DNA from: a virus
Lineage: Duplodnaviria; Caudoviricetes
IMG/VR virus record: IMGVR_UViG_3300013426_000014
Span: 64,001-128,000 of that record
Strand: one strand, 5' to 3'
Length of the DNA: 64,000 bases
Shown here: in pieces, positions 1 through 64,000 of the stretch
How the letters are laid out: every line of letters begins with the position of its first letter
How positions within the stretch are numbered: position 1 is the stretch's first letter
The notes under the pieces: generated by a model
Told to the model about the DNA's origin: nothing
Seen by the model: the letters and a program-made list of their open reading frames with translations, nothing else
Databases searched by the model: none
Translations under genes and position numbers: made by a program

Positions 1-27
1 AGCGACAGCATATTCTTACTATTCATG

Positions 28-981
28 TTACGACAATATTATGGTTTGCAGTTTATAGACAAGGCTGAGCAGGGTGATCACCTTGTCGGGGACGTTCACT
101 ATATCCCGCGCGTGTTCCGCGATCGTAATGACACAGTATGGTATCTTCTGTATCTTGTCCGGATGATTTAGCCTGAGAAACTCGATGAAATCTTTTGAGA
201 AAGCAGACACCGCGTCCTCTGGATAACTCGCGTATTCAGACATGACAAGCTTGTAGTTCTCGACAGGATCAACACAGGTAAAAATCTTTTCGAACAGATC
301 AGAGCATTCGAACGTCTTCACCAATGAATCCTTGTTCATCTCCTTCGCGCCCTGCAGATACAGTGTCTGGATCCCGTTCAGCATCGACCGCATGTCAGGG
401 AAACTATTCCTGACGAACGCGGTGACGGTCTCGTCGTCCGCCGCGATATGAACGCCGTCAAGGATCTGCCTGATATATTTGACATACATGCCAAATACAT
501 AATCCTCTTCCTCCTTGTTGATCGGGTAAAATGGTATGCAGTTAAACCTCGATCTGATCGGATCCGGTATCTTATCGATTCTGTTGCATGTCAGTACAAA
601 CCTGACAGAATCGGCGTACCGTTCAATCGTGTTTCTGAGCGCATCCCACCCGTCAGCGGTGATTCCGTCAGCCTCGTCGATATAGACCGCCTTCAGTTTC
701 TCGGAGCCGGCGTCGAGTGATACATGCGAACAGAACGAAACGACCTTGTCCCTCATGATGTCGATGCCGCGCTCGGCTGAACCGTTCAACTGCAGCGTAT
801 CATAATCAGAGATCAGGATCCTCGCGGTCGACGATTTGCCGCATCCAGGTGATCCATACAGCAGAATATTCTGCACAAGCCCACGTGACAGCTCATTCTT
901 GATACGCGGCGGGGCGATGACGCCGTCCAGCTTTTTCGGGCGGAAAAGTTCCGTGAATAATTTTTGCGTTACACTTTCCAT
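28..981 (-). CDS. Sliding-clamp loader AAA+ subunit (T4 gp44 / RFC small subunit-like)
   Basis: Walker A GSPGCGKS, Walker B IDEADG, LNGSAERGID and IRSRF motifs; no in-frame TGA; TAA stop. Confidence 0.9.
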   Translation of the reverse strand: MESVTQKLFTELFRPKKLDGVIAPPRIKNELSRGLVQNILLYGSPGCGKSSTARILISDYDTLQLNGSAERGIDIMRDKVVSFCSHVSLDAGSEKLKAVYIDEADGITADGWDALRNTIERYADSVRFVLTCNRIDKIPDPIRSRFNCIPFYPINKEEEDYVFGMYVKYIRQILDGVHIAADDETVTAFVRNSFPDMRSMLNGIQTLYLQGAKEMNKDSLVKTFECSDLFEKIFTCVDPVENYKLVMSEYASYPEDAVSAFSKDFIEFLRLNHPDKIQKIPYCVITIAEHARDIVNVPDKVITLLSLVYKLQTIILS

Positions 982-998
982 ATAATGGCTTCGTTAAT

Positions 999-1742
999 TT
1001 ATCATTTATTATATGTCAGGAACGGCTGATTCATTTCGACATTCAGAATATCTATATACCGCGTGACGGTTTTCATCATCGCGTCGCACGCCTTTATATA
1101 CGCGATAAGATGTTCGAACTTGATATCGGATTTCTTGTACATGACATCATCCATCTTGCCATGATCATGCACCCATCGCAAATTTCCGGAGCTGTTTTTA
1201 TTATAAGTATGAGTCAGAATGTCTTTCATATCAATCCTTACCTGCACCGCGTCATGGAAAAATTCGACAATCACGGTGAGACGAACGCAAAAGTGGACAT
1301 ATATACTCTTATACAACATATATTTGTATTTCAAATCAATGTCACCGGTTCTTTTACATTTCCTGTTATTAACCTGTGCCATTTCGCCGCCGCTGTCAAA
1401 CATATGGTTAATGTATTCCGTCGTTATGTCAGCCGCCCGTTCCATGTCGTATTGCCCGGAAGGCTTGATATTGTAAATAAGCCTGACAGTATTGCTCGAC
1501 GACAGCGGGAAAATACGCGCGAGCGCCGCGGCCGACGATTTGACCGTATTTTGCCGGTCCCGCGATCCAGATGAATGGTCAAGAATCCAGTCAACCGGAC
1601 GGACCGCCGCTGCGACGCGGAGCGAGTCGATATTCGCGACCTTCGACACAAAACGAACCGAATTCTGACCGGCGGACGAGAGACACGCGCAGGCCGCAAT
1701 AACGAACGCCACCGATTTAAGTATTATACTGAGATTTTTCAT
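999..1742 (-). CDS. Hypothetical exported or membrane-anchored protein
   Basis: Signal-peptide-like start MKNLSIILKSVAFVIAACACLSSAG; ends TGA-TAA, so the stop is at 999 in code 4; start chosen by inspection. Confidence 0.55.
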
Positions 1743-1825
1743 AACGCGAATATATGACATATTTTCAAAATAAAAAACGGGCGGATAAAAAATATCCGTC
1801 CGCACTCAATCTTTTCCAGGTGTCA

Positions 1826-3778
1826 TTACTTCCTGTTGTATTTCCGCATACCCAATATCTGGTTGACCGCGGCAAACGAGCCAGTCAACTTTATTGTCCT
1901 GCCATGGTATTTCAACACAATGCCCTCCGTCGCATTCACGACGCCGCCGGCGTCACGGAGCCGACGAAGCTGGTCGTTCAGCAGTGCGATCTTATCAGAC
2001 AACCCCTCCGCCTTGATCGACTCGACAGTCTTTTCTATCTGATCCTTGAGTTTCCGTGACACATCCGCGCTGCTCTTATCGTTGACGAAACCAGAACAGC
2101 GGCGGATCACCTCGTCGCCAAACCTGATGAAAAACCGGTCGAGCGGGTCGACCACCTTTTTCACGGCGTCGGCCGCGGAGTTCTTGTCGAAGTCAGTAAT
2201 CGATTCAAACCTTCGCTTCATCTCAGCCTTGTCAACCGGATCCATACCGGAATCGGCGGCGGATTTCATCACCTCCACAGCGACCCGCTTTATGTCACGC
2301 ATATTCGTCTTTTTTGACTTGTCTATCCACCGGTCAAGCAACATGTCGCGCAAATCAGGATAATTATAGATAAACTTTATCTTCGACCTGGCGGTGATCC
2401 GCGTAAATCTCGCCTTCTTCCAGTCGCCGACGGTTGTCTCGTCCGGATCGGTATAACCGATCCCGTCCGCCGCGACCTTATTGAGCTCCGATATGAACCT
2501 GTGCGTCACGTTCCCGTTGTCGTTCAGCTGTTTCATGACGATCTTGTTCGTGCCGGACGCGGAGTCAACCTTCTCCGCGGCGGTGTTAACGATCTCCATC
2601 GTCTTATCATCCGCCGTCGGCTCAATCTCCTCGAATGTATCCGATTTCAGATGTCTCGTCATGTAGATGCGACAGTCATGAAAATACACGTGCACGCCAT
2701 CATACGGGATGACGTTGCGGTTGACCGGATTGATCACCTCGCAGTTGATCCACACGCGGTAATCAGAATCGCCCCCGCCGCGGTTGAAGAACACGGTCCT
2801 GTCCTTTATCTTGCGGAACACCATGTCGATTATCTTGCCGCCGGTAACAAACGCCTCCGCGACCTCCGGCTTGTCCGACCACTTCGCCGCCATGTCGTCG
2901 ATCGACATGCCGGATCCCCTTATGTCGGTGAGATTGCGGGCAAACACGGTCTTTCCTTTCTTATCGACGGACGCGAATATGTTCTGTCCATCAAGCTTCT
3001 CTGTTATGTCCTCGACATCGGCGCTGAACACATCACGCACGAGCCGTTTCAAATCGCCGAACGTGAAGTCGTTAATCTCATATGGATGCGGCAGATGCCC
3101 GGCCATCCCGCCCTCATTCAGCGCCGGCGCCGGCAAGACGGTGATGGATTCGGTCAGTGCGCTGTCATACAGGCCGGAATCTCGGAGAGGAAGAACCTCG
3201 CTCCTGATCGCCTTATAATATTCCTTGATATCAGCTGGCTTCACCACCCCTGCCGACAACATCCTCCTATACGCCGTCAGGAACGCGGCGAAGTCATCAG
3301 ACCTGACATCGTTCCTGACGACAGTCGACGATACCGGCCTGTTCTGATATCCGTCTGCCCGCGCGCCGTATGTCACAGGCGAATAATCGACTGGAACATC
3401 GACGGTCTCGACCCCGTCGACGGGATGCGTCTTAAAATACCTGATGAAGTCGTCGACCCGTTTCTTATCGTCACCCTTGCCGGATGATGCCATCGCGAAA
3501 CGGCCACGACCGCCCTCGACCGCCCTGTATACGGCGCGGACCGGGGACGCGTCCGGCGACAGCCAGACGCGGACACGCGGCTCATCTGCGAACACCTTGT
3601 CCATAAACGTCTTGGATGTATCTGCCTTTATTCCCTCCCTATCTGCTGACGAAAGCATTACCGTCACATCGACGTCATACCCATCAAGATTGAGATACTT
3701 CTTTATCTGTTCCCAATGTCCATCATGGAATGGCTTAAATGCGCCGGGATATATGACATGTAGTTTGCGGTTCATCAT
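1826..3778 (-). CDS. Fusion of a HIGH-type (cytidylyltransferase-like) nucleotidyltransferase and a ligase-superfamily nucleotidyltransferase domain
   Basis: N-terminal PGAFKPFHDGH (HxGH) and SSTVVR; C-terminal TEKLDGQN (motif I KxDG) and EGIVLK..IK (motifs IV/V). Confidence 0.7.
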   Translation of the reverse strand: MMNRKLHVIYPGAFKPFHDGHWEQIKKYLNLDGYDVDVTVMLSSADREGIKADTSKTFMDKVFADEPRVRVWLSPDASPVRAVYRAVEGGRGRFAMASSGKGDDKKRVDDFIRYFKTHPVDGVETVDVPVDYSPVTYGARADGYQNRPVSSTVVRNDVRSDDFAAFLTAYRRMLSAGVVKPADIKEYYKAIRSEVLPLRDSGLYDSALTESITVLPAPALNEGGMAGHLPHPYEINDFTFGDLKRLVRDVFSADVEDITEKLDGQNIFASVDKKGKTVFARNLTDIRGSGMSIDDMAAKWSDKPEVAEAFVTGGKIIDMVFRKIKDRTVFFNRGGGDSDYRVWINCEVINPVNRNVIPYDGVHVYFHDCRIYMTRHLKSDTFEEIEPTADDKTMEIVNTAAEKVDSASGTNKIVMKQLNDNGNVTHRFISELNKVAADGIGYTDPDETTVGDWKKARFTRITARSKIKFIYNYPDLRDMLLDRWIDKSKKTNMRDIKRVAVEVMKSAADSGMDPVDKAEMKRRFESITDFDKNSAADAVKKVVDPLDRFFIRFGDEVIRRCSGFVNDKSSADVSRKLKDQIEKTVESIKAEGLSDKIALLNDQLRRLRDAGGVVNATEGIVLKYHGRTIKLTGSFAAVNQILGMRKYNRK

Positions 3779-3797
3779 GAAGAATTATATTACCTGA

Positions 3798-3865
3798 TAT
3801 TTATCACACATTATATACCATACAATGTCCTGTCATTTTCTTTTGTAATGATTCTCAAATAAATA
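3798..3865. promoter_or_regulatory. Divergent late promoters (GATAAATA on -, AATAAATA on +)
   Basis: 3798-3805 and 3858-3865, about 20 and 26 nt from the respective start codons. Confidence 0.65.
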
Positions 3866-3890
3866 GCATGGACAGAATCATTTTTTAACC

Positions 3891-4550
3891 ATGAGCAACA
3901 CTATAAAATCAGACAAGATCGCGCTCGAGCAGCTGCTTAACTCGATATCGCCGGCGACACCGGGGGAGCAGAGCAATGGCGTGTCCGGCGCGGTAGATAA
4001 TAGCGGAGGCGCGCCGGTGGAGCCGGAACAGATCATCATATTCGACCGCGCCGGCGAGCAGAAGTCAGCGCGGAAACGAGCGAGAAATACAGTCAAGCTG
4101 ATGGCGCAACACGCCCTGCCGAAACCGTTGCTTGAAGAGGAATACGTGCAAAACAAAATGGAACAGGATGCGGCGACGCTGGCAGACCTGTACTGACAGG
4201 TCAAATCAAACTCGCTCGTCCAGAACGCGCTCCTCGACGTCATCGCCAGGGGAAATACCGCCCCGCGCAACTTTGAGGTATACACGCAGCTGACAGACAA
4301 GATATCCGCGTTGAGCAAGCAGATTCAGGTGACAGAGACGACGATGAGGAAGACGTATCTCGACCTGAAGCTGGAGATCCGCGACAAACAGGCAGAGGAG
4401 CGGCAAAACCTGGATGGACCAGTAGAGACGCAGCTGCAGGGAGGAAAAAGTCACAATGTCATAACAGGCGGCGGTAAACTCGCGGAGTTACTGATGTACA
4501 AACGAATGAAAACGCTCGAAGCCGCGCAGGACGGGCCGGACGAGCAATAA
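3891..4550 (+). CDS. terS: Terminase small subunit (T4 gp16-like)
   Basis: Two ORF fragments join across TGA 4194-4196; the joined segment has PRNFEVYTQL, resembling the gp16 PRxxEV motif; lies just upstream of terL. Confidence 0.7.
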
Positions 4551-4568
4551 AGGAACAACAGAGATGAT

Positions 4569-4934
4569 ATGATAAGGGAAATATACACCAGAGCGGCGGA
4601 CGAGACGGGATACAATCCGTCCGCACTCGAACACGACAGCGCGGTCGAAGAGATGGTTCAGAAGATCAAGAACCTGATGTCGACGTCGAACGGCGACGTC
4701 CTCGGCGACTACAGTTTCGGCGCGAACATAGAGGATCTTGTGTTCCGCACGGCAAGGGACGCGGAGGGAATAGAGTCTGACATATCGCGGCAGCTGACAG
4801 AATACGTGCCGACGCCACAAGGATGAACGATCACACCTAAGGTGAGATTCGGTCACCACGACGACGGATATGACTTCGCCGTGATAGACATATATATCAA
4901 CCAGAGGAAGGTGGAGTCGTTCCTCATAAACTAA
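4569..4934 (+). CDS. Baseplate wedge subunit, gp25-like
   Basis: KIKNLMSTSNGDVLGDYSFGANIEDLVF fits the gp25/GPW pattern; reads through TGA 4824-4826 to TAA 4932-4934. Confidence 0.75.
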
Positions 4935-4947
4935 ACCGGGAAAAGAT

Positions 4948-5517
4948 ATGGGAAAATTCGACAAGGACGGCAGTCAGCAGACGACCGGCCGCTCGCCGCG
5001 CGTGTGAAGCACAGAGCAGATAAACCAGATGATGACGGACTATGAAAACGGGTATGACATAGACTACTCGCCGTTCTTCGAGCACGACATCGACCTGAAG
5101 GCAGAGAACATCAGCTTCGACTACACGGACGCGGAGCTGGAAGAAATCGACAGGTGTTATAACGACCCGAAATACTTCATCGAGCGATACTGCAGGTGGA
5201 TGACGGACCACGGCATGCAGACGGTGACGCTGCGACCATACCAGAAGGAGCTCATAGACATAGTGACATCACAGGACTATGACGCGGCGAAAGACCTGCT
5301 TGTCCCGAAGAACCGTAACATCATATGAATGGCCGCGCGGCAAAGTGGAAAGTGTTGTTCTCCAATAAGTTACATATCATATAATGATAGCAATGCCGGT
5401 TTGTCAGAAAGCAAAACAAACAACTTTTATACAATCTGAAATAAATATAAAAAGCAAAAACGCACTTTGTTGTATCACATTAAAAATATGCTTTACTGAT
5501 TATATTCCAAATTATAA
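4948..5517 (+). CDS. terL: Terminase large subunit, N-terminal part fused to a split-intein N fragment
   Basis: DPKYFIERY, LRPYQKE (adenine-binding) and WMAARQSGK, then Cys at 5353 starting a 54-aa tail; four TGA read as Trp; TAA 5515-5517. Confidence 0.9.
5353..5514 (+). mobile_element. Split intein N fragment (54 aa)
   Basis: Cys1 directly after RQSGK; CCSPISYISY is block-A-like; sequence becomes AT-rich at the junction. Confidence 0.8.
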
Positions 5518-5522
5518 AGTTA

Positions 5523-6266
5523 ATGGAAATCAAAAAACGTAAAAAGAACAAACTTACAAAACATATCTGTATCGTGTGCGGCAAAGAATTCGAGGCGCGG
5601 CAAGGCGATGCGAAATTCTGCTCATATGAATGCGGCAAGCGATATCACGATCAGCAGGCGCTCGAAAAAAAGACGAGGTCGCTTCTCGAAAACGGCGTCG
5701 AGAATGTCGACTACATCATAGACAGGTGGAACGGTCTGCCGACCGTCCGGCTGTATGGCCGATGGTTTCGGAAAATGCATCCCGACCGCACGATGGATGA
5801 GTACAAGTCGGAATTCCCGGACGCGCCGATAACGATACCGAAAGACAAGGCCGCGACATCAAAGAATTCCGGCCAGTTCATGAAGAAACCGGAATACCGC
5901 GAGAAATATTCAAAGATGATGTCTGGTGAGAACAACCCGAATCATCACACAAAGGCGTCAGAGCAGAAGCGCAAGGAGAATTCGCCGTTTTCCAAAGAGT
6001 TTTATAAACGGAAAAACATGTCAGAATCGGACCGCGACATTTTTTTGACCGAAGTCGCGGAAAGCAGATCATACGCGGCGCAAATTGATTATTACATCGG
6101 CAAGGGAATGTCTTCCGAAGAGGCGGAGGTGGCGCGCGCCGAAAGACAAAGAACATGCGCGCTTAAACGTTTTATTAAAACATATGGTGAAGATGAAGGA
6201 ATGAAGAACAAGAAACAGGCGAAAACAATAAAAACAAATATGAATCGAGATACACGAAAAACGTAG
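5523..6266 (+). CDS. Free-standing homing-endonuclease-like protein, probably lacking its nuclease domain
   Basis: Zn ribbon CIVC..FCSYEC, NUMOD-like SGENNPN, FIKTYGEDEG repeat; position between intein halves; no HNH, GIY-YIG, LAGLIDADG or Vsr motif seen. Confidence 0.55.
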   Translation: MEIKKRKKNKLTKHICIVCGKEFEARQGDAKFCSYECGKRYHDQQALEKKTRSLLENGVENVDYIIDRWNGLPTVRLYGRWFRKMHPDRTMDEYKSEFPDAPITIPKDKAATSKNSGQFMKKPEYREKYSKMMSGENNPNHHTKASEQKRKENSPFSKEFYKRKNMSESDRDIFLTEVAESRSYAAQIDYYIGKGMSSEEAEVARAERQRTCALKRFIKTYGEDEGMKNKKQAKTIKTNMNRDTRKT

Positions 6267-6298
6267 AAGACAACATCGAAAAGTAAAAACAGACCGTT

Positions 6299-7279
6299 AT
6301 GAAAGACATGGATATCCGGAAATACTGACTATACCAGATATGGAAAGAATTCATCCACCGCGAATCGCCGTACATGGTGAACGAATCAATGGGACGGCCG
6401 GACAACATAGATATATGAGCCGACGCCGTATACAGAAAAATATCGGGCTGAATACAGGAAAGATACAAAGCCGAAGGGATCGGAGACAATCTGATCACGT
6501 CGGGAAGAATCATCATAGACAAAAACGATTTCGCCGGACGTGAATGCAAGGTGTTCTTTGACAAATGTGTGATAGACGTTGTTGCGAACATAGACATGTC
6601 CGGATCGTCGTTCGACGTGTCGTCCGCGAACTTTTATTACCCTGACAGAAGCGGCGTGCGCGCGGATGGGTCATACATGATATATCTCAAGTTCTTTCTA
6701 ATGGGCGACATCGATAAAGTGTTGGCAGATCTCCGTCCCGCGACGGCGCACGAGCTGACGCATGCGTATGTGGATTACAGGATGAATCCGGATGAATTGA
6801 TGAAAGACAGATCGGTCGGTGGGCTCGACCGGAATTTCGACAAAAAATTCCTGCACGGCGCCGCGGCAACAGATGACCCCGATATAAAGCTTATATATAA
6901 TATACTGTATTTCACGGAAAAAGACGAGATAAACGCGATGCAGTCCGAATTGTGGTCCGAACTTCTCAGGGGCAGAAGCATGATCGGAACATCTGCGGGA
7001 GCGAACGAATTATTAAAAAGGACCGAAGTGTATAAAAGGATGGAGTCGAACGAGAACCGTCTTCGCGAACTCCACCGCGTCACGGAGGAGGAACCGCGAA
7101 ACAAAATACTCGCTTTCTTCAATTCGGTTTTCCACTCGTCTGTCCCAGATTACTGGCGGATGCTGACGAAAGTCGACGTCATGTGAACCCGTGCGAGAAA
7201 CCGGTTGATGAATCGCGCGTGCAAATATATCGGTTATTTTCAGGACGTGAAGGACACGTACGGCTATATTCCATCATAA
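6299..7279 (+). CDS. Putative zincin metallopeptidase (HExxH), paralog 1
   Basis: Open across four TGA; AHELTHAY plus downstream EINAMQSE. Confidence 0.65.
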
Positions 7280-7299
7280 CCGATTCAAAGCGATAAGTC

Positions 7300-8286
7300 A
7301 TGGATATCAATCAATATATAAAAGAACATACTGCGCTGGAGTTCAAATACAGATCGCGATCATTATGCGAATCCGGTGGCGTTCCGGATTTCATAAGCGA
7401 CGCTGTCGACAGTTTGATGAACAGAATAATGGAAAAGATCCGGGCCGGCGAACGTGACCGATACGCGGACGGAATATTCGACATCAAAGCAGACGGATTA
7501 TTTTTCGACATATGCAGGATCGAAATGTCGATTTTGATCGACAAGCCATCCGACGCGGTGTCGATCTGCTGATCCGACGGCGGTTATGTGCCAGACCGCA
7601 GCGGCGACGCTGGCGGCAAATACATGATATACATATTGATTACAGCCGGCGGCAATGCAGACATGCTCGACGAAGAGATCCGCATCCTGCTCGCGCATGA
7701 AATAACCCACGCGTATAATGATTATATGACGCGGAACGCTGGGAAAATCAATCCGATACAATGCGGCCGGGCGGATGGGACAGTGCTTCACAAAAATTAC
7801 ATGAATCCGGATCAGATTATCAGATACATGCACGACATCATATATTTCTCGCTGAAATCTGAGACCAACGCGATGCAAAGTGAGATATTCATGGAGATGT
7901 CAAGAAAAAAAGGATACATGTCAGACCGGAACAACGTCGAAGCTGTCATGTCGGGCACGGCGGTGATGAAAAGGATAAAAAGAATAGCGGACGAGCTGTC
8001 ATACATTGAATCGTTGACGGAGCCGGACGGCAGAAAAAAGGCGGTGGACTTTTTCAACGCCGTATACCATACAAACGTGACGGATTTTAATTCGATAACC
8101 CGCAAAATCAAGACACTATTTTTCAAATCAAGAAGCAAAATAATCCAATCCGCATGCAAATCCGCGTTTATACTGCACGAGACATGATATGCGCCGGTCA
8201 GGATGAATGGAGAATGGCTCAATGTGTTCGACTGGACGCAAGTGAACGACGCGGACGCGAATACAGCAGAAACGATAATACAATAA
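7300..8286 (+). CDS. Putative zincin metallopeptidase (HExxH), paralog 2
   Basis: Open across two TGA; AHEITHAY plus ETNAMQSE; colinear with paralog 1. Confidence 0.65.
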
Positions 8287-8295
8287 CCGGATAAT

Positions 8296-8778
8296 ATGAA
8301 AATCAGGAAACTGCTAAAAATCATAGTCGGCAAATTCATAGAGAAGGCGGAGCGGTGGGAACTTCGGCATACTGATACTGGCGACGAGAACGATGTCTCA
8401 AAAAAGATAATTGACACCATCCCGGCGCCGGATCTTTCCGTGTCGTCTGACTCCGGCATGGTCCCTGTGACGGAGATACACCGCACGCGGCCGTTCACCG
8501 TATACGTCATAACGCTGGACGACGGCACGGAGATCGAATGCGCCGACAGGCATATCATGTACAAGGTGGACGACCTATCCGCGGCGAGTTTGCCGGAATG
8601 ACATGTTTATTCAGAATGCTTCGCGAAAAAACTTGTACCGGGTGACAAACTAGTAACGGAGAAAGGATATTCAACCGTCATATCCGTGGAAAAGATGCCG
8701 TACAGGATGTGTATGTATGATATGTCGGTGGCGACACAGGAGCACAGATATTACGTGAACGGCGTGCTTTCGCACAAC
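8296..8778 (+). mobile_element. Split intein C fragment (161 aa)
   Basis: Block B IECADRHIM, block F MYDMSV, block G YYVNGVLSHN, then Thr+1 at 8779. Confidence 0.9.
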
Positions 8779-10407
8779 ACGACAACAATGGCGTCTATTT
8801 TCGCTTACCTGCTGACGTTCATGAAGGACAGAAACTACATGCTGCTGGCGAACAAGGAAGCGACCGTCATCGAAATCGCGGACAAAGTCATACAAGTATT
8901 CAAAGGACTACCGTACTTCCTGAAGCCGGGATGCAGATCGTTCGGAAAGACCGGATTCCGGCTCGACAACGGATGCAGGATAATCACAGGAGCGACGACG
9001 AAGACGACGTCAATCGGTTTCACGGTCCACCTGCTGTATCTCGACGAGTTCGCGCACATCGACCCGACGATCGTCGACTCATTCTGACGGTCGGTATATC
9101 CGACCCTGTCATCGTCGGCCGTTTCGCAGTGCATGATCACGTCGACACCACACGGGGTAGACAACAAGTTCTATGATATATGGAGCAAATCGATGAACGG
9201 CGAGAACTCTTTCACACATTTCCGGACGGACTACTGGCAGGTGCCGGAGCACGACGAGGCGTGGGTCGCGAAGCAGAAGAAGGATTTCGGCGAGACTGAG
9301 TTCGCGCAGGAGTTCGAGCTGCAGTTCCACGCGGCGAGTAAGATGCTGCTCAAGCCGTCGGACTTCTCGTTCATCGAGCGAGTCGGCGCGCCGTTCGAGC
9401 GCAAGTACATCCCGTCAGACTCACCTTACTTGAACGATCCGGACCTTAAATGGGCGCCGGACTTTGACCCGAACGACGTGTCGCCGTCCGACAGGTTCGT
9501 TCTTCTCGTCGACCTGGCGGAAGGTAACGGGGACGAGGCGGTGGATGACACGAAGAAGAAAAGCAAGACAAGGACACCGGACTCAAACACCGTGCAGGTG
9601 ATGAAGGTCATCGCGAACAGTCCCGCTAACATCAGACGGTTCTCAGAGTCGGGCGTCACCATGAAAGACTCCGTCCGTTTCATCCAAGTCGGGACGTGAG
9701 AGAGCAACAGAAAAGACGAAGAATATTGCGGCAAGATGACATGCGCGCTGGCGCTCGATCTGCTGAAGGCAGCGGAAACAGACGGTGTCAGAGTCATGGT
9801 CGAGATGAACTTTCAGGGGAAGAACTATGTGACGTCAATGCGGCAGCATCCACTGTATTTCGACGGGCTGCTACAAAAGACATACCACACAAAACCTGTG
9901 CCGGGTGAGGTGAGAAGGAGAAGGATCGGATTCAAATCGGGACCGGAAAAGGAGCACTTCTGTCAGCTCGGCGCGAAGATGATAGCAAGACGGCGTATCG
10001 TGCCGCGTGACAGGACGACGCTTGGCCAGCTGGAGCAGTTCGGATATGTCAAGGGAAAAATCAAAGGAATCGCCTGTCATGACGATTTGTCATACCCAAT
10101 AATCAACCATATACCGGTCATGATGGATGACGAGACGTTCATGTCGTGGATCGAGGACTTTTTATACAACCTGACAGACGAGAAGAGGAAATACGAAATC
10201 AACATGTATATAAAAAAATGGGAGATGGAAAACCCAGAGATGACAGATGAATCATTTGCCGCGATGTACGGATTGAATGACAGATCAGAACTGTTCGGTG
10301 GAGGAATCAACACCGGGACGCCGTTCCAACAGTCGCAACAGCCGCAATACCAATATTATAATGGAATAAATCCATATTCATCCGGATATAACGGTGGATG
10401 AAGATAA
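8296..10407 (+). CDS. terL: Split-intein C fragment fused to the C-terminal part of the terminase large subunit (T4 gp17-like)
   Basis: After SHN come TTTMA, LANKEATVIEI, LPYFLKPG, Walker B LYLDEFAHI, F(TGA)RSVYPTLSS, ITSTPHG, FAQEFELQF and HDDL; four TGA; TAA 10405-10407. Confidence 0.92.
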
Positions 10408-10420
10408 TTACATTTTAATA

Positions 10421-10456
10421 AAATAAAACAGCGGTAAAATTACCGCTGTTTTATTT
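10421..10456. terminator. Bidirectional intrinsic terminator
   Basis: Perfect 17-bp inverted repeat aaataaaacagcggtaa/ttaccgctgttttattt between convergent genes. Confidence 0.8.
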
Positions 10457-10476
10457 AATAATTAAGTTGTTATTCA

Positions 10477-12441
10477 TTATTCATTGTCAGATTCATCATC
10501 AAAATATTCATCAGACTGATCATCATCCTCATTATCAAAATATCCGAATTCCATCAGATATTCTTTGTCCTCCGTATTATATCCGTTAATGTTATACTCA
10601 TCACAGTACTGTATCCACTCAGCCAGATTTTCATCATCGGAACAATCATACAGCATGGTATTTTCCCTGCTGCCGTATACCTTGAAATTAACGCGGCCGA
10701 AGTTCTTCCGCAATATATCCGTTATAAAACAAAGCTCGAACGCGCTGTAACCTATACGTCCTGGATGAACGCAGCTGTAACCACCGTCATCATATATCCA
10801 CACGGTCGGCCAATTTTCGCCGCCTGGCCGCGATCTCAGCGTCGGGATGAATGAGTCATCGCTAAACCAATATGACGAATTCAGTTCGGTGTATCCGTCT
10901 TTTATCATCTTAGGGACGACCAGCTCGTCACACGCGATCAGCAACGGCATGCCGTCAAGCGATTTCAGTGAGACGCATCTGGACAAATCGACGTCGCCGA
11001 CTACCTCTGATGGGCATCCGTCGAGCGAGACGATACCGATATTATCGTCATATGCAGTTCTCAACGCTAAATTACAGTCGCATTTGCCGAACCTTATGAA
11101 CGGCGGGAACGCCGGTATATCCTCGCGGGGATCATCACCGTCGAACAGTCATTCCGACTCTCTGCTGTAGCAGAGATCCTTCGCGGCAGATGAGACGTCA
11201 ATCACGAAACCGCCGTTCCCGGCTGGACGGAGTGTGAACAAATTCTCGCACGTATCCTCCGAATACGGCTCGTTCGAGCCATGCCCATATCATTCCATGT
11301 TGTCTCACAGTCAACGGTATATACTGGAACGTGTATCAGCGGATTCTATGTCGTCCATTGTGTCAGTGTAGTCCGTGTCGGACATATCCTCCATATTGAA
11401 ATCCTCATTGACTTTATCGGCGTCATATTTTGGCTGACACCACCCTTCGGCGGATTTCCGCTCTATGAGCCCGCTCAAATCCTTGATGACATCATCGATA
11501 TATTCACTGGGTATTTTCACGTCCTTTCTCAGCAGCGCTGAACACGGAACAGGACAAGCGCCCGGCCCCTTGTTTATATCGGCATACTCTATCATCTTCA
11601 GTGCGCCATCTGATCCGAGTTTCCCGGACCGAACGAGATCACGGATATGATTGAGATATGACAGCAGATCATAATACATCTGCTCGAGAATCTCCGTGTT
11701 ATTTTTGACTTTACCTTCATCTTTGTCATAGATATCAGCATAAAAATCCTGATGGTAACCATCATAATACTCGCTAAAGTCGAACGAGTGATCCTGTATG
11801 CTAATCACCCCAACCGGCGGGATTATATCGAGCAGCGCCCCGTCTGAACGGAGCGGTGGGTTGGCATCACTTGTCGAGAACACGCCACGGATCTTATCAG
11901 GAAACCACGACGGTACGGGATCACCGATATCGCCAAATACCCTGTCGGGATACAACGCGCCGATGTTGAACTCGGCGTCAACGACACCGAACTTGATTCC
12001 GGCGGCGAGGACGTCTGCCTCAGTCGAGTTGCCACCGGAATCGAACTCCGCCGCGACATATGTAATAGGGGGAAGACTCTCCGCCGGAAAGACGTCGTTA
12101 CCGTATCTTCCGATATTGATGACAAACACGTATTTTCCCGGCGACGTTAACCTCCACTCTATCTGTATATACGGGTCATCCTTCATCGCGTACGGTCCAT
12201 TCGTGTTTTCACCATACCCGGAAAATTCCGGATCCTTCGCGTAACGAAACGACGTACTTGTGCACAAATCATAATTATTATCCTGATCGACATATATTAT
12301 GACATGCCTGTTGATCCACCACCACACATGCTCGATCTCAGCGTTTATGTCGGAATCAGACAACACATCTGTGTAGTCGATGTCAGACATATCGGACATA
12401 TCAAAATCCTCATATACAACGCCAGTGCAACAAGATCGCAT
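10477..12441 (-). CDS. Acidic hypothetical protein with an internal duplication and a short LRR-like segment
   Basis: Open across four TGA; repeated VYEDFDMSDMSDIDYTD / VNEDFNMEDMSDTDYTD; SLDGCPSEVVGDVDLSRCVSLKSLDGMP; TATAAATA upstream. Confidence 0.7.
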
Positions 12442-12463
12442 ATTCAATCAATTATATTCATAA

Positions 12464-12471
12464 TATTTATA
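12464..12471 (-). promoter_or_regulatory. T4-type late promoter TATAAATA
   Basis: Exact T4 late consensus 23 nt upstream of an ATG. Confidence 0.7.
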
Positions 12472-12491
12472 ACAAAAAATCATCCATGATC

Positions 12492-12770
12492 CTATGACCA
12501 TGGATGATTCATAACTTTGTACTTTTTTGATTTCCCATCGCGCTCGACCCATCCGCGGGCGACGAAATCATCGATCTCTTTCGTTTTATGATCCCGGCAC
12601 TGGTCCGTCCGCAGCCTCATTTTTGACGCATACTCCGATTCCGTGAATGTGTCCTTACCTATACGTTCAAGATAATCGACAAGCTCGTAAAACACGTCGT
12701 CAATTCCTGGATCTCGCGCGTACCGGACAAGACAACGCATCGGCACTTTACTCCTGTCAACCGGCTTCAT
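12492..12770 (-). CDS. Hypothetical protein
   Basis: 92-aa ORF with TAG stop, tightly packed with neighbours. Confidence 0.6.
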   Translation of the reverse strand: MKPVDRSKVPMRCLVRYARDPGIDDVFYELVDYLERIGKDTFTESEYASKMRLRTDQCRDHKTKEIDDFVARGWVERDGKSKKYKVMNHPWS

Positions 12771-12771
12771 A

Positions 12772-12939
12772 TTAAAACAGACCCCTTGTCTTTTTCTTCT
12801 GCCCTCTCAACGTCGTTATCTTGTACGGCGTCGACGATACCGGAGCAGAAGTCCTGATCCCGCCGCGGGGCACGTCCATCATGCGGAGTTTTTCGTCGCA
12901 CACAGGACATCTGGTTTTCGTCTTGTCTCCCTGTATCAT
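12772..12939 (-). CDS. Small hypothetical protein with CxxC
   Basis: MIQGDKTKTRCPVCDEK..., 55 aa, fills the gap between neighbouring genes. Confidence 0.4.
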   Translation of the reverse strand: MIQGDKTKTRCPVCDEKLRMMDVPRGGIRTSAPVSSTPYKITTLRGQKKKTRGLF

Positions 12940-12941
12940 CA

Positions 12942-13313
12942 CTAAAACTCTATCTCATCGACATAATACGCCTTAAACGACCCATCAGACAACTTGAACA
13001 CGAACCTGTTCGGAAGCGATGCCTTTCCCATCACGACAACGGTCGTCTTTTTCCCGTTAATCTTGACATGCAATTTCGTCCTGTCTGCCTCTGTGCGGTT
13101 GACAAGCTCGTTGTTAAGGAATCTGTTCAGATCTGCCCGCGCCTCATCCTCTGGATCCAATTCCTTGTATTCATCCGCATCCGGCGACACAGTGTTCGTT
13201 TCGTCGTCCGCCGACTCTATATCCTCCGGCTCATCGAGAAGATCTATCTCCTCACCGTGATCCTTTCCGTAATCGTCGTCGATTTCATCGACATATTCAT
13301 TCCTATCCGACAT
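12942..13313 (-). CDS. Acidic hypothetical protein
   Basis: 123-aa ORF in the operon, TAG stop. Confidence 0.65.
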   Translation of the reverse strand: MSDRNEYVDEIDDDYGKDHGEEIDLLDEPEDIESADDETNTVSPDADEYKELDPEDEARADLNRFLNNELVNRTEADRTKLHVKINGKKTTVVVMGKASLPNRFVFKLSDGSFKAYYVDEIEF

Positions 13314-13653
13314 CTTCCGTCTTTTCTGTTTCTTTCATCGCTTCCGCGTCATGACCGTTTATTTGGCCTGTTACGTTAAAAATATGTTCATATATACCTT
13401 TCTTCGCCCGGCGGATAAAATCACGCCGTACGGCCCGTTTCTGCTTTCCAGACAGATATCTTGACTCATCCTCGTGTGTGGTCAGCCAATTCTGATACGC
13501 GAGCATTCCCTGTGTCTCACGCGACAACCGAACAGTGGGTGTCTGATCCAAAATTTTATGCGTCGCCGACGCATCATCCACCGACGCATCATCCGGAACG
13601 ACAGTCACTACATTTGTAACAGGATCAATCACATTGTTTTTATCCTCAGTCAT
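13303..13653 (-). CDS. Hypothetical protein
   Basis: 116-aa ORF overlapping the next start. Confidence 0.6.
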   Translation of the reverse strand: MTEDKNNVIDPVTNVVTVVPDDASVDDASATHKILDQTPTVRLSRETQGMLAYQNWLTTHEDESRYLSGKQKRAVRRDFIRRAKKGIYEHIFNVTGQINGHDAEAMKETEKTEDVG

Positions 13654-13665
13654 GCAATATTCCGC

Positions 13666-14073
13666 TTATATTGTATATATGTTGTCAGAAAGCGACACGC
13701 GTTTAGAATCAGGAAGGCTTATCTTGCCAAGCTTCCTCCATCCCTTCTGGAAACCGTTGACGCAAATCTGTGTGATATAACTGAACGCGTTGAGACTTTT
13801 CTCCGGATTATAATTATGTCAGTACATAATACAGTCGAGAACCGCCTGCGATATACAATCTTCCCGGTCCATCGGATTGGTGTACTTGAGCTTCGTCGAC
13901 AACCGTTTCGCTATCTGCTGAAACATAAGGATCGCTTTCTCCGTCAGCTCACCTGACGTCTTGCACCGTATCAGCTCCTCGCGGAGCTCGTTGTTATTGA
14001 CATAATGCCGTGACGACATCAGATCCTTCGATGAGATGTCGTCGAGATTGACCTCCTTACGTTTCCTGCCCAT
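13666..14073 (-). CDS. Late-transcription sigma factor (T4 gp55-like)
   Basis: HYVNNNEL, DREDCIS, then Y(TGA)HNYNPEKSLNAFSYITQI, matching gp55-family NFxPEKSxNxFAYxTQI; TAA 13666-13668. Confidence 0.85.
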
Positions 14074-14172
14074 TAATCCATACGCGTTAACCTTAACAAA
14101 TATAATATAGCGCCGAGACTGGTTTTATTCCATCCTGGCGCCATAATATTGTGAAATCCGATTTATCGCCTG

Positions 14173-15081
14173 TTAACGTCCGCTGTATTGCCGGACGGTT
14201 CCGGTCTTCGCCTTGAGCTCCCGCTCGTCCTCTATGGGGGTGGACAGAAGCATGCAGATTTTCTGCGCGGCCATATCCATCTTCTGTGTGATCAACGTCT
14301 TCGACGGCTTGTTTTTCGCCGCCATGGCATCATATGTGACAGCGAGAAGCCCAAGCGGGGCACGGAGTCCCTGAATCACCTGCAGCGCACCGAACTCGGC
14401 GCCAGTATACTTCAATTTCGCCGCGAGATGCGGATCCTCGGCCTCGATGTCGTCCCTGGTCCCTATCCATATCTGATCATAGAAATGATTCCCGATAAAC
14501 GGATACCTGGCCATATTGAAGTTTTTGTACTCATCCGTCACGTAATCAGCGGTCCGAACAATCTCCTCATACACGGCGTCGGCGTACAGGAAAGGAATAC
14601 CGTTCAAATTGTTGGTCCCGTTATGCATCTCGCACAGCACAGCCCTGGTCGCGCCGAGGTCCAATATAAGATCCTTAAGCACAGACGAAACGACAGGCCC
14701 GGCCTCCATGCGCTTTCGCGCGAGCTCATTGTGTTTGGTCGTTTCCTCATCGGCGAACGCCTTCATGGCAGTCTTATAATTATTGACCATATCACCGTTC
14801 CTCTTGTCATTTCACAGGCTTCGCGCAACATAGAACAGACACAGCAACATTATGAATATCAACACGACAACCCACATTGTGGCGCCGTCCATCCAGAAAG
14901 TCTTAAAAAACCCGACCGGATCGACGGTGATGTCGTTGAAGTTTGTGATGACCAGTGTCAAGAGCAGGACGAGCGCGACAAGAATGATGTTATTCCAATA
15001 ATACGCCGAGCCGCGCGAGGCGGCTCTGACGATCTTATCTTTCGCGTCGGCAATATTCTTTGGTTTTACCGAATTATTCAT
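14173..15081 (-). CDS. Putative holin-like protein (N-terminal TM helices plus GAF-like domain)
   Basis: Two hydrophobic helices, TGA 14812-14814 read through, then RAVLCEMHNG..GIPFLY..YEE; architecture resembles T4 T-type holins. Confidence 0.5.
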
Positions 15082-15107
15082 AACGTGCAATTATATATAC
15101 TATTTAA

Positions 15108-18100
15108 TTACACGGACAAAGTTTTCAGCGAATCCTTAGGAAGTTTCGTCATCGTGCCGGTCCCGTCCTGCAGGATAACGTCGACCAGATCAGATGGGTT
15201 TTCCGCCGCGGCGTACTGCTCGCCGTCGATCCAGACATTCCGGATAGCCTTGCCGTCCTGTGTCGTTTCAACACCGGATATGTACTTATCCTCGTTGACG
15301 GTCGCGTCCTCGAGAAGACGGATATACTGCTTCTGTGCCGACATCTTCTCCCCTTCTAGGATTATGCGCACGTCGTCGCCGTCCTTCGCATCACGATACT
15401 CGCCATAGTTGACATAGCAGTCAGCCGGAGTCAGCTGCACGCCGTTCATGAACAGACCGCATCTGAGCGTCATCGACTCGTATATCCCCTTGAGCGTCGC
15501 CTTGTCGAACTTAAACACCGGCTTCACCGTGTCTTTCTTCTCCGAAACGAGACGCACGGCGGACGGGGCGCACTTGACAGTCGATCCCTTTATGTTGACG
15601 ACAAGATCGCCGTCCGGGTATGTCGATATGACCTGACCTTTCTCACCTTTGTACGTGACATAATCAAGAACGTTCGGATCAGCGGACTCATTGACGCGGA
15701 TCACGTTCGACTCATGAAGCTTCGACTTAGGACGGAACTTGAACGTCTTTTTTGGCGTCGGCGTCTCCTCTGACTCATTCTTCTCGCCGTCGGCGTCCCC
15801 GCTGTCATTCTTATCGTCATCGTTATCATCGGAATCATCCTTACCGAACAAATCGGAATCATCGGTGTCAAACGTCGTGTCGTCTGAATTATCCTTCTCC
15901 GCGTCGGCGTTGTCGCCGTCGTTAAGGTCGTCGGTGTCGATTTCGACCGTCTTGCCGGTGCTGTCGTCCTTGACCGTTATCCGGACGCCCTCATCCAGAC
16001 ATCCATGACGGAACTTCCGTGCTTCTTGATAATCATCGTCATTGTTAAATGTGTCGGCAAACTTCTGAATCTCCGACGTCTCATTATCATAGCCGGTCGA
16101 CATCAAAATATAAGCAAGATCTATCTTGCCGTCGATGTCATCACCTTCGACAAACACCCGAATGACATCGTCACCGTTCTCATTTGTATCCTCTTCGTAA
16201 CTGATCTCGTAATCATCCAGCTTTTCTATAAGATCATCATCATACGGTAGTGTGAAATTGATGTCTGTCGTATCGTCATCGTTGTTTACCGGGTCGTCGT
16301 TCTCATCATCCAACATGCCGAACTCGTCATTTTCCGCGATCTCGACAAAATTCGCGGTCTCATCAGAGTAATCAACGAGATCATGAGCTTTAATCACGTC
16401 TGCCGCCCTTCTTGCTTCCTGGATTGTATCGACGGACACCATTATCATCTTTTCGTCAAAATCATCCGGATCGAAAAATCCATCGTCTTCGTCAAATATA
16501 TGAACGTCGGCGTTATTCAGATCATCCACAAGATCCGCGTCGTACGGAAGCATCACATCAATGGAGTCGCCTCTATGATCGGTCGATCTTTCGTTCAAAT
16601 GTCGGCGACAACGGTGGAACTGTCCTGAAACAGACTCATTTATAAAATCTATCCCTTTGATCATCAACGACTCCGCTACAGAGAACTCCTTGAAGAAATT
16701 AAAGAAGTTGTCATCCGTCCAGTCAAGCCATTCCTTAAAGAAATCCTTGAGCGCGTAAATCTCAGCCTTGCTCTTCACGTTTATCGTAAGACGTTTGCCG
16801 CCGTCACGGGTGTAATCAATACCTTTGTCATCAAGCATCGAGCAGACAAGATTCGGCGAAAGCGACGAGACGTACTTATTCGCAAGATCAAGTTTTACCT
16901 CTATCGGGTAGGTCCTGCCATATGTCTCTGCCTCATTCGGATTGTCATCCGGGATGTCATCCAAATCACCGAACAGCGAAGCGATGTCGTCACCGTCGCC
17001 TTCCGGCTCCGCGTCCTCGATATCGGCCGACAGATCGAGATCATCAACCGGCGAATCCGCGACGGCGGACCCGGCGGCGGTCTTAATCGTGCCGTCCGCG
17101 TCATCGTCATCATCGTCCGATGAGATACCCAACGCGAACGTGTCTGGCGCGTCGATTAGCACGTCGGTGTCGATCACGTCGGTCCCTTTGCCCGCGTCAT
17201 CTGCCGGAACATCAGGCGTCTCGCCACCAGCGGCGTCGATGTCACCGGCGAGCGCGCGCTCAGTGTCAGGACAGGCGTTGACAGCGTCGACAATAGCATT
17301 ATACATGTCGAGCGGCATGTAATCATTATTGATGATCGGTTTCTTGTCTGACGTCAGGTAGAACGTCACCTTCTTGACATCCTGTACAAGCTCGCCATTC
17401 GAGTTGACGGACGGGATTATGATATGGACCTCGCCCTTGTTCGAAACCTCGCCGGTCTTGACATTGGTGTTGTAAGCGACCTTGACTATCTCGAATCCGC
17501 CGTCATCCGGCTTAGGCTCCGCCGACCCGGCGCCGATCACACTGTCAAAACCGTAATCATCGTCACCATACGGGTCACGGTCAGAGCCATCAGACGGAAC
17601 ACCGGCCGGGACGTCAAGCACACCATCGAAATCAGGGATATCATCCTCGCCGCCGTCAGTCAACGGTTCGGTCGGGTCATCAGAACCGCCGTCCGGCTCA
17701 ACATCTTTGACATTAACGTCATCACCGTCATCGCCGGATCCGTCGGGATCGGCAGAATCGACATCCTTGTCGGACGGCTCGCCTGTCACGTCCTTCACGG
17801 AGTCCTGATAGTCCCTATAATCGTTCTTCACTCTATCAAGCTCGTCCTCGACCAGCTTTATCGCCTCCGCGAGCTCGCCGCCGTCATCACCGTCAGACTC
17901 CTTCATGGCACATAGCGTATCTTTCTTCTCCTCCAGCTCCTGTATATACGACTCATACTCCTTGCATGTGTCATCGACATCCTTCTTTATCTTGTCCTGA
18001 TTAGGAAGAACATCCTCGAACAGTGCCGATATATTGAGATTCATATGGTTATTGATCAGGTTCTTCGCCTGTATCGGGTTGACATTCCTGTAGAACGTCG

Positions 18101-19187
18101 TCTTACCCATCGACTCATCGACCGTTGTGACATATATGTTGTCCTTAAGTCGGAACACGTCGACTGATCTGCCGGCGCCGGACTCGTTAAGGCCGACATG
18201 CTTGACGAAATCAAGCACGGCGATATTGTCTTTGATGTTGTCCTTGATAATCTGGGCGACATTCCAGAACGCGTCACGTCCCTCGTTCATCATGTATGAC
18301 GCGTCACGGGCGGCGTTCCACTCAGACTCAGACAGGATTTTGCCATCAGCAAACACCTTGCCGTCCGTCGTTATCATGACATAACCGGTCGCGTCAGAAA
18401 CCTCGGCGCACAACTTATTCATGTCGAACGACACCATCGGCGAATTGACCGCCTCGCACAGGGCGCGAAAACCAGCCGGCAATGACGAAACGTCGGACTT
18501 CGGCAGCTTCGACACAGTGTTGCCCTTACGGACATAATAATTGCCGCGGACGTTAAACACCGACTCGTTTTCCTTGATGTACTGGACCGGCGAGCAGACC
18601 GTCTCAGCCTTCGCGACTGAATTCGCGACGTCGAATGACTCGCCCAGATACACGTTGTTTGGTATCGAATTATCGAGATTAAGAATATTATTGATCTCCT
18701 TGACATACGGATCACCCTGGAACGCGGTGAGCGCGGATCTGAGCAGAACACGGTTGGCCGGCGTCTTGTCATTGACATACGCGGCGACAGACTCCTCTAT
18801 CAGCGGGACGATATAATATGACGTCGTCTGCTCCATAAGACGGAAGATCTTCGTCAGGTCAATATCCTGCTTGTATTTCTTGATCCGTTCATTGAGAGCG
18901 GAAAGCTCCGTGTCAACGGCGTTAAGATATGAGTAATTCGATGCGTTCGATATAAACGACTCGTATAGCAGTTCGTCCGCCTGACCCGCGTCGATGGCGT
19001 CGATGTAGCTCTCGCACAAAGCGCGGAATGACGCGTTGCGGCCGGCAGCGGATATCATCCGCGCGATAAAATTACGCAGTCCGATACGGCTCTCGATCAC
19101 CGGTTTAGCGGCCGGCTTATCTGCAGCGACGGCTTCGTCAATCATCGCGGAAACCTGCCGCATCATCTTGTCTTTGTCTATTGCCAT
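15108..19187 (-). CDS. Large acidic protein, probable prohead core or internal head protein
   Basis: 1359 aa, D/E-rich centre, coiled coil, many hydrophobic-x-E-S motifs, late promoter upstream; function inferred. Confidence 0.6.
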   Translation of the reverse strand: MAIDKDKMMRQVSAMIDEAVAADKPAAKPVIESRIGLRNFIARMISAAGRNASFRALCESYIDAIDAGQADELLYESFISNASNYSYLNAVDTELSALNERIKKYKQDIDLTKIFRLMEQTTSYYIVPLIEESVAAYVNDKTPANRVLLRSALTAFQGDPYVKEINNILNLDNSIPNNVYLGESFDVANSVAKAETVCSPVQYIKENESVFNVRGNYYVRKGNTVSKLPKSDVSSLPAGFRALCEAVNSPMVSFDMNKLCAEVSDATGYVMITTDGKVFADGKILSESEWNAARDASYMMNEGRDAFWNVAQIIKDNIKDNIAVLDFVKHVGLNESGAGRSVDVFRLKDNIYVTTVDESMGKTTFYRNVNPIQAKNLINNHMNLNISALFEDVLPNQDKIKKDVDDTCKEYESYIQELEEKKDTLCAMKESDGDDGGELAEAIKLVEDELDRVKNDYRDYQDSVKDVTGEPSDKDVDSADPDGSGDDGDDVNVKDVEPDGGSDDPTEPLTDGGEDDIPDFDGVLDVPAGVPSDGSDRDPYGDDDYGFDSVIGAGSAEPKPDDGGFEIVKVAYNTNVKTGEVSNKGEVHIIIPSVNSNGELVQDVKKVTFYLTSDKKPIINNDYMPLDMYNAIVDAVNACPDTERALAGDIDAAGGETPDVPADDAGKGTDVIDTDVLIDAPDTFALGISSDDDDDDADGTIKTAAGSAVADSPVDDLDLSADIEDAEPEGDGDDIASLFGDLDDIPDDNPNEAETYGRTYPIEVKLDLANKYVSSLSPNLVCSMLDDKGIDYTRDGGKRLTINVKSKAEIYALKDFFKEWLDWTDDNFFNFFKEFSVAESLMIKGIDFINESVSGQFHRCRRHLNERSTDHRGDSIDVMLPYDADLVDDLNNADVHIFDEDDGFFDPDDFDEKMIMVSVDTIQEARRAADVIKAHDLVDYSDETANFVEIAENDEFGMLDDENDDPVNNDDDTTDINFTLPYDDDLIEKLDDYEISYEEDTNENGDDVIRVFVEGDDIDGKIDLAYILMSTGYDNETSEIQKFADTFNNDDDYQEARKFRHGCLDEGVRITVKDDSTGKTVEIDTDDLNDGDNADAEKDNSDDTTFDTDDSDLFGKDDSDDNDDDKNDSGDADGEKNESEETPTPKKTFKFRPKSKLHESNVIRVNESADPNVLDYVTYKGEKGQVISTYPDGDLVVNIKGSTVKCAPSAVRLVSEKKDTVKPVFKFDKATLKGIYESMTLRCGLFMNGVQLTPADCYVNYGEYRDAKDGDDVRIILEGEKMSAQKQYIRLLEDATVNEDKYISGVETTQDGKAIRNVWIDGEQYAAAENPSDLVDVILQDGTGTMTKLPKDSLKTLSV

Positions 19188-19220
19188 TATATTTGGTGTT
19201 TATTTTTCTGTTTGACAGTA

Positions 19221-19228
19221 TATTTATT
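19221..19228 (-). promoter_or_regulatory. Late promoter AATAAATA
   Basis: 34 nt upstream of the 1359-aa gene. Confidence 0.6.
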
Positions 19229-19244
19229 GACGGCACAACAGAAA

Positions 19245-19284
19245 AATCAGGAAAATGAAACAAAAACGTTACATTTTCCTGATT
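19245..19284. terminator. Intrinsic terminator-like hairpin
   Basis: 13-bp inverted repeat aatcaggaaaatg/cattttcctgatt in an intergenic gap. Confidence 0.6.
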
Positions 19285-19305
19285 ACATAAATAATTAAAA
19301 ATCAA

Positions 19306-20919
19306 TTAGTTCTTTAAGGTTGGCAAAGATTCTTTAACAAAATTCAGTAATTCATTCTCCGACACTGCAGGGTCGTCATCATATGAAACATATCTTTTAT
19401 TATCGACGCGCAGGCCAGAATAATACGTCTTCATCGCGTTCCTGAGCGCGTCATAGAATGGGCCCGAACATACAACCGACCCCGGAGAGTTCAACCATTC
19501 CGGAACAATGCCGTATATCGCAATCGGACCGTCATGTCATGAGTTCTGCACATACCGGAACAGCGTGACGACCTGTATCCTGGACGGGTCATCCGGTCAG
19601 AACGTGATCCTATCACACTGCGCCGGATGATATATCCGGCCTGCGCCGCCGGTAATGATGTAATCCATCGTCTTGTATTTGACTGTAAACAATGTCTTGT
19701 TCGCGGATCGTCCCGGTCATTTCAGTACATCGCCGTCCGTCGAGAACGACTCGACTGAATACGGCACCTTCATACGGTCAAAAATTCTGTATAATGTGTC
19801 AGGCATAAAATGATCATCGAACTCACCAGCGTCGGCCTTTTTCATATACGAGTCATACGTGGTCAGAATGTCACCAATCGACGCGCCGGCCAGCTTCGCC
19901 TTACGCAGCCATGTACGTCACCCGTTATTGTATATGGTATTAGTCTTTTCTCATTCTATGTAAACATCAATATTGTCACGCATCCGCGGAAAATATCTCG
20001 CGGCGGCGTCATCATTGGCGTGTTGAAAGATATAACTACCGACGCATTCGCATACGGCGGTTTCAACGGTAGTAGTCTTCTTCGCCGTCGGCGCCATGTA
20101 GTTCATCTTCCTGTACGACCCCGCATCTATCACGTCATTCCTGGTCAGGCGAAAATCATTGCCGGTCGCGATCTGCATCGCATCAAACTCACCAATAAGC
20201 GCGTCGGAACTCATCCACGCGGCGGCGGCTTCTTTCATCGCACACATGATGCCGTCACACAGTTCAATCACCTCCCGTACATGGCGCGACAATACAGAGT
20301 TAACTGCTTGAACCGGCTTATATGAGTGGAATATGTCACCGAAAACACTGGATAGAAGATTATCCTTGTATACGACAGGTTTGGATTCATACACGACGGC
20401 GTTACCGACCCGCAACCGCACCTTAACGTATCCGCTGACATAAACATTCAACGTATCGTCATCAATGACCGCGTCGTCGACATGATTCAATATTGACAGC
20501 ACATTACCGGACTCCGGCGTGAACGGGGCGAGCCGCCTACTGTACACGGCGTCCGGAAATTTCTTGAGACCGGCGACAATGGCGGGATATGTCGATACAT
20601 TATAATACAGGCCTCAACGCATCGTGTCTTTGACACCGTCCGGAACCGGAAGCGTTCTCGTGTCGCCGTTCCGCCTTTCGCCGAAATAGTATTCCTCGGC
20701 CGCGGCGTCCGGCCTGATCAGATCCGGGTTCTTTATCAAATCGGCGGGACTGAACGACCAAAATTGGCATCATTTCTGAGAATCCAGGCATCACTCAATG
20801 TGTCCGAAATAATCCTGATCAGACAATGTTTCCGTCCAGTCTTCGACATCCCCGTCGGAAAGGTTGAAATCCTCATATAACGGCGTTCTGTATCTTGATT
20901 GTATCATCAGTGCATTCAT
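19306..20919 (-). CDS. Hypothetical protein (537 aa in code 4)
   Basis: Single frame open across eight TGA; N-terminal LYEDFNLSDGDVEDWTETLSD. Confidence 0.7.
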
Positions 20920-20923
20920 ATTT

Positions 20924-22276
20924 TTACAGAATCCGTATCAATCCGGATTCAGCTTTAACATCCATACCCGTGACGGTCAGAACAATCCTGCCGGTAGCAG
21001 GCGCGATGTTCTGCTTATATACAGAATACTTACCGGTTTTTATCTTAACAGGCTCGCTTAAATCAATCACGCCCGCTGACGTTACATGAAACAGGTAATT
21101 ATCATCTATAACGACATTCCCGTCATTGTCGACGTATTCAAGTGAGAACGGAACCGTCCCGTCATTGTCGCCGTCAAGTCACGCGCCAGATCCTGGATCC
21201 GTTATGACGAACGAATCTGCTGTTATCTCATTGTTCCCGTTCGGCACGACACGCACAGATGGCATCACACCGAACCTGTACTTGTCCGAATTTACATATA
21301 TTTCCGGCTGTGTGAAACCGGTCATGCCGTCCGGTATATTCCAGATGTACTCACCCGAATAACAATACAGACCGTACGCTATTTTTATGACGTCGCCTGA
21401 ATCCTGAACAAAATCCAGACACAGCGAATACGGCTCCGCTGTGTCCGCTTTGAAATCCCATCCGATCCTCATCGCCGCCCCCGCCGAATACGGCATGACA
21501 GCATTACCGGCAACGACTGGATCTGTGATGGCGGCGGAAATGTTAACAGACTCCGCTGGCATGACATTCAGACCAATCGACTCCATGACACAATCCGCCG
21601 GTATCGCGGTCGTCGGGTCGAACACCGGCTGGTATGTCTCGACGCCCAATGTAAAAGTCATCTTGTTCTCACGTTTCACATTGTCATACGTCAGATCCAT
21701 AGTCGGCTCATATGAATACTGTTCAGGAAAACCGACCGTACAGCCGACCCTGACACCAGAAAACATCACGTAAAATGACCGATTCTTATAGAACTCGTCA
21801 CGTATCGCCTGCTCTATCTTCATGACGGACAAAAAATCCGTGTCGGCGGTCAAAACAGTACAGTCAAACGTCATATTCAGCGGAATCGACTCCATCATCG
21901 CCTTGTACGTCGTCAGCACGCCCCTGTCATTCCTCGTGAACGTCCCCATCACCGGCGAAGTGCACGACCCGGCGTCGATCTGAGATCCTTTATAGACGAT
22001 AATACCTTTCGGATATGAGTTGAAATCGGTATCCATCCTTCGCGATCCGAAACATTCCCTGCCGAAGAACGTATAATTGTCCTGCAGGAATCTCTCGTTA
22101 TTCGCGTGGGAAAAACCATAATATCACGGAACGGTCACGTCCTGCATCGTATCGTTATCCCACACCTGCTTGTACACTATGGCATTGTTGAGCAGGTTGA
22201 GCAGACCGGATATAACGGACCTGACAAGAACGTCATCCGTGTTGTGTATGTTGTACAACGAAGATTGCTCCGACAT
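20924..22276 (-). CDS. Tail terminator / sheath stabiliser (T4 gp15-like) with C-terminal extension
   Basis: VP(TGA)YY..NERFLQD, IPLNMTFDCTV and FTLGVETYQPVF; open across two TGA. Confidence 0.6.
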
Positions 22277-22285
22277 GACGGCCCG

Positions 22286-22459
22286 CTATTTCTTTTTGTC
22301 TTTCGGCTTCGCCGCGTTTCCGCCGAACATATCCGGACCGCCCACGGCGGAGCTGGATGACTGACCGACGGCGTCAGACGGGGCAGACGCGGCGGGAGAC
22401 GGATTTCCCATACCAGAATCACATTCAAGCAAATCGAAATCTTCATATACAGACAGCAT
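22286..22459 (-). CDS. Small hypothetical protein
   Basis: MLSVYEDFDLLECD...; shares the YEDF motif with neighbours; start uncertain. Confidence 0.45.
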   Translation of the reverse strand: MLSVYEDFDLLECDSGMGNPSPAASAPSDAVGQSSSSAVGGPDMFGGNAAKPKDKKK

Positions 22460-22497
22460 AAACGTATCGTTCAATTATATATAGTATTTACTTAACA

Positions 22498-22534
22498 ATA
22501 TAAAAGCAGGACACAAAACGTCCTGCTTTTATAT
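22498..22534. terminator. Intrinsic terminator
   Basis: 15-bp inverted repeat atataaaagcaggac/gtcctgcttttatat. Confidence 0.7.
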
Positions 22535-22551
22535 CACAACGCGGTCAAATG

Positions 22552-22965
22552 CTATTTCTTACGATTGAAACGCACGACCCACCTGACAAACAAAACAGCG
22601 AGAGCAACGAACACGACGCCGAACGTGATCCATCCACCCGTCGACGTTATGAGATCCCTGCCGTTCAAGAAATGCATGGCGTATCCGGCTATCGCGCACA
22701 CGTGCACGAACAGCCCGCCGGCGACAGTCGCGCCGAAATCTCACCAATCCCACTTGCTGTCGATGAAATACTCCTTGATGAACGCGGCTAACGCCGTGAC
22801 GAAATACCCGCCCGCGGCCGCGACGAAAACATCCCGCCATGTTATGTCAACCGGGCCGGTGATCATCGACAGCGCGAACATCGCGGTGAACGCGGCGAAT
22901 ATGACACCGCCTATCCCGAAATGCGCGATCCGGTCAAGCCCTATCTTTTTCACAAGTTCTTCCAT
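22552..22965 (-). CDS. Small multi-pass membrane protein
   Basis: DRIAHF..KEYFID.KWDW(TGA)DFGATVAGG; about four hydrophobic segments; TAG stop. Confidence 0.65.
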
Positions 22966-22981
22966 TATATCTGGTTATATT

Positions 22982-23536
22982 TTATTTCTCCATCTCGTAA
23001 GTGACGTCATACCTGGTGTAACGCATCCGAAAGTCGACCGTTTTGAAGTCCGCGGCCTGCGCGGCGAACGAAAGCGGAAGTCCGGTCAACCCCTCTGGAA
23101 TGACGTTCCTGAACTCGAACGTCACCATACCGAACCCCTTCTGATTAAGAAAGGTAAGCGTGAGCGGATCCATAAATACAGGCTTGTGAGCCGACCCGTA
23201 CTTAAGGTACCAGTCAATCTGGTCGAACAGAATCCAGTACGTCATATAACTCTCTGTCAGTTTGAGACGGACACTCAGTGTCTTCGTGAGCTCCGGTCCG
23301 AGCTCACGGCCCGCCGGATACGCCGTCTCGTACTGACCCTGCTGCTGCGTCTCGCCCGACAGAGAGATGTCAGGAAAGTCAACCGACTGTACCTGACTGT
23401 TCATGAAGTCGCACACCGTACTGAACGGCAGTTTCATTCGCCGGACAAAAGGTTCTCACCGGTCACAGACCTCCTTATAGAAAAAAGTCTGCGGGAACCG
23501 GAATGTGAACATCTGCGGAAGGTTGCGTAATATCAT
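22982..23536 (-). CDS. Tail tube-family / tail completion protein (gp3-like)
   Basis: Extended upstream across one TGA to ATG 23536; QSVDFPDISL..LSVRLKL.ESYMTY..LTLTFLN pattern. Confidence 0.5.
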
Positions 23537-23553
23537 AAACCAATCCGTTATCT

Positions 23554-23901
23554 TTACAGGCGAAGGCCGAGCTTGCCGCCGACCGCGGCGTTGACAAGCT
23601 TCGAAGTCAAAAGGTCATACAGTACACCCCGCTCGACGCCAAGCGCGCCGCACACCGCCTTCATTATGGCGGGCATGATGGTCGCGCCGAGCCCTGCGCC
23701 AATCAGACCGCTCAGCACGCCTTCGTCGACGACAGCGTCAAGCGGCCGGTCGGTCTCTATGGCGGTGTCTATCGACTCAAGAAGATATGTATACAGTCTT
23801 TTCGAATTCTCAAGCTCCGTCCTGGTCGAGCCGGACGTGTCAACACCTTCGAACAACGTGTCTGCGTCCGTATTAGTCCTTAACGAGTTCTTTCTCATCA
23901 T
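23554..23901 (-). CDS. Hypothetical virion-associated protein
   Basis: 115 aa with Gly/Ala-rich C-terminus and LFEG/LLES/VDEG motifs. Confidence 0.55.
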   Translation of the reverse strand: MMRKNSLRTNTDADTLFEGVDTSGSTRTELENSKRLYTYLLESIDTAIETDRPLDAVVDEGVLSGLIGAGLGATIMPAIMKAVCGALGVERGVLYDLLTSKLVNAAVGGKLGLRL

Positions 23902-25684
23902 TTATTCCGTATTCTTGCTTATGCGTGACGGGTCGTATCCTGTCCGGCGACACCTTCTTTATCCTCGCTGTCTTCGAATCAAGGATATACACAGCGGTTA
24001 CAACACCTGACGCGTCCCTGACTATCTTCGTCACCACGCCGTCATATTTAATATCCGGATCATTAAGTCCCGTCGCGTGGACCTTTGTCCCGACATGAAT
24101 ATAGGATGCATTCGACGGGTCATTCTTCTTCTGCTGCAGATCATCCGTGACCGGAAGCAGCTCGTACTGATACCCCATCATGTTCAACGTCCCTACCGCG
24201 CCGTTACCGGTATTCATGACGGACGGATAACCGTAATTCTCATTTGTTGCAGTCTTTCGATCTCTCGTCACCGGAGGGGTGGACGGATCATTCTTTATTT
24301 CATCATAAAAAATCTCATTCATGAAATCGTCATACGCCTCCGACGCGATCGCGGCGGCTTTCTTCGCCGCGTTTACGGCCAATTTATACCGTCTTTTAAG
24401 TGACGTCTTAAATTTTCTCGTAAAATCATTATCAGCAAATCCGTCATTACCGAATATGTAGTCTATCGGAAAAGATCTGCCGGCCGACAGTTTTTTCCCG
24501 CCGTTGGGATTTAACGGATCTGGAACATATACGGCGTTTTTATAAGTATATACGATTTCACTCTTGTCGATCCACCCCATATCCCCGATATTCAAAAGAC
24601 GGGGCAAATCATCTAATTTATACTTTCGCGGAAATTTCAGTCATATCATATACGGTCTGTTCCGCCTAAGCGTTTCAGATATCATTTTTCCCTTATCCTT
24701 CATCGTTTTATACACCGCGTGATGGAGCTTGTTTGAAATCCGTTGTTCATCACCATAAATCCTGTCAAGCGAATCATACACATGCCGGTATAAACTATTC
24801 AAATACGCTTTTACTTCGGTGACATTCGTCATATAAACAAAATCGGTGAAACTTCTCTGGCACAATGTCCGTTTGTTCATGTCAAAATCCGAACGAGTGT
24901 CAATCACACAATACATACCGTCCAATTGTAACACGGGACCTGTATCACGGAAAAAACCTTTTTTCATCCGCATGGCTGCTGTATTCGCCAATTGATTATC
25001 ATATACATGCATAAGTTCATGCATGAACGTCTGTTTTGATATATTCATCGGAACGCCGGGACAAACCAACCGCTCAATTGTTTTTGATGCAAAGTCAAAG
25101 CAAAAATCACTTAAGAACAAGGTCAGCTGCTGCTGAATATCATCGGCATTCTTAAGTTCGAGAGAACTCTGCGAAATCGCGCCATCCGCGGCCGCGGCAT
25201 GAGTGGAGGTATATCTTCTCGCAACATCCGCGACGCGCATGACATCGCTGTCTGACAAACCGGGTGAAAATTTCAACGGAATGACAAGCAATGGGTCGGG
25301 GAAAAAGCCAGACATAAACGTCTCGCCGTGCATTGTCTTTTCAAATTCCGGGCAGTCAATGTCGATAAACGGATCATACACGTTTATTTCATCCGGCACG
25401 GATTTATCCAATTTTGAATTGTTGCACAATCAGCGAAGATCACACAAAAAATGGTTCGCGTCAGCGATTGACATAACAGATCGATTTCCAGAATTCAAAA
25501 TAGCGAGAACTTTCCCGTCAAAAGCAGCAGGATTAAGTTCAAACCGTTTTTTTATGGCATCGCCGACGCAATCGACAAGCAAGTCAAACAATTCATTGAT
25601 CTGGTCATTAACAACTGAACCAAAATGATGATTAGATTCCGTAAGTAATATTTTATGATGTCGCATTATATTCATATCTGACAT
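23873..25684 (-). CDS. Putative zincin metallopeptidase (HExxH) with an extra C-terminal domain
   Basis: Three fragments join across TGA 25430 and 24641; MHELMHVY and TEVKAY. Confidence 0.6.
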
Positions 25685-26974
25685 TTATACAAATGACATA
25701 ACCTTCATCTCCATTGGATAGTCATTCGGATTATACAAAATGACGGACGGTATCAGATTCCTGACATAATCGCCGTCCGCCGCGGCGACGTCAACGAATA
25801 AAGGTCCAATCGGTATTCACATGTCGTTGTCGTTCACATATGTCGCGTAACCATACATGCCCATCACCTTTTTTGATACATCTTTACGGTCAACGCGCAC
25901 CGCCACCTCTGCCGGCGATGATTCGGTTGTGTTCACCGCGGCGTACCATTCATCATCCACCGGATCTGGTCTCATCGGGTCATCTCACTCGTCGTCCGCC
26001 GGTTTTTCGGGCATAGTGTCATGTCACCCGTCGGCTGGATCAAAGGTCCCGTCATCCGGGACGCAATACGAGCAAACCGGCTCATCCGGGAAGCGTCACT
26101 TCATCGCGGTGAACTCTTCCTTTGTCCTTCAGTCGATGTCGACATCAGTAATCTCCCGCCTGAAAATGTCCGGGACGTTCGCGGTCAACTCCTCATATGT
26201 GAACACCCTGTCCTTCACGAACGCGAGTTTGACGGATCTGTCGACTGCAGAAATCGACGAATCGTTATACTTCGGGTAGACTGGCTTTATGACGAGCCCG
26301 CGGAACGCGCCGTTTTTATACTTGACCGCCGGGACGTAAACACCGTCCATCTCTGTCAGTAACGCGCGGCATCGCTCGCCGGGAACGACGGTCCCGTCCT
26401 CTATGTACGCGTCGTCGGAAAGCGCGAAATTCACGCCGTCGACATAATACTCGAAACCGTTGTCATTACCGACGAACATTATATAGTCGTCGACGAAATA
26501 CACGGTCACCGGCACGCACGCGGCGGTCAGTGCGGCATTGACGGACTTCTCTATGTCGTTGGGGTATCCAGCCGACACGGAAAGCGGGACGATACAGACC
26601 CTGCCGTTCCTCCTGTACTTAACGGTGAACCTGACCTTCGCGTCATATTTCCAGTCCTTCTCGCTGGTCGCGCACTCTGGTATGCGTCCGAAACCGCGGG
26701 TCATTCTCGACTCGCCGGACGTCACGCCGCGGATCACCGTGACGGAGTTCGGCTGCAACACCGTCGATGAGCTGTCGAACGATGTCACCGGCACATTGAG
26801 ATCAGAAAGGTCAACGACGGTCGTGTTCCCGTCAGGATCTGTTATGGTGAGCTTGTCGTCGTCAACGGTGAAACTGCCGTCGCTTGACGACGACGCGCCG
26901 GGGCAGGTTATGCCGGCATATATGTACTGCTTCGCAGGATTGTCGTAATATCTTTTGAACAGGTCGGTTGCCAT
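25685..26974 (-). CDS. Hypothetical structural protein
   Basis: Open across five TGA to a TAA abutting the next ATG; late promoter upstream. Confidence 0.65.
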
Positions 26975-27015
26975 GTCGAAAACTGTTTTATTTTCAGCGC
27001 CGCGGGGGGCTGTAG

Positions 27016-27023
27016 TATTTATC
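27016..27023 (-). promoter_or_regulatory. Late promoter GATAAATA
   Basis: 42 nt upstream of ATG 26974. Confidence 0.6.
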
Positions 27024-27060
27024 GGAAAAAATTAGCGTCATGACTGAAAAATTTTTCCGG

Positions 27061-27312
27061 TTTCGCATATAATTTGTGTAAGCAAATTTCAGTCAGGGAT
27101 AGATATTTATTTAATTATTAAATATTTAAGTTTTATCAGGTATAAATTTTTTACAAAATTCTATACCTGATTTTATTTTATACCTGTCCGAATATCATAT
27201 TATCAGATTACACTGTTCTAAATTATAGTTGATTGTTCTTTTTTACCAAGAAAAAATAATTTTTCAATTTTCGCATATAATTTGTGTAAGCAATTTTCGG
27301 TCGGGGATAGAT
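27061..27312. repeat. Two 44-bp direct repeats and a hairpin in an AT-rich intergenic region
   Basis: tttcgcatataatttgtgtaagcaa..gggatagat at 27061-27104 and 27269-27312 (3 mismatches); inverted repeat atcaggtata/tatacctgat at 27135-27171. Confidence 0.85.
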
Positions 27313-27452
27313 TAATTTAATTTATAATCTATATTAGATCTAAAAAATTTATACTTCCGGAATTTTAAGACTTTAACGGGCGCGTTTGGTGTATTAGTGT
27401 ACTAAGGCACTGTATCCCTGAATCCGGATATTCGCCGCCATGGTTTCATGCC

Positions 27453-27460
27453 GATAAATA
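27453..27460 (+). promoter_or_regulatory. Late promoter GATAAATA
   Basis: 24 nt upstream of ATG 27484. Confidence 0.6.
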
Positions 27461-27483
27461 CACAAAGATTCCGTCATGGATTC

Positions 27484-28230
27484 ATGCTGTCATTTTTCAA
27501 CATATTAGGTAAGATTTACGGCTGGATCAAATCACATCCGAAAGAAACCGTCATTGTTGTCCTTTTCTTGTTTCTTGCATGTTCTGTTATCAACAACGAG
27601 ACCATGCGGCGCCGATACGAGAGATCGATAACGAATATATCCGACACGATCTCTGTATACAGGACGAGAAACGGCGAGCTCCGCAAATCAGTGGAGTCTT
27701 ATGTCGTATCGCTCACCGAGCTGAAGAAATTGAACGCGGACCTTTACGACGAGGTCCGGAACCTCAATGCGAAGCCGCTCGTCGTGACCAAAACCGAATA
27801 TGTTACCGAAATCGACACGTTGTATATAAAATCCGATTCGGTCAGGGTGGTCGACGGGACGGCGGAGTTCCGGTGGTCGCATTCAGACAGCTGAACTAGC
27901 ATATCCGGCGTGTCGGCATGGAATCCGGAGGATTCATCTGGTCTGACAAGGATCGACCGTCTGTCGACACGGATACCGGTGACGCTGAGCGTTGTCGAGA
28001 ACAAGGACGGGGGACTCGACATCGTAACAGGATCCGATTGCCCGTATGCCGACGTCACGGCGATATCGGGAGCTGTTGTGTCGCCGGAGAAGATAAAGGC
28101 GGTGTCGGCAAGGAGATCGAAATGAGGTATATCATTGACCGCTGGTTACGGCGCCGCGGCCGTGAACGGTCAGGTAAGGCTCGCGCCTTACGCAGGGATC
28201 GGCATTTCTTATAATCTGATAACATTCTAA
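27484..28230 (+). CDS. Bacteroidota-phage-type membrane protein, possibly spanin-like
   Basis: N-terminal TM helix, coiled coil, IDTLYI, and C-terminal beta hairpin K(TGA)GISLTAGYG..PYAGIGISYNLITF. Confidence 0.6.
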
Positions 28231-28236
28231 TACGTT

Positions 28237-30000
28237 ATGAAGGATATTTCAAGGTTCGTCCAGATATCGGATGTTTGCCTGCTTGAGTACAGGATAAACA
28301 AGGAATACGACAACGTCTACTCGCCGGACGAGGAGGGTATGCTCCGGCCGGCGGACGGGTCGAGAGTGTTCACTTTGCCGGATGACTCCGTCTTGTTCGC
28401 GGACGCGAGATACGCACCCAACACCGCGTTGCCGACGGATAAATCGGGCAAGGAATGATGCAACCCGCTCGATGGGACGTCGCCGTCGCTTTCCGACTTC
28501 ACAGATTCATACTCGTCGATATTCGACCCGCTGCCGTCGGCCGACATCCCGTCGGAGTCGGTGCCCGCTGACAGGATAAGGATATATGTCGTCAACGGAT
28601 ACTCTTTCTCCAATACGTACGGCTTCTGGATCAAGGCGTGGCTCGACAGGGAGACGAAGGATCAGGATAACGCCGCGACGAGATCAGATGCGGTACTTCT
28701 GTCGTGAACATACAACAGGGCGAACGCAAAGTGGAAATACGTGACGCGGCCGTTGTTCTTCAGTAACCGCGTGTACGACAAGTACATCGAGCTCGAGTTC
28801 CCGTCCGCACAGTTCCTGACACATTCGAACTCGTCCGCGCTGGCGGCGGCGCTCGGCGTCAAGGAAGGAGCCGGGTCGCTCAGGCTGGCGTACGCCGACC
28901 TGTATCAGGACGTGTACACCGAACATTCAGACGTCATGACAGGCGGGTTCGCGGCGTTGTCCGGGAAGGCGGCGCCGAAGGCGCGGACCGGTGAGTTCGG
29001 GACAGGCAACGCCGTGTCGACTTCGCTTCCACTCGCCGCTAACACCGACCGGTTCAACCTGTATATCGGTGAGAGCCCGAAAGGCGGCTACATCGAGTAT
29101 TACGGCACATGGGACGGGAAGGCGCTGACACCGGCGGTCGTGAACAGATTCAATGTCACAATACCACTTTACACTCCATCTAAGTCCGCCTATGACGCGG
29201 CGAAGGCGTCAGCAGGGCTCGATGAGTGGCAGACGTGGTACGTGCAACACGGTCTGAAGGTGACGCTTGTTAACCAGGACGGCGAGAACGTCGTGCTGGA
29301 CAATATTGTCAACACTCAGTATTTCGGCGACGGAAGCCCGACCCGGTTCTTCTATAGGCCGATACCGTCCAGGCTGACTGAGTCCGGCATAAAGCTGTCG
29401 GACGACTGGATCATGACCGTCGAATACGAGTGCTCGCTCGTCAATGTCGTCGACGGGTCGAAGGTGACGAGGACCGGATCGATGTCCACCGACCTTTCGA
29501 AATACATGTCTGACACAGGGTCGGATCTTGGATTTTCCGACACGTTCACATACAAGATATTCAACAGGATCAATAACGTGAAGCAGGAGCTGACGACCGC
29601 CGGGAACGGCCCGTCCGTCAAGTACACGAAGGTTTTTTACGACAGCACGACCGTCAACCTGTCGGGAAACACCGGCCTGTACACGATGACGCTGGCGAAC
29701 AGCCCGAAGAACTACAAGTTCACGTTCACGCAGGATGATTCCGACGGCGCGACCAAATACATGAACTTCACAGGGTCGTATTATAAGTTGTACTCCCGCG
29801 ATAAGGACGGAAAGGACATATATATCGACGCGACGTACAGCGACAACATGAACACGATAATGGGAGAGCTCGAGTTTTATATACCGCAAACAATGATAAA
29901 GCGGCTTAAGGCAGTGCCGGTTGAGAACAGGTTTATGGATATCGTCGTCGTCAATCAGGACAACACCATATCGACGCTGTACGAGTTCACGTACAGTTAG
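28237..30000 (+). CDS. Hypothetical structural protein (587 aa)
   Basis: Open across two TGA; beta-rich; TAG stop. Confidence 0.65.
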
Positions 30001-30081
30001 TGGAATGGAATGATGAATTCGGCAATATAATTTACAGGGTGTCGCGTGAGCGCCGCCCTGTTAAATTTTAACAGTTTCCAT

Positions 30082-31062
30082 ATGGACAAGAACAAGGAGG
30101 AAATCCTTTCCAATTATGTGAATTCCGTCGAGGAGCCGGCCACTCCGACGACGCGGGAGACGCGGGGAAAGGTTCTCAACCCCGCCGGCATACCGGAGCG
30201 GTTCCGCGGCGGGAACGCCCCCGCCGGAGCGCGTGAGCAAGCAGATCAGCCAAAGGACCACCTCGGTTGGCAGAAGGTCCCTGTCGACACCCTGCCGACT
30301 GGCGGTCTGTATTACCCGGAGGGGACGGAGCTATTCATCAGGGCCGCGCAAGGCAAGGAGATAAAGCACTGGTCGACGCTTGACGATTCTGACCTGTCGA
30401 GCATGGACGACATGCTCAACTACATCGTCGAGAGGTGCGCGCGGCTCAGGATACCGGGCACGCAGTATGGCGGCGGCAGCTGGAAGGACATCAAGGATAT
30501 CGACCGGTTCTATATACTTCTGTCGATCCGCGAGCTAACTTTCCCTGACGCGGCGGATGAGCTTAAGATATCGGTGAAGGAAAACGTCGATATCCCGGTC
30601 AAGAAGGAGATGATCGATTTCATCCAGATCCCACAGGAGATCATGAAATACTATTCGCCGGAAGAACGGTGCTTCGTGCTCCGTCTTAAGACCGGCCGCG
30701 AGATCAGGATGTACATCCCGTCCATCGGCATCAACGAGTGGATCAAGCGTTACGCGATTTCAAAAAGCCAGATGCGGGCAGGATATGACCAGGATTATCT
30801 GGTTTTCGCACCGATGCTGCTTGGTGATTACAGGAAATTGTCTGAAAGGGCGTATAATGAGGCGGTGCTTGAGTCTGAATCGTGGACCGGCAAGGAATGG
30901 TCGCTTGTGTCGTACGTCCGCGACCTTATCGCCGCCGCCGTCGACCCTAAGCTTAAGTATATCGATCAGGACGGTCAGGAGCAGACCACCCCGCTCAACA
31001 TCCCGGGAGGGGTGAAAAGCTTGTTTCGAAGCGTTTCAGATCCCCTATCAATACTTGAGTAA
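30082..31062 (+). CDS. Baseplate hub assembly protein (T4 gp26-like)
   Basis: LPTGGLYYP, IRAAQGKEI and DRFYILLSIRELTF motifs. Confidence 0.65.
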   Translation: MDKNKEEILSNYVNSVEEPATPTTRETRGKVLNPAGIPERFRGGNAPAGAREQADQPKDHLGWQKVPVDTLPTGGLYYPEGTELFIRAAQGKEIKHWSTLDDSDLSSMDDMLNYIVERCARLRIPGTQYGGGSWKDIKDIDRFYILLSIRELTFPDAADELKISVKENVDIPVKKEMIDFIQIPQEIMKYYSPEERCFVLRLKTGREIRMYIPSIGINEWIKRYAISKSQMRAGYDQDYLVFAPMLLGDYRKLSERAYNEAVLESESWTGKEWSLVSYVRDLIAAAVDPKLKYIDQDGQEQTTPLNIPGGVKSLFRSVSDPLSILE

Positions 31063-31300
31063 AATCTACTTTATCTTCGCGAAGGATCTTCATATACCGC
31101 CTTCTGAGATCGACGAGATGTACTGGTACGACGTCATGTTCATACTGAAAGAGTACACGACATATGTCGAGGAGTCGAATGAGGAGTCACAACGGCAGGA
31201 GGATGAGTACAGGTCGAAAATGCAGGAGGTACAGCAGCCGAAGGTACCGGAGTTCAAGATCCCGGATATGAGCTCGCTCGCGAAAGGATTCAAGATTTAG
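31055..31300 (+). CDS. Baseplate hub assembly chaperone (gp51-like), possibly a frameshift extension of the upstream gene
   Basis: LHIPPSEIDEMYWYD pattern; no proximal ATG; +1 frame overlapping the end of the gp26-like gene. Confidence 0.55.
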   Translation: MSKIYFIFAKDLHIPPSEIDEMYWYDVMFILKEYTTYVEESNEESQRQEDEYRSKMQEVQQPKVPEFKIPDMSSLAKGFKI

Positions 31301-31328
31301 GTTTCCGTTGTTTACGGAAACCTTTTTC
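31299..31328 (+). terminator. Intrinsic terminator
   Basis: aggtttccgt/acggaaacct stem followed by a T run. Confidence 0.7.
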
Positions 31329-31333
31329 TGTTT

Positions 31334-31341
31334 GATAAATA
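31334..31341 (+). promoter_or_regulatory. Late promoter GATAAATA
   Basis: Just after a terminator, 20 nt upstream of ATG 31361. Confidence 0.65.
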
Positions 31342-31360
31342 GGTAAAATACCGTTTTCTT

Positions 31361-31681
31361 ATGAATATAATGAATTGGTTACAAAATAAATGGAAAGACG
31401 TGTTGCTTATCCTGCTGATGGTTCTGTGGATGGGTGGATGTGTGTCGAGATGCTCCAAAAACAACGAGATACGGTCGCTTAGATCCGTCATCTTTGAACG
31501 TGACAGCGCGATCACCGCTGAGATTGTGAAGTCCGACAGCCTGTCTGACGTCATATCTGGCATGCGTCACGAGATCGATCTTCGTGATGTTGTGATAGAG
31601 CAGAAGACGCAGAACGTCAGAAGTCTGGAGGAATCGGCGAAGCGGATTGTCGTCAGGATAGACACGGCCGGACGCAGGTAG
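31361..31681 (+). CDS. Membrane-anchored coiled-coil protein
   Basis: N-terminal hydrophobic helix ending GGC, then coiled coil; late promoter upstream. Confidence 0.55.
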   Translation: MNIMNWLQNKWKDVLLILLMVLWMGGCVSRCSKNNEIRSLRSVIFERDSAITAEIVKSDSLSDVISGMRHEIDLRDVVIEQKTQNVRSLEESAKRIVVRIDTAGRR

Positions 31682-31685
31682 TCAT

Positions 31686-32522
31686 ATGGGAAAGAAAAAA
31701 TTATACATCGCGTTCATCGCCGCGTTCCTTCTGTTGTATCTGATAGTCGCGTGCATCAGTTTCGTACACAGCATATCGTTTTTCTCGATAGGAAACACCG
31801 GATGGATGTCATGCCTGCTGGGATTCAGCTTTGAGCTCGGTCAGGCGGTGGTGCTCGCGTCTATACTGCTGTCTGACAACAGGAAGTCGCTGCTCACGTG
31901 GGCTTTGTTCATAGTGCTGACCGCTGTGCAGTGCATCGGCAACGTGTATTCAGTGTATGCGTACATGTCGCAATCCGCTGTTGAATATTACAGGTATTTA
32001 CAGGAGCCGCTTTTATTCTGGCTGCAGGGTGTCGACCAGCAGACGGTCAAGGTGATAATAAGCTGGATAACGGGCGCGCTGCTGCCGGTGATAGCACTCG
32101 GCATGACCGGGATGGTCGCGTCGAATATCAGGCTTGTCCGCGGCGCCGGTGATTTACCAGCGGAGAATGACGCTGAAACCGCGGTGAATGTCGCCGATAA
32201 GCCGGTTCTGGGGATAGAACATGCGCATCCTGCCGAAAACTCAGACGCGCCGGTCAACGATACCGATGCTCCGGATTCGTCGGATGAAAATGTGGCATCA
32301 GACTTGTCAATTGACATGGATGAAGCCGCGCCCGTGAATTCTGCCGACGAGACGGTTGTCGATGATATGAAGTTTCCTGTAGAGGAAACTGCCCGCACGA
32401 CTGGCCCGACTGATGACGCGGTCAAGATAAACATGCTTGAACCTGTCATACCGGACGACGGATCATCCGGCGGGCGGACCGAACTTCGTTTCATGCCGCG
32501 GAATCTTAAACGTAAAAGGTAA
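31686..32522 (+). CDS. Multi-pass membrane protein with acidic tail
   Basis: About four TM segments, then a D/E-rich region. Confidence 0.65.
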   Translation: MGKKKLYIAFIAAFLLLYLIVACISFVHSISFFSIGNTGWMSCLLGFSFELGQAVVLASILLSDNRKSLLTWALFIVLTAVQCIGNVYSVYAYMSQSAVEYYRYLQEPLLFWLQGVDQQTVKVIISWITGALLPVIALGMTGMVASNIRLVRGAGDLPAENDAETAVNVADKPVLGIEHAHPAENSDAPVNDTDAPDSSDENVASDLSIDMDEAAPVNSADETVVDDMKFPVEETARTTGPTDDAVKINMLEPVIPDDGSSGGRTELRFMPRNLKRKR

Positions 32523-32540
32523 CATCTTGACATATAATAA

Positions 32541-32569
32541 AAAATGGACGGTTGAATACCGTCCATTTT
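32541..32569. terminator. Bidirectional intrinsic terminator
   Basis: aaaatggacggt/accgtccatttt between convergent genes. Confidence 0.75.
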
Positions 32570-32588
32570 CATATACGCGTTCTGGTTG

Positions 32589-33365
32589 CTACCCTATCAT
32601 CACCTTGTTCGACAGCACTGAGTTTATCTGAAACGGGTCCGGGTTGCTTGGCGTCACCGGATATTTCTGTGCGATTTCCGACGCGAGCAGTCTGAGAACC
32701 TTGACCAGCTCTTCGCCCAGTACGGCGTGCTGGTTGGCGCCGGCGCCCAACGTCACGGTGTTGCCGTCCAGGTTGATTGTCGACCCGTCCACGTTCACTT
32801 CGTTCGCGCCAGATATGTTGACGGATGAGTTGCCCGCTATGGTTATTTTCCCGTCCTGCATTTGTATCACGCTCGACATCCCCTGATGCGCTATTGTCAG
32901 CATAGAGTCCGGCGTTATCTGTATATAGCTTCCCTGATAGTATATCCTGAGACCGGTGTTCACCTGGAACACGACCGCGAGATCCCGTTCTGAGTCATAT
33001 GCCAACACATGCGTCCCCTGATAGTCATCTCGCACGAAATCGGCGAGATTCGGGTCGACGTTCTGAATGGCGGTGTATTCACCCGACAGTATGTCGTCAT
33101 TCGCGAATCTTACCCTGACTATCGCGCCGACTTTAGGGACAGACAGCGATCCGGATCCGATCCCGTTGCCGGCGCTGCCTGAGAATATGTTCGAACTTAT
33201 CGGCGCGAACCACGGCAGCATGTCATCCGGTATACTGTAGTTTCCCTGATCGTCCGTCGAGTCGAGCAGACCGAACACACGGACCTTACACCGTCCCGAA
33301 AAGTCCGGGTCGTCCGTGTAAACGACCCTGCCTATATAGTTTTGTTTCGACAGGTCTTTTGTCAT
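32589..33365 (-). CDS. Baseplate central spike (gp5/gpV-like)
   Basis: YIGRVVYTDDPDFSGRCKVRVFGL, LPWFAP, VPKVGAIVRVRF, then beta-helix-like repeats. Confidence 0.85.
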   Translation of the reverse strand: MTKDLSKQNYIGRVVYTDDPDFSGRCKVRVFGLLDSTDDQGNYSIPDDMLPWFAPISSNIFSGSAGNGIGSGSLSVPKVGAIVRVRFANDDILSGEYTAIQNVDPNLADFVRDDYQGTHVLAYDSERDLAVVFQVNTGLRIYYQGSYIQITPDSMLTIAHQGMSSVIQMQDGKITIAGNSSVNISGANEVNVDGSTINLDGNTVTLGAGANQHAVLGEELVKVLRLLASEIAQKYPVTPSNPDPFQINSVLSNKVMIG

Positions 33366-33369
33366 ATTG

Positions 33370-36300
33370 TTATTCTGTCTGTTTCTTTATGCTCGCGTCG
33401 GTTGTCGACCTGAACGGCGCTGGATTCTCGACCGGGCCGACCGGTCTCAAATAAAGCCGTCTGTCGACGTTTTCCATGTAATCCTGTATAGTTATATCCT
33501 TTTTCTTGCCGGCTTCATCTGTGGCTTCGAAAACAGCCTTTATGATTGTCTTTTCCTCCGCTGTCATCCCGTCCGGGTTCTTGTATGCGGCGATCACAGT
33601 TTTTTTGAAGTCTGACGCGTTGTCGCCGGCGATTTTTTTGATTTCTGACTTTCTGAGCACCGCATATACGGCCGCGGCCGTCGTTTTTATACGGTTGTTC
33701 CCGTCCGTCGCCTTCGACAGCGCGTAACGTCGGAGTTCCGTCAGCATGTCGGCGAATCCGGACGGCAGCGATTTTTTCTTTTCTGATATTGACACGTCCG
33801 CCGGCATATCGATCTCCGTCGCCGGTCTGTCCGCCGCCGCGTTGATGTCATCGACCGCCGCCTTGAGCTCCGCCATGTTCGACGCGGACCGTTTTTCGCC
33901 GGCGCCGTCGACATCTACCGTCATGCCGGCGAATATCTTGAAGAAGTCGTCCATCTCGTCTGATGTCAGGTCGGCGTCATCCAGTATTTTCGCTATCGAT
34001 ATGACGTGATCCGTCGTTGTGTCCAGTGATTCCGCGATCTTCTTTATCTCGTCGAGCGTCGGCTTGCTTGTGCTTGTTCCGTCCTCTTTGTACGGCGATT
34101 TTATTGAACTATTCTTTTCCGGCCCGTATTGCGGGTAATCCACCGGGCTTGACACTTTATTGTGGATGTGTCCATCGCCGTCTATTTCGGGTGACTGTAT
34201 AACGTCGCTTTTCTCGTCGTCTTCTGTATCCTCATATGGATTTGTCATACTGGATCTCTCGCCGTCGGCGATGTCCTCGTACGGGTTGTCGACTGATTCC
34301 TTTTTCTCGTTTTCACCGTTGTCCTTGTACGGGTTGTCGAGATCCGGATTCTTCCTGTCTGCAGTGTCCTTGTACGGGTTGTCTATATCGATCCGTTTGC
34401 TTTCTGCTGTTTCCTCATACGGATCGTTGATGTCGGTCCGCCTGACGTCTTCCGTTTCTTCGTATGGGTTGTCAAGATCTGTTTTCTTCGCGTCGGCGCC
34501 GTCTTCATACGGATCGTTGATGTCAGTCCGCTTGACGTCTTCCGTTTCCTCATATGGGTTGTCGACGTTTTCTTTCCTGCCATCCAGCCCGTCCTCGTAC
34601 GGTGAGTCTATAAAGTCGTCCGGGATGTAGTCTGAATCGATCCCGATTTTTGATATGTTCCCGTCGTCCCGCGTCGCCTCTGAAAGATGCCGGAACATTC
34701 CCTCGTTCTCATTGTATTGCCTGTTGAAATCCTCATAGTTTGTGTATATCGAGTCGTGCCCGTTGCTGACGCGGTCCCGGTCGGTCGCCGACGGCGGCAT
34801 CGGATCCGGATATCCGGCGGAGAACATGCCCTCATGCTCGTGCTCCGCCCCATACGGCTCCGGCGCGCGCATCGTCCCGTCTGGCTCGCTGCCGTATACC
34901 GACACGTCCTGTATGGTTCCGGCCGCTCTGTCCGGCTCGTCCGTGTACGGGTTGTCCACCGTGTCCGAATGGTATTCAGTCCCGTATATCGACACGTCTT
35001 CTATCTTCCGCGTCTTTTCCGTGTCGTCCGGAATGTCTGGCGTCATGACGTCCTCATGATGGACGGACGCATCCTGCCTGTTTGTTGTCATGACGCTTTT
35101 CTTGTAGTTCGACATGATTTCCTCCGCCGCGATTTTCTTCTCGATCGCCGTCGCCGTTGACACAGGCATCTTCGCGATTTCTTTGATGTATGTTTTGAAT
35201 GCGTTGTCCGCCAGCGTTATATTTCGATTTTTCTTATCCTGCTCTTTTAATTCCGAACTCTTGTTCATTGCATCGCGGATGGTGGCGTACATGGTGACTA
35301 TATCTTTGGAGTTCAACGCGTTCATCGCCTCGTTAAATGTCGGTCCTTTACCAATCGGCGTGTTCATCAGTTTCTTCAGCGCGTCATTCGCCTTGTTGTC
35401 GAGTCAGTTGACGCCGTACGTTATCGCGTTGTTTATCGTCGACTGCAGCAGTCCGCCGACCATGCCGGATTTTGACGGCTGAGATTCATAATACGCGTTG
35501 CTGTCGGTTCCACTGAATTTTGTGTATCCGCCGCGGCCGTATTTCGTGTCGAGCATATCCATGACGGTATATTTCGCCGACCCGTACGACGTCGTCCTGT
35601 ACAGTTCCTCGTCGTCTATCCTGTCGTAGTTGCCGTACGCGTTTACGCTCGCCCCTGCCGCGTTGTTGACTTTCTCCGCCGATGTGTAAGTCATCGCCTT
35701 GTCACCGGATAGCGGGTATGCCTGTGCTTCTGATATGTTCCCGACCCGTATCTTGATCTGCAGGTCCTCTGCCGCTTCCTTATTAGACGAAGACAGCTGA
35801 CCGAGGTGCTGCATCGTGTCGTCAATTACGAACTCGCACTGGTTGCATGTCACACATATGGTCGGCATGTAGTCGTTCAGCGAGTTGTTCATCATCCCCC
35901 ACGCGTCAGTCGACGTGAACTTGCCGATCCATGACTTGACCGTGTTCAGTACGCCGGATATCGTATCCAACACCTTGAGCCGGCCCCGCGCCATGTCGTT
36001 GACCGACTCGTTCGCCGGCGATTCAGACGATCTGTTGCTTATGTGGAAGTTGCGAATTTCCGATACATATATTTTCATCTGAAAGTACCGCATCATGTCA
36101 GGCAGGACCCACCGCTGGTATACGTCGTCCCACGCTATCTTCCTGTACATGCTGAGCATTTCCGTTATCCTGAGATCGAGCGCCTCGTGACACTTTATCG
36201 TCAGTATCCCGTTTTCCGGCGTTATCCTTATCCCCGCCGCCGGGTCGACCTTCAGCAGTCCGGAAAGTCCCTCCACTGATTTGAAGTAATAAGGGTAATC

Positions 36301-36777
36301 ATTCTGGATCGACATCAGCATCGATCTGAACTTTGACAGCATCCCGGCGCGGGTCGACTCCTTCTGGTCGACAAGGTAGTCGTATGTCGAGTAGTTCTTC
36401 TCGTTCGTGTACTCATCGTCCGCGGCGGTCGGCTCGGCCGACCCGTTGTCCCAGTTGATCCTGTCGGTCAGCGGCGTGTTCGCCGCCTCCATCACAGAGA
36501 ACAACCCCGGATCCGTCTTCGTCTTGCTCGTCGGTGGGGCGAGCAGCGGCATGGGCATGTCGTTGTAACTGTTTTCCGATGACGGGTTTTCGAATGTGAA
36601 CGCGATCCGGAACGTCAGGTATGTCGGCTCGTCGTAATCGCCCTTGAAATATGAATTCTTCGGGGCGTTGTTATGAAAATCGTTCAGGAACGCGCGCCGG
36701 ATACTCTCGTTCCCGCGGTCCTTGCCGTTCAGTATCGACGGCCCTGATATGGGGAACACCCCCGTTGTCTTGCCCAT
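33370..36777 (-). CDS. Large tail/baseplate-associated protein with acidic tandem repeats
   Basis: Two fragments join across TGA 35404-35406 (1135 aa); lies in the baseplate cluster. Confidence 0.6.
34200..34611 (-). repeat. Coding tandem repeat, about 9 x 45 bp (15 aa, DNPYE...)
   Basis: DSPYEDGLDGRKENV DNPYEETEDVKRTDI NDPYEDGADAKKTDL DNPYEETEDVRRTDI and further units; boundaries approximate. Confidence 0.85.
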
Positions 36778-36780
36778 CCG

Positions 36781-38403
36781 TTATTTCGATTTCTTTTCCG
36801 TCTCGTCCGTGTAAGGCGCCGGTCATTCCCTCCGTTTCAGTATGAACTCCGTTTTGTATCCGACCATCTTGTCGTCGTCGCTTTTCGGATGTTCGTACCT
36901 GTATGTGACACCGGCGACGTAATACCAGCCGGAGTAGAATATGTTAAAGCCCGCCGCGATTTTGTCGCCATTGACTACTTGCGCCATAGTGTTTGACGGC
37001 ATATATAGGATCACCGGTATTTTCTCGCCGCGTATTATCTGGGTATTCAACCCATTGACTTTCACTTTAATATAGAGTTTGTCCAGCTCCTTGCTATTTA
37101 TCAGGTTGTGATATTCCGCCCTATTATAGTTCGCGTGCGTATTGCCTGACCATGTGTTCGTGCTCATCATGTCCTCTGAATCGTCGTCTGACATGACGTA
37201 TTCGATTCCGGATCACGGTTTTCTGATATATATGTCCTTGTAACTGTAGTTCGCGCGGGACTGTCTTTTCGCCGACGCGTCCGACGCGGAGCTGTCTGCC
37301 GCCCTGCCGCGGAGGATGATATGGTCATTGATTTTTGTCTGGTTATATGCCGGGACGTTCGACAGGTTTTCAAGCGGGTCGTCTTCGTTGTTGTATATGT
37401 TCTGGTTGTGTCTGAACGCGCCGGATATGATCTCTGTACCGATGTCGAACGTGACCGACGTCGACTTGTTCTCGACCGACCAGTCTGTTATGTAAAATAC
37501 CGTGTTCTTGAACACTTCGTTGTTTATCAGCCCTTTATAACAGATTTCGGCATTCTTCTGTTCCGACGATTCCGGATTCGGGTTGAGCCACGCTGTGCGC
37601 ATCGCCGACGTGATCGCGGCCACGTCCATGCTTGTGTCCGGCGAGTTGATGCACTTGTTCACCTCGACGTACGTCAGGTTGTAATATGGATCAAATCAAG
37701 CGTCGTAAAATGAAGTCTCATCCTTCCATGAGTGCCGCATCACATTTTTGATGTAGTCACGGACGGACTGTGTGTAGCACAGTCACAGCTGCGTGTCGTC
37801 CGACTCGTCCTCGTCGTTGGACGCGAATCCTGCGCCCAGCCGTCGGGCGGTGTCCTTCATCGCGTCTTTCGACGTTCCGATGAATCCGAAACAGCTTTTG
37901 TCTGTGTCAAGGCCGGGTATGAACATGTCGCCAGACATCGATATCGTCTGCTTTCCCGCCCCCGTCACCCCGGCGCCGGACGTCGTCATGCTTTTGATGA
38001 CGAAATCACACCGCAATGTCTTGTACACATCGTTCTTCGGCCGGAGGGCGACCGATATCATGTCGCCGTCCTTCGGCGTGTTTTTTATCAGGAACGTGTT
38101 CGCGTTCGGACGGATGACGAGCGTGATCCGCGGCAGGAACCCGGTCGCGTCTATTGAGAATCATGATATGTCAGATTGTTCGACGATATAGTCGTTCACG
38201 CGGATTACCGGAAGTTCGAAACCCTCTGTCTGAGGGACCGATCTTGTCTCGCCCGGGTTTTCCATGTTGGGTATCGACAGCTCGTCGAGCTCTATCGTCG
38301 GCTTGATTTCCGGATCGGCGTACACGCGGACGATTCCGTCCGGATCCTGCCCGGCGGACGCGTCCGACGCCGTGCCGACTCCGGTGAATTTGTAATCCGC
38401 CAT
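36781..38403 (-). CDS. Putative baseplate hub protein (gp27/gpD-like)
   Basis: Open across five TGA; GLNTQIIRGEKIPV, FYSGWYYV and RRE(TGA)PAP; between gp53-like and gp5-like genes. Confidence 0.55.
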
Positions 38404-38404
38404 A

Positions 38405-39580
38405 TTAGCCCTTTATCTTGTTTTTGATACTGTCCGTCATGTAGTCGCCGGCCGACATGCCGTTGTCCGCGCATCCGACGCTCGTGTCAGACCCGAAATA
38501 AACGCGACCGTTCTTCGTCTCGACGCCGGATTTGTCGATCATGCCGGAGTTCGGTGAGACAACAGATGACTTATCCGCTGCTTTCTGACTCGCGATGTTC
38601 TGGATCGCCGCCGGTGTCATACCGGCCGCGGCGAGTGTTCTTGCGGCGTTGCCTGATGCCCCGCCTCCATTGACGGCGCTGATCACGTCGTTTATATAAC
38701 TGTTTGACATACCTGCGTCACGAAGTGATTTCACTGTGTCCGCATACGCGCCGGATTCAGCGCCGGATGTGGCCGCGCGCATCAGGTCGACCGTCATGTC
38801 GGCGACATTGATATCCGATATTATCTCGTCTGCAGTTCTCACCGCGCCGCCCTGTCCGTACTCGCCAGATATGATGTTTGCCGTCATATTCGACAGACTG
38901 TCTGTCGTTGATTCAGCAACAGACGATATCCCGGACGCCGCATTCTTGCCAACGCTTCCGTTGTATGAGCTCATTATCGACGACAGGCTGTTCGCGGTCC
39001 TTAATGACGAATTTCCTTTCGACGAATAGTTCGTGGCGTTTGCTCCAAAATAGACACGGCCGTTCTTTATCTCGACCGCCGGCACACCGATACCAGCCAT
39101 GTTCGGCGGTAGCACCGCCGCGGCCTGTTTGCCGGAGGCCGACATCCTTCTGTTTTTCGACACGACCGCCGCGTTCCGCTGCGACCCCGCCGTGTCAGGC
39201 GCTTTCGACCTGTCGATGTACTTACTTAGCAACGCCCCGTTATTTTTTGTCCGGACGGATGAATCCGTATCGTATGATGGTTCGTACACGTTGTTGTAAA
39301 CGCTCTGCAACGACACGAGATTGATGACATCATCTTTCTGTATTGTGAAAGGGTTGCGGAAATCATTATATGCGCATACGATTTCCGTGTATTTGTCTGT
39401 CCCGTACATCGACAGCGACACTTTGTCCGGCCGCATCTCCATGTCATCCGGGACTTTGTACACGGAATACAGCTCGACCTCTGCTCCGTCAGGGTTGAGG
39501 AAACTCTCGCCTATATCGGTCGTCTCGACCCCGTATTCGTCGATAAACAGCGGTTTTTCGTCTATACTTTTGTCGAACAT
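38405..39580 (-). CDS. Baseplate wedge protein (gp53 / LysM-like N-terminus)
   Basis: YKVPDDMEMRPDKVSLSMYG..IVCAYNDFRNPFTI. Confidence 0.7.
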   Translation of the reverse strand: MFDKSIDEKPLFIDEYGVETTDIGESFLNPDGAEVELYSVYKVPDDMEMRPDKVSLSMYGTDKYTEIVCAYNDFRNPFTIQKDDVINLVSLQSVYNNVYEPSYDTDSSVRTKNNGALLSKYIDRSKAPDTAGSQRNAAVVSKNRRMSASGKQAAAVLPPNMAGIGVPAVEIKNGRVYFGANATNYSSKGNSSLRTANSLSSIMSSYNGSVGKNAASGISSVAESTTDSLSNMTANIISGEYGQGGAVRTADEIISDINVADMTVDLMRAATSGAESGAYADTVKSLRDAGMSNSYINDVISAVNGGGASGNAARTLAAAGMTPAAIQNIASQKAADKSSVVSPNSGMIDKSGVETKNGRVYFGSDTSVGCADNGMSAGDYMTDSIKNKIKG

Positions 39581-39584
39581 TCCG

Positions 39585-41636
39585 TTACATTATGTTTTTG
39601 ATGGCCCATGGCGCCAGTACATGACTTGACAGTCCGATGCTGGTCGAGCTCGCCGCGGCAAGATCGGATATCGTGTCGAGATCGTTCTGTGCCGACGAGT
39701 TCGTGAATTTGAGTGTGCTACCGGTGGACTGATATCCCGGCTTGAGCCGCATCTCACCCATCGATCTGCCGTTCCGCCCTTGCCCCGTGATGACCGGTCC
39801 AATCAGGTCCGGCTTGCTGGACGTGCTCTGTGTTTGGTCATCGACCTTTGTCTGCTTGTCTGCGGATGACGACATGTCGTCGGATATCTCGTATATCCGG
39901 CCGGCGCCGCGGTTGAACATTGACTCTATCGCGTCCCTGTCACGCGGCATGCCGTGCTTGAGTGTTATCGTAGCGGTGAATCCTATCGGGAAGTCGTCTG
40001 GTCCCAACTCGTCGTCGAAGTCGATCTTAAGACTGTCACACACGAGGTTCCCGATCATCGCTATGGGATTCATCGGGTTCCCTATTGTCAGGTGTCAGTC
40101 GCCGATCGGCTCGCCGGTGAACAACGCTCGCATGCCGGTGAGGTATGGCACCGTGCCGACATTATGCCGCATCTCGTTTCCGAGCACCGGCATCATGTGT
40201 TTTGTTATGTCCGACAGCGTCATGTTATCTATATTAAGACCCTTGAACGGATCTCCGCTCGAGAATATGCTTGACACCGCCGTGCTGAGCCATGTCGCCG
40301 CGTCCTTGAGCACCGATCCGAGACCGGAAAGCAGCTGTTTTCCGACATCGCCGATCTTGTAGTCCTGTGACGATTTGCCGGCGAGACGCTGCGAGAATAT
40401 GTCAACTAACGTCTCAGCCGCACCGGGCGTGCGCTGCCCGTCCTTCCCGTAAGTCGTGAGCAGCTGTCCCTTGTACATCTTCGAGAAGAACGCGCTGTTG
40501 TTGAAAGGGTATCTGTTCGGCTCGAGCATAAACCTGTGTGCGCCGCCGAAGAACTGAGCCGACGCGGAGCACATGGTCATTATGTTGCCGAGTATGTCGA
40601 GTAGCGCGGCTTTCGCGTTGATTCCGCCGACCGGCCTTGCGACGTAATGGAATTTCAGTGTCAGCCCGTCCATTGAAAACTTGAGACCGCGCTTCCGCTT
40701 CATCACCTTGTTTATGACGTTGACAGGCCCGATCACCCTGTTTTCGTAAGGCCCGTTGCTGTATGGATCCGGTGGCAGGCCATTCGCCTCCGCCGCGTTG
40801 AACTCGTCCGGATTGAATATTCCCATGACGTCGACTATCGATCTCGCATGCTGTGATATCCAGTTGTTTGACCCGAACATGTTGAGTGTTTCCTCCATGC
40901 CCTCTGTCTGACCGGTGACGTCTCATATGTCAGACTGTATCTCGTCCCATTCAAGACCCGTCGTGAAGCTGAGTATGTCTGACAGTTTGTTGTCGGTCCC
41001 CCCGCCGAAATATGTCACCGCCGTCGCGAGCGGATGCATGCGGGTTTTTACGTCCGTCCCGCCGCTTTCCTTCCCGCTCTTATCGACTTCCGTACTGCTT
41101 GTCATGGTGGGGTAGTTCAGATTGTCGAGTATCGGATTTGGATAACGTCGCAGCGTTATCATCCTGTTGTTCGGTATCTTGTTCCAGTATTTGCAGAATA
41201 CAAAGTCCTGATATTGGTACGGCGTTCTTGATCACGTATCGCCGTTGCCCCAGTTTATTATCGCGGCGGTGGTCGGGTTTTTCGCGTAACCACCTTTGTC
41301 GTCTGTCCCGTTTATCTCGTAATATTTACGTGATTTGGAGCTGTCAATCAAGTATTTGCCGCCATGCGCCCCGTACAGTCTCGTCATCGTGTACGGATTC
41401 ATCAGAGAATTCGTGACGGCCCACGGTGAGTTGCTGTCATTATGCATGCTGTCCTTAATTGCAGCCGCCCTTGTTTTCGCCGCGTCGTCATTCTTGATGC
41501 TGTATTCATCCGGCACGATACCGGTCGTCGCGAATGCCTTGATATCCGACATCGGTGACACTATGTAAGAATCACTCGCGCTCTGCTCGAATGATATCAC
41601 GCGGTCCAGCCGCTTGTCCCATGGAGATCCGGCCAT
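39585..41636 (-). CDS. Putative baseplate / tail-tube initiator protein
   Basis: Four fragments join across three TGA; GD(TGA)HLTIGNPMNPIAMIGNL and DDFP motifs; position in the cluster. Confidence 0.5.
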
Positions 41637-41647
41637 CGTCTAATTCT

Positions 41648-43153
41648 TTATTTTTCCTTTCATACGTACGGCATGTTGAGATGCACGTCCGCCGAGTCGT
41701 TTATTATCGCGTGGCTGTCGTCCGGTATCTCGCTCGTCACGATGTCCTGTATGCGTGCGGAGACACTCGTGTTCGCTGTATCGTACAGTCTGATGTTCGT
41801 TACTCACATGTCCGACGCTGGTATTGCGAATCCTGATATGGAACCGCCGTTCCACCGCATCGGCGACTCGACGACACTGTACGTCTTAAGCTTTGGATCC
41901 GCCCCGTACAGGGTGACATCCGCGCTTTTCCCCATGTTGATCACGATGCCGTATCATGCGTCATTCTTGACTTGCGTCCGGAGATCCACGACAGTCTCGT
42001 CCTCCCCGCACGTGATAGACACGAACCTTCCGCTTATCAGCCGTATCTCGATTCCGTCGACACCGTTACCCTTCAGCAACGTATAAACCAAAGCCTTTCC
42101 TATCTTGTATCCGTCGAGTGACGGCCAGTTCGACGGCAGTTTTCTCGTCACATCCGCCGGGACGGTGAGCGTATTGTCTTTGACTACGCCGTACAGTTTG
42201 ACCGCGCCCCGTTCCGCGTACGCCGGCCCGTCCTCCATCAGTCCTGCCGGGAGCGCGACCGATGTTGATCTCGCTGTCCGGACCACTTTTCCGAATTTTA
42301 CCGGGCTCATGTCGGATGATCCGTGAAGGTTCACCCACGCCGACAGACAGCGTGTGTCGTCCGCCGTTCATGAGTCTTTCACCATGTATGTGACGACTGA
42401 CTCGTCTGACACCGCCATGCAGTCGTAATATGACCGCGCGACGAGATGTCCGTCGACCTTCAACCCGTCCGGCATGTTGACCGCGACCGTCACTTTCCTT
42501 TGTATTGATCCGGCGGTTTTCGACGCCGGGGACTTCTTGTATGGGTCCTTCACTGATGCTATCAACCCCGACGTCTGTGGATCATCGACGAGATCCTGTA
42601 TAGTTCCCGCTATCTCGCTGCCATATTGTTTCTCTGTGCTGACTGTATTCACGTCGATCGCCTCCGCCAGCGCGTCACCAGTATGCCTGTGCGCGGACGG
42701 CTGGTATTTCCGGCATGACAGCTTATATGACGTCACTTGCCCCGCCGTCTTGCCGGGGTTCATCGACGCGACCTCTCACAGCTTCTCCGTCATCGGTATC
42801 CATATTATGTCGCCCGCCTGAGGCACGGTCGCGTCATTCGACACAGCCGCCTCCCATGACTTTGTGTCAATTTCCAGTGTCAGCGGCGATTGATAGTCCA
42901 TGCCCAGCGTCGAGAATATGTATGAGCTCTCATCATACGACGTGTTCGAGTACATCATCTTGATCTCGAGCGGGCATTGCTCGACATTATACAGTGTGTA
43001 GTCGTGAAACAGGAAGTCTGATTCGCCCTTGACCGGCGTCGACCTGAAGTACATGACGTCCACGCCGGCCGTCTTGGTCGCGGCTGAATTAATTGTTGAC
43101 AGTATGCTGTTCGCGAACGCCGCGGCGGCGTCCTGCAGGTTTGTAGTCGACAT
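41648..43153 (-). CDS. Neck protein (gp14-like N-terminus) with a beta-rich C-terminal domain
   Basis: GVDVMYF, FSTLGMD and PQAGDIIWIPMTEKL(TGA)EV; open across five TGA; start placed after the late promoter. Confidence 0.65.
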
Positions 43154-43179
43154 ATAAAAAAGAAATGACGTCTTTGCCT

Positions 43180-43187
43180 TATTTATC
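43180..43187 (-). promoter_or_regulatory. Late promoter GATAAATA in a hairpin loop
   Basis: 27 nt upstream of the neck gene ATG. Confidence 0.65.
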
Positions 43188-43219
43188 GACAAAGACGTCA
43201 AATCCTGGTTTTTAACGCG

Positions 43220-44800
43220 CTATATGAGCGAGTTCGTTGATCCGTCCGGCGCGAGCTTCACAGAGAATGTTTGGTATGGGAAACCGCGCTGCCTGTATAT
43301 CTTTTCCCTCTCTTTGAAATGTCTGTATAAGTAGTTGTCCTTCTGATACCCGGTCCCGGCCCGCATGTCGTCACCGAAGTCGATGAAAATCACTTTGTCC
43401 TTGCCGACGGAACGGCGCATGCCGCGGCCGATGAGCTGCGATATCTGGACCTCAGACTTCGTCGACTCGGCGAGGAATATATTGTATATGTTCGACACAT
43501 CGATACCTTCTGAGAATGTGCCGACCGAGGCGACGATCACGGTGTTACCGTCCGCGTCGTCCTCCATCCTATTCTTCGCGTAATCGCGGGTGCTTGAGTC
43601 AACACCGCCGTCGACATAGAACACCGTCTTGTCCGTGTTCTCCCTCAGCCACTCGTATATCCGCCTGCCGTACTCATTCTGTATGTCGGAGAAAATGACC
43701 AGCGAATTTTTCGTCGTCTTCGCGATCATGCCCGTCACGTAATTGAACCGCGCCCGTGACTTGCGCGCGATGTCCTTCTCGAGGTTGAGAAGCTTGCCGC
43801 CGGCGGTGATGTCGTCCCTGTCTTTTGTACATCTCGCGTCATACAGCGCGTTCTTGCGGTCGTCCGTCAGGTAGTCCATCGCGATGCCGACGACATTGAT
43901 AGGCGTCGCGAACTGCTCCTTGTTGATCAGGTCGTAACTTGACAGCCTGAATACGATCGGCCCGATGTATGCCTGCTCGATGAAACTGTCGTATGTTCCC
44001 TCTTTCGGAAACGTGCCGGTCATGCCGACCTTATATCCGGCGTTGTAACATTTTTTTATGATCCCCTTAATGGATGTCGCCGTGGCGTGCTGTACCTCGT
44101 CTATCAGTATGCAGTCGATATCCTTGAAGAACTCGACTCCCTTCTTGCACAGCGATTGGTAGTTGCCGAATATTATGTTGTCGTCATACGTCTTCTTCTT
44201 TTTTGCCTTCGCGTGAATTTCCGAGTACGTCCAGTCGGTCGGCACGCCGTTCCCGCTGTCATACTCGATGAACTTCTCCGCCGACTGAGACGTTAGGTTC
44301 GTATTCGGCGTCACGAACAGTATCTTGCGGAGGTGTAACATGTCCTTCATATACCGGAAGAGCAGGTACGACACGAGCGTCTTGCCACCGGACGTCGAGA
44401 TCTCAACGCAGCAATTGCGGTATGACAATATCGAGTACGCCGCCTGTATCTGGTAGTCTTTTGGCTTCTTGTCGTTTTTCGCGAAAAGGTTATCTGCATA
44501 TTCCTTGAATCCGCCGAACGATATCGAGCAATTCCGTATCTTGCAGTCGAATCCGTCGATGAACTCAATGTCATATCCATACTCCTTGCAGACGTTGACG
44601 AGCTCGAGATACAGGCCGCGTGGTATGATGCAGCCGTTCGACATGAAGCTTTCCTCCACGTTTGCGTACGGCGCCTTGTTCTTGATGATCCACCAGTTGT
44701 TTATCTTTTTGGTGAAAGACATCTCGATCTGCCGCCGCTCGATCTGCGTCATTTGTTCGAGTATTATGAATTTTTCGTCTGATGTAAGTCTCGCCGTCAT
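43220..44800 (-). CDS. uvsW: SF2 DNA helicase, UvsW-like
   Basis: KDYQ, STSGGKT, DEVQH, GMTGT, FSEGID and QLIGRGMR; no in-frame TGA. Confidence 0.9.
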   Translation of the reverse strand: MTARLTSDEKFIILEQMTQIERRQIEMSFTKKINNWWIIKNKAPYANVEESFMSNGCIIPRGLYLELVNVCKEYGYDIEFIDGFDCKIRNCSISFGGFKEYADNLFAKNDKKPKDYQIQAAYSILSYRNCCVEISTSGGKTLVSYLLFRYMKDMLHLRKILFVTPNTNLTSQSAEKFIEYDSGNGVPTDWTYSEIHAKAKKKKTYDDNIIFGNYQSLCKKGVEFFKDIDCILIDEVQHATATSIKGIIKKCYNAGYKVGMTGTFPKEGTYDSFIEQAYIGPIVFRLSSYDLINKEQFATPINVVGIAMDYLTDDRKNALYDARCTKDRDDITAGGKLLNLEKDIARKSRARFNYVTGMIAKTTKNSLVIFSDIQNEYGRRIYEWLRENTDKTVFYVDGGVDSSTRDYAKNRMEDDADGNTVIVASVGTFSEGIDVSNIYNIFLAESTKSEVQISQLIGRGMRRSVGKDKVIFIDFGDDMRAGTGYQKDNYLYRHFKEREKIYRQRGFPYQTFSVKLAPDGSTNSLI

Positions 44801-44862
44801 ATATCAAAAATAAAGTGTTCAACAAAACCATATATTTTATAGGTAAACTATTACATTATTTT

Positions 44863-45480
44863 ATGACCGACCGTTTCAGAATATACATAAAGGCGCGGAT
44901 CACGCTCCGGCAGATGTGACGCCGGGTCATGTCGTCTCGTGCCGGGACGGCTGTCCGTGAAAGTATCGAGGATTTCAGATGCTGTATTGATGAGTACGGA
45001 TTCCGGTATGGGGTCAGGATGTGGATGTTCCCGCCGATGTCGGCAGAGAAATTCTGCGAGATTATGATTGATTACGAGCTGCGACATTACCCCGGCGTGA
45101 CGTTCAGATACCTGATGTCATTGCCGAAGCAGGACCGTGCGCCGTCGTCATACGAGTGGAAGAACGTGTTCGGGAGCGGATCTGATCCAGTGAAAGTAAA
45201 TAAGGTCCGGAAAGAGATGCTTGACTTCGTCAGAGGCAATGTTATGAAAATGAACGTGTATTACCGGGACGGCGTCAGGACCGAATATCAGGATGACTGG
45301 TACCGGAGGTATAGGTTCAAGTCGAAGAGAGAGTTCGAACAGTTCAAACGGAAATTCTTCAGGCTTTACCCGAAGACGAAGCCATATAAGATAAACAAGG
45401 ATGAAATATCCAGATCGTTCTCGATGTTTGACCTACAGTACGGGTTGATGCGGGATTACGACGAAGGATATGATTTGTAA
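44863..45480 (+). CDS. Hypothetical basic protein
   Basis: ORF extends to ATG 44863 across one TGA. Confidence 0.55.
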
Positions 45481-45501
45481 AGATAATAGAACTATATAGA
45501 T

Positions 45502-45678
45502 ATGGATAACAATACGCTTTACGCTGATTTCGAGATAAACGGCGACGACATGTTTGTTGTCACGCCGGAAGGCAATTATTTTAATTTTCCCGCGGGGAGT
45601 TATGACGAGTCACATCCAGACGAAACGGTGATCGATCCGGAAAGTCACAAGGTATATACCGTCAAATTTGGCGAGTAA
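45502..45678 (+). CDS. Small hypothetical protein
   Basis: 58-aa ORF, MDNNTLYADF..., fills the gap. Confidence 0.5.
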   Translation: MDNNTLYADFEINGDDMFVVTPEGNYFNFPAGSYDESHPDETVIDPESHKVYTVKFGE

Positions 45679-45681
45679 TTT

Positions 45682-46572
45682 ATGTCGAAGATTACAAGGC
45701 TCGGCCTTTCTATTGTCGCGTTTGACGGAACGGAGCATCTAAAGAATATATTGTATGAGCTTCGCGGCTTGTGCGATGTCATCCATGTATGCCTGCAGCG
45801 AAAATCTTACCACGGTGATCCCATCGCGGCGAAGGATGTCGACGAGGTCGATTTGCTCAGCAGACTCGGTTTTGTTGACAGGATCATCTGATATGATCCG
45901 GATTTATCATATTTGTCTGGAAAGTTTGACATGTCCATCCCGCGTCGTCTCGAGTGCGCGAAACGGAACATGATGCTTGACGAGCTTGAGAAGGAAGGAT
46001 GTTCACACAGCATCATTACGGATTCGGACGAGTTTTATGATTATGACGAGTTCAAAAAGGCGAAGGACCTTATAGACGGGCTCGATTACGTACGGGTAAC
46101 GTATTGTCAGTACGTCAACTACTACAATGCGTATGATCGGATCCTTTTGTATCCGTGGCCGGCGTATGTCCCATTCATAACGGAGTCATCATACAGGTTT
46201 GAGTTTGATTCTGGTGATTTCGACAGACCATCCGACCCGACCAGACGGTACAAGCTTGAGCCGGGGCCAGACGGAAAGAAGAATTTCCAGATAATCGATT
46301 GAGATACGGTCCATATGCATCATTTATCATGGATTCGCCGCGACATAGAGAAGAAACTTGACTGCTGGTCCGCGAAACGGTATTTCGAAAATGTTGCTGG
46401 TCTGCGCGGCCGGATTCTCGACCGGTATTATAACTGGACGCAGGGCGAGAACGCGTATCTCATGTTCGGTGTTCCAGACAACCAGGTCATTGTTCAGAGA
46501 TTAGACGATCAATATATAAATCCCCGATGGAGTCTTACTGAGTCTCCTGAAAAACTTGAATACAGAAAATAG
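45682..46572 (+). CDS. Putative glycosyltransferase (GT-A fold, GT2-like)
   Basis: Open across two TGA; AKRN, DxD motif TDSDEFY, MHHLSWIR. Confidence 0.65.
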
Positions 46573-46580
46573 GAACGGAC

Positions 46581-47555
46581 ATGAGAGTCGCTGTGATGAT
46601 AATGTCGGCGTCGGTCGAGCCGGCAGTGAGGAATACGGAGGCGGTACTTAAGTATATCGCGGACGACTGTTCTGATATGGCAAGGCGCGGTGAGCTGGTT
46701 AATGAATATGTGTTCTACCCGTATCTGACAGACGGTGGAAAATCCGGTGTGTATCCGGTTGACGGGCATGACGGCTGCTTCCGCATCGTGACTTCCGCGC
46801 CGGATGACATATATGGAACTTTTGAGAAGACGGTTGAGGCTTACCGCATGATACCGAAGGATTTCGATTTCATCATCCGGATAAACATATCATCCTTTCT
46901 TAATGTCAGGATGCTCGATTCGATGATTGACACTGCCGATCCGGATTCCATATATTGCAATACGGTCAATACGGTCATATCATCATATAAATACAGCAAC
47001 TTACTGTATCCGCGGGGCGATTTCTGGATGATGTCTGCCGCTGTTGCCGACAAGGTATTCAGTATGGCAGACAAATTCACTGTCAGTAGGGGCGATCCTG
47101 CGGACTTTATGAAGATGACCACGAATCTCGATCATGTGGACGACGTGTTGACCGGGATGTGCGCCGCCGCGGCGTACGGGAAGAAATATACCGGCATGAT
47201 AAAGCCGATTTATTACCAGTACATACCGAACGAGACGGATCCAGCCGGCCGGATTCCGGTAAGGCTGTGTGTACACGCGCTTACGTCAAGGGTGAAGACT
47301 GTGCCGTCGGGCATGTACAGCGGGTGGTCATGAGACGATAATGAATACCGCCGGCATGATGTCGTCAAGATGCGTGCGTTGTCTGATTTTTATAAGAAAA
47401 CGTCACGCGCGGATTATGATGGCGTGACGTTCGATGACATTGTCGTTCCGGACAGTGATTGCAATTCGAATATTTGTTATTCATTAGTCCGCTCGTCACT
47501 CACCGACGCACGGGAAATAGCCGGGAAAAAGGATTACGACACTTTGTTCAGATAG
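46581..47555 (+). CDS. Putative glycosyltransferase (GT31/galactosyltransferase-like)
   Basis: EKTVEAY, FDFIIRINISSFLN, GDFWMMS and DDVLTG; one TGA. Confidence 0.55.
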
Positions 47556-48889
47556 CCGTTGATATCGTCGATATATTTCGATATCTTATCCTTATACTCC
47601 TTTATATTCTCTTTTAGCACGTTGACTCTTATTTCGTTCATTCACGGGTCGACGTGTTCGGTGTTGAGTTCTTTTTTGATTCCTGTGTAATATTCGAAGC
47701 ACATTATGATCGCCGACAACGCATTTGACACCGACCTGACATCGGACGCGCTTTGTTCGAACAGCTTCGGCATCGCCGCACTGACCTTGGATATGATGTT
47801 TTTCACGTCGGCGTCGACCGTATCCGATTTGAGCATGTTCGACGCGATGATGAGTTTATACCGCGTGATGTTGTCGTTCAGTATCTTTATGTAGTCGTTC
47901 ATTCTATTGTATTCATTGTCCTGCCGAATCATGCCATTCCTCGCGTCCTTCCTGTCCTGCCGTTTTTTTCGCATCTCATTGCTGGATTCGACGGTACTGT
48001 CAGAATACCGCAATGCGATGACCTTTATGTCATATCCATGCTTCGCCCCGTATGGCGCGTTGCCGCTGATCTCGCTGGCCATCGTGTCGAATATATCTTT
48101 CACTTTATAGTAATATGTCGACGTATTGTTGAGGGCGTGCGATCAGATCACGTCGGGGCCGTGCGTCACAGCGACAAGCCGGTCTGTATCCTTGAAACCA
48201 AGGAACTCTGGATCTTTCGAAAACATTCAGAAAAGGACATCGTTATAAGCTTTGCTTGATGACGACATCGTTTTCGGCGCCTTTTTCAGTATGTAGAAGT
48301 CGGAGTCCTTCACCGCATCGGGTGCGAATCCGGCGAACTTGATACTGTCCATTATATACCGCGTCGATCTTTTGCGGTTAAACGACATGTAATTATTGTT
48401 CGGCGCGTTCAATGATTTCGTATTATGCCATTCGTCATTTGTGATATTACCCAGTCCTGTCGCGAGGTTAGTTAGCGCTTCGACTACGTTCAATGATTCT
48501 ATGTAACTGTTCGACAACACCTTTCCCCGGACGTCATCAATGAATTTGGATTTGCCACGATTTCCTCCATAATTGTACGGCATATGGATGCAGTCCAACA
48601 TCGACGCGTTCTGCATATCGAACCCTTTATTCGACGAGTTCGCATAATCCAGCAATTTCTTTGTGAACACGGTCGCGTCGTGATCTTCATATTTCAACTG
48701 TTTCAGGATTTCCGCGCCGGCTTTCTTCAGTCCGTCGAGGTCGTTCCATGCCTTGTTGTATGAGGATTTGATGTTTTTGTCCAGTTCCCTCAGTATGTTA
48801 CAATTGAACGCCTCGTTCAAGTCAGATTCATTAGAAGTTCTTGTCACCGATGAAAATCTGCCTGTATTGCGTCTGATATTCCCTGACAT
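47534..48889 (-). CDS. Hypothetical protein with coiled-coil C-terminus
   Basis: Open across three TGA; LNEAF motif near the N-terminus; start uncertain. Confidence 0.6.
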
Positions 48890-49346
48890 AACCAATCAGT
48901 ATTATTCTTTTTATCTTGTTTTCAGATTGCTCGTTATATACGATATCTGTTTTACATGTCGAAGTGTTTACACTATCTCATTCTTTTATGGTCACGACCC
49001 GGTCTGGATTCGACGCGCTGGATGCGTTTCATGTGTCGCCGTCATGGTAAAATATGTACGCGTCAATCCTCAGGTCGTCTATTCGCCTGAAATCTACACC
49101 ATAATTTATCATGTATTTCGTCACGGCCTGACCTTCTTCTGTATACACATTATAACTCAGCGACGTCAGCGTGCACGAATCGGTCCGTATGGAGAAATCA
49201 TTGTTTACATCGAGTGATACATCGCTGTCGGACAGTATGTATGTTCCGGTTGATGATTTCGTCATCGTGAAACCGTCCGCCCCGTCTGCCCCGTCCTCGC
49301 CAGGTATCCCGATCCCGGGTAGTCCGTATATTTTTTCTGTCGTCAT
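48831..49346 (-). CDS. Structural protein with a short collagen-like N-terminus
   Basis: GLPGIGIPGEDGADGADG; open across two TGA. Confidence 0.55.
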
Positions 49347-49350
49347 GTGG

Positions 49351-49965
49351 TTAATTCAATATCAACATTTCTTTTGTCGACAGGTTGCGCGCCATCACGA
49401 CGTCGTTCGTTGTCCACATCGAGTTGGGCTCCATGTCGAATGTTATCGACGTCAAAGCGCCGCTTCTGTATTTTCATACGTCGACCGCCCATCCGTCAAC
49501 CCTGCTCGTGTATGACGTCGATTTCAGCCCGAGGTCTCGTCTGAGCTTTGATACAGAATACATCGAATCGACATCTGCTGTGTAGTCGACGCCGTCTTTA
49601 CCCGCCTTTCCCGCTTTGCCGGTCACACCATATGTCGACAACCCGGGTATCGTCTCGTTGACTGCCGGCCGCGACTTCACCGCCTTCGCCGTCTTCATGA
49701 CGACGGTCCCGGCAGACTGGTTGATTTCGATGCTTTGACCTCCGCATGTCACGCGTACGGTCCGGACGGCACCGGTGTTTTCCGGTATCTGTATCGTTAC
49801 CGGTGTCACCATATTACCGGTGACGTCAACGAATGACGGTGTGACCGCGTTCTCGCCTGATATGACGGTACGGCCGGCGCCGTCTGACATTACGCCTATA
49901 TTAAATATCCCGCCATCCGCCGGTATCACATCTGGCCGTTTCGGCCATGTCAGTCTGATATTCAT
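49351..49965 (-). CDS. Structural protein with BACON-like domain and short collagen-like segment
   Basis: IPENTGAVRTVRVT..IEINQ and GKAGKAGKDG; one TGA. Confidence 0.55.
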
Positions 49966-49984
49966 GACAATAAACGACAAAATT

Positions 49985-50542
49985 TTACGTCTCGCTCTCG
50001 ACCGCCGCGTCATATATCAGGAACCTGCCGGTGTTTGGATCTTTTATCCTCACGCGTATGTCGCTGTATGCGCCGGATATAACGGCGGAACCGTTTATAT
50101 TCCTGATGATCCGTTCCCGTCCGCTCCCGTCCTTCCACATGAGATCATATCTGTTGTGTGAGTTCTCTTCCGCTGTGAATGTGAACGTCCCGTCAGATGA
50201 CATGCTCGCGTCGGTTATGGAGTTTGATACGCGCGGCGTTTCTGTCATGTCATCTTGTTTCAGCTCAGATTTTCCGGCGCTGATTATTCACGTGATCCCG
50301 TTCGTGTCTGAAATTATATCGCCGTCCTGATAAGGCCGTTCATCCGGCAGTTTCGACACGGAGTCGTCGAACGTCGTATTCGACTTGATCCGCGCCAGCA
50401 CGAAATCTTTGTTGTTCGACGTGCGGAGATCGTACGGCGCATAAAACACAGCAGATCCGTTCTTCCCCCGCGGCCCCCGCGGCCCGCGTTTTCCGTCGAC
50501 CGCCATGCCTGGCGTCAGGACGCTCGCGTCAAATACAACCAT
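49985..50542 (-). CDS. Structural protein with a short collagen-like N-terminus
   Basis: GKRGPRGPRGKNG; joins across TGA 50288-50290; late promoter upstream. Confidence 0.55.
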
Positions 50543-50569
50543 TCCCGGAACAACTACATTTTTACGATG

Positions 50570-50577
50570 TATTTATC
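50570..50577 (-). promoter_or_regulatory. Late promoter GATAAATA in a hairpin loop
   Basis: 28 nt upstream of ATG 50542. Confidence 0.65.
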
Positions 50578-50606
50578 CCGGGAATGGTCGGATATCGGTT
50601 ACGCCG

Positions 50607-53600
50607 TTAGTATTTAAGCTTCATTATGAAGCAGTATGGATGTTGTTCCGTTATGTCAAACGTCAGCGTCTTCGATCCGTCTGATTCCGTTTCAAACTTC
50701 GTGCCGATGTTCGTCATCCTCGTTCATCCATCGCCGGCACCGTCTGAGACAGACAGCCCGTCTGTCGATGTATCCGCTCATATCTCGACCGCTGAATCTG
50801 CGTTAACGATGATGTTCGGAAGTATCACGTTCTTGATGTATTCCGTCTTTGCGTGCGTTATGTTGTCCGGGTCGTTGATGTATGCTCACGCCGCGTTAAA
50901 CGCCGGGGTGTGGAGGATCGAGTCGACAAGCGCGTCGGTTATGTTAATCTTGACGCCGTCATCCTCTGTCCAGTGCGTCGCAAAGTTCGACACAGTTATC
51001 ACAGGGTTTTTCTTCCTGTTGAACGCGACAGCTTTGGAGTTGAAGAAGTTCTTCACCTCGCAACCGCCGAGATATCCGGCAATCGACTCCTTCGGAAGGA
51101 AATACGGCCGGATCGTCTCAGGATCCTTCTCGATACGGAACGCCTGATATACGAACGATTTCACTTCGCCCGATATCACCTCGCCTTTGACCCATTCTGA
51201 TTTGTCTGCCGCCCCGTGTCGGTAATCCGCCTTTATGACAGCCTTGTACTCGTATTCGGAATCAATCTTGAACTTTATCATATTGTTCGTGTACGCGAGG
51301 CACGCTGTATACATGTCAGGATCTTTGGTATTTGTCAGTATCGGTTTGAAATCCTTGTCTTTATACTTTGACTGCCAGATTTCTATCCATTTGTTGTTCC
51401 CTTTCTTTCTGATCATTATACCTCAGTCCGTGATGTCACATTGACCTTTCGACCTGCTGATTATGTTGTAATTGGCGACGGACCCGTCCTTATCCTTGAT
51501 TTCGCCGAAATCAAAATTCGACTGTTTGTCCGCGGACACATACGCCGGTATACCGATGTTGTAGTACATATACGTCGCGTTCTGCTGCGTGACCGCAACG
51601 CCGGTCGAAACGGCCGGGCGGTAATCCTCCATGCCACCCTGTACGACCTGCAACCGGATTTTTTTCGACATATTGTCATTGACGTCATAACCGGTGAACG
51701 TGAACATGCCGATGATCTGTTCGTCATTGAGTTCCGTGTCGTCGACAGTCAGTAACACATGCGATTCTCCGTCTGAATCGAACACTCCGTTCGTGTTGTC
51801 AATCCGCGCGACAATTTTGCCGTTGAACTCGATTTCCTGCTTATCTGCTTCTCATCTGTACGCCGCGTATTGCTTCGACGTCTGCCTTGTGTACAGAGTC
51901 ACGTCTATCTCCTTGCCGTCGATTACCACTGGAGCTTGCATTTCAGTTACGACGGACGGATCCGTATCATCACTGATTTTGTCGAATGATATCAGCGGCA
52001 ATCCGAGCGTCGACACGCGGTAGTCGCAGATCTGTGTTGTCGTGTTCGTCGTGTCGTCAGAACCCAGATATGCCCTGACGTATACCGTGCATTTTTTGAC
52101 GGTCGTCCTTGACTCGTTGGTCGGCGCGTATACCCACAGTTCCTTGCCGTCATTCTGTTTGGACACTCGGAACTCGTCACCGGTCGTGCCGATTTCCTCT
52201 TTCTCGAATGACCAGTTCGTCTGCAGCTTGTCGTTTTTTGCATCGTCCCTGCCGATTGTCACACTGGCCGTTATGTGCGGTCCCAGACTGCCGTCCGTTT
52301 CGAGTGCGTCGAATATCTTCGTCTCTGGCTCGACTTTCAGCGTCAGATATCCGGCGGCGTTCACTGTATATGTGCATGTCGTCTTTCATGTCCTGTCCCC
52401 GTCTTCGTATCCGTAAGTGAACGTGATGACGCATTCTTTCTGCTTCTCCGCTGTCGTGTTCTCCGGCATCCGCATCCGGATGCCTTCTGACCCGTTGTCC
52501 CTGACGTCGAACTCGTCACCGTCTGTTCCGCGTTCGGTTTTCGTCCACGACCATACCGTCCGCAGCGTGTCGGGGTCTCCCGTCACCTTGACGGCGATGT
52601 CGAACATCCTTTCCAGCGCCGTGCTCTCGTTGTCAGGATCCGTATAACCGTACCCGTCCGCTGATCCGACAGCCTGAGGCGGATCCACTGTAATCGTCAC
52701 TTCGCCCGCCGGCGGCACTGTATATTTGCAGATATACGTCCTGCTTGAATCCCCGCCTTCATAACCATAAGTAAACGTCAACGTGCATTCTTTGTTCTTC
52801 GATACCGACTGGTTCTGAGGGGCGACAAGCCGCAGCACATTCGGGTCCGCGGTCCGGACCACGGTAAACTCATCACCATCGGTCCCGCGCTCGTCCTTGA
52901 CAAAACTCCATACAACCGGCACGTTGTCCGCGCCGCCCTTGTATGTTACGGTCAGTTTCTGATCATCCAATCCGCTGTCTGTCATGATTTTGCCATCCGC
53001 CCGCAGCATCATGTTTTGTGGATCGACACTAAATTCGATATCAGAGTTCGGCATCACTATGAACGTGTATGTGTCAGACCATCTCGTATCGGATCCGACA
53101 TAACCATATGTAAATGTCAGCACGCATTTTTTCTCCCTTGACACGGACGCGTTCGACGGGCAGTCAACGGTGATCCTGTCGCCCGACCGTTTAACGACGA
53201 ACTCGTCACCGTCTGTTCCTTTCTCCTCTTTTGACCAGTCTCATTCGGTCTCGAGTCCCGGCTCGCCCGTGTCTGCATCCGCTCTCGCGTTGTCACCTGG
53301 CTGCAGGTCTGCTGTCAGCACGAACCCACCGCCGGCCGCGGTTATCACCCGCCGCCTGCCGTCCGACGCGTCATCGGTGATGTCCAAAGTCGGAGTATTA
53401 TCATCAGAAAGAGCCGTATTTACATCCCATACCGGGTTGTCCGCGGCGGCGACGACGTACGTGCCGGTCGCGGACCATGTTTTCTTGCCGTCGCCGTCCG
53501 CGTACCAGCATGTGAACGTGATGTCGCATTTTTTCTGCCTGTCTGTTGACGTGTTTTTCGGCGGCGTAATGGCCAGTTGAAAATCCTGCTCCGTAAACTG

Positions 53601-56600
53601 CCTTATCAGAAAGTCGTCCGTGTTGTTCGATTCGACTTTTTCATAATCTCATGATACCGGTAGCGGCAAGTTTGCATTATTTTCATCTGTCACATTCATC
53701 ATAATATTGAATGGATTGACTTCGCCTGGCTTTAATAATACAGAAGACGGTTCCAAAGTGATTTTCATTTGCGGGGCGGGCTCTACTGAATATACCGCAG
53801 TGAACGTTTTCTTCTCGTCCGATCCCTCGTATCCGTATTCGAACGTGACGTGACATTCTTTGTAATTCACAGTCGATGGGTTGACTGGCGGACGTACAGT
53901 CAAGCAGTCCGTCCCATCTGTCTTGCCGCGGCGGATGACGAATTCCGACCCGTCCGTGCCATACTCATTTCTTGTGTACGTCCATGTAATGAGCTTCGAC
54001 ATCGCGGCGTTTCCGCCGGCGTCGACATACACTTTTACCGTCAATGGGTTGTCCGGTTGCGCGTCACATTTTCATGTATGTCCGCCGTTCTCGTCGACCG
54101 GATCTATCGTGAATGATATCGCCGGTGCCGGCTCGACGACGCATCGTATCATGATTGATTCGTCCTGATCATGATCAGGCACGTCTGAACCCCAATTGTA
54201 ATATACGGTTATGTTGCACACCAGTGATTCCGTCGTCGACGTGTTGACCGGCGGCGTCACCTTGATACCATTTGACGCACGCTCCACGTTGAAACTATTA
54301 TTTGATGACTCGAACAAATATTCGGCGTTGTATATATGTGTAACGCCGCCGATATTAAATGAGTTCGCTGTCGTTATTTCAAATGTGTATGGATTGTCAT
54401 TACAGTTGAAACTGTGCGATGTCCCGCCTGTTACCTGTATCGCTGGTTTAGGGAATCGGAAGATGCCGAAATTGATAGATCTGGTCGTGGTGTTACCACT
54501 ACATAACGCCGTCGCCGAAATCGATCCGCTGCCGGATAAACCGACATTCGATGACATTTTGTTCGTACATCCGACACGGACTGTCGTGTATGCCGACGAT
54601 GTCGCCGGAGATGCCGCGGCGTAGCTCACGTTGTTCGGTTTACCTACCGACCATATACATTCCGCACCCTGTGTTTCGGTCACGCTGAACGTTCTTGTTC
54701 CCGCCGCTGGGCCGAACAGATATATCGGCGTCGTTCCTGACGGCGTCAGATATGAATCACCGTAATCTGATATGATTATTGTCGGGACGAGCGTGGATTT
54801 TACTGTATATGAGAATGTCCTGATAAAAGGTGTCGACTTGTTATATTTGTCGGATTTCACATCCGCGTCATCGTAATAACATTCGACTGTCACCGTGATG
54901 AATTGATCATATAACGTTTTATTCTGAATCGTATTATAATGAAATTCAGTACCGTTTGTAAGTTTTTGCGGTCATGTTACAGATGATATGCCGTTCAGTA
55001 TCAAATCACCCGCGTACGCGCTATCCGCCGACGCTGATCATTTTAATTTATCGTCATGTCCAGCCGGGAGATCTGCCAGTATGAAATATGGGGTTTCTGT
55101 TGTAATGGTCGATCCCTGTGGCATTATGTCGCCGTATGTATTTTCGGATTTTCATCTGCGGACGGTAAGGCTGAATGACGGTTCCGGTCATGCGTCCTGC
55201 GATCATGAAACAGTCTTCGACATGCTGTAGTCGTTGTAATCCTGCACTGTGACGGCGAGTCCGGTCCTTGTCTCAGTCGTCTTATTCGGTGATATTGTGA
55301 TTTTGAAGGTTTTCTTCGATCCAGGACCGACAAATTCAGTCAACGCGGTATCCGACGACATCGATTGACTATAAGCTGTTTCACATGACACGATATATTT
55401 CGATTGAACCGTTCCGGTATTGGTGATGATGCCGGTTAATGTCATTCCGTCTTTCTTGATTACACCTTCTATCTGGTTACCATACCTATCATACCAGTCG
55501 AGTGTGAATCCTTTCGCTCCGCCTAACTGTGTTACCGTGATGAGTCGTTCGTCTTGAACCGGTGATGTCTGCATGACGGATATTGTGGCGGATCTGTTCT
55601 CCGTTGTCAGAACGTTTTCATTTATCGTGAATCGCACATCGCCGAAATCGTTTTTCGCCACAGTGATATTGGTGTCACCGATGAATTTAAGCCAGTTTTC
55701 TTTTGACGTGATTGATATTTTGAATGTCGCCGGGACGTTTCCAACGTTCTTTATGTAAAACGCGTATGATCCGCCTATTCGCGGAATATTCGAGAACGCA
55801 TTGGACTGCAGCAGGTTCTGTTTGTTCTGATCATAAAGCTCGAAACCTGATATTTCCGCGGCCTTTCCCTGTGTTATGTTTATTGTTTTGACAACGAACA
55901 GATCGGTGTTCGCTGTGGCGTCTGATGAACTTACGGTTGCGTATGTCTTGTTTGACGGCAATATTCGTGATCAGAATGCCGTTTTGAATGTCCGGTCAAC
56001 GTCGACATTCTCGTTTTCTGGTACAGAAAACGTTATCAGTGAATCTGTCAGTGCCGGCAATATACTGGTCGTTCCGTTGATTGTCGTGCTGCCGTTCGGA
56101 AGAGTTTCTTGCGTTTTTGTTAGTTTCGGATTCGTATCGGATGGATACCCATAATTCCAGTAATTTGATGATCTTACACGGAATATTATTGTTCCACCGT
56201 CAGAGCTAAATCCTGACGCCGGCTGATCGGTATTAATATCAAAAATTGCTTTGTCTTGTGAGACTGTGATTATTTTGTTCTTTTTCTTGTCATTCGTCTT
56301 GTCGATAAGATTTCCGTCTTTTGTGTATCCAAAAGTGAGTGTGTATGCGGTATTATTGTTATAATTACGACTGGCCGGTATTAATAAATTATATGTTGTC
56401 TCATTTTCATTCGCGGCATTCTTGCTGTCTGATTTCACAGTGACGCCGTTCATTGTTTGTAAATAAGGCTTGTCTGGATTCGCCGTCTGGACGGTATACG
56501 TCCACGGGGCGGATGATCGCACATGTATAATTGGCGGCGTGACTAATGGATTATTGTTATACTTGATTTCACTGCCATACGGAGAAAAACCACTCAATCC

Positions 56601-58859
56601 GGCGGCATCATTACCATTATCATCATATATGATTTCGAATATGCCCGGTGATTGTGTAATAGTGTATTCCTTATAGTATACATCATTGGTTATCCAGCTT
56701 GTATCATTTTTGCTAGCGTTTACTGGCCTTGCATATATACGGACCGTGTATGTCCATGTCTGTGCATTGTAGTCTTCCTTATTTTCATATGAATATGGCG
56801 TGTCAATTTCTACGTTATTTGTACCATTCGACCCTTCATATTTCTGTCCGATCCAATCTTCCGCCATATCATTCTTCGTGTCCATGCATTGGAGATACCA
56901 TGGATTCGAAGATGACATTGAAAAGTTTGCTGACGTCGCCCCGGCGGAGATCTGTGTCTGCGGATTTGCGAATAGAATTGACGGTTCTTTCTGCTTCACT
57001 GTCAATAATACATTCGATGCCCAGTCGACGCTCGCGCCTTCGATCTTGAGATAAAAATTATATCACACGGCAATATTGCCGTCTTTGTGCCCCTTTCTTA
57101 CGTTTTCTGGAAATTCTGCCGTGACCGTTACTTTCGTATTGCCGCCAGTAATGGCCAGCTGCCCATTACCCATATTTCCCGCTGCTGTCAGCTTGACATT
57201 CGTATCAACGGAAGATTCGAATGCGTTTCCATCATATGACTTATAAACAGAAAGCGTTCACTTTGATGTGCTGGTATATGAATTGTCTCGTATCTCTATA
57301 TCAAGATTTCTACTGATTTTCCCAGCAGTCTCATAAGACGGTATTGCCGCGAAATCCGTAAAATCAGCAGAAGGGTATACCGTTCCGTTCGCCGGATATC
57401 CGAATTGCAATAGATATAAAGATGTAAATTGTTTCGTTCCTTCGTTATAATATATCCGGCTATTGTCAATATCCGCATAATTTATTGCTTGTACGATGAC
57501 ACCATAATAATGTGGATTTGTATCATCGCTACTTAATTCTTTAATTGTGACATCTACCACATCATCTGGAAGTTCCACGATTGCGGATGGTGGTATAGTG
57601 TAACCGTCAGTTCCGCCTGATAATTGGATATGAGACGAATCTGAATCATATGTTGTGCCAGCCGGAACTGTACTATCATTGATTGTACCAGATGCTATAC
57701 TCGCTTTGTACATTACATGCTCCGCGTCCCATATTATTACAGATTCATCTGTGTTATTTTTCACTACAAGTTTCGGTGGATCATTCGTATCTTTTTTGTA
57801 ACCTGTATAATCAATTGCCCCTGTTGTCACATTTGTTTTGTCATCATCCATTCTTCATCCTACCGTTATTGACGTTTTTTTTATTATATACGGTTGCTGT
57901 ATGAATAAAACGGGAACGACGATATATAAATAAAAATTAGACATACCAAGCACACCGCCGCCCACGGATGAATAATCTGATCAGTTATAATACTCTTCTG
58001 CTTTTATTTGAATATATCGCAAACACCATCTTTTACTAGTTTGATTTATGTTTCTTTGAACCGATAATGCAGTAGATTGCGTATTAGTGTAAATTTGATT
58101 TATGTTATTTTTTTTTGATAATAATACAGTATCTCGGTTGTACACGAAGTCGGTTTCCTCGTTTAACTTTGGCTGATTTGATGATTCGGTTACATTATAA
58201 ATTAAATTATATATATCTGTATTATATTTTTCTACATTTGATTTTATACTGTTCAAAATATTCTTTTTTGCGGTCGGCGAAGGATTTCTTAATAACGCAT
58301 CAATATACGCTTCCTCGTATTTTATGCGATCATATGGATTTGAATTTATCGTATCTGGTGTTCTACCGCATGCGATATTAACGGCAATATTGATATATGA
58401 TCCGTAATCGAAATCATCTCCATTATAACCGATGATAGATCCGACGATATCAGTATATATTGCTGTATTTATATTTAATGTCGTGTATTTTCCATTTTCT
58501 ATATTAATTATGATTGGATTTACAGCAACCTGCCCTAAATCACCAAGTCCATCATTGTATACAGGATTCGGTGCTACAAAATTTGGTTTGTCCACTCAAT
58601 ATGAACAAATATTGTAATCTTCAGCACTGTCATGATATGGTCGGTTAAATGATATCGATACATTTTGTGCTGTATTTGAATTCGACGGTATTGTATTTAT
58701 ACCCAAAATATAATTATTGGATATTAATGGATTTCAATTATCCGCTAAATACCCACTCTGATCAGCATCTGGCATCCAGCTTCCGCCAGATTCTTCAAAT
58801 CAACCAAGTATATTTGTGTCTCGATGTCCTCATACGCCACACCATCCTGTTGTCAACAT
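50607..58859 (-). CDS. Giant virion protein (~2750 aa) with BACON/Ig-like repeats, putative fibre or adhesin
   Basis: One frame stays open for 8.25 kb with about 23 TGA and no TAA/TAG; BACON-like ENRSATISV..ITVTQ; repeated GTDGDEF..KECxxTFTYGY modules. Confidence 0.75.
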
Positions 58860-58863
58860 AATA

Positions 58864-61800
58864 TTATCTGTTAAAATTTGGGCTTTCGACATTATATGAA
58901 ACGGATTTCTTGTCCGCATTCCACACATTGTTCACGTCATCGTTATATGACGACGCGTTAAAAATCTCCTGTGACACCTCGACGCCGGACTTCACGTCCG
59001 ATATCTCGATGTTCGTCGTCGACAGCAGGTATTCCGGCGTCTTCGGAAGGTAGTCGTACACGCATGAATCCGTCGTCGTCCCCCTGTCACTGATGATAAA
59101 GTTCCGCGAGCTGTCCAGATTGATCCTGTCATACCTGTCCTGATCCGGATCCCTCGCGTATTTATTGAAAAAATTATCACTCCACGCCGACCGCACGACG
59201 CTCCAATCCCGTTCGAAATCAATGCCTAAGCCGAACGCGGTCGCGTTCGTGTTGACGCAGTATTTCGTGTCCTCTGAATATTTGTTGAACCACATCTGCC
59301 CGTCCGCCGCGACGTTCTCCGCCGACACGTTCGCCGATCTGAAATCAACACCCATCGTCTCGGATAATTCTTTGTTGTTGAATTTCCAGTCGATCCCACT
59401 CACCGTCTCCGGCTCGAAATATGTCGGATGGACCCAGAACCGCTCCGCCGATCTGTTTGTCTTTATGAATGTCTGGTCAACCGGATCGACGACCGTCACG
59501 CCGAACAGATCCGCCGTCACGTTGTCGTAATATTTCACACCGTCCGCCGTCTTCACCCACATCACCGCGTCTTTTACCGCTGACTTGAAGTCATCGTATG
59601 TCGTTCCGGCATGGTCTGATCCGCCGTCGTTCGCCCCGATTTTTCATATGACCGCCGGACCGTCCGTCTCTGTCCTCGCTGTCAGCAGGTTGAACGTCTG
59701 ATCATCCTTCACATATGATCCGGCTGCCGTTCGGATGTCATCGTTTCCGTCTGAATAAAGTCTGTTCACGTTTTTGTCCGTCCCGGCTGGTTTGACCTCC
59801 TTCGCTTTCGAGTGTGCGGTGAATCCCGGGCCGGACGATTCGATGAAGAATTCGTCGCCCGCCGCGAATCGGATCTTCATTTTGGACGGGATTGCCGTCC
59901 GTCATCCTTCGCCGGCGACATGTTCCGAATATACCCGCTCTGATTTCACGGCGGACGGCATTTTCATCGCCGTGAGCCCGCCGAAGTCAATAGATCTGTT
60001 CCTGTCAGCGTACACGAGCGTCGACATGTTCTTATGCCATATGATCGCGATCTCCCGCGCGGTCTCGTCCACGACGATCTCCATGTCATGGTCCGATCCG
60101 TCCTTCACGACGGCGATGATCCCCGCGAAATTGTCTCACTTGTCCGTGTTTATGACGTTCTTCCTTTGTGACGATATGTTGATCTTCACACCGCCCGACA
60201 CCATCTCGACGGTGTTCATCCCCCTTGAATAGAGCGTCGAGAATTTCGGCAGGTGGTTGCTTTCCGTCATCAACATGTCGGATATAGTCAGGTTCCCCGC
60301 GAGGTTCTCGTCCGTCGACAGGAACGTCCCCTCGAAATATTTCCGGTATGTCCCGCCTGATATCTCAGGGCATGACATGTATCCTATCTGAGACGCGAAT
60401 TTCGAGTTCGCCGCATTGCCGTCATAGTCCGCCGGTATGAAGAATGACGTCACCGTGTCGGCCGAGCTGTTGGGATTGTATCTCAACATGCTGTTGTTAT
60501 ATGTCAACTTGATGTTGACGCCGCGGGTATCCGTTCCGACCGCCCGTCATTTGCAGTTGTACGGCGACACGAGCGACACCTGCGATCTCGTGATGTTCCG
60601 CTCATACTTGTGACGGAGGTACTTGTTCATCGACAGCTCCACCGGGTACTTATACGTGTACGGCGTTGTGTTGTAGTCGGTTATCGGGTTTTGCGCGTAA
60701 AGCGGGACGGAGTCGTCCTTCCCGATGTAGCTTGAGAACACCTCCGATGGTCTGTCGGACAGCGTCTTGTCCGCGTCATCCTCGTATATCTCCTCCCCTT
60801 CCGTCGCGCCGCGGTCCGATATCACCTTCTCCGACTCGCCTGCCATCGCGATGTTCGACACGTTGTCCATCACGTCGAAATTGTAGTCCCGCACGGGGAA
60901 TATCCCGCACACGCCGTAATCGAACTCCATCGGTATGTACAGGTATACCGACCGGCTCGTGTCGAGCGGCGACTCCGTGAATATGACGGCACGTTCCGGG
61001 TTGTTATATGAGTACATGTATCCGCCGCCGATCTTCGACAGGTATACATATTTCCCGGACGCGTCCATCGTCATGACCGGCCGTCCGGCCACTGCCTTTT
61101 TGTAGTTGTCGATGTACTGCACCTCGTATGTGTTCAGGCCGGATGCGTCCATGAACTCGACCGTCCACGCCGGCCGCGGGCCGAGCACCTCGAAATTGAT
61201 CGGCGTCAGAGCCGGGTCGTCGTAATCCGACGTTAGCGCGATCTCCGGTTGCTCACCGTTCGAGAAGAACGACACGGCGGCGGATTCTTTTTTGTACGTC
61301 TCCATCATGTCGGCCGACGCGGCGGTATATCTCGATACCCGTTGGAACGTCAGTTTCTTGTCCGATGTTACAGACAGGTTACGGTATGTGGCCTTCGCCT
61401 CGTACGGCCCGTCAAGAATGTTCAGCGCGGCCGCTATGACGGCGCACTGATCGGTCACGCTTTCTCGCTCCGCGTACATAGAGACGCGGGTTATCGTGTA
61501 TTTCCTCCCGTCCGTATCATCCGTTCCGGCGTTGACTGTTACATGGCTGACGCCTTTCTTCTTGTACAGTGGACTGTCGGAGAATATCAGCTCGTATATC
61601 CGTGTGTCAGACTCGTTCGTCTCGTCTATTATTCTGAAATGCTCGCCCGCATGCAGCGCGTCGTTCAGACGCATCGTCACGAACCGCCTCGACTCGATTT
61701 TCCGCGCCATCCCGACAAATACATTGTGACCGGGTTTGTCTTTATATATGTCCGCGTAACCGGATCCCATCATTGTCCCCGATATCCGCCTGCATCGGTC

Positions 61801-63048
61801 AGAATCGGCGCAGCAGTACAGTACGTCAGATCCGGACGCGTCCCAGTCATATGACACCGCATTGCCGTCCGCGTCGATGAACTGACCTCCCACATTATAC
61901 AGCGGACCGTATCCGTTCATCTTAATGTACAGTCCGAAATATGTGTCGATGCTGAACGTGTCCGAATCCGGGTCGTCGAACATGAACTCGAAGTTGACGA
62001 CGCTGTCCGACAGCATGCCGTTGCGCTCGAAACCCAACGTGTAGAAGTTGTCCGCCTGCACCTGGTTCCTGTATTTCAGCGCGTAAGGCGACTCGTATAT
62101 GGTCGACACCGCGCCCTTGTCCAGACTTATGCCAGTGTATGTGTTGAACTGTGTCGGGTTATATGCGACATAAAGCTGGGCGTGCGTCGATTTCGCCCGG
62201 TCCTGTATCGTCCTGACGTAACGGCCGAGCCGCGAGCCCTGCCGCATGTCGTATGACTTGATAATCTTTCCGTCCGCCATCATTTTCTTGAATACGGCCG
62301 TGTCCGACATCGCGGATGTCAGGTCGACTGTTCCCGGGACCTTCATCACGATGAAGAAGTCCGGCAGCGTCTCGCCGATTTTCAGCGGCGCGAGCAGAGC
62401 GAAGTTCTCGCTGTACAGCTTGTCTGTGTTCGTCGTCACGCCGTACCTGTACATGTCGACGTACTGGTCCTTGAAGTCATTGACGACGCTGAATATCTTG
62501 TGTCACTCGTCCGGTACGGCGTACATATATGACTTCGCCGGCATGTTCGCCGCGTATGCCGCCACATTTCTGCCGTAATAGTCGGTGTGCCTTACCGGCA
62601 CGCGCCTGTATTTCCGCCTCGACAGCTCTGCGTTGACCTTGAACGCGTCCAGAAACAGGTCACTGTCAGAGTCGACGACGACCTTCACGTTCCCGGATAT
62701 TTTAGGGTTGACGCGGAGCATCATGTACGACCCCCGCGGCTTATTCAGGTCTACCGCTTTTCGCATATTCGGATCCAGCAAAACCGATTTCGGCCGCTCC
62801 CATGTGAAAGTGGTCTGCACTTCGTCAATCACGAGATGGATCTCTGTCTGATCCGCCTTGATTTTCCTGTCAATGCGGATGGATATTATGGTCGGCTTCC
62901 CGTAATTGATACCTTCTTTCGGTAATTTTGACAACGGCCACGCATTCACCAATATATGGTCGAGCGCGTCCGCGTCCAATGACGACACGTCGCCGGCCTT
63001 GACCGACGACGCCCGCACGAGATATTCGTTGTCTATAAGCGCCGGCAT
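58864..63048 (-). CDS. Large structural protein (1394 aa)
   Basis: Six fragments join across five TGA; TAA 58864-58866. Confidence 0.7.
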
Positions 63049-63068
63049 CCTCGCCTGTCGTTATGTTT

Positions 63069-64000
63069 CTATTTTTCCTCCAGCGACTCGACCCTGCTGT
63101 TCAGCTCCGCTATGAGCTTGAGCGCCGCGGTCATCGTGTCGGAAAGCGGGGTGGTGACGACGGTCACGTTACCCTGATCGTCCGTTATCCGCTGCTGGAA
63201 GAATATGTTGTCAGCAGAGTGCTTATACTGCTCCGTCGCGTCATTCAGATGCGTGTACACGCCCGCGGCATCCATTGTCTGCTGCAGCACGACCGCGGTC
63301 ACGTCGTCCTTCGACGACTCCACTATCTCAGACACGCTGTCGTTCGTCGAAAGGTTCTCAGGGAACTCTACTATCACGGAGTCGCTCCACCTCGACTTCG
63401 CCGGGTTGCGCGGATATCCCGCCTCTGATATCGATCTCGCCTTGATCTCGACCTTCTCGCCATATCGTATCGGTATGTCTATCTGGTTGATGTTGATGAC
63501 GTCGCCGTCGGCGGACTGCTCATCCTTCCATATGTACGTCCCGGTCTCGTCGTCCCATACCTGTTCGCGTGTTAGCGACGTGACCATGTTCCAGTCGGAG
63601 AACACCGCCTTCGCCGTCTCTGTCGTCCCGTCCGCCGCCGTCTTTGTATACGTGAACGTGTCGAGCGACACGCCGGAGTCGTTGGTGTGCAAGTATCTGT
63701 ACATTATGTCGAACCCTATCACCTCTTGACGGCCGAGCCCGTTCGCCGAGTCGGCGTATTGAGCGTCCGGTATCTGGAAGAATCCGCGTATGTGGTATTT
63801 CGGACTGTAACTTATCGCGCCGGATTTGTTCAACAGCGTGTTTAGGTCCGTCACGGCCGACTCGTACCGCTGCGTCGCGTTCTGCAGTTTCGCCGTGTCG
63901 GAGTCGATCAGGTTTTTCAATGTCGTGATGTTCGTCTCTGAAGTTTCCGTCACGAGCTGGTTCTTGTATCCTGATATATTGGTATTCAATGAGTTGACCT
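63069..64000 (-). CDS. Structural protein, C-terminal part (runs off the window)
   Basis: Coiled coil plus beta-rich domain (PKYHIRGFF, INQIDIPI); TAG stop. Confidence 0.6.
   Translation of the reverse strand, partial: VNSLNTNISGYKNQLVTETSETNITTLKNLIDSDTAKLQNATQRYESAVTDLNTLLNKSGAISYSPKYHIRGFFQIPDAQYADSANGLGRQEVIGFDIMYRYLHTNDSGVSLDTFTYTKTAADGTTETAKAVFSDWNMVTSLTREQVWDDETGTYIWKDEQSADGDVININQIDIPIRYGEKVEIKARSISEAGYPRNPAKSRWSDSVIVEFPENLSTNDSVSEIVESSKDDVTAVVLQQTMDAAGVYTHLNDATEQYKHSADNIFFQQRITDDQGNVTVVTTPLSDTMTAALKLIAELNSRVESLEEK

Follow-up and report, generated by a model that had tools for sequence, protein, structure and literature searches.

The window, by which we mean the whole stretch of 64,000 nucleotides analyzed here, covers positions 64,001 to 128,000 of the virus record IMGVR_UViG_3300013426_000014 (Duplodnaviria; Caudoviricetes). 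The full record is linear, 269,322 bp long and 87% complete (CheckV estimate), and the genome is at least 269 kb in size. GC content is 50.1% across the window (42% to 55% in 4-kb bins) and 50.3% across the record, and the GC3 of the phage is 0.65, in line with the impression in a preliminary description of this DNA that the window is near 50% GC and not AT-rich. Pfam and PHROGs searches returned no match for most window proteins.

TGA as a sense codon in the window

We called genes by tiling open reading frames (ORFs) by codon usage under code 11 or code 4. Under code 11, the window was tiled by 88 fragments with a median length of 150 aa and a coverage of 83.6%, whereas code 4 gave 45 genes with a median of 318 aa and a coverage of 91.7%. 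The comparison of coding densities proposed in the preliminary description favored code 4 over code 11. The features that matter for the analysis are as follows.

999..63048, no strand: region of 45 genes, 31 of them with in-frame TGA (96 codons) and each with TAA or TAG as its stop, from code-4 tiling
28..981, minus strand: AAA+ clamp-loader-like gene, TGA-free, from code-4 tiling with a domain/family match
4948..5517, plus strand: N-terminal piece of the large terminase subunit (TerL) and start of an intein, 4 TGA; aligned to the unsplit TerL of relative L001, both sequences having TGA at two extein columns
8296..10407, plus strand: C-half of the intein and remaining TerL (Terminase_6N), 4 TGA including F-TGA-RSVYPTLSS, where the TGA lies opposite TGG (Trp) in L001
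13666..14073, minus strand: gp55-like late sigma factor, 1 TGA (codon 85); phrog_234, E=2e-21
15108..19187, minus strand: 1359-aa gene, TGA-free, 5 TGG, from code-4 tiling
27448..28230, plus strand: DUF6549/DUF6808 protein, 2 TGA including K-TGA-GISLTAGYG, both in W columns
33370..36777, minus strand: 1135-aa structural-module protein, 1 TGA; syntenic with relative L045, TGA opposite F
36781..38403, minus strand: 540-aa protein, 5 TGA; opposite TGA (three), W (one) and N (one) in L045
39585..41636, minus strand: 683-aa protein, 3 TGA, each facing a TGG in L044, a relative with 90% identity
41648..43201, minus strand: head-closure/neck protein (T4 neck protein, phrog_679), 5 TGA; opposite W, W, TGA, W and TGA in L044
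43220..44800, minus strand: DEAD/ResIII helicase, TGA-free (4 TGG, 0 TGA), from code-4 tiling with a domain/family match
50607..58859, minus strand: 2750-aa repeat protein, 23 TGA, with motif [W/TGA][SD][FWY]xK
58864..63048, minus strand: 1394-aa protein, 5 TGA, a code-4 ORF

The preliminary description had noticed that ORF fragments rejoin in frame across TGA and that the joined genes end in TAA or TAG close to the next start. Both observations held. Eighteen code-4 genes each combine at least two called code-11 fragments (53 fragments in total), the 45 genes stop at TAA (34) or TAG (11), and same-strand neighbors are mostly spaced by −1 to 20 nt. TGG is used as well, as had been remarked, with 169 TGG beside the 96 TGA. 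As a genome-wide control for chance, we scored the 40 codons 3′ of each stop triplet and obtained a coding score per codon of +0.22 after TGA, −0.05 after TAA and +0.04 after TAG (TGA versus TAA/TAG, Mann-Whitney p=1e-18). None of the code-4 genes of the window required TGA as a stop. These results show that about two thirds of the window genes use TGA as a sense codon and that only TAA and TAG are needed as stops within the window. Elsewhere in the genome, at 252.6-254.0 kb, lie small ORFs that tile in code 11 and have TGA at their ends.

TGA at tryptophan positions and its relation to GC content

The TGA codons had been proposed to fall at Trp positions, and homologous columns do carry W there. 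Position 416 of the neck protein is TGA in the window and W in 15 of 15 homologues, and at both TGA sites of the DUF6549/DUF6808 gene close homologues have W and distant homologues W, Y or F. The phrog_234 match of the late sigma factor crosses its TGA, because the match covers residues 20-110. In alignments with L001, L044 and L045, window TGAs lie opposite TGA (15), TGG-encoded Trp (9), Tyr or Phe (6) and other residues (4). Conversely, 22 TGAs of these relatives lie opposite Trp of the window; the TerL of L001 contributes four that face window TGG, three in the 8296..10407 piece and the fourth in the 4948-5517 piece. Counting TGA as Trp raises the Trp fraction from 1.05% to a normal 1.40%.

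All three sequence motifs cited earlier as terminase examples exist, but only F-TGA-RSVYPTLSS belongs to TerL; K-TGA-GISLTAGYG is found in ORF 27448..28230 and WDW-TGA-D in ORF 22552..22965. The alternation of TGA and TGG in a single column of the repeat protein was likewise real: ORF 50607..58859 has five copies of its motif, two of them with TGA. The description of these repeats as Ig-like was not borne out, as a Pfam search called no Ig domain and PHROGs gave no match either. We disregarded a tally of residues opposite TGA from all-against-all BLAST of the phage's own proteins, since its paralogues are only 20-30% identical and the tally is noise. Because TGA and TGG interchange with relatives, alignment columns are Trp and internal repeats swap the two codons, the comparisons show, at the level of sequence, that TGA is to be read as Trp.

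Low GC is the usual, though not a defining, correlate of recoded phages and is absent here (50.1%, with GC3 as given above). We compared TGA usage with base composition. Within TGA-using genes, TGA makes up 0.38 of Trp codons, beside 0.22-0.47 for the A-ending member of other NNA/NNG pairs. In L045, a sister phage of 30% GC with a GC3 of 0.19, the TGA share is 0.80 and the other pairs reach 0.64-0.87, while L044 (57% GC) has 2 TGA at sites where the window has 8. L046, a more distant relative of 37.5% GC, has 0 TGA in 5858 codons and uses the standard code. We infer that TGA and TGG are used as ordinary synonymous codons, with a TGA share that tracks genome composition, so moderate GC presents no paradox. 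As the 30%-GC sister uses TGA, the 37.5%-GC distant relative is standard and the share matches the NNA/NNG pairs, the recoded state looks inherited, and the 30%-GC sister lineage shares it. Recoding probably began in an AT-rich ancestor and outlasted the rise in GC, as judged from four lineages in an unrooted comparison.

An opal-decoding tRNA gene split within the anticodon

The preliminary description had proposed a search of the rest of the genome for tRNA-Trp(UCA), RF1 or TrpRS. A tRNA(UCA) was found; the families RF1, RF2 and TrpRS had no match in the 87%-complete record. The tRNA gene lies outside the window:

genome 206860-207225, plus strand, 78,860 nt past the window end: split tRNA(UCA) gene (366-nt precursor) with exon 1 of 33 nt, intron of 293 nt and exon 2 of 40 nt; exon junction CTT|CAA

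Plain ARAGORN and Rfam tRNA scans detected no UCA tRNA in the genome, because the intron sits between U34 and C35 and splits the anticodon. Before validation, the split gene was one of about 76 ARAGORN intron-mode matches. The joined exons fold in ARAGORN into a perfect cloverleaf with anticodon UCA, and carry discriminator G73 and the same G1-U72 end as the phage's own tRNA-Trp(CCA). Two 97%-identical relatives have intron-less alleles (L055:1536-1608 and L054:5890-5962) that equal the predicted ligated exons at 73 of 73 positions, and L052 and L053 bear the intron. In L056, a 30%-GC relative with proteins 47-72% identical, it also interrupts the gene between U34 and C35. Intron lengths among the alleles include 293, 333 and 212 nt.

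The intron folds with z=−5.2. Compensatory changes occur at 14 of its base pairs, a number that none of 500 shuffles reached (4.6±1.6) and that slid controls did not approach (0-2). In the alignment, 96.9% of cells are paired, a figure that is biased because the structure was drawn from the present genome's own fold, unlike the compensatory changes; helices P4 and P7 are invariant. P1 pairs C-3:G90, U-2:A89 and U-1:G88, which places a U-G pair at the 5′ splice site. The guide GGAGC is invariant in four of four alleles, and the terminal G is present in every allele. The core comprises P3-P9 with a P3/P7 pseudoknot, and P7 contains G194-C250, a bulged A195 and then G196-C249. Rfam Intron_gpI (RF00028) gave no match at E<=10, whether 900 nt were searched with all families or the whole genome with that family alone.

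Group I introns occur in the anticodon loops of bacterial tRNAs, for example in cyanobacterial tRNA-Leu(UAA) (subgroup IC3). As is generally known, that intron is also inserted 3′ of a U at anticodon position 34, before position 35. It likewise has the 5′ U-G pair, the terminal G, the P3-P9 core with P3/P7 pseudoknot and GNRA loops in L2 and L9, and contains no ORF. The phage intron differs in lacking an Rfam Intron_gpI match and in having a P1 insertion hairpin of about 80 nt, and the tRNA that bears it is a phage-encoded opal suppressor. Taken together, the comparisons show a tRNA(UCA) gene with a group-I-like intron in its anticodon; the intron is conserved and structured, and its splicing is predicted.

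We considered whether the split gene is dead, disrupted by a selfish element, with TGA read instead by near-cognate tRNA-Trp(CCA) or by a suppressor encoded in the 13% of the genome that the record lacks, perhaps together with an anti-RF2 factor. The absent Rfam group I match would agree with this, as would the phage-encoded tRNA-Trp(CCA), the incomplete record and the evident dispensability of the intron in the 97%-identical relatives. However, the exons are 100% intact relative to the intron-less alleles, the split architecture is kept even in L056, with protein identities of just 47-72%, and the covariation, the invariant P4 and P7 and the splice-site U-G and terminal G also speak against it. 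We regard a dead gene as improbable. A Hirsh-type or short-stem tRNA-Trp(CCA) had also been a candidate opal reader and was set aside after the split tRNA(UCA) was validated. The tRNA-Cys(GCA) that ARAGORN called at genome 207154-207225 is weak (17 bits in Rfam) and artefactual, reusing the true 3′ exon. An exact-pattern search for other split copies in viral contigs gave 27 matches, all due to chance, and blastn of the pre-tRNA against GenBank phages gave none. A 168-kb phage (L043) has a look-alike intron-less tRNA(UCA), but it had no match to the neck-protein query and no kinship is evident.

Host, related phages and possible consequences of recoding

TGA is unevenly distributed among genes. 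The replication and nucleotide-metabolism genes, including LigA, DnaB, an SMC-like protein, PolB, NrdD, adenylosuccinate synthetase, the helicase and the clamp loader, together contain 57 TGG and 0 TGA. Among 81 genes with at least 5 Trp codons, 26 are TGA-free where 10.5 are expected, a number reached in 0 of 20,000 simulations. The partition into early and late genes is not clean, because some structural genes (tail sheath, baseplate hub and one fibre gene) also lack TGA. Altogether 46% of genes use TGA; reported shares are 26-71% for recoded phages of standard-code hosts and 90% for phages of recoded hosts. The avoidance of TGA in replication and nucleotide-metabolism genes fits a host with the standard code, which the host probably uses. 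The earlier suggestion that the phage may impose the code itself is directly supported, since the genome has its own tRNA(UCA) together with a TGA-free class of replication and nucleotide-metabolism genes.

One BACON domain, a relative from pig faeces and a distant link of TerL to the Prevotella Lak phages hint at a Bacteroidota host. A search of species genomes with the DUF6549 protein found nothing. An NrdD search matched two MAG contigs, labelled 'Bacteroidales' and 'Clostridium', which may themselves be phage DNA; the 'Bacteroidales' match is unsafe because the companion 'Clostridium' contig carries a phage-like Ser(TGA)-Trp(CCA) tRNA pair.

If the host itself used code 4, as a Mycoplasmatota-like bacterium would, the phage would simply share its code and there would be no switch. 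Most isolated code-4 phages do infect Mycoplasma or Spiroplasma (PMC11210395). Yet such a host accounts poorly for the excess of Trp-rich genes without TGA, for the exclusive use of TGG in replication genes, for a TGA-using share about half that of phages of recoded hosts and for a phage-encoded tRNA(UCA). A GC content of 50%, a genome no smaller than 269 kb, the BACON domain and the pig-gut source also speak against it, as do the code-11 ORFs ending on TGA at 252.6-254.0 kb, and we consider it very improbable. That TGA means cysteine, selenocysteine or glycine (code 25, as in a phage of Absconditabacteria/Gracilibacteria), or marks pseudogene breaks or assembly errors, is scarcely credible: one neck-protein TGA does face Gly in distant homologues, but at a poorly aligned C-terminus, while other TGAs face Trp or aromatic residues, invariant Trp columns fall on TGA, TGA and TGG interchange in 90-97%-identical relatives, the Trp fraction becomes normal with TGA as Trp, and coding potential continues past 263 in-frame TGAs.

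Returning to a phage-imposed code, we compared the genome with known systems. Recoding of TGA in phages is already known. The code-4 phages Jade, Sapphire and Agate and the TGA-recoded crAss-like phages are likewise large gut phages with TGA as Trp, in-frame stops concentrated in structural and late genes with replication genes spared, a phage-encoded suppressor tRNA, a host presumed to use the standard code and recoding in part of the genes (bioRxiv 10.1101/2021.08.26.457843; PMC7886860). In contrast to these phages, for which low GC has been proposed as a precursor state of recoding, the present genome is at 50% GC with a GC3 of 65%, and recoding persists in it. Its suppressor tRNA is intron-split within the anticodon, and the RF1/TrpRS 'code-change module' of Jade was not found.

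TerL is nearer that of Lak-type huge phages, at about 31-32% identity; its best match among GenBank phages is an uncultured 462-kb huge phage (LR756500.1), with the Lak megaphages a close second. The Lak megaphages of Prevotella are also jumbo phages of the gut that use an alternative code and carry large arrays of tRNAs, and their 'enigmatic' tRNA introns show presence/absence polymorphism, as here (PMC6784885). They differ in recoding TAG rather than TGA, in a GC content of about 26%, in genomes of about 540 kb and in encoding RF2, and the introns reported from them interrupt Tyr and Thr tRNAs instead of an opal suppressor (PMC6784885). We rejected identity with a Lak megaphage given the low TerL identity and the use of TAG as the stop of 11 window genes. 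In our view, the window probably represents part of a T4-like jumbo phage of the mammalian gut that decodes TGA as Trp and is only distant kin of the Lak megaphages.

We propose that unmodified host machinery would translate the early genes, after which spliced tRNA(UCA), charged by host TrpRS, would out-compete RF2. The TGA-containing late genes would then become translatable, among them those for the gp55-like late sigma factor, terminase, neck, baseplate and fibre proteins. An extension of this model, which we put forward tentatively and think rather unlikely, is that removal of the intron from the anticodon could act as a timer or tuner of the switch from the standard code to TGA as Trp. 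Late transcription would be locked behind that change, because the late sigma factor needs TGA read-through, and the intron polymorphism would be natural variation in it. Equally speculatively, split anticodons could explain the 65-85% of code-4 phages seemingly without a suppressor tRNA.

For annotation, pipelines using code 11 fragment about two thirds of the window genes, and an intron that splits the anticodon offers a concrete possible reason why suppressor tRNAs escape detection in most code-4 phages. The TGA in the late sigma factor bears on whether recoding gates late gene expression, and natural intron-plus and intron-minus tRNA(UCA) alleles are available. Here opal-to-Trp recoding is maintained at a GC3 of 0.65, at the usage expected of any A-ending synonymous codon; low GC may thus matter for the origin of recoding and not for its upkeep.

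Reading of TGA as tryptophan

The virus record comprises 269,322 bp at 50.3% GC, has no terminal repeat, and is 87% complete by CheckV estimate; the window covers its bases 64001-128000. The recognisable genes in the window have a T4-like character, and the majority of the remaining window proteins have no Pfam or PHROG family match. The T4-like genes are as follows.

Window: AAA+ clamp loader, T4-type large terminase (TerL), DEAD/ResIII helicase
Window: T4 neck/head-closure protein, baseplate hub, baseplate wedge
13666-14073 (-): gp55-like late sigma factor (phrog_234, E=2e-21)

We called genes in the window by ORF tiling scored by codon usage, using either the standard code (code 11) or TGA as a sense codon. 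Code 11 yielded 88 fragments with a median of 150 aa and a coverage of 83.6%, and TGA as sense yielded 45 genes with a median of 318 aa and a coverage of 91.7%; 18 of these 45 each unite at least two separately called code-11 fragments (53 in total). In-frame TGA was found in 31 of the 45 genes, with 96 TGA versus 169 TGG. All 45 terminate on TAA (34) or TAG (11), gaps between same-strand neighbours mostly measure −1 to 20 nt, and no window gene requires TGA as a stop. These results bear out the preliminary description, in which fragments rejoin across TGA, joined genes end in TAA or TAG close to the next start, and TGG is also used. As a chance control, we scored the 40 codons after the stop of coding-looking code-11 ORFs across the whole genome. 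The mean downstream coding score per codon was +0.22 after TGA, versus −0.05 after TAA and +0.04 after TAG (Mann-Whitney p=1e-18). Further, the Trp content is 1.05% without TGA and reaches a normal 1.40% once TGA is counted as Trp.

The residue at TGA was read from three relatives: L001, a 4.8-kb IMG/VR contig whose TerL is 70% identical to that of the window; L044, from pig faeces (proteins 90-97% identical, 57% GC); and L045 (proteins 47-72% identical, 30% GC), which has the same gene order as the window. In TerL columns shared with L001, TGA stands opposite TGG in both directions, and also opposite TGA. Across the three relatives, window TGAs are matched by TGA 15 times, TGG-Trp 9 times, Tyr/Phe 6 times and other residues 4 times, and TGAs of the relatives face a window Trp 22 times. 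Full-length homologues were found for the neck protein (41648..43201), where position 416 (TGA) is W in 15/15 of a 17-sequence alignment; at the TGA positions 142 and 278, the nearest relatives have W, and distant ones a hydrophobic or aromatic residue. In ORF 27448..28230, too, both TGAs fall in columns that are W among close homologues, so the proposed placement of TGA at Trp positions is confirmed. Because TGAs align with Trp in relatives and homologue columns, and interchange with TGG, glycine (code 25), cysteine and selenocysteine are excluded. A tally across the genome's own paralogues was uninformative as to the residue, since those alignments are only 20-30% identical.

All motifs quoted in the preliminary description are present in the sequence, but only F-TGA-RSVYPTLSS lies in TerL; K-TGA-GISLTAGYG and WDW-TGA-D, also assigned to TerL, are in ORF 27448..28230 and ORF 22552..22965, respectively. 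ORF 50607..58859(-), with its start set at the ATG 4 nt past the upstream stop, has five copies of a ~115-aa unit sharing the motif [W/TGA][SD][FWY]xK. TGA occupies the motif Trp in two of the five, as described, but Pfam does not recognise the unit as the Ig domain it was taken for.

Several loci are recorded here as separate observations. In several genes, a TGA lies 0-3 codons ahead of the TAA stop (TGA-TAA, TGA-x-TAA, TGA-KEK-TAA), as at window 999-1826 (-), 8296-10407 (+) and 41648-43201 (-) and genome 26277-28049, and the last tenth of genes is mildly enriched in TGA (38 vs ~24 per decile). Such TGAs may be former stops extended to the next TAA/TAG, or stops functional under both codes. 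Window 19188-20923 (1.7 kb) has no confidently called gene under either code; its sole long ORF under code 4 (TGA as Trp), 19306..20985 (-), scores low for coding and has 10 TGA among its 559 codons. The closest GenBank terminases to TerL, from an uncultured 462-kb huge phage and Prevotella Lak megaphages, are each only ~32% identical. TerL (window 4948-10407 (+)) is broken at the Walker A motif, and in L001 it is a single continuous 712-aa protein. The N-piece ends in ...RQSGK, followed by a Cys-initiated peptide of ~54 aa and TAA; the C-piece opens with ~160 aa ending in ...SHN, then TTT and the remainder of TerL. Three + strand ORFs lie between the pieces, 5523..6266 (treble-clef/NinG-like) and the paralogues 6299..7279 and 7300..8286, an arrangement resembling a 'fractured gene' kind of split intein. 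An OrfB_IS605/Cas12f-like TnpB gene (L045:7058-8245 (-)) adjoins the helicase-neck module of L045 and is missing from the window.

A suppressor tRNA gene split in its anticodon

Plain ARAGORN reported 33 tRNAs at 202-222 kb, including Trp(CCA) and none with a UCA anticodon, and Rfam yielded the same set. In intron mode, whose listing also has many false positives, a tRNA(UCA) appeared at 206860-207225, with a 293-nt insertion following position 34. Of the factors that the preliminary description proposed to look for in the rest of the genome, tRNA(UCA) was found, split by an intron, and RF1 and TrpRS were not; the RF1, RF2 and TrpRS families have no match in the record. The joined exons form a clean cloverleaf (acceptor stem 7 bp, D stem 4 bp, anticodon stem 5 bp) with anticodon loop C-U-U-C-A-A-A, T-loop TTCGAAT, discriminator G73 and a G1-U72 end, as in the phage's tRNA-Trp(CCA). 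A competing 'tRNA-Cys(GCA)' call at this locus was rejected as weak and without Rfam support.

Directly downstream is a conserved DUF7873 gene with hundreds of homologues, and we obtained further alleles from its flanks in relatives. Two relatives with 97%-identical DUF7873 have an intron-less tRNA(UCA) at the same spot (L055:1536-1608, L054:5890-5962), after tRNA-Met and ~40 nt before DUF7873, equal to the predicted ligated exons at 73/73 positions. Two further 97% relatives, L052 and L053, have a 333-nt insert, and L056, the 318-kb contig of the 30%-GC recoded relative, bears a tRNA(UCA) of its own, interrupted at the same U34|C35 position by 212 nt. We regard these alleles as the decisive comparative evidence for the split gene.

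The intron folds well beyond shuffled sequence (z=-5.2) and can be drawn in a complete group I layout, as follows.

P1: U-G at the splice site, pairing with the invariant GGAGC guide
P2, P9b: capped by GNRA loops
P3: encloses P4-P6
P7: bulged A beside a G-C pair; pseudoknot with P3
P8, P9, 3' end: after P7; terminal G

In the four-allele alignment, 96.9% of cells are paired and P4 and P7 are invariant. Compensatory double changes occur in 14 pairs, versus 4.6±1.6 when shuffled (0/500 reached) and 0-2 with slid partners. The Rfam Intron_gpI model gave no match, even at E<=10, which counts against group I membership; for this reason, and as splicing is predicted only, we term the element group-I-like. 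It has no ORF. Among near-identical phages (97%-identical DUF7873), the intron is absent in two, 333 nt in two and 293 nt here, the size difference being located in a P1-loop insertion hairpin. Devoto et al. (PMC6784885) reported 'enigmatic' introns, polymorphic in presence/absence, in Lak tRNAs; tRNA introns are therefore not new in the wider group. Those Lak introns lie in Tyr and Thr tRNAs, whereas here the suppressor's anticodon is split, for which no description was found in the literature searched.

Gene classes, infection stage and host

Across the genome, TGA is used by 95 of the 205 called genes (46%). The reported share is 26-71% in recoded phages of standard-code hosts versus ~90% in phages of recoded hosts, and 46% falls inside the former range. 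Among genes with at least five Trp codons, 26 of 81 are TGA-free versus 10.5 expected (0/20,000 simulations reached). They include NAD-dependent ligase, DnaB-like helicase, SMC-like protein, two PolB pieces, NrdD, adenylosuccinate synthetase, DEAD helicase and clamp loader, with 57 TGG and 0 TGA combined. The tRNA array region (186-228 kb) has 9 TGA versus 100 TGG (Fisher p=1e-7). The split is imperfect, as TGA is also missing from the tail sheath, the baseplate hub and one fibre gene. The gp55-like late sigma factor has one TGA, at codon 85 within a conserved region, and would therefore be full-length only when TGA is read as sense.

Outside the window, at genome 252616-253963 (-) (188,616-189,963 from the window start), three small ORFs (142, 129 and 174 aa) lie side by side, tiled under code 11, and each stops at TGA, one of them with TGA-TAG tandem stops; a fourth, of 246 aa (genome 251373-252113), is likewise TGA-ended. 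In this early-looking block around 252.6-254.0 kb, TGA may still function as a stop codon. The TGA-gene share, the TGA-free gene class and the TGA-ended ORFs at 252.6-254.0 kb fit a standard-code host with a code switch during infection.

A BACON domain, the pig-gut source and the distant Lak link hint weakly at the host's identity. BACON domains, found chiefly in Bacteroidota and their phages, are N-terminal (E=1.5e-12) in a 2628-aa protein with 20 TGAs at genome 158862-166748 (-) (L008:11262-19148). Among bacterial sequences, NrdD is best matched on MAG contigs, which may themselves be phage DNA. One of them, a 153-kb contig in a 'Clostridium' MAG (G002:C406; L047, L049), has an NrdD 53% identical to the phage's and, ordered as in the phage, a Ser(TGA)-Trp(CCA) tRNA pair, and is probably a mis-binned jumbo-phage contig.

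GC content and maintenance of the code

The window is near 50% GC, as first described (50.1%; 4-kb bins 42%-55%), and GC3 of called genes is 0.65. In TGA-using genes, TGA makes up 38% of Trp codons, within the A-ending range of other two-fold purine pairs (Lys 0.47, Glu 0.39, Arg-AGR 0.40, Leu-TTR 0.25, Gln 0.22). In L045 (GC3 0.19), TGA reaches 80% versus 0.64-0.87 for the same pairs, and the neck and 683-aa genes have 2 TGA in L044 versus 8 in the window. Since its share follows GC3 as other pairs do, TGA acts like an ordinary synonymous codon, its frequency tracking composition. In L046, a more distant relative (~37% identical, 318-kb contig, 37.5% GC), 5858 codons contain 0 in-frame TGA, and TGA is the stop of one gene. 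The recoded state is thus common to AT-rich and GC-richer lineages, with an outgroup on the standard code. From these few, unrooted lineages, we place the origin of recoding, by inference, in an AT-rich ancestor, with the code simply kept while GC rose.

The observation and main inference of the preliminary description therefore hold. Ivanova 2014 reportedly is among the precedents for the recoding of opal to Trp with a bias towards late genes and a phage-encoded suppressor tRNA. Such recoding is of an established kind (Yutin 2021, PMC7886860; Borges 2021, 10.1101/2021.08.26.457843), of which this phage is a further well-documented case, and an AT-rich origin is in line with the low-GC precursor proposed by Borges et al. 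(10.1101/2021.08.26.457843). In two published surveys (Borges et al.; and PMC11210395), only 35% and 15% of the code-4 phages yielded a suppressor; an anticodon-internal intron would account for a suppressor tRNA evading detection. What this phage adds is a suppressor gene whose anticodon is interrupted by a group-I-like intron, both conserved and polymorphic, and a code held at GC3 0.65 with TGA at synonymous-codon equilibrium.

Follow-up and report, generated by a model that had tools for sequence, protein, structure and literature searches.

A single T4-type large terminase (TerL) of an uncultured phage is in all likelihood encoded by a fractured gene, whose Walker A motif is interrupted at GK/T by a class 1 mini-intein that is itself split near its own N terminus. 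A TerL with a split intein is a known arrangement, and because it is common as a class in the searches made here the general finding is unsurprising; the window (the whole 64,000-nucleotide stretch of DNA analysed, positions 64,001 to 128,000 of IMG/VR record IMGVR_UViG_3300013426_000014) adds three genes between the halves, one for a decayed nuclease and two with zinc motifs, and a need to read TGA as tryptophan. An earlier note on this DNA, made from its letters, had proposed a fractured TerL with an atypically split intein in Walker A, and that core reading stands, fitting an exact empty site in an intein-less relative (L001). Protein splicing of the intein is predicted from the sequence.

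Architecture of the terminase locus

The record of this large phage has 269 kb and is estimated to be 87% complete. The locus consists of five same-strand ORFs with spacers of 5 to 32 nt, laid out as follows.

4948-5517, + strand: TerL-N, 189 aa with TGA read as Trp; TAA at 5515-5517
4948-5352, + strand: TerL N-extein, 135 aa; its C-terminal RQSGK is the first half of Walker A
5353-5517, + strand: IntN, Cys1 plus 53 aa and TAA
5523-6266, + strand: P3, 247 aa; zinc ribbon and putatively non-catalytic N-terminal part of a free-standing, probably Vsr-like homing endonuclease
6299-7279, + strand: P4, 326 aa; HExxH protein
7300-8286, + strand: P5, 328 aa; P4 paralog
8296-8778, + strand: IntC, 161 aa; ends SHN
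8779-10407, + strand: TerL C-extein, 542 aa; begins TTTMASIF, the second half of Walker A

TerL-C as a whole spans 8296-10407 (703 aa), with IntC as its residues 1-161, and the insert within terL extends from 5353 to 8778 (3426 bp). The ATG of IntC lies 2779 nt downstream of the end of IntN, and the gap between the TerL halves holds three same-strand ORFs (5523-6266, 6299-7279 and 7300-8286), as had been reported; the coordinates and motifs of the earlier note are all present and exact to the base.

Both halves are terminase large subunit by Pfam and PHROGs: the N-extein matches the PHROG terminase large subunit (E 1.5e-16) and the C-extein matches Pfam Terminase_6N (PF03237; E 2.8e-10). The Terminase_6N ATPase domain of a T4 gp17-type large terminase is present, and its Walker A GK/T is regained, as in L001, only when the exteins are joined. 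TerL-C is the sole Terminase_6N match across the 269-kb record, in which, at its estimated 87% completeness, no second terL was found.

Relatives lacking the intein define the insertion site. L001 reads across it as ...AARQSGKTTTMASIFAYLLTF..., that is, RQSGK-TTTMASIF unbroken, so that the boundaries of the insert are defined to the codon, and RQSGK-TTT is likewise uninterrupted in L005, L006, L028 and L030-L032. Identity to the intein-less L001 TerL is 74% over N-extein residues 18-135 and 71% over the C-extein, where it begins at exactly Thr162. A contiguous relative, P0007, carries a single 194-aa intein that the window pieces tile, IntN over residues 162-206, as a continuation of the extein alignment, and IntC over residues 208-355 (46% identity, E 2e-47). 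Across dozens of phage contigs the same Walker A site is found empty, with a contiguous intein or with a split intein, and the split layout occurs with 0, 1 or 2 gap genes in other phages (L003, L007-L009, L011-L014, L018, L025 and L029). All stages of the published gene-breaking model are present at one site: empty, contiguous intein, fractured with an endonuclease gene, and fractured after endonuclease loss.

Splicing residues and the split in a helical hairpin

The residues of a class 1 intein (Cys1, block B His, block F Asp, His-Asn and Thr+1) are all in place. IntN begins with Cys136 of TerL-N (5353-5355), directly after RQSGK and in a column that is invariant in alignment A2; IntC carries ECADRH (block B His86), MYDMSV (block F Asp142) and VLSHN (block G His160 and Asn161), followed by the +1 nucleophile, Thr162 at 8779, and then TTMASIF. 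In family alignment A4, His141, Asp185 and Asn204 are nearly invariant, and the block B threonine is replaced by alanine throughout the family (CADxH).

The split is of the atypical kind, N-terminal to block B, with the 54-aa IntN and the 161-aa IntC in separate ORFs. IntN takes in the opening β-strands and the first helix of the intein and adds a further long helix (about 19 aa); IntC has an additional helix at its N terminus, the conserved linker DENDVSKKII and the remainder of the HINT fold. That fold was recognized on a model of L004, a contiguous relative 42% identical to the window IntC by tblastn. The L004 model (AlphaFold2, mean pLDDT 92.9) has VidaL (5.8e-10), PhoCDC21-1, gp41-1 and other solved inteins as its top Foldseek matches, with Cat at rank 29; it shows helices at 40-57 and 62-79 joined by a loop at 58-61, and the window split maps to this loop. 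The two hairpin arms are both net positive, with no charge complementarity and only modest amphipathicity.

As the 54-aa IntN alone gave no significant BLAST match to the contiguous intein, its homology rests on a profile test together with its position. A profile made from the tails of 14 other TerL-N proteins gives the window tail 22.2 bits, whereas none of 2000 shuffles exceeds 11.9 bits, and in about 30 relatives IntN stops at the same point with ...LYxxYxKL. Its first residues are CCSP, as in a subgroup of relatives, where the family usually has C-x-x-[FY]-[ND]-T. Composition shifts at 5353 (IntN GC 0.26; GC3 0.30 versus 0.76 in the adjoining extein); the IntN DNA is compositionally foreign and may be a recent import that may or may not fit this IntC.

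TGA codons in both fragments

Both fragments contain in-frame TGA, as the earlier note had observed: there are four in each, to be read as tryptophan, and eight in all, with two in the N-extein (W20 and W127), two in IntN, one in IntC and three in the C-extein. Two of the five extein codons fall at invariant Trp and two at Tyr, Phe or Val of standard-code homologues; the TGA at N-extein residue 127 aligns with Trp in these homologues. ARAGORN found 33 tRNAs in the record (estimated 87% complete), none of which has the anticodon UCA.

A large intein family

The window intein is, judged by its sequence, a member of a very large family: IntC retrieves 653 protein clusters at E<=1e-3, mostly matched at the protein N terminus, so that the family comprises at least that number. 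It also matches 321 cultured phage records, and in the two that were opened the intein is contiguous at the Walker A site. The intein is thus not an isolated one, and its family includes contiguous copies in cultured phages. A +1 threonine had seemed unusual in the earlier note; it is the family norm, with Thr or Ser after ...HN in all 25 members tabulated. Close relatives from other assemblies (P0006, P0008, P0039 and P0189; 85-93% identity, each in a cluster of >100 sequences) keep the same ORFs, and in independent ENA and Logan assemblies both the start of IntC (P0039) and the HExxH gene (P0189-P0194) recur.

The genes in the gap

P3, which has no TGA and ends in TAG, shows zinc-ribbon matches by profile and by blastp matches the 325-aa protein in the L014 gap at 39% identity over residues 11-166 of the latter (E 7e-32), the alignment to 325-aa relatives spanning 11-175. 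These relatives, of 325-399 aa, have a C-terminal part with IEFxGDxWHxNP and a weak match to REase_MTES_1575 (E about 3e-3); a PDB sequence search returned no match, and the weak scores suggest that they are Vsr-like. P3 ends before the Vsr-like (EDxHD) catalytic core, and no counterpart of the relatives' nuclease part lies beside P3 or elsewhere in the genome. The earlier description of an endonuclease-like remnant is therefore apt for P3, which is without the nuclease domain of its 325-399-aa relatives. In the 5-nt spacer before this first gap ORF there is no TATAAATA box and no hairpin.

P4 and P5 are 30% identical (E 3e-38) and contain four and two in-frame TGA codons, respectively; P4 possibly starts at 6308 (MDIRKYW). 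P4 has HELTH and P5 HEITH, and His151, Glu152, His155, Glu210, Glu217 and Glu221 are invariant in comparison with the HExxH homologue of L003 (36% identity), giving an HExxH motif with a downstream Glu. P5 reaches 20.3 bits on Pfam Peptidase_M48 (E 5e-4), a score equal to the 20.3-bit threshold of that profile, and P4 has no Pfam match. The P4 model (AlphaFold2, mean pLDDT 69) found no PDB fold with Foldseek at E<=1e-3, and VIA-align returned only generic helical bundles at Z<=6.6. Of the term 'peptidase paralogs' used previously, the paralogy and the invariant HExxH survive, whereas the M48 assignment concerns one copy only, at threshold, and finds no matching fold. The two HExxH paralogs were found only in the gap of the window and that of one relative. 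In L003, a different phage from another sample, IntN, an HExxH gene and IntC stand in the same order.

Alternative explanations

The extra helices at the break in both fragments, together with an IntN that is divergent (CCSP) and odd in composition, could mean that the intein halves have lost catalysis and hold the TerL fragments together non-covalently, as in Aeh1 NrdA; such repair of an endonuclease-split enzyme is documented (Crona et al. 2011, PMC3045599). We consider docking without splicing unlikely, given that every class 1 splicing residue is kept and conserved across the family, that same-family relatives splice in vitro (PMC11766414) and that about 215 intein residues would stay in the P-loop between Lys and Thr, where they would be expected to block ATP binding. 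The terminase might instead be a dead gene of a defective or decaying phage, destroyed by the 3.4-kb cassette, with IntN a read-through of AT-rich spacer, an idea that draws on its intergenic-like 26% GC, its two TGA codons and the truncated endonuclease gene next to it. However, the tail scores far above shuffles on the family profile and ends at the conserved stop position, the reading frames of both halves run on through eight TGA codons aligned with Trp or aromatic residues, the close relatives from other assemblies keep the ORFs and the record has no second terL, which together make decay quite improbable.

A misassembly of foreign DNA into terL would suit a metagenome assembly with a sharp composition change at 5353, but we give it hardly any credence: the joins sit precisely at block A of the intein and behind its block G, L003 has the order IntN, HExxH gene, IntC in another phage and another sample, and the ENA and Logan assemblies share the IntC start and the HExxH gene. 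Self-splicing introns with endonuclease ORFs do occur in terL and in other essential genes of phages, so joining might also take place in the mRNA, through a group I or II intron or a bypass. Rfam yielded neither an intron nor any other RNA family of relevance in 4500-10800, even when matches up to E<=1 were admitted, the 5' junction has no RNA structure beyond that of shuffles, and the flanks encode intein blocks that have stop and start codons of their own; joining at the RNA level is thus exceedingly improbable.

Proposed mechanism and implications

We favour a fractured terminase rejoined by its split intein. The five same-strand ORFs would most likely be transcribed together, and translation of both TerL fragments would require that TGA be decoded as Trp. 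IntN (54 aa) and IntC (161 aa) would then associate and complete the HINT fold, each bringing one arm of a two-helix hairpin that is unbroken in contiguous relatives. An acyl shift at Cys1, attack by Thr+1 and cyclisation of the terminal Asn would follow, joining the exteins into a TerL of 677 aa whose P-loop is whole. The gap probably arose where a free-standing gene for a Vsr-like homing endonuclease landed, and it probably also gained a lineage-restricted HExxH gene, which then duplicated. With the nuclease domain of the endonuclease gene gone, the element has probably lost its mobility.

We put forward only tentatively, and regard as doubtful, a further pair of ideas: that a two-helix hairpin was inserted at the atypical split site and has been cut in its loop so that each fragment retains a docking arm, a natural answer to weak affinity, and that the gap has become the sole home of a lineage-restricted HExxH family. 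If the gap is the sole home of this family, its proteins would seem to be linked to the element and not chance cargo, with roles such as clearing or processing intein products or cassette persistence.

For the single packaging motor to mature, a stop codon would have to be recoded and two protein pieces ligated, both of them non-standard steps. The locus presents a late-stage selfish element, its intein fixed and essential, its endonuclease decayed and its gap reused. Atypically split inteins are valued for protein labelling, and the hairpin-armed clade, large and natural, is a ready source of candidate intein pairs with tighter binding or a different specificity.

Comparison with known systems

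What differs here is the split in a hairpin loop, the nuclease-less P3, the two HExxH paralogs and the eight TGA codons read as Trp. The nearest solved relatives of the intein are VidaL (6VGV), by fold search with the model of the contiguous relative, and Cat (6DSL), by sequence search. In phmmer against PDB the best match of IntC is the Cat IntC (6DSL_B, E 3.9e-5), with gp41-1 also matched and VidaL at 0.25; Cat is a consensus of AceL-TerL and GOS-TerL, through which the relation to that type was judged. With AceL-TerL, GOS-TerL and Cat the window intein shares a phage large terminase as host protein, a short IntN and long IntC, a split before block B and class 1 residues. At 54 aa with an added helix, and with an extra helix on IntC, the pieces lie outside the form in which an IntN of about 16-37 aa has no added module; the lower figure is that of VidaL (16 aa). 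Characterised atypical IntN lengths are 25 to 37 aa, compared with 54 aa here, and the IntC is about 104 aa, compared with 161 aa (PMC11766414). Unlike AceL-TerL, GOS-TerL, Cat and VidaL, the window pieces each carry one hairpin arm, cut in the loop, and combine Cys1 with Thr+1, in place of Cys1/Cys+1 or Ser1/Cys+1 (PMC11766414). In the IntC tree, one bipartition (support 96/95) separates hairpin-bearing forms from short-IntN split forms of the AceL/GOS type. AceL-TerL and GOS-TerL, which are classed as low-affinity split inteins, trans-splice experimentally, and each reportedly works with the IntN of the other (PMC11766414), so that orthogonality of the window intein is not to be assumed.

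The fractured genes of Dassa, London, Stoddard, Schueler-Furman and Pietrokovski 2009 (PMC2677866), among them a gp17-like terminase locus from Lake Gatun, have the same order on one strand (N-host plus IntN, a free-standing gene, IntC plus C-host), with short spacers and a Vsr-like kind of endonuclease. The window gap holds no intact free-standing homing endonuclease; its endonuclease is without a catalytic domain and is accompanied by two non-nuclease HExxH genes, and its 5-nt spacer has no TATAAATA box or hairpin, in contrast to the control elements reported (PMC2677866).

Cultured Ackermannviridae (Vibrio phage Kuja, MN718199; Salmonella phage P46FS4, MT078988) have TerL inteins of the same family at the same site, ARQSGK/C...SHN/TT. 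In the two opened, the intein is unsplit and without the hairpin, the code is standard and the annotation is 'terminase large subunit'.

Phages with TGA recoded to Trp reportedly occur in gut and rumen metagenomes (Ivanova 2014; Borges 2022). The window resembles them in that a structural or late gene, in this case that of TerL, has in-frame TGA at Trp or aromatic sites, and differs in that no suppressor tRNA(UCA) was found in its 269-kb record.

In Aeromonas phage Aeh1, according to Crona et al. 2011 (PMC3045599), tails left by mobE between NrdA-a and NrdA-b hold the split NrdA together non-covalently. Both systems have an essential phage enzyme cut by a homing-endonuclease cassette, with halves that keep added residues proposed to serve reassembly. 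The Aeh1 solution is non-covalent and involves no intein, whereas the window helices lie inside an intein with its full splicing residues. On the tentative reading with docking arms, the hairpin would be the device of intein-less endonuclease-split enzymes, placed here within an intein predicted to be splicing-competent.

Anatomy of the fractured terminase gene

The window spans positions 64001-128000 of an IMG/VR virus record (269 kb, estimated 87% complete), and many of its genes are open only with TGA as a sense codon. The large terminase is encoded there by two genes, TerL-N and TerL-C, each carrying half of an intein (IntN and IntC) and separated by three ORFs, P3-P5. On re-reading of the sequence, the coordinates and motifs in the earlier note were all correct.

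Features of the fractured terminase locus
4948-5517, TerL-N: 189 aa under TGA=Trp; residues 1-135 form the N-extein, the first portion of a T4-type large terminase, with RQSGK at its end
5353-5517, IntN on TerL-N: Cys136 at 5353, then 53 more residues; TAA at 5515-5517
5523-6266, same strand as both TerL fragments: P3, in the gap
6299-7279, same strand as both TerL fragments: P4, in the gap
7300-8286, same strand as both TerL fragments: P5, in the gap
8296-10407, TerL-C: 703 aa; residues 1-161 (IntC) hold ECADRH and MYDMSV and end VLSHN
8779 onwards, C-extein of TerL-C (residue 162 on): TTTMASIF..., the remainder of TerL; Pfam Terminase_6N, E 2.8e-10

In the related contig L001, the upstream genes are the same and TerL, of 708 aa, is uninterrupted, reading AARQSGKTTTMASIFAYLLTF; positions 5353-8778 (3426 bp) are therefore an insertion between the Walker A Lys and Thr. 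At the same Walker A site, the 881-aa relative P0007 carries a contiguous 194-aa intein, with which the window IntN aligns at residues 162-206 and the window IntC, from its residue 4, at residues 208-355 (46% identity, E 2e-47). Between them, the window pieces thus account for all of one intein. A search for flanking repeats marking the cassette found none. Upstream of the terminase block lies a divergent 650-aa ORF (1826-3778, minus strand) that has no in-frame TGA and is conserved at the same position in L001 (L001:2-1339).

Splicing residues and rival explanations

BLAST of the 54-aa IntN alone gave no significant match to the contiguous intein, because the tail is too short and diverged. 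A profile was used instead, made from the tails of 14 other TerL-N proteins; the window tail scored 22.2 bits on it, and the highest score among 2000 composition-preserving shuffles was 11.9 bits. The class-1 splicing residues are all present (Cys1, block B His86, block F Asp142, His160-Asn161 and Thr+1, the first C-extein residue), and the matching columns are nearly invariant across the intein family alignment. The earlier note had considered Thr+1 unusual; Thr or Ser is universal at this position in relatives, so it is no peculiarity of the window. In two relatives, L014 (1551-1988) and L018 (12579-13019), IntC ends SLN rather than SHN, the penultimate His being replaced by Leu, and the L014 IntC appears to begin with GTG.

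The exact insert relative to L001, the tiling on P0007 and the splicing residues bear out the proposal of a terminase gene fractured by a split intein in Walker A, and we infer from the sequence that the TerL halves are spliced together. Other readings fit less well. As regards joining of the halves as RNA, no Rfam intron family is detectable; misassembly is at odds with the finding of this layout both in independent assemblies and in another phage. A dead terminase gene is argued against by the openness and conservation of the TerL fragments and by the failure to find a second terL in the 269-kb record (estimated 87% complete), and docking of the halves without splicing by the retention of every catalytic residue. 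We regard the fractured terminase as confirmed as an observation and its interpretation as a split intein as supported.

The split bisects a helical hairpin

Two split architectures occur in the family. In L013, L016, L021, L025 and L026, IntN is short (about 32-42 aa) and ends just past the first helix, like that of the characterized AceL-TerL and GOS-TerL inteins, which stops right after this helix. In the window, L003, L007, L008, L012, L014 and L018, IntN is long (about 50-60 aa) with a further helix, and the partner IntC has at its start a helix of its own and the conserved linker LDENDxxKKI. An AlphaFold2 model of the contiguous relative L004 (input alignment of 31 rows; mean pLDDT 92.9, pTM 0.87) comprises two short strands, helix 26-37, a pair of helices (40-57 and 62-79) with loop 58-61 between them, and a beta-rich HINT core; Foldseek matched it to VidaL (5.8e-10), gp41-1, Cat and other inteins. 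The end of the window IntN and the start of its IntC correspond to loop 58-61, so that the natural cut divides a helical hairpin in two.

From just two sources, arm conservation and the model, we infer that the hairpin arms may help the fragments to find each other. The arms comprise about the last 19 aa of IntN and about the first 24 aa of IntC. Arm amphipathicity is only modestly above that of shuffles. An electrostatic zipper between the arms was rejected, as both are net positive in most pairs, with no charge complementarity.

In the IntC tree, a single well-supported bipartition (96/95) parts hairpin-bearing from other forms, with split and contiguous inteins on either side. Well-supported branches force at least two changes between split and contiguous states; the remainder is poorly resolved, too little to count transitions. 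The contiguous L004 intein (L004:10385-10975) reads LYKIYW-MQITRNQ at the hairpin loop, with Met exactly at the IntC start of split relatives, and looks like a re-fused split intein.

States of the site in relatives

Some 30 TerL-N fragments, 193-220 aa long, have tails that share one end point, LYxxYxKL. Searched against the full library, IntC gave 653 clusters at E<=1e-3; among the best 150 of these, about 117 match at the very N terminus (split) and about 33 internally (contiguous). By these counts, fractured split-intein terminases are common as a class. A single metagenome scan returned distant relatives only; closer ones, 85-93% identical, include P0006, P0008, P0039 and P0189. Among the fetched contigs, the C-extein is closest to that of the intein-less L001 (71% identity), followed by L003 (67%).

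States of the site, read after RQSGK in the fetched contigs
Empty site: L001, L005, L006, L028, L030-L032
Contiguous intein: L004, L015, L017, L022, L024, L027, L033, L034
Split, gap gene absent: L007 (115-nt gap), L008 (stop/start overlap), L013
Split, one gap ORF of 325-399 aa: L009, L011, L014, L025, probably L029
Split, two gap ORFs: L018, L019
Split, one HExxH ORF: L003 (TGA-recoded relative)

The gene-free gap of L007 and the gapless L008 correspond, in the gene-breaking model, to the stage 'endonuclease lost'. In L008 the TerL-N stop overlaps the TerL-C start (L008:6837-6842), giving a split intein without any gap.

Among cultured phages, 321 GenBank records match IntC. The two opened, from Vibrio phage Kuja and Salmonella phage P46FS4 (MN718199, 131782-134028; MT078988, 18242-20452), carry an unsplit intein (ARQSGK/C...SHN/TT) in a gene annotated only as terminase large subunit; the matching records as a whole are from Ackermannviridae and other phages, and in one Dickeya phage entry the matched gene is labelled 'pretoxin HINT domain protein'.

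In L024 (5376-9291) and L015 (6644-9602), a second break follows LLI/LLF in the Walker B region of the C-extein, continuing C-L-G/D-G-E and resembling a second intein. The second L024 tail stops about 35 aa past its Cys, with more TerL pieces 1.6 and 2.9 kb downstream; these terminases may be in three or more pieces.

Gap genes

Profile matches place a zinc ribbon at the N terminus of P3 (247 aa), whose residues 71-227 align with residues 11-166 of the 325-aa L014 gap protein (39% identity, E 7e-32). The L014 protein belongs to one family with the first ORF in the L018 gap and with those in the gaps of L009, L011 and L025; the C-terminal part of these proteins holds IEFxGDxWHxNP and weakly matches the restriction-endonuclease-like model MTES_1575. 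The family fits the Vsr-like endonucleases of fractured genes, with weak scores; a PDB sequence search with it returned nothing relevant. P3 ends upstream of the IEFxGDxWHxNP domain, as expected of the endonuclease-like remnant described earlier, and a genome search found no nuclease-domain counterpart beside it. With the domain missing and no substitute adjoining, P3 appears to be a decayed homing endonuclease, and the element has probably lost its mobility in this phage. Elsewhere in the 269-kb record (C1), 191839-192576 and 23665-24108 resemble the second L018 gap ORF (Pfam DUF7487) and may represent additional endonuclease-like genes of the free-standing type.

P4 is paralogous to P5 (30% identity, E 3e-38). 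In both, and in the only gene of the L003 gap, HExxH and Glu residues downstream of it are invariant. The earlier description as two peptidase paralogs thus stands for paralogy; for peptidase identity there is a Pfam M48 score exactly at threshold for P5 and no match for P4. The P4 model is mediocre (pLDDT 69) and had no usable PDB match (Foldseek, VIA-align wide), nor did a PDB sequence search with the P4 family find one. Our best guess is that both are putative metallopeptidases. With P4 and its L003 homologue, rather than P5, as queries for relatives and modelling, a word-indexed search gave six clusters, all 73-98% identical, and the viral collection one contig; neither held relatives outside the window lineage and the L003 contig. 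Whole-genome tblastn with P4 and P5 (E<=0.01) found no third HExxH relative. The two genes share a start context, AAGnCATGGATATC (6299-6316 and 7295-7308), and P4 may truly start at 6308 (MDIRKYW), parallel to MDINQYI of P5.

Recoding and base composition

TerL-N and TerL-C each contain four in-frame TGA codons. Of those in the exteins, two align with invariant Trp and two with Tyr/Phe/Val of standard-code TerLs; TGA=Trp decoding is thus required for both fragments, in line with the earlier note. Besides TerL, many other genes of this phage read TGA as Trp. P3 has no TGA, which means little as it has only two Trp codons. ARAGORN found no tRNA with anticodon UCA among 33 tRNAs in the 269-kb record (estimated 87% complete); the 33-tRNA cluster, outside the window at C1:202467-222425, includes tRNA-Trp(CCA).

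The IntN DNA (5353-5517) has a GC of 0.26 and a GC3 of 0.30; GC3 is 0.76 in the N-extein beside it and 0.65 in IntC. In six split relatives, IntN is likewise the most AT-rich piece. A regulatory reading found no support: the late-promoter box TATAAATA is absent and RNA structure is not above shuffles. A promoter and terminator scan gave background levels.

Comparison with known split inteins

By sequence, the window IntC matches the IntC of Cat best in the PDB (6DSL_B, E 3.9e-5), followed by gp41-1 and VidaL; Cat was engineered as a consensus of two atypically split inteins, AceL-TerL and GOS-TerL. Dassa et al. 2009 (PMC2677866) described fractured genes, one of them a gp17-like terminase locus, together with their Vsr-like free-standing endonucleases, and AceL-TerL (IntN 25 aa) and GOS-TerL (IntN 37 aa) trans-splice experimentally, with exchangeable IntN pieces (review PMC11766414); this kind of element is therefore already known. 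Compared with characterized members as these two papers describe them, the window element differs in its hairpin-bisecting split, its apparently decayed endonuclease with non-nuclease cargo, and its recoded genome.
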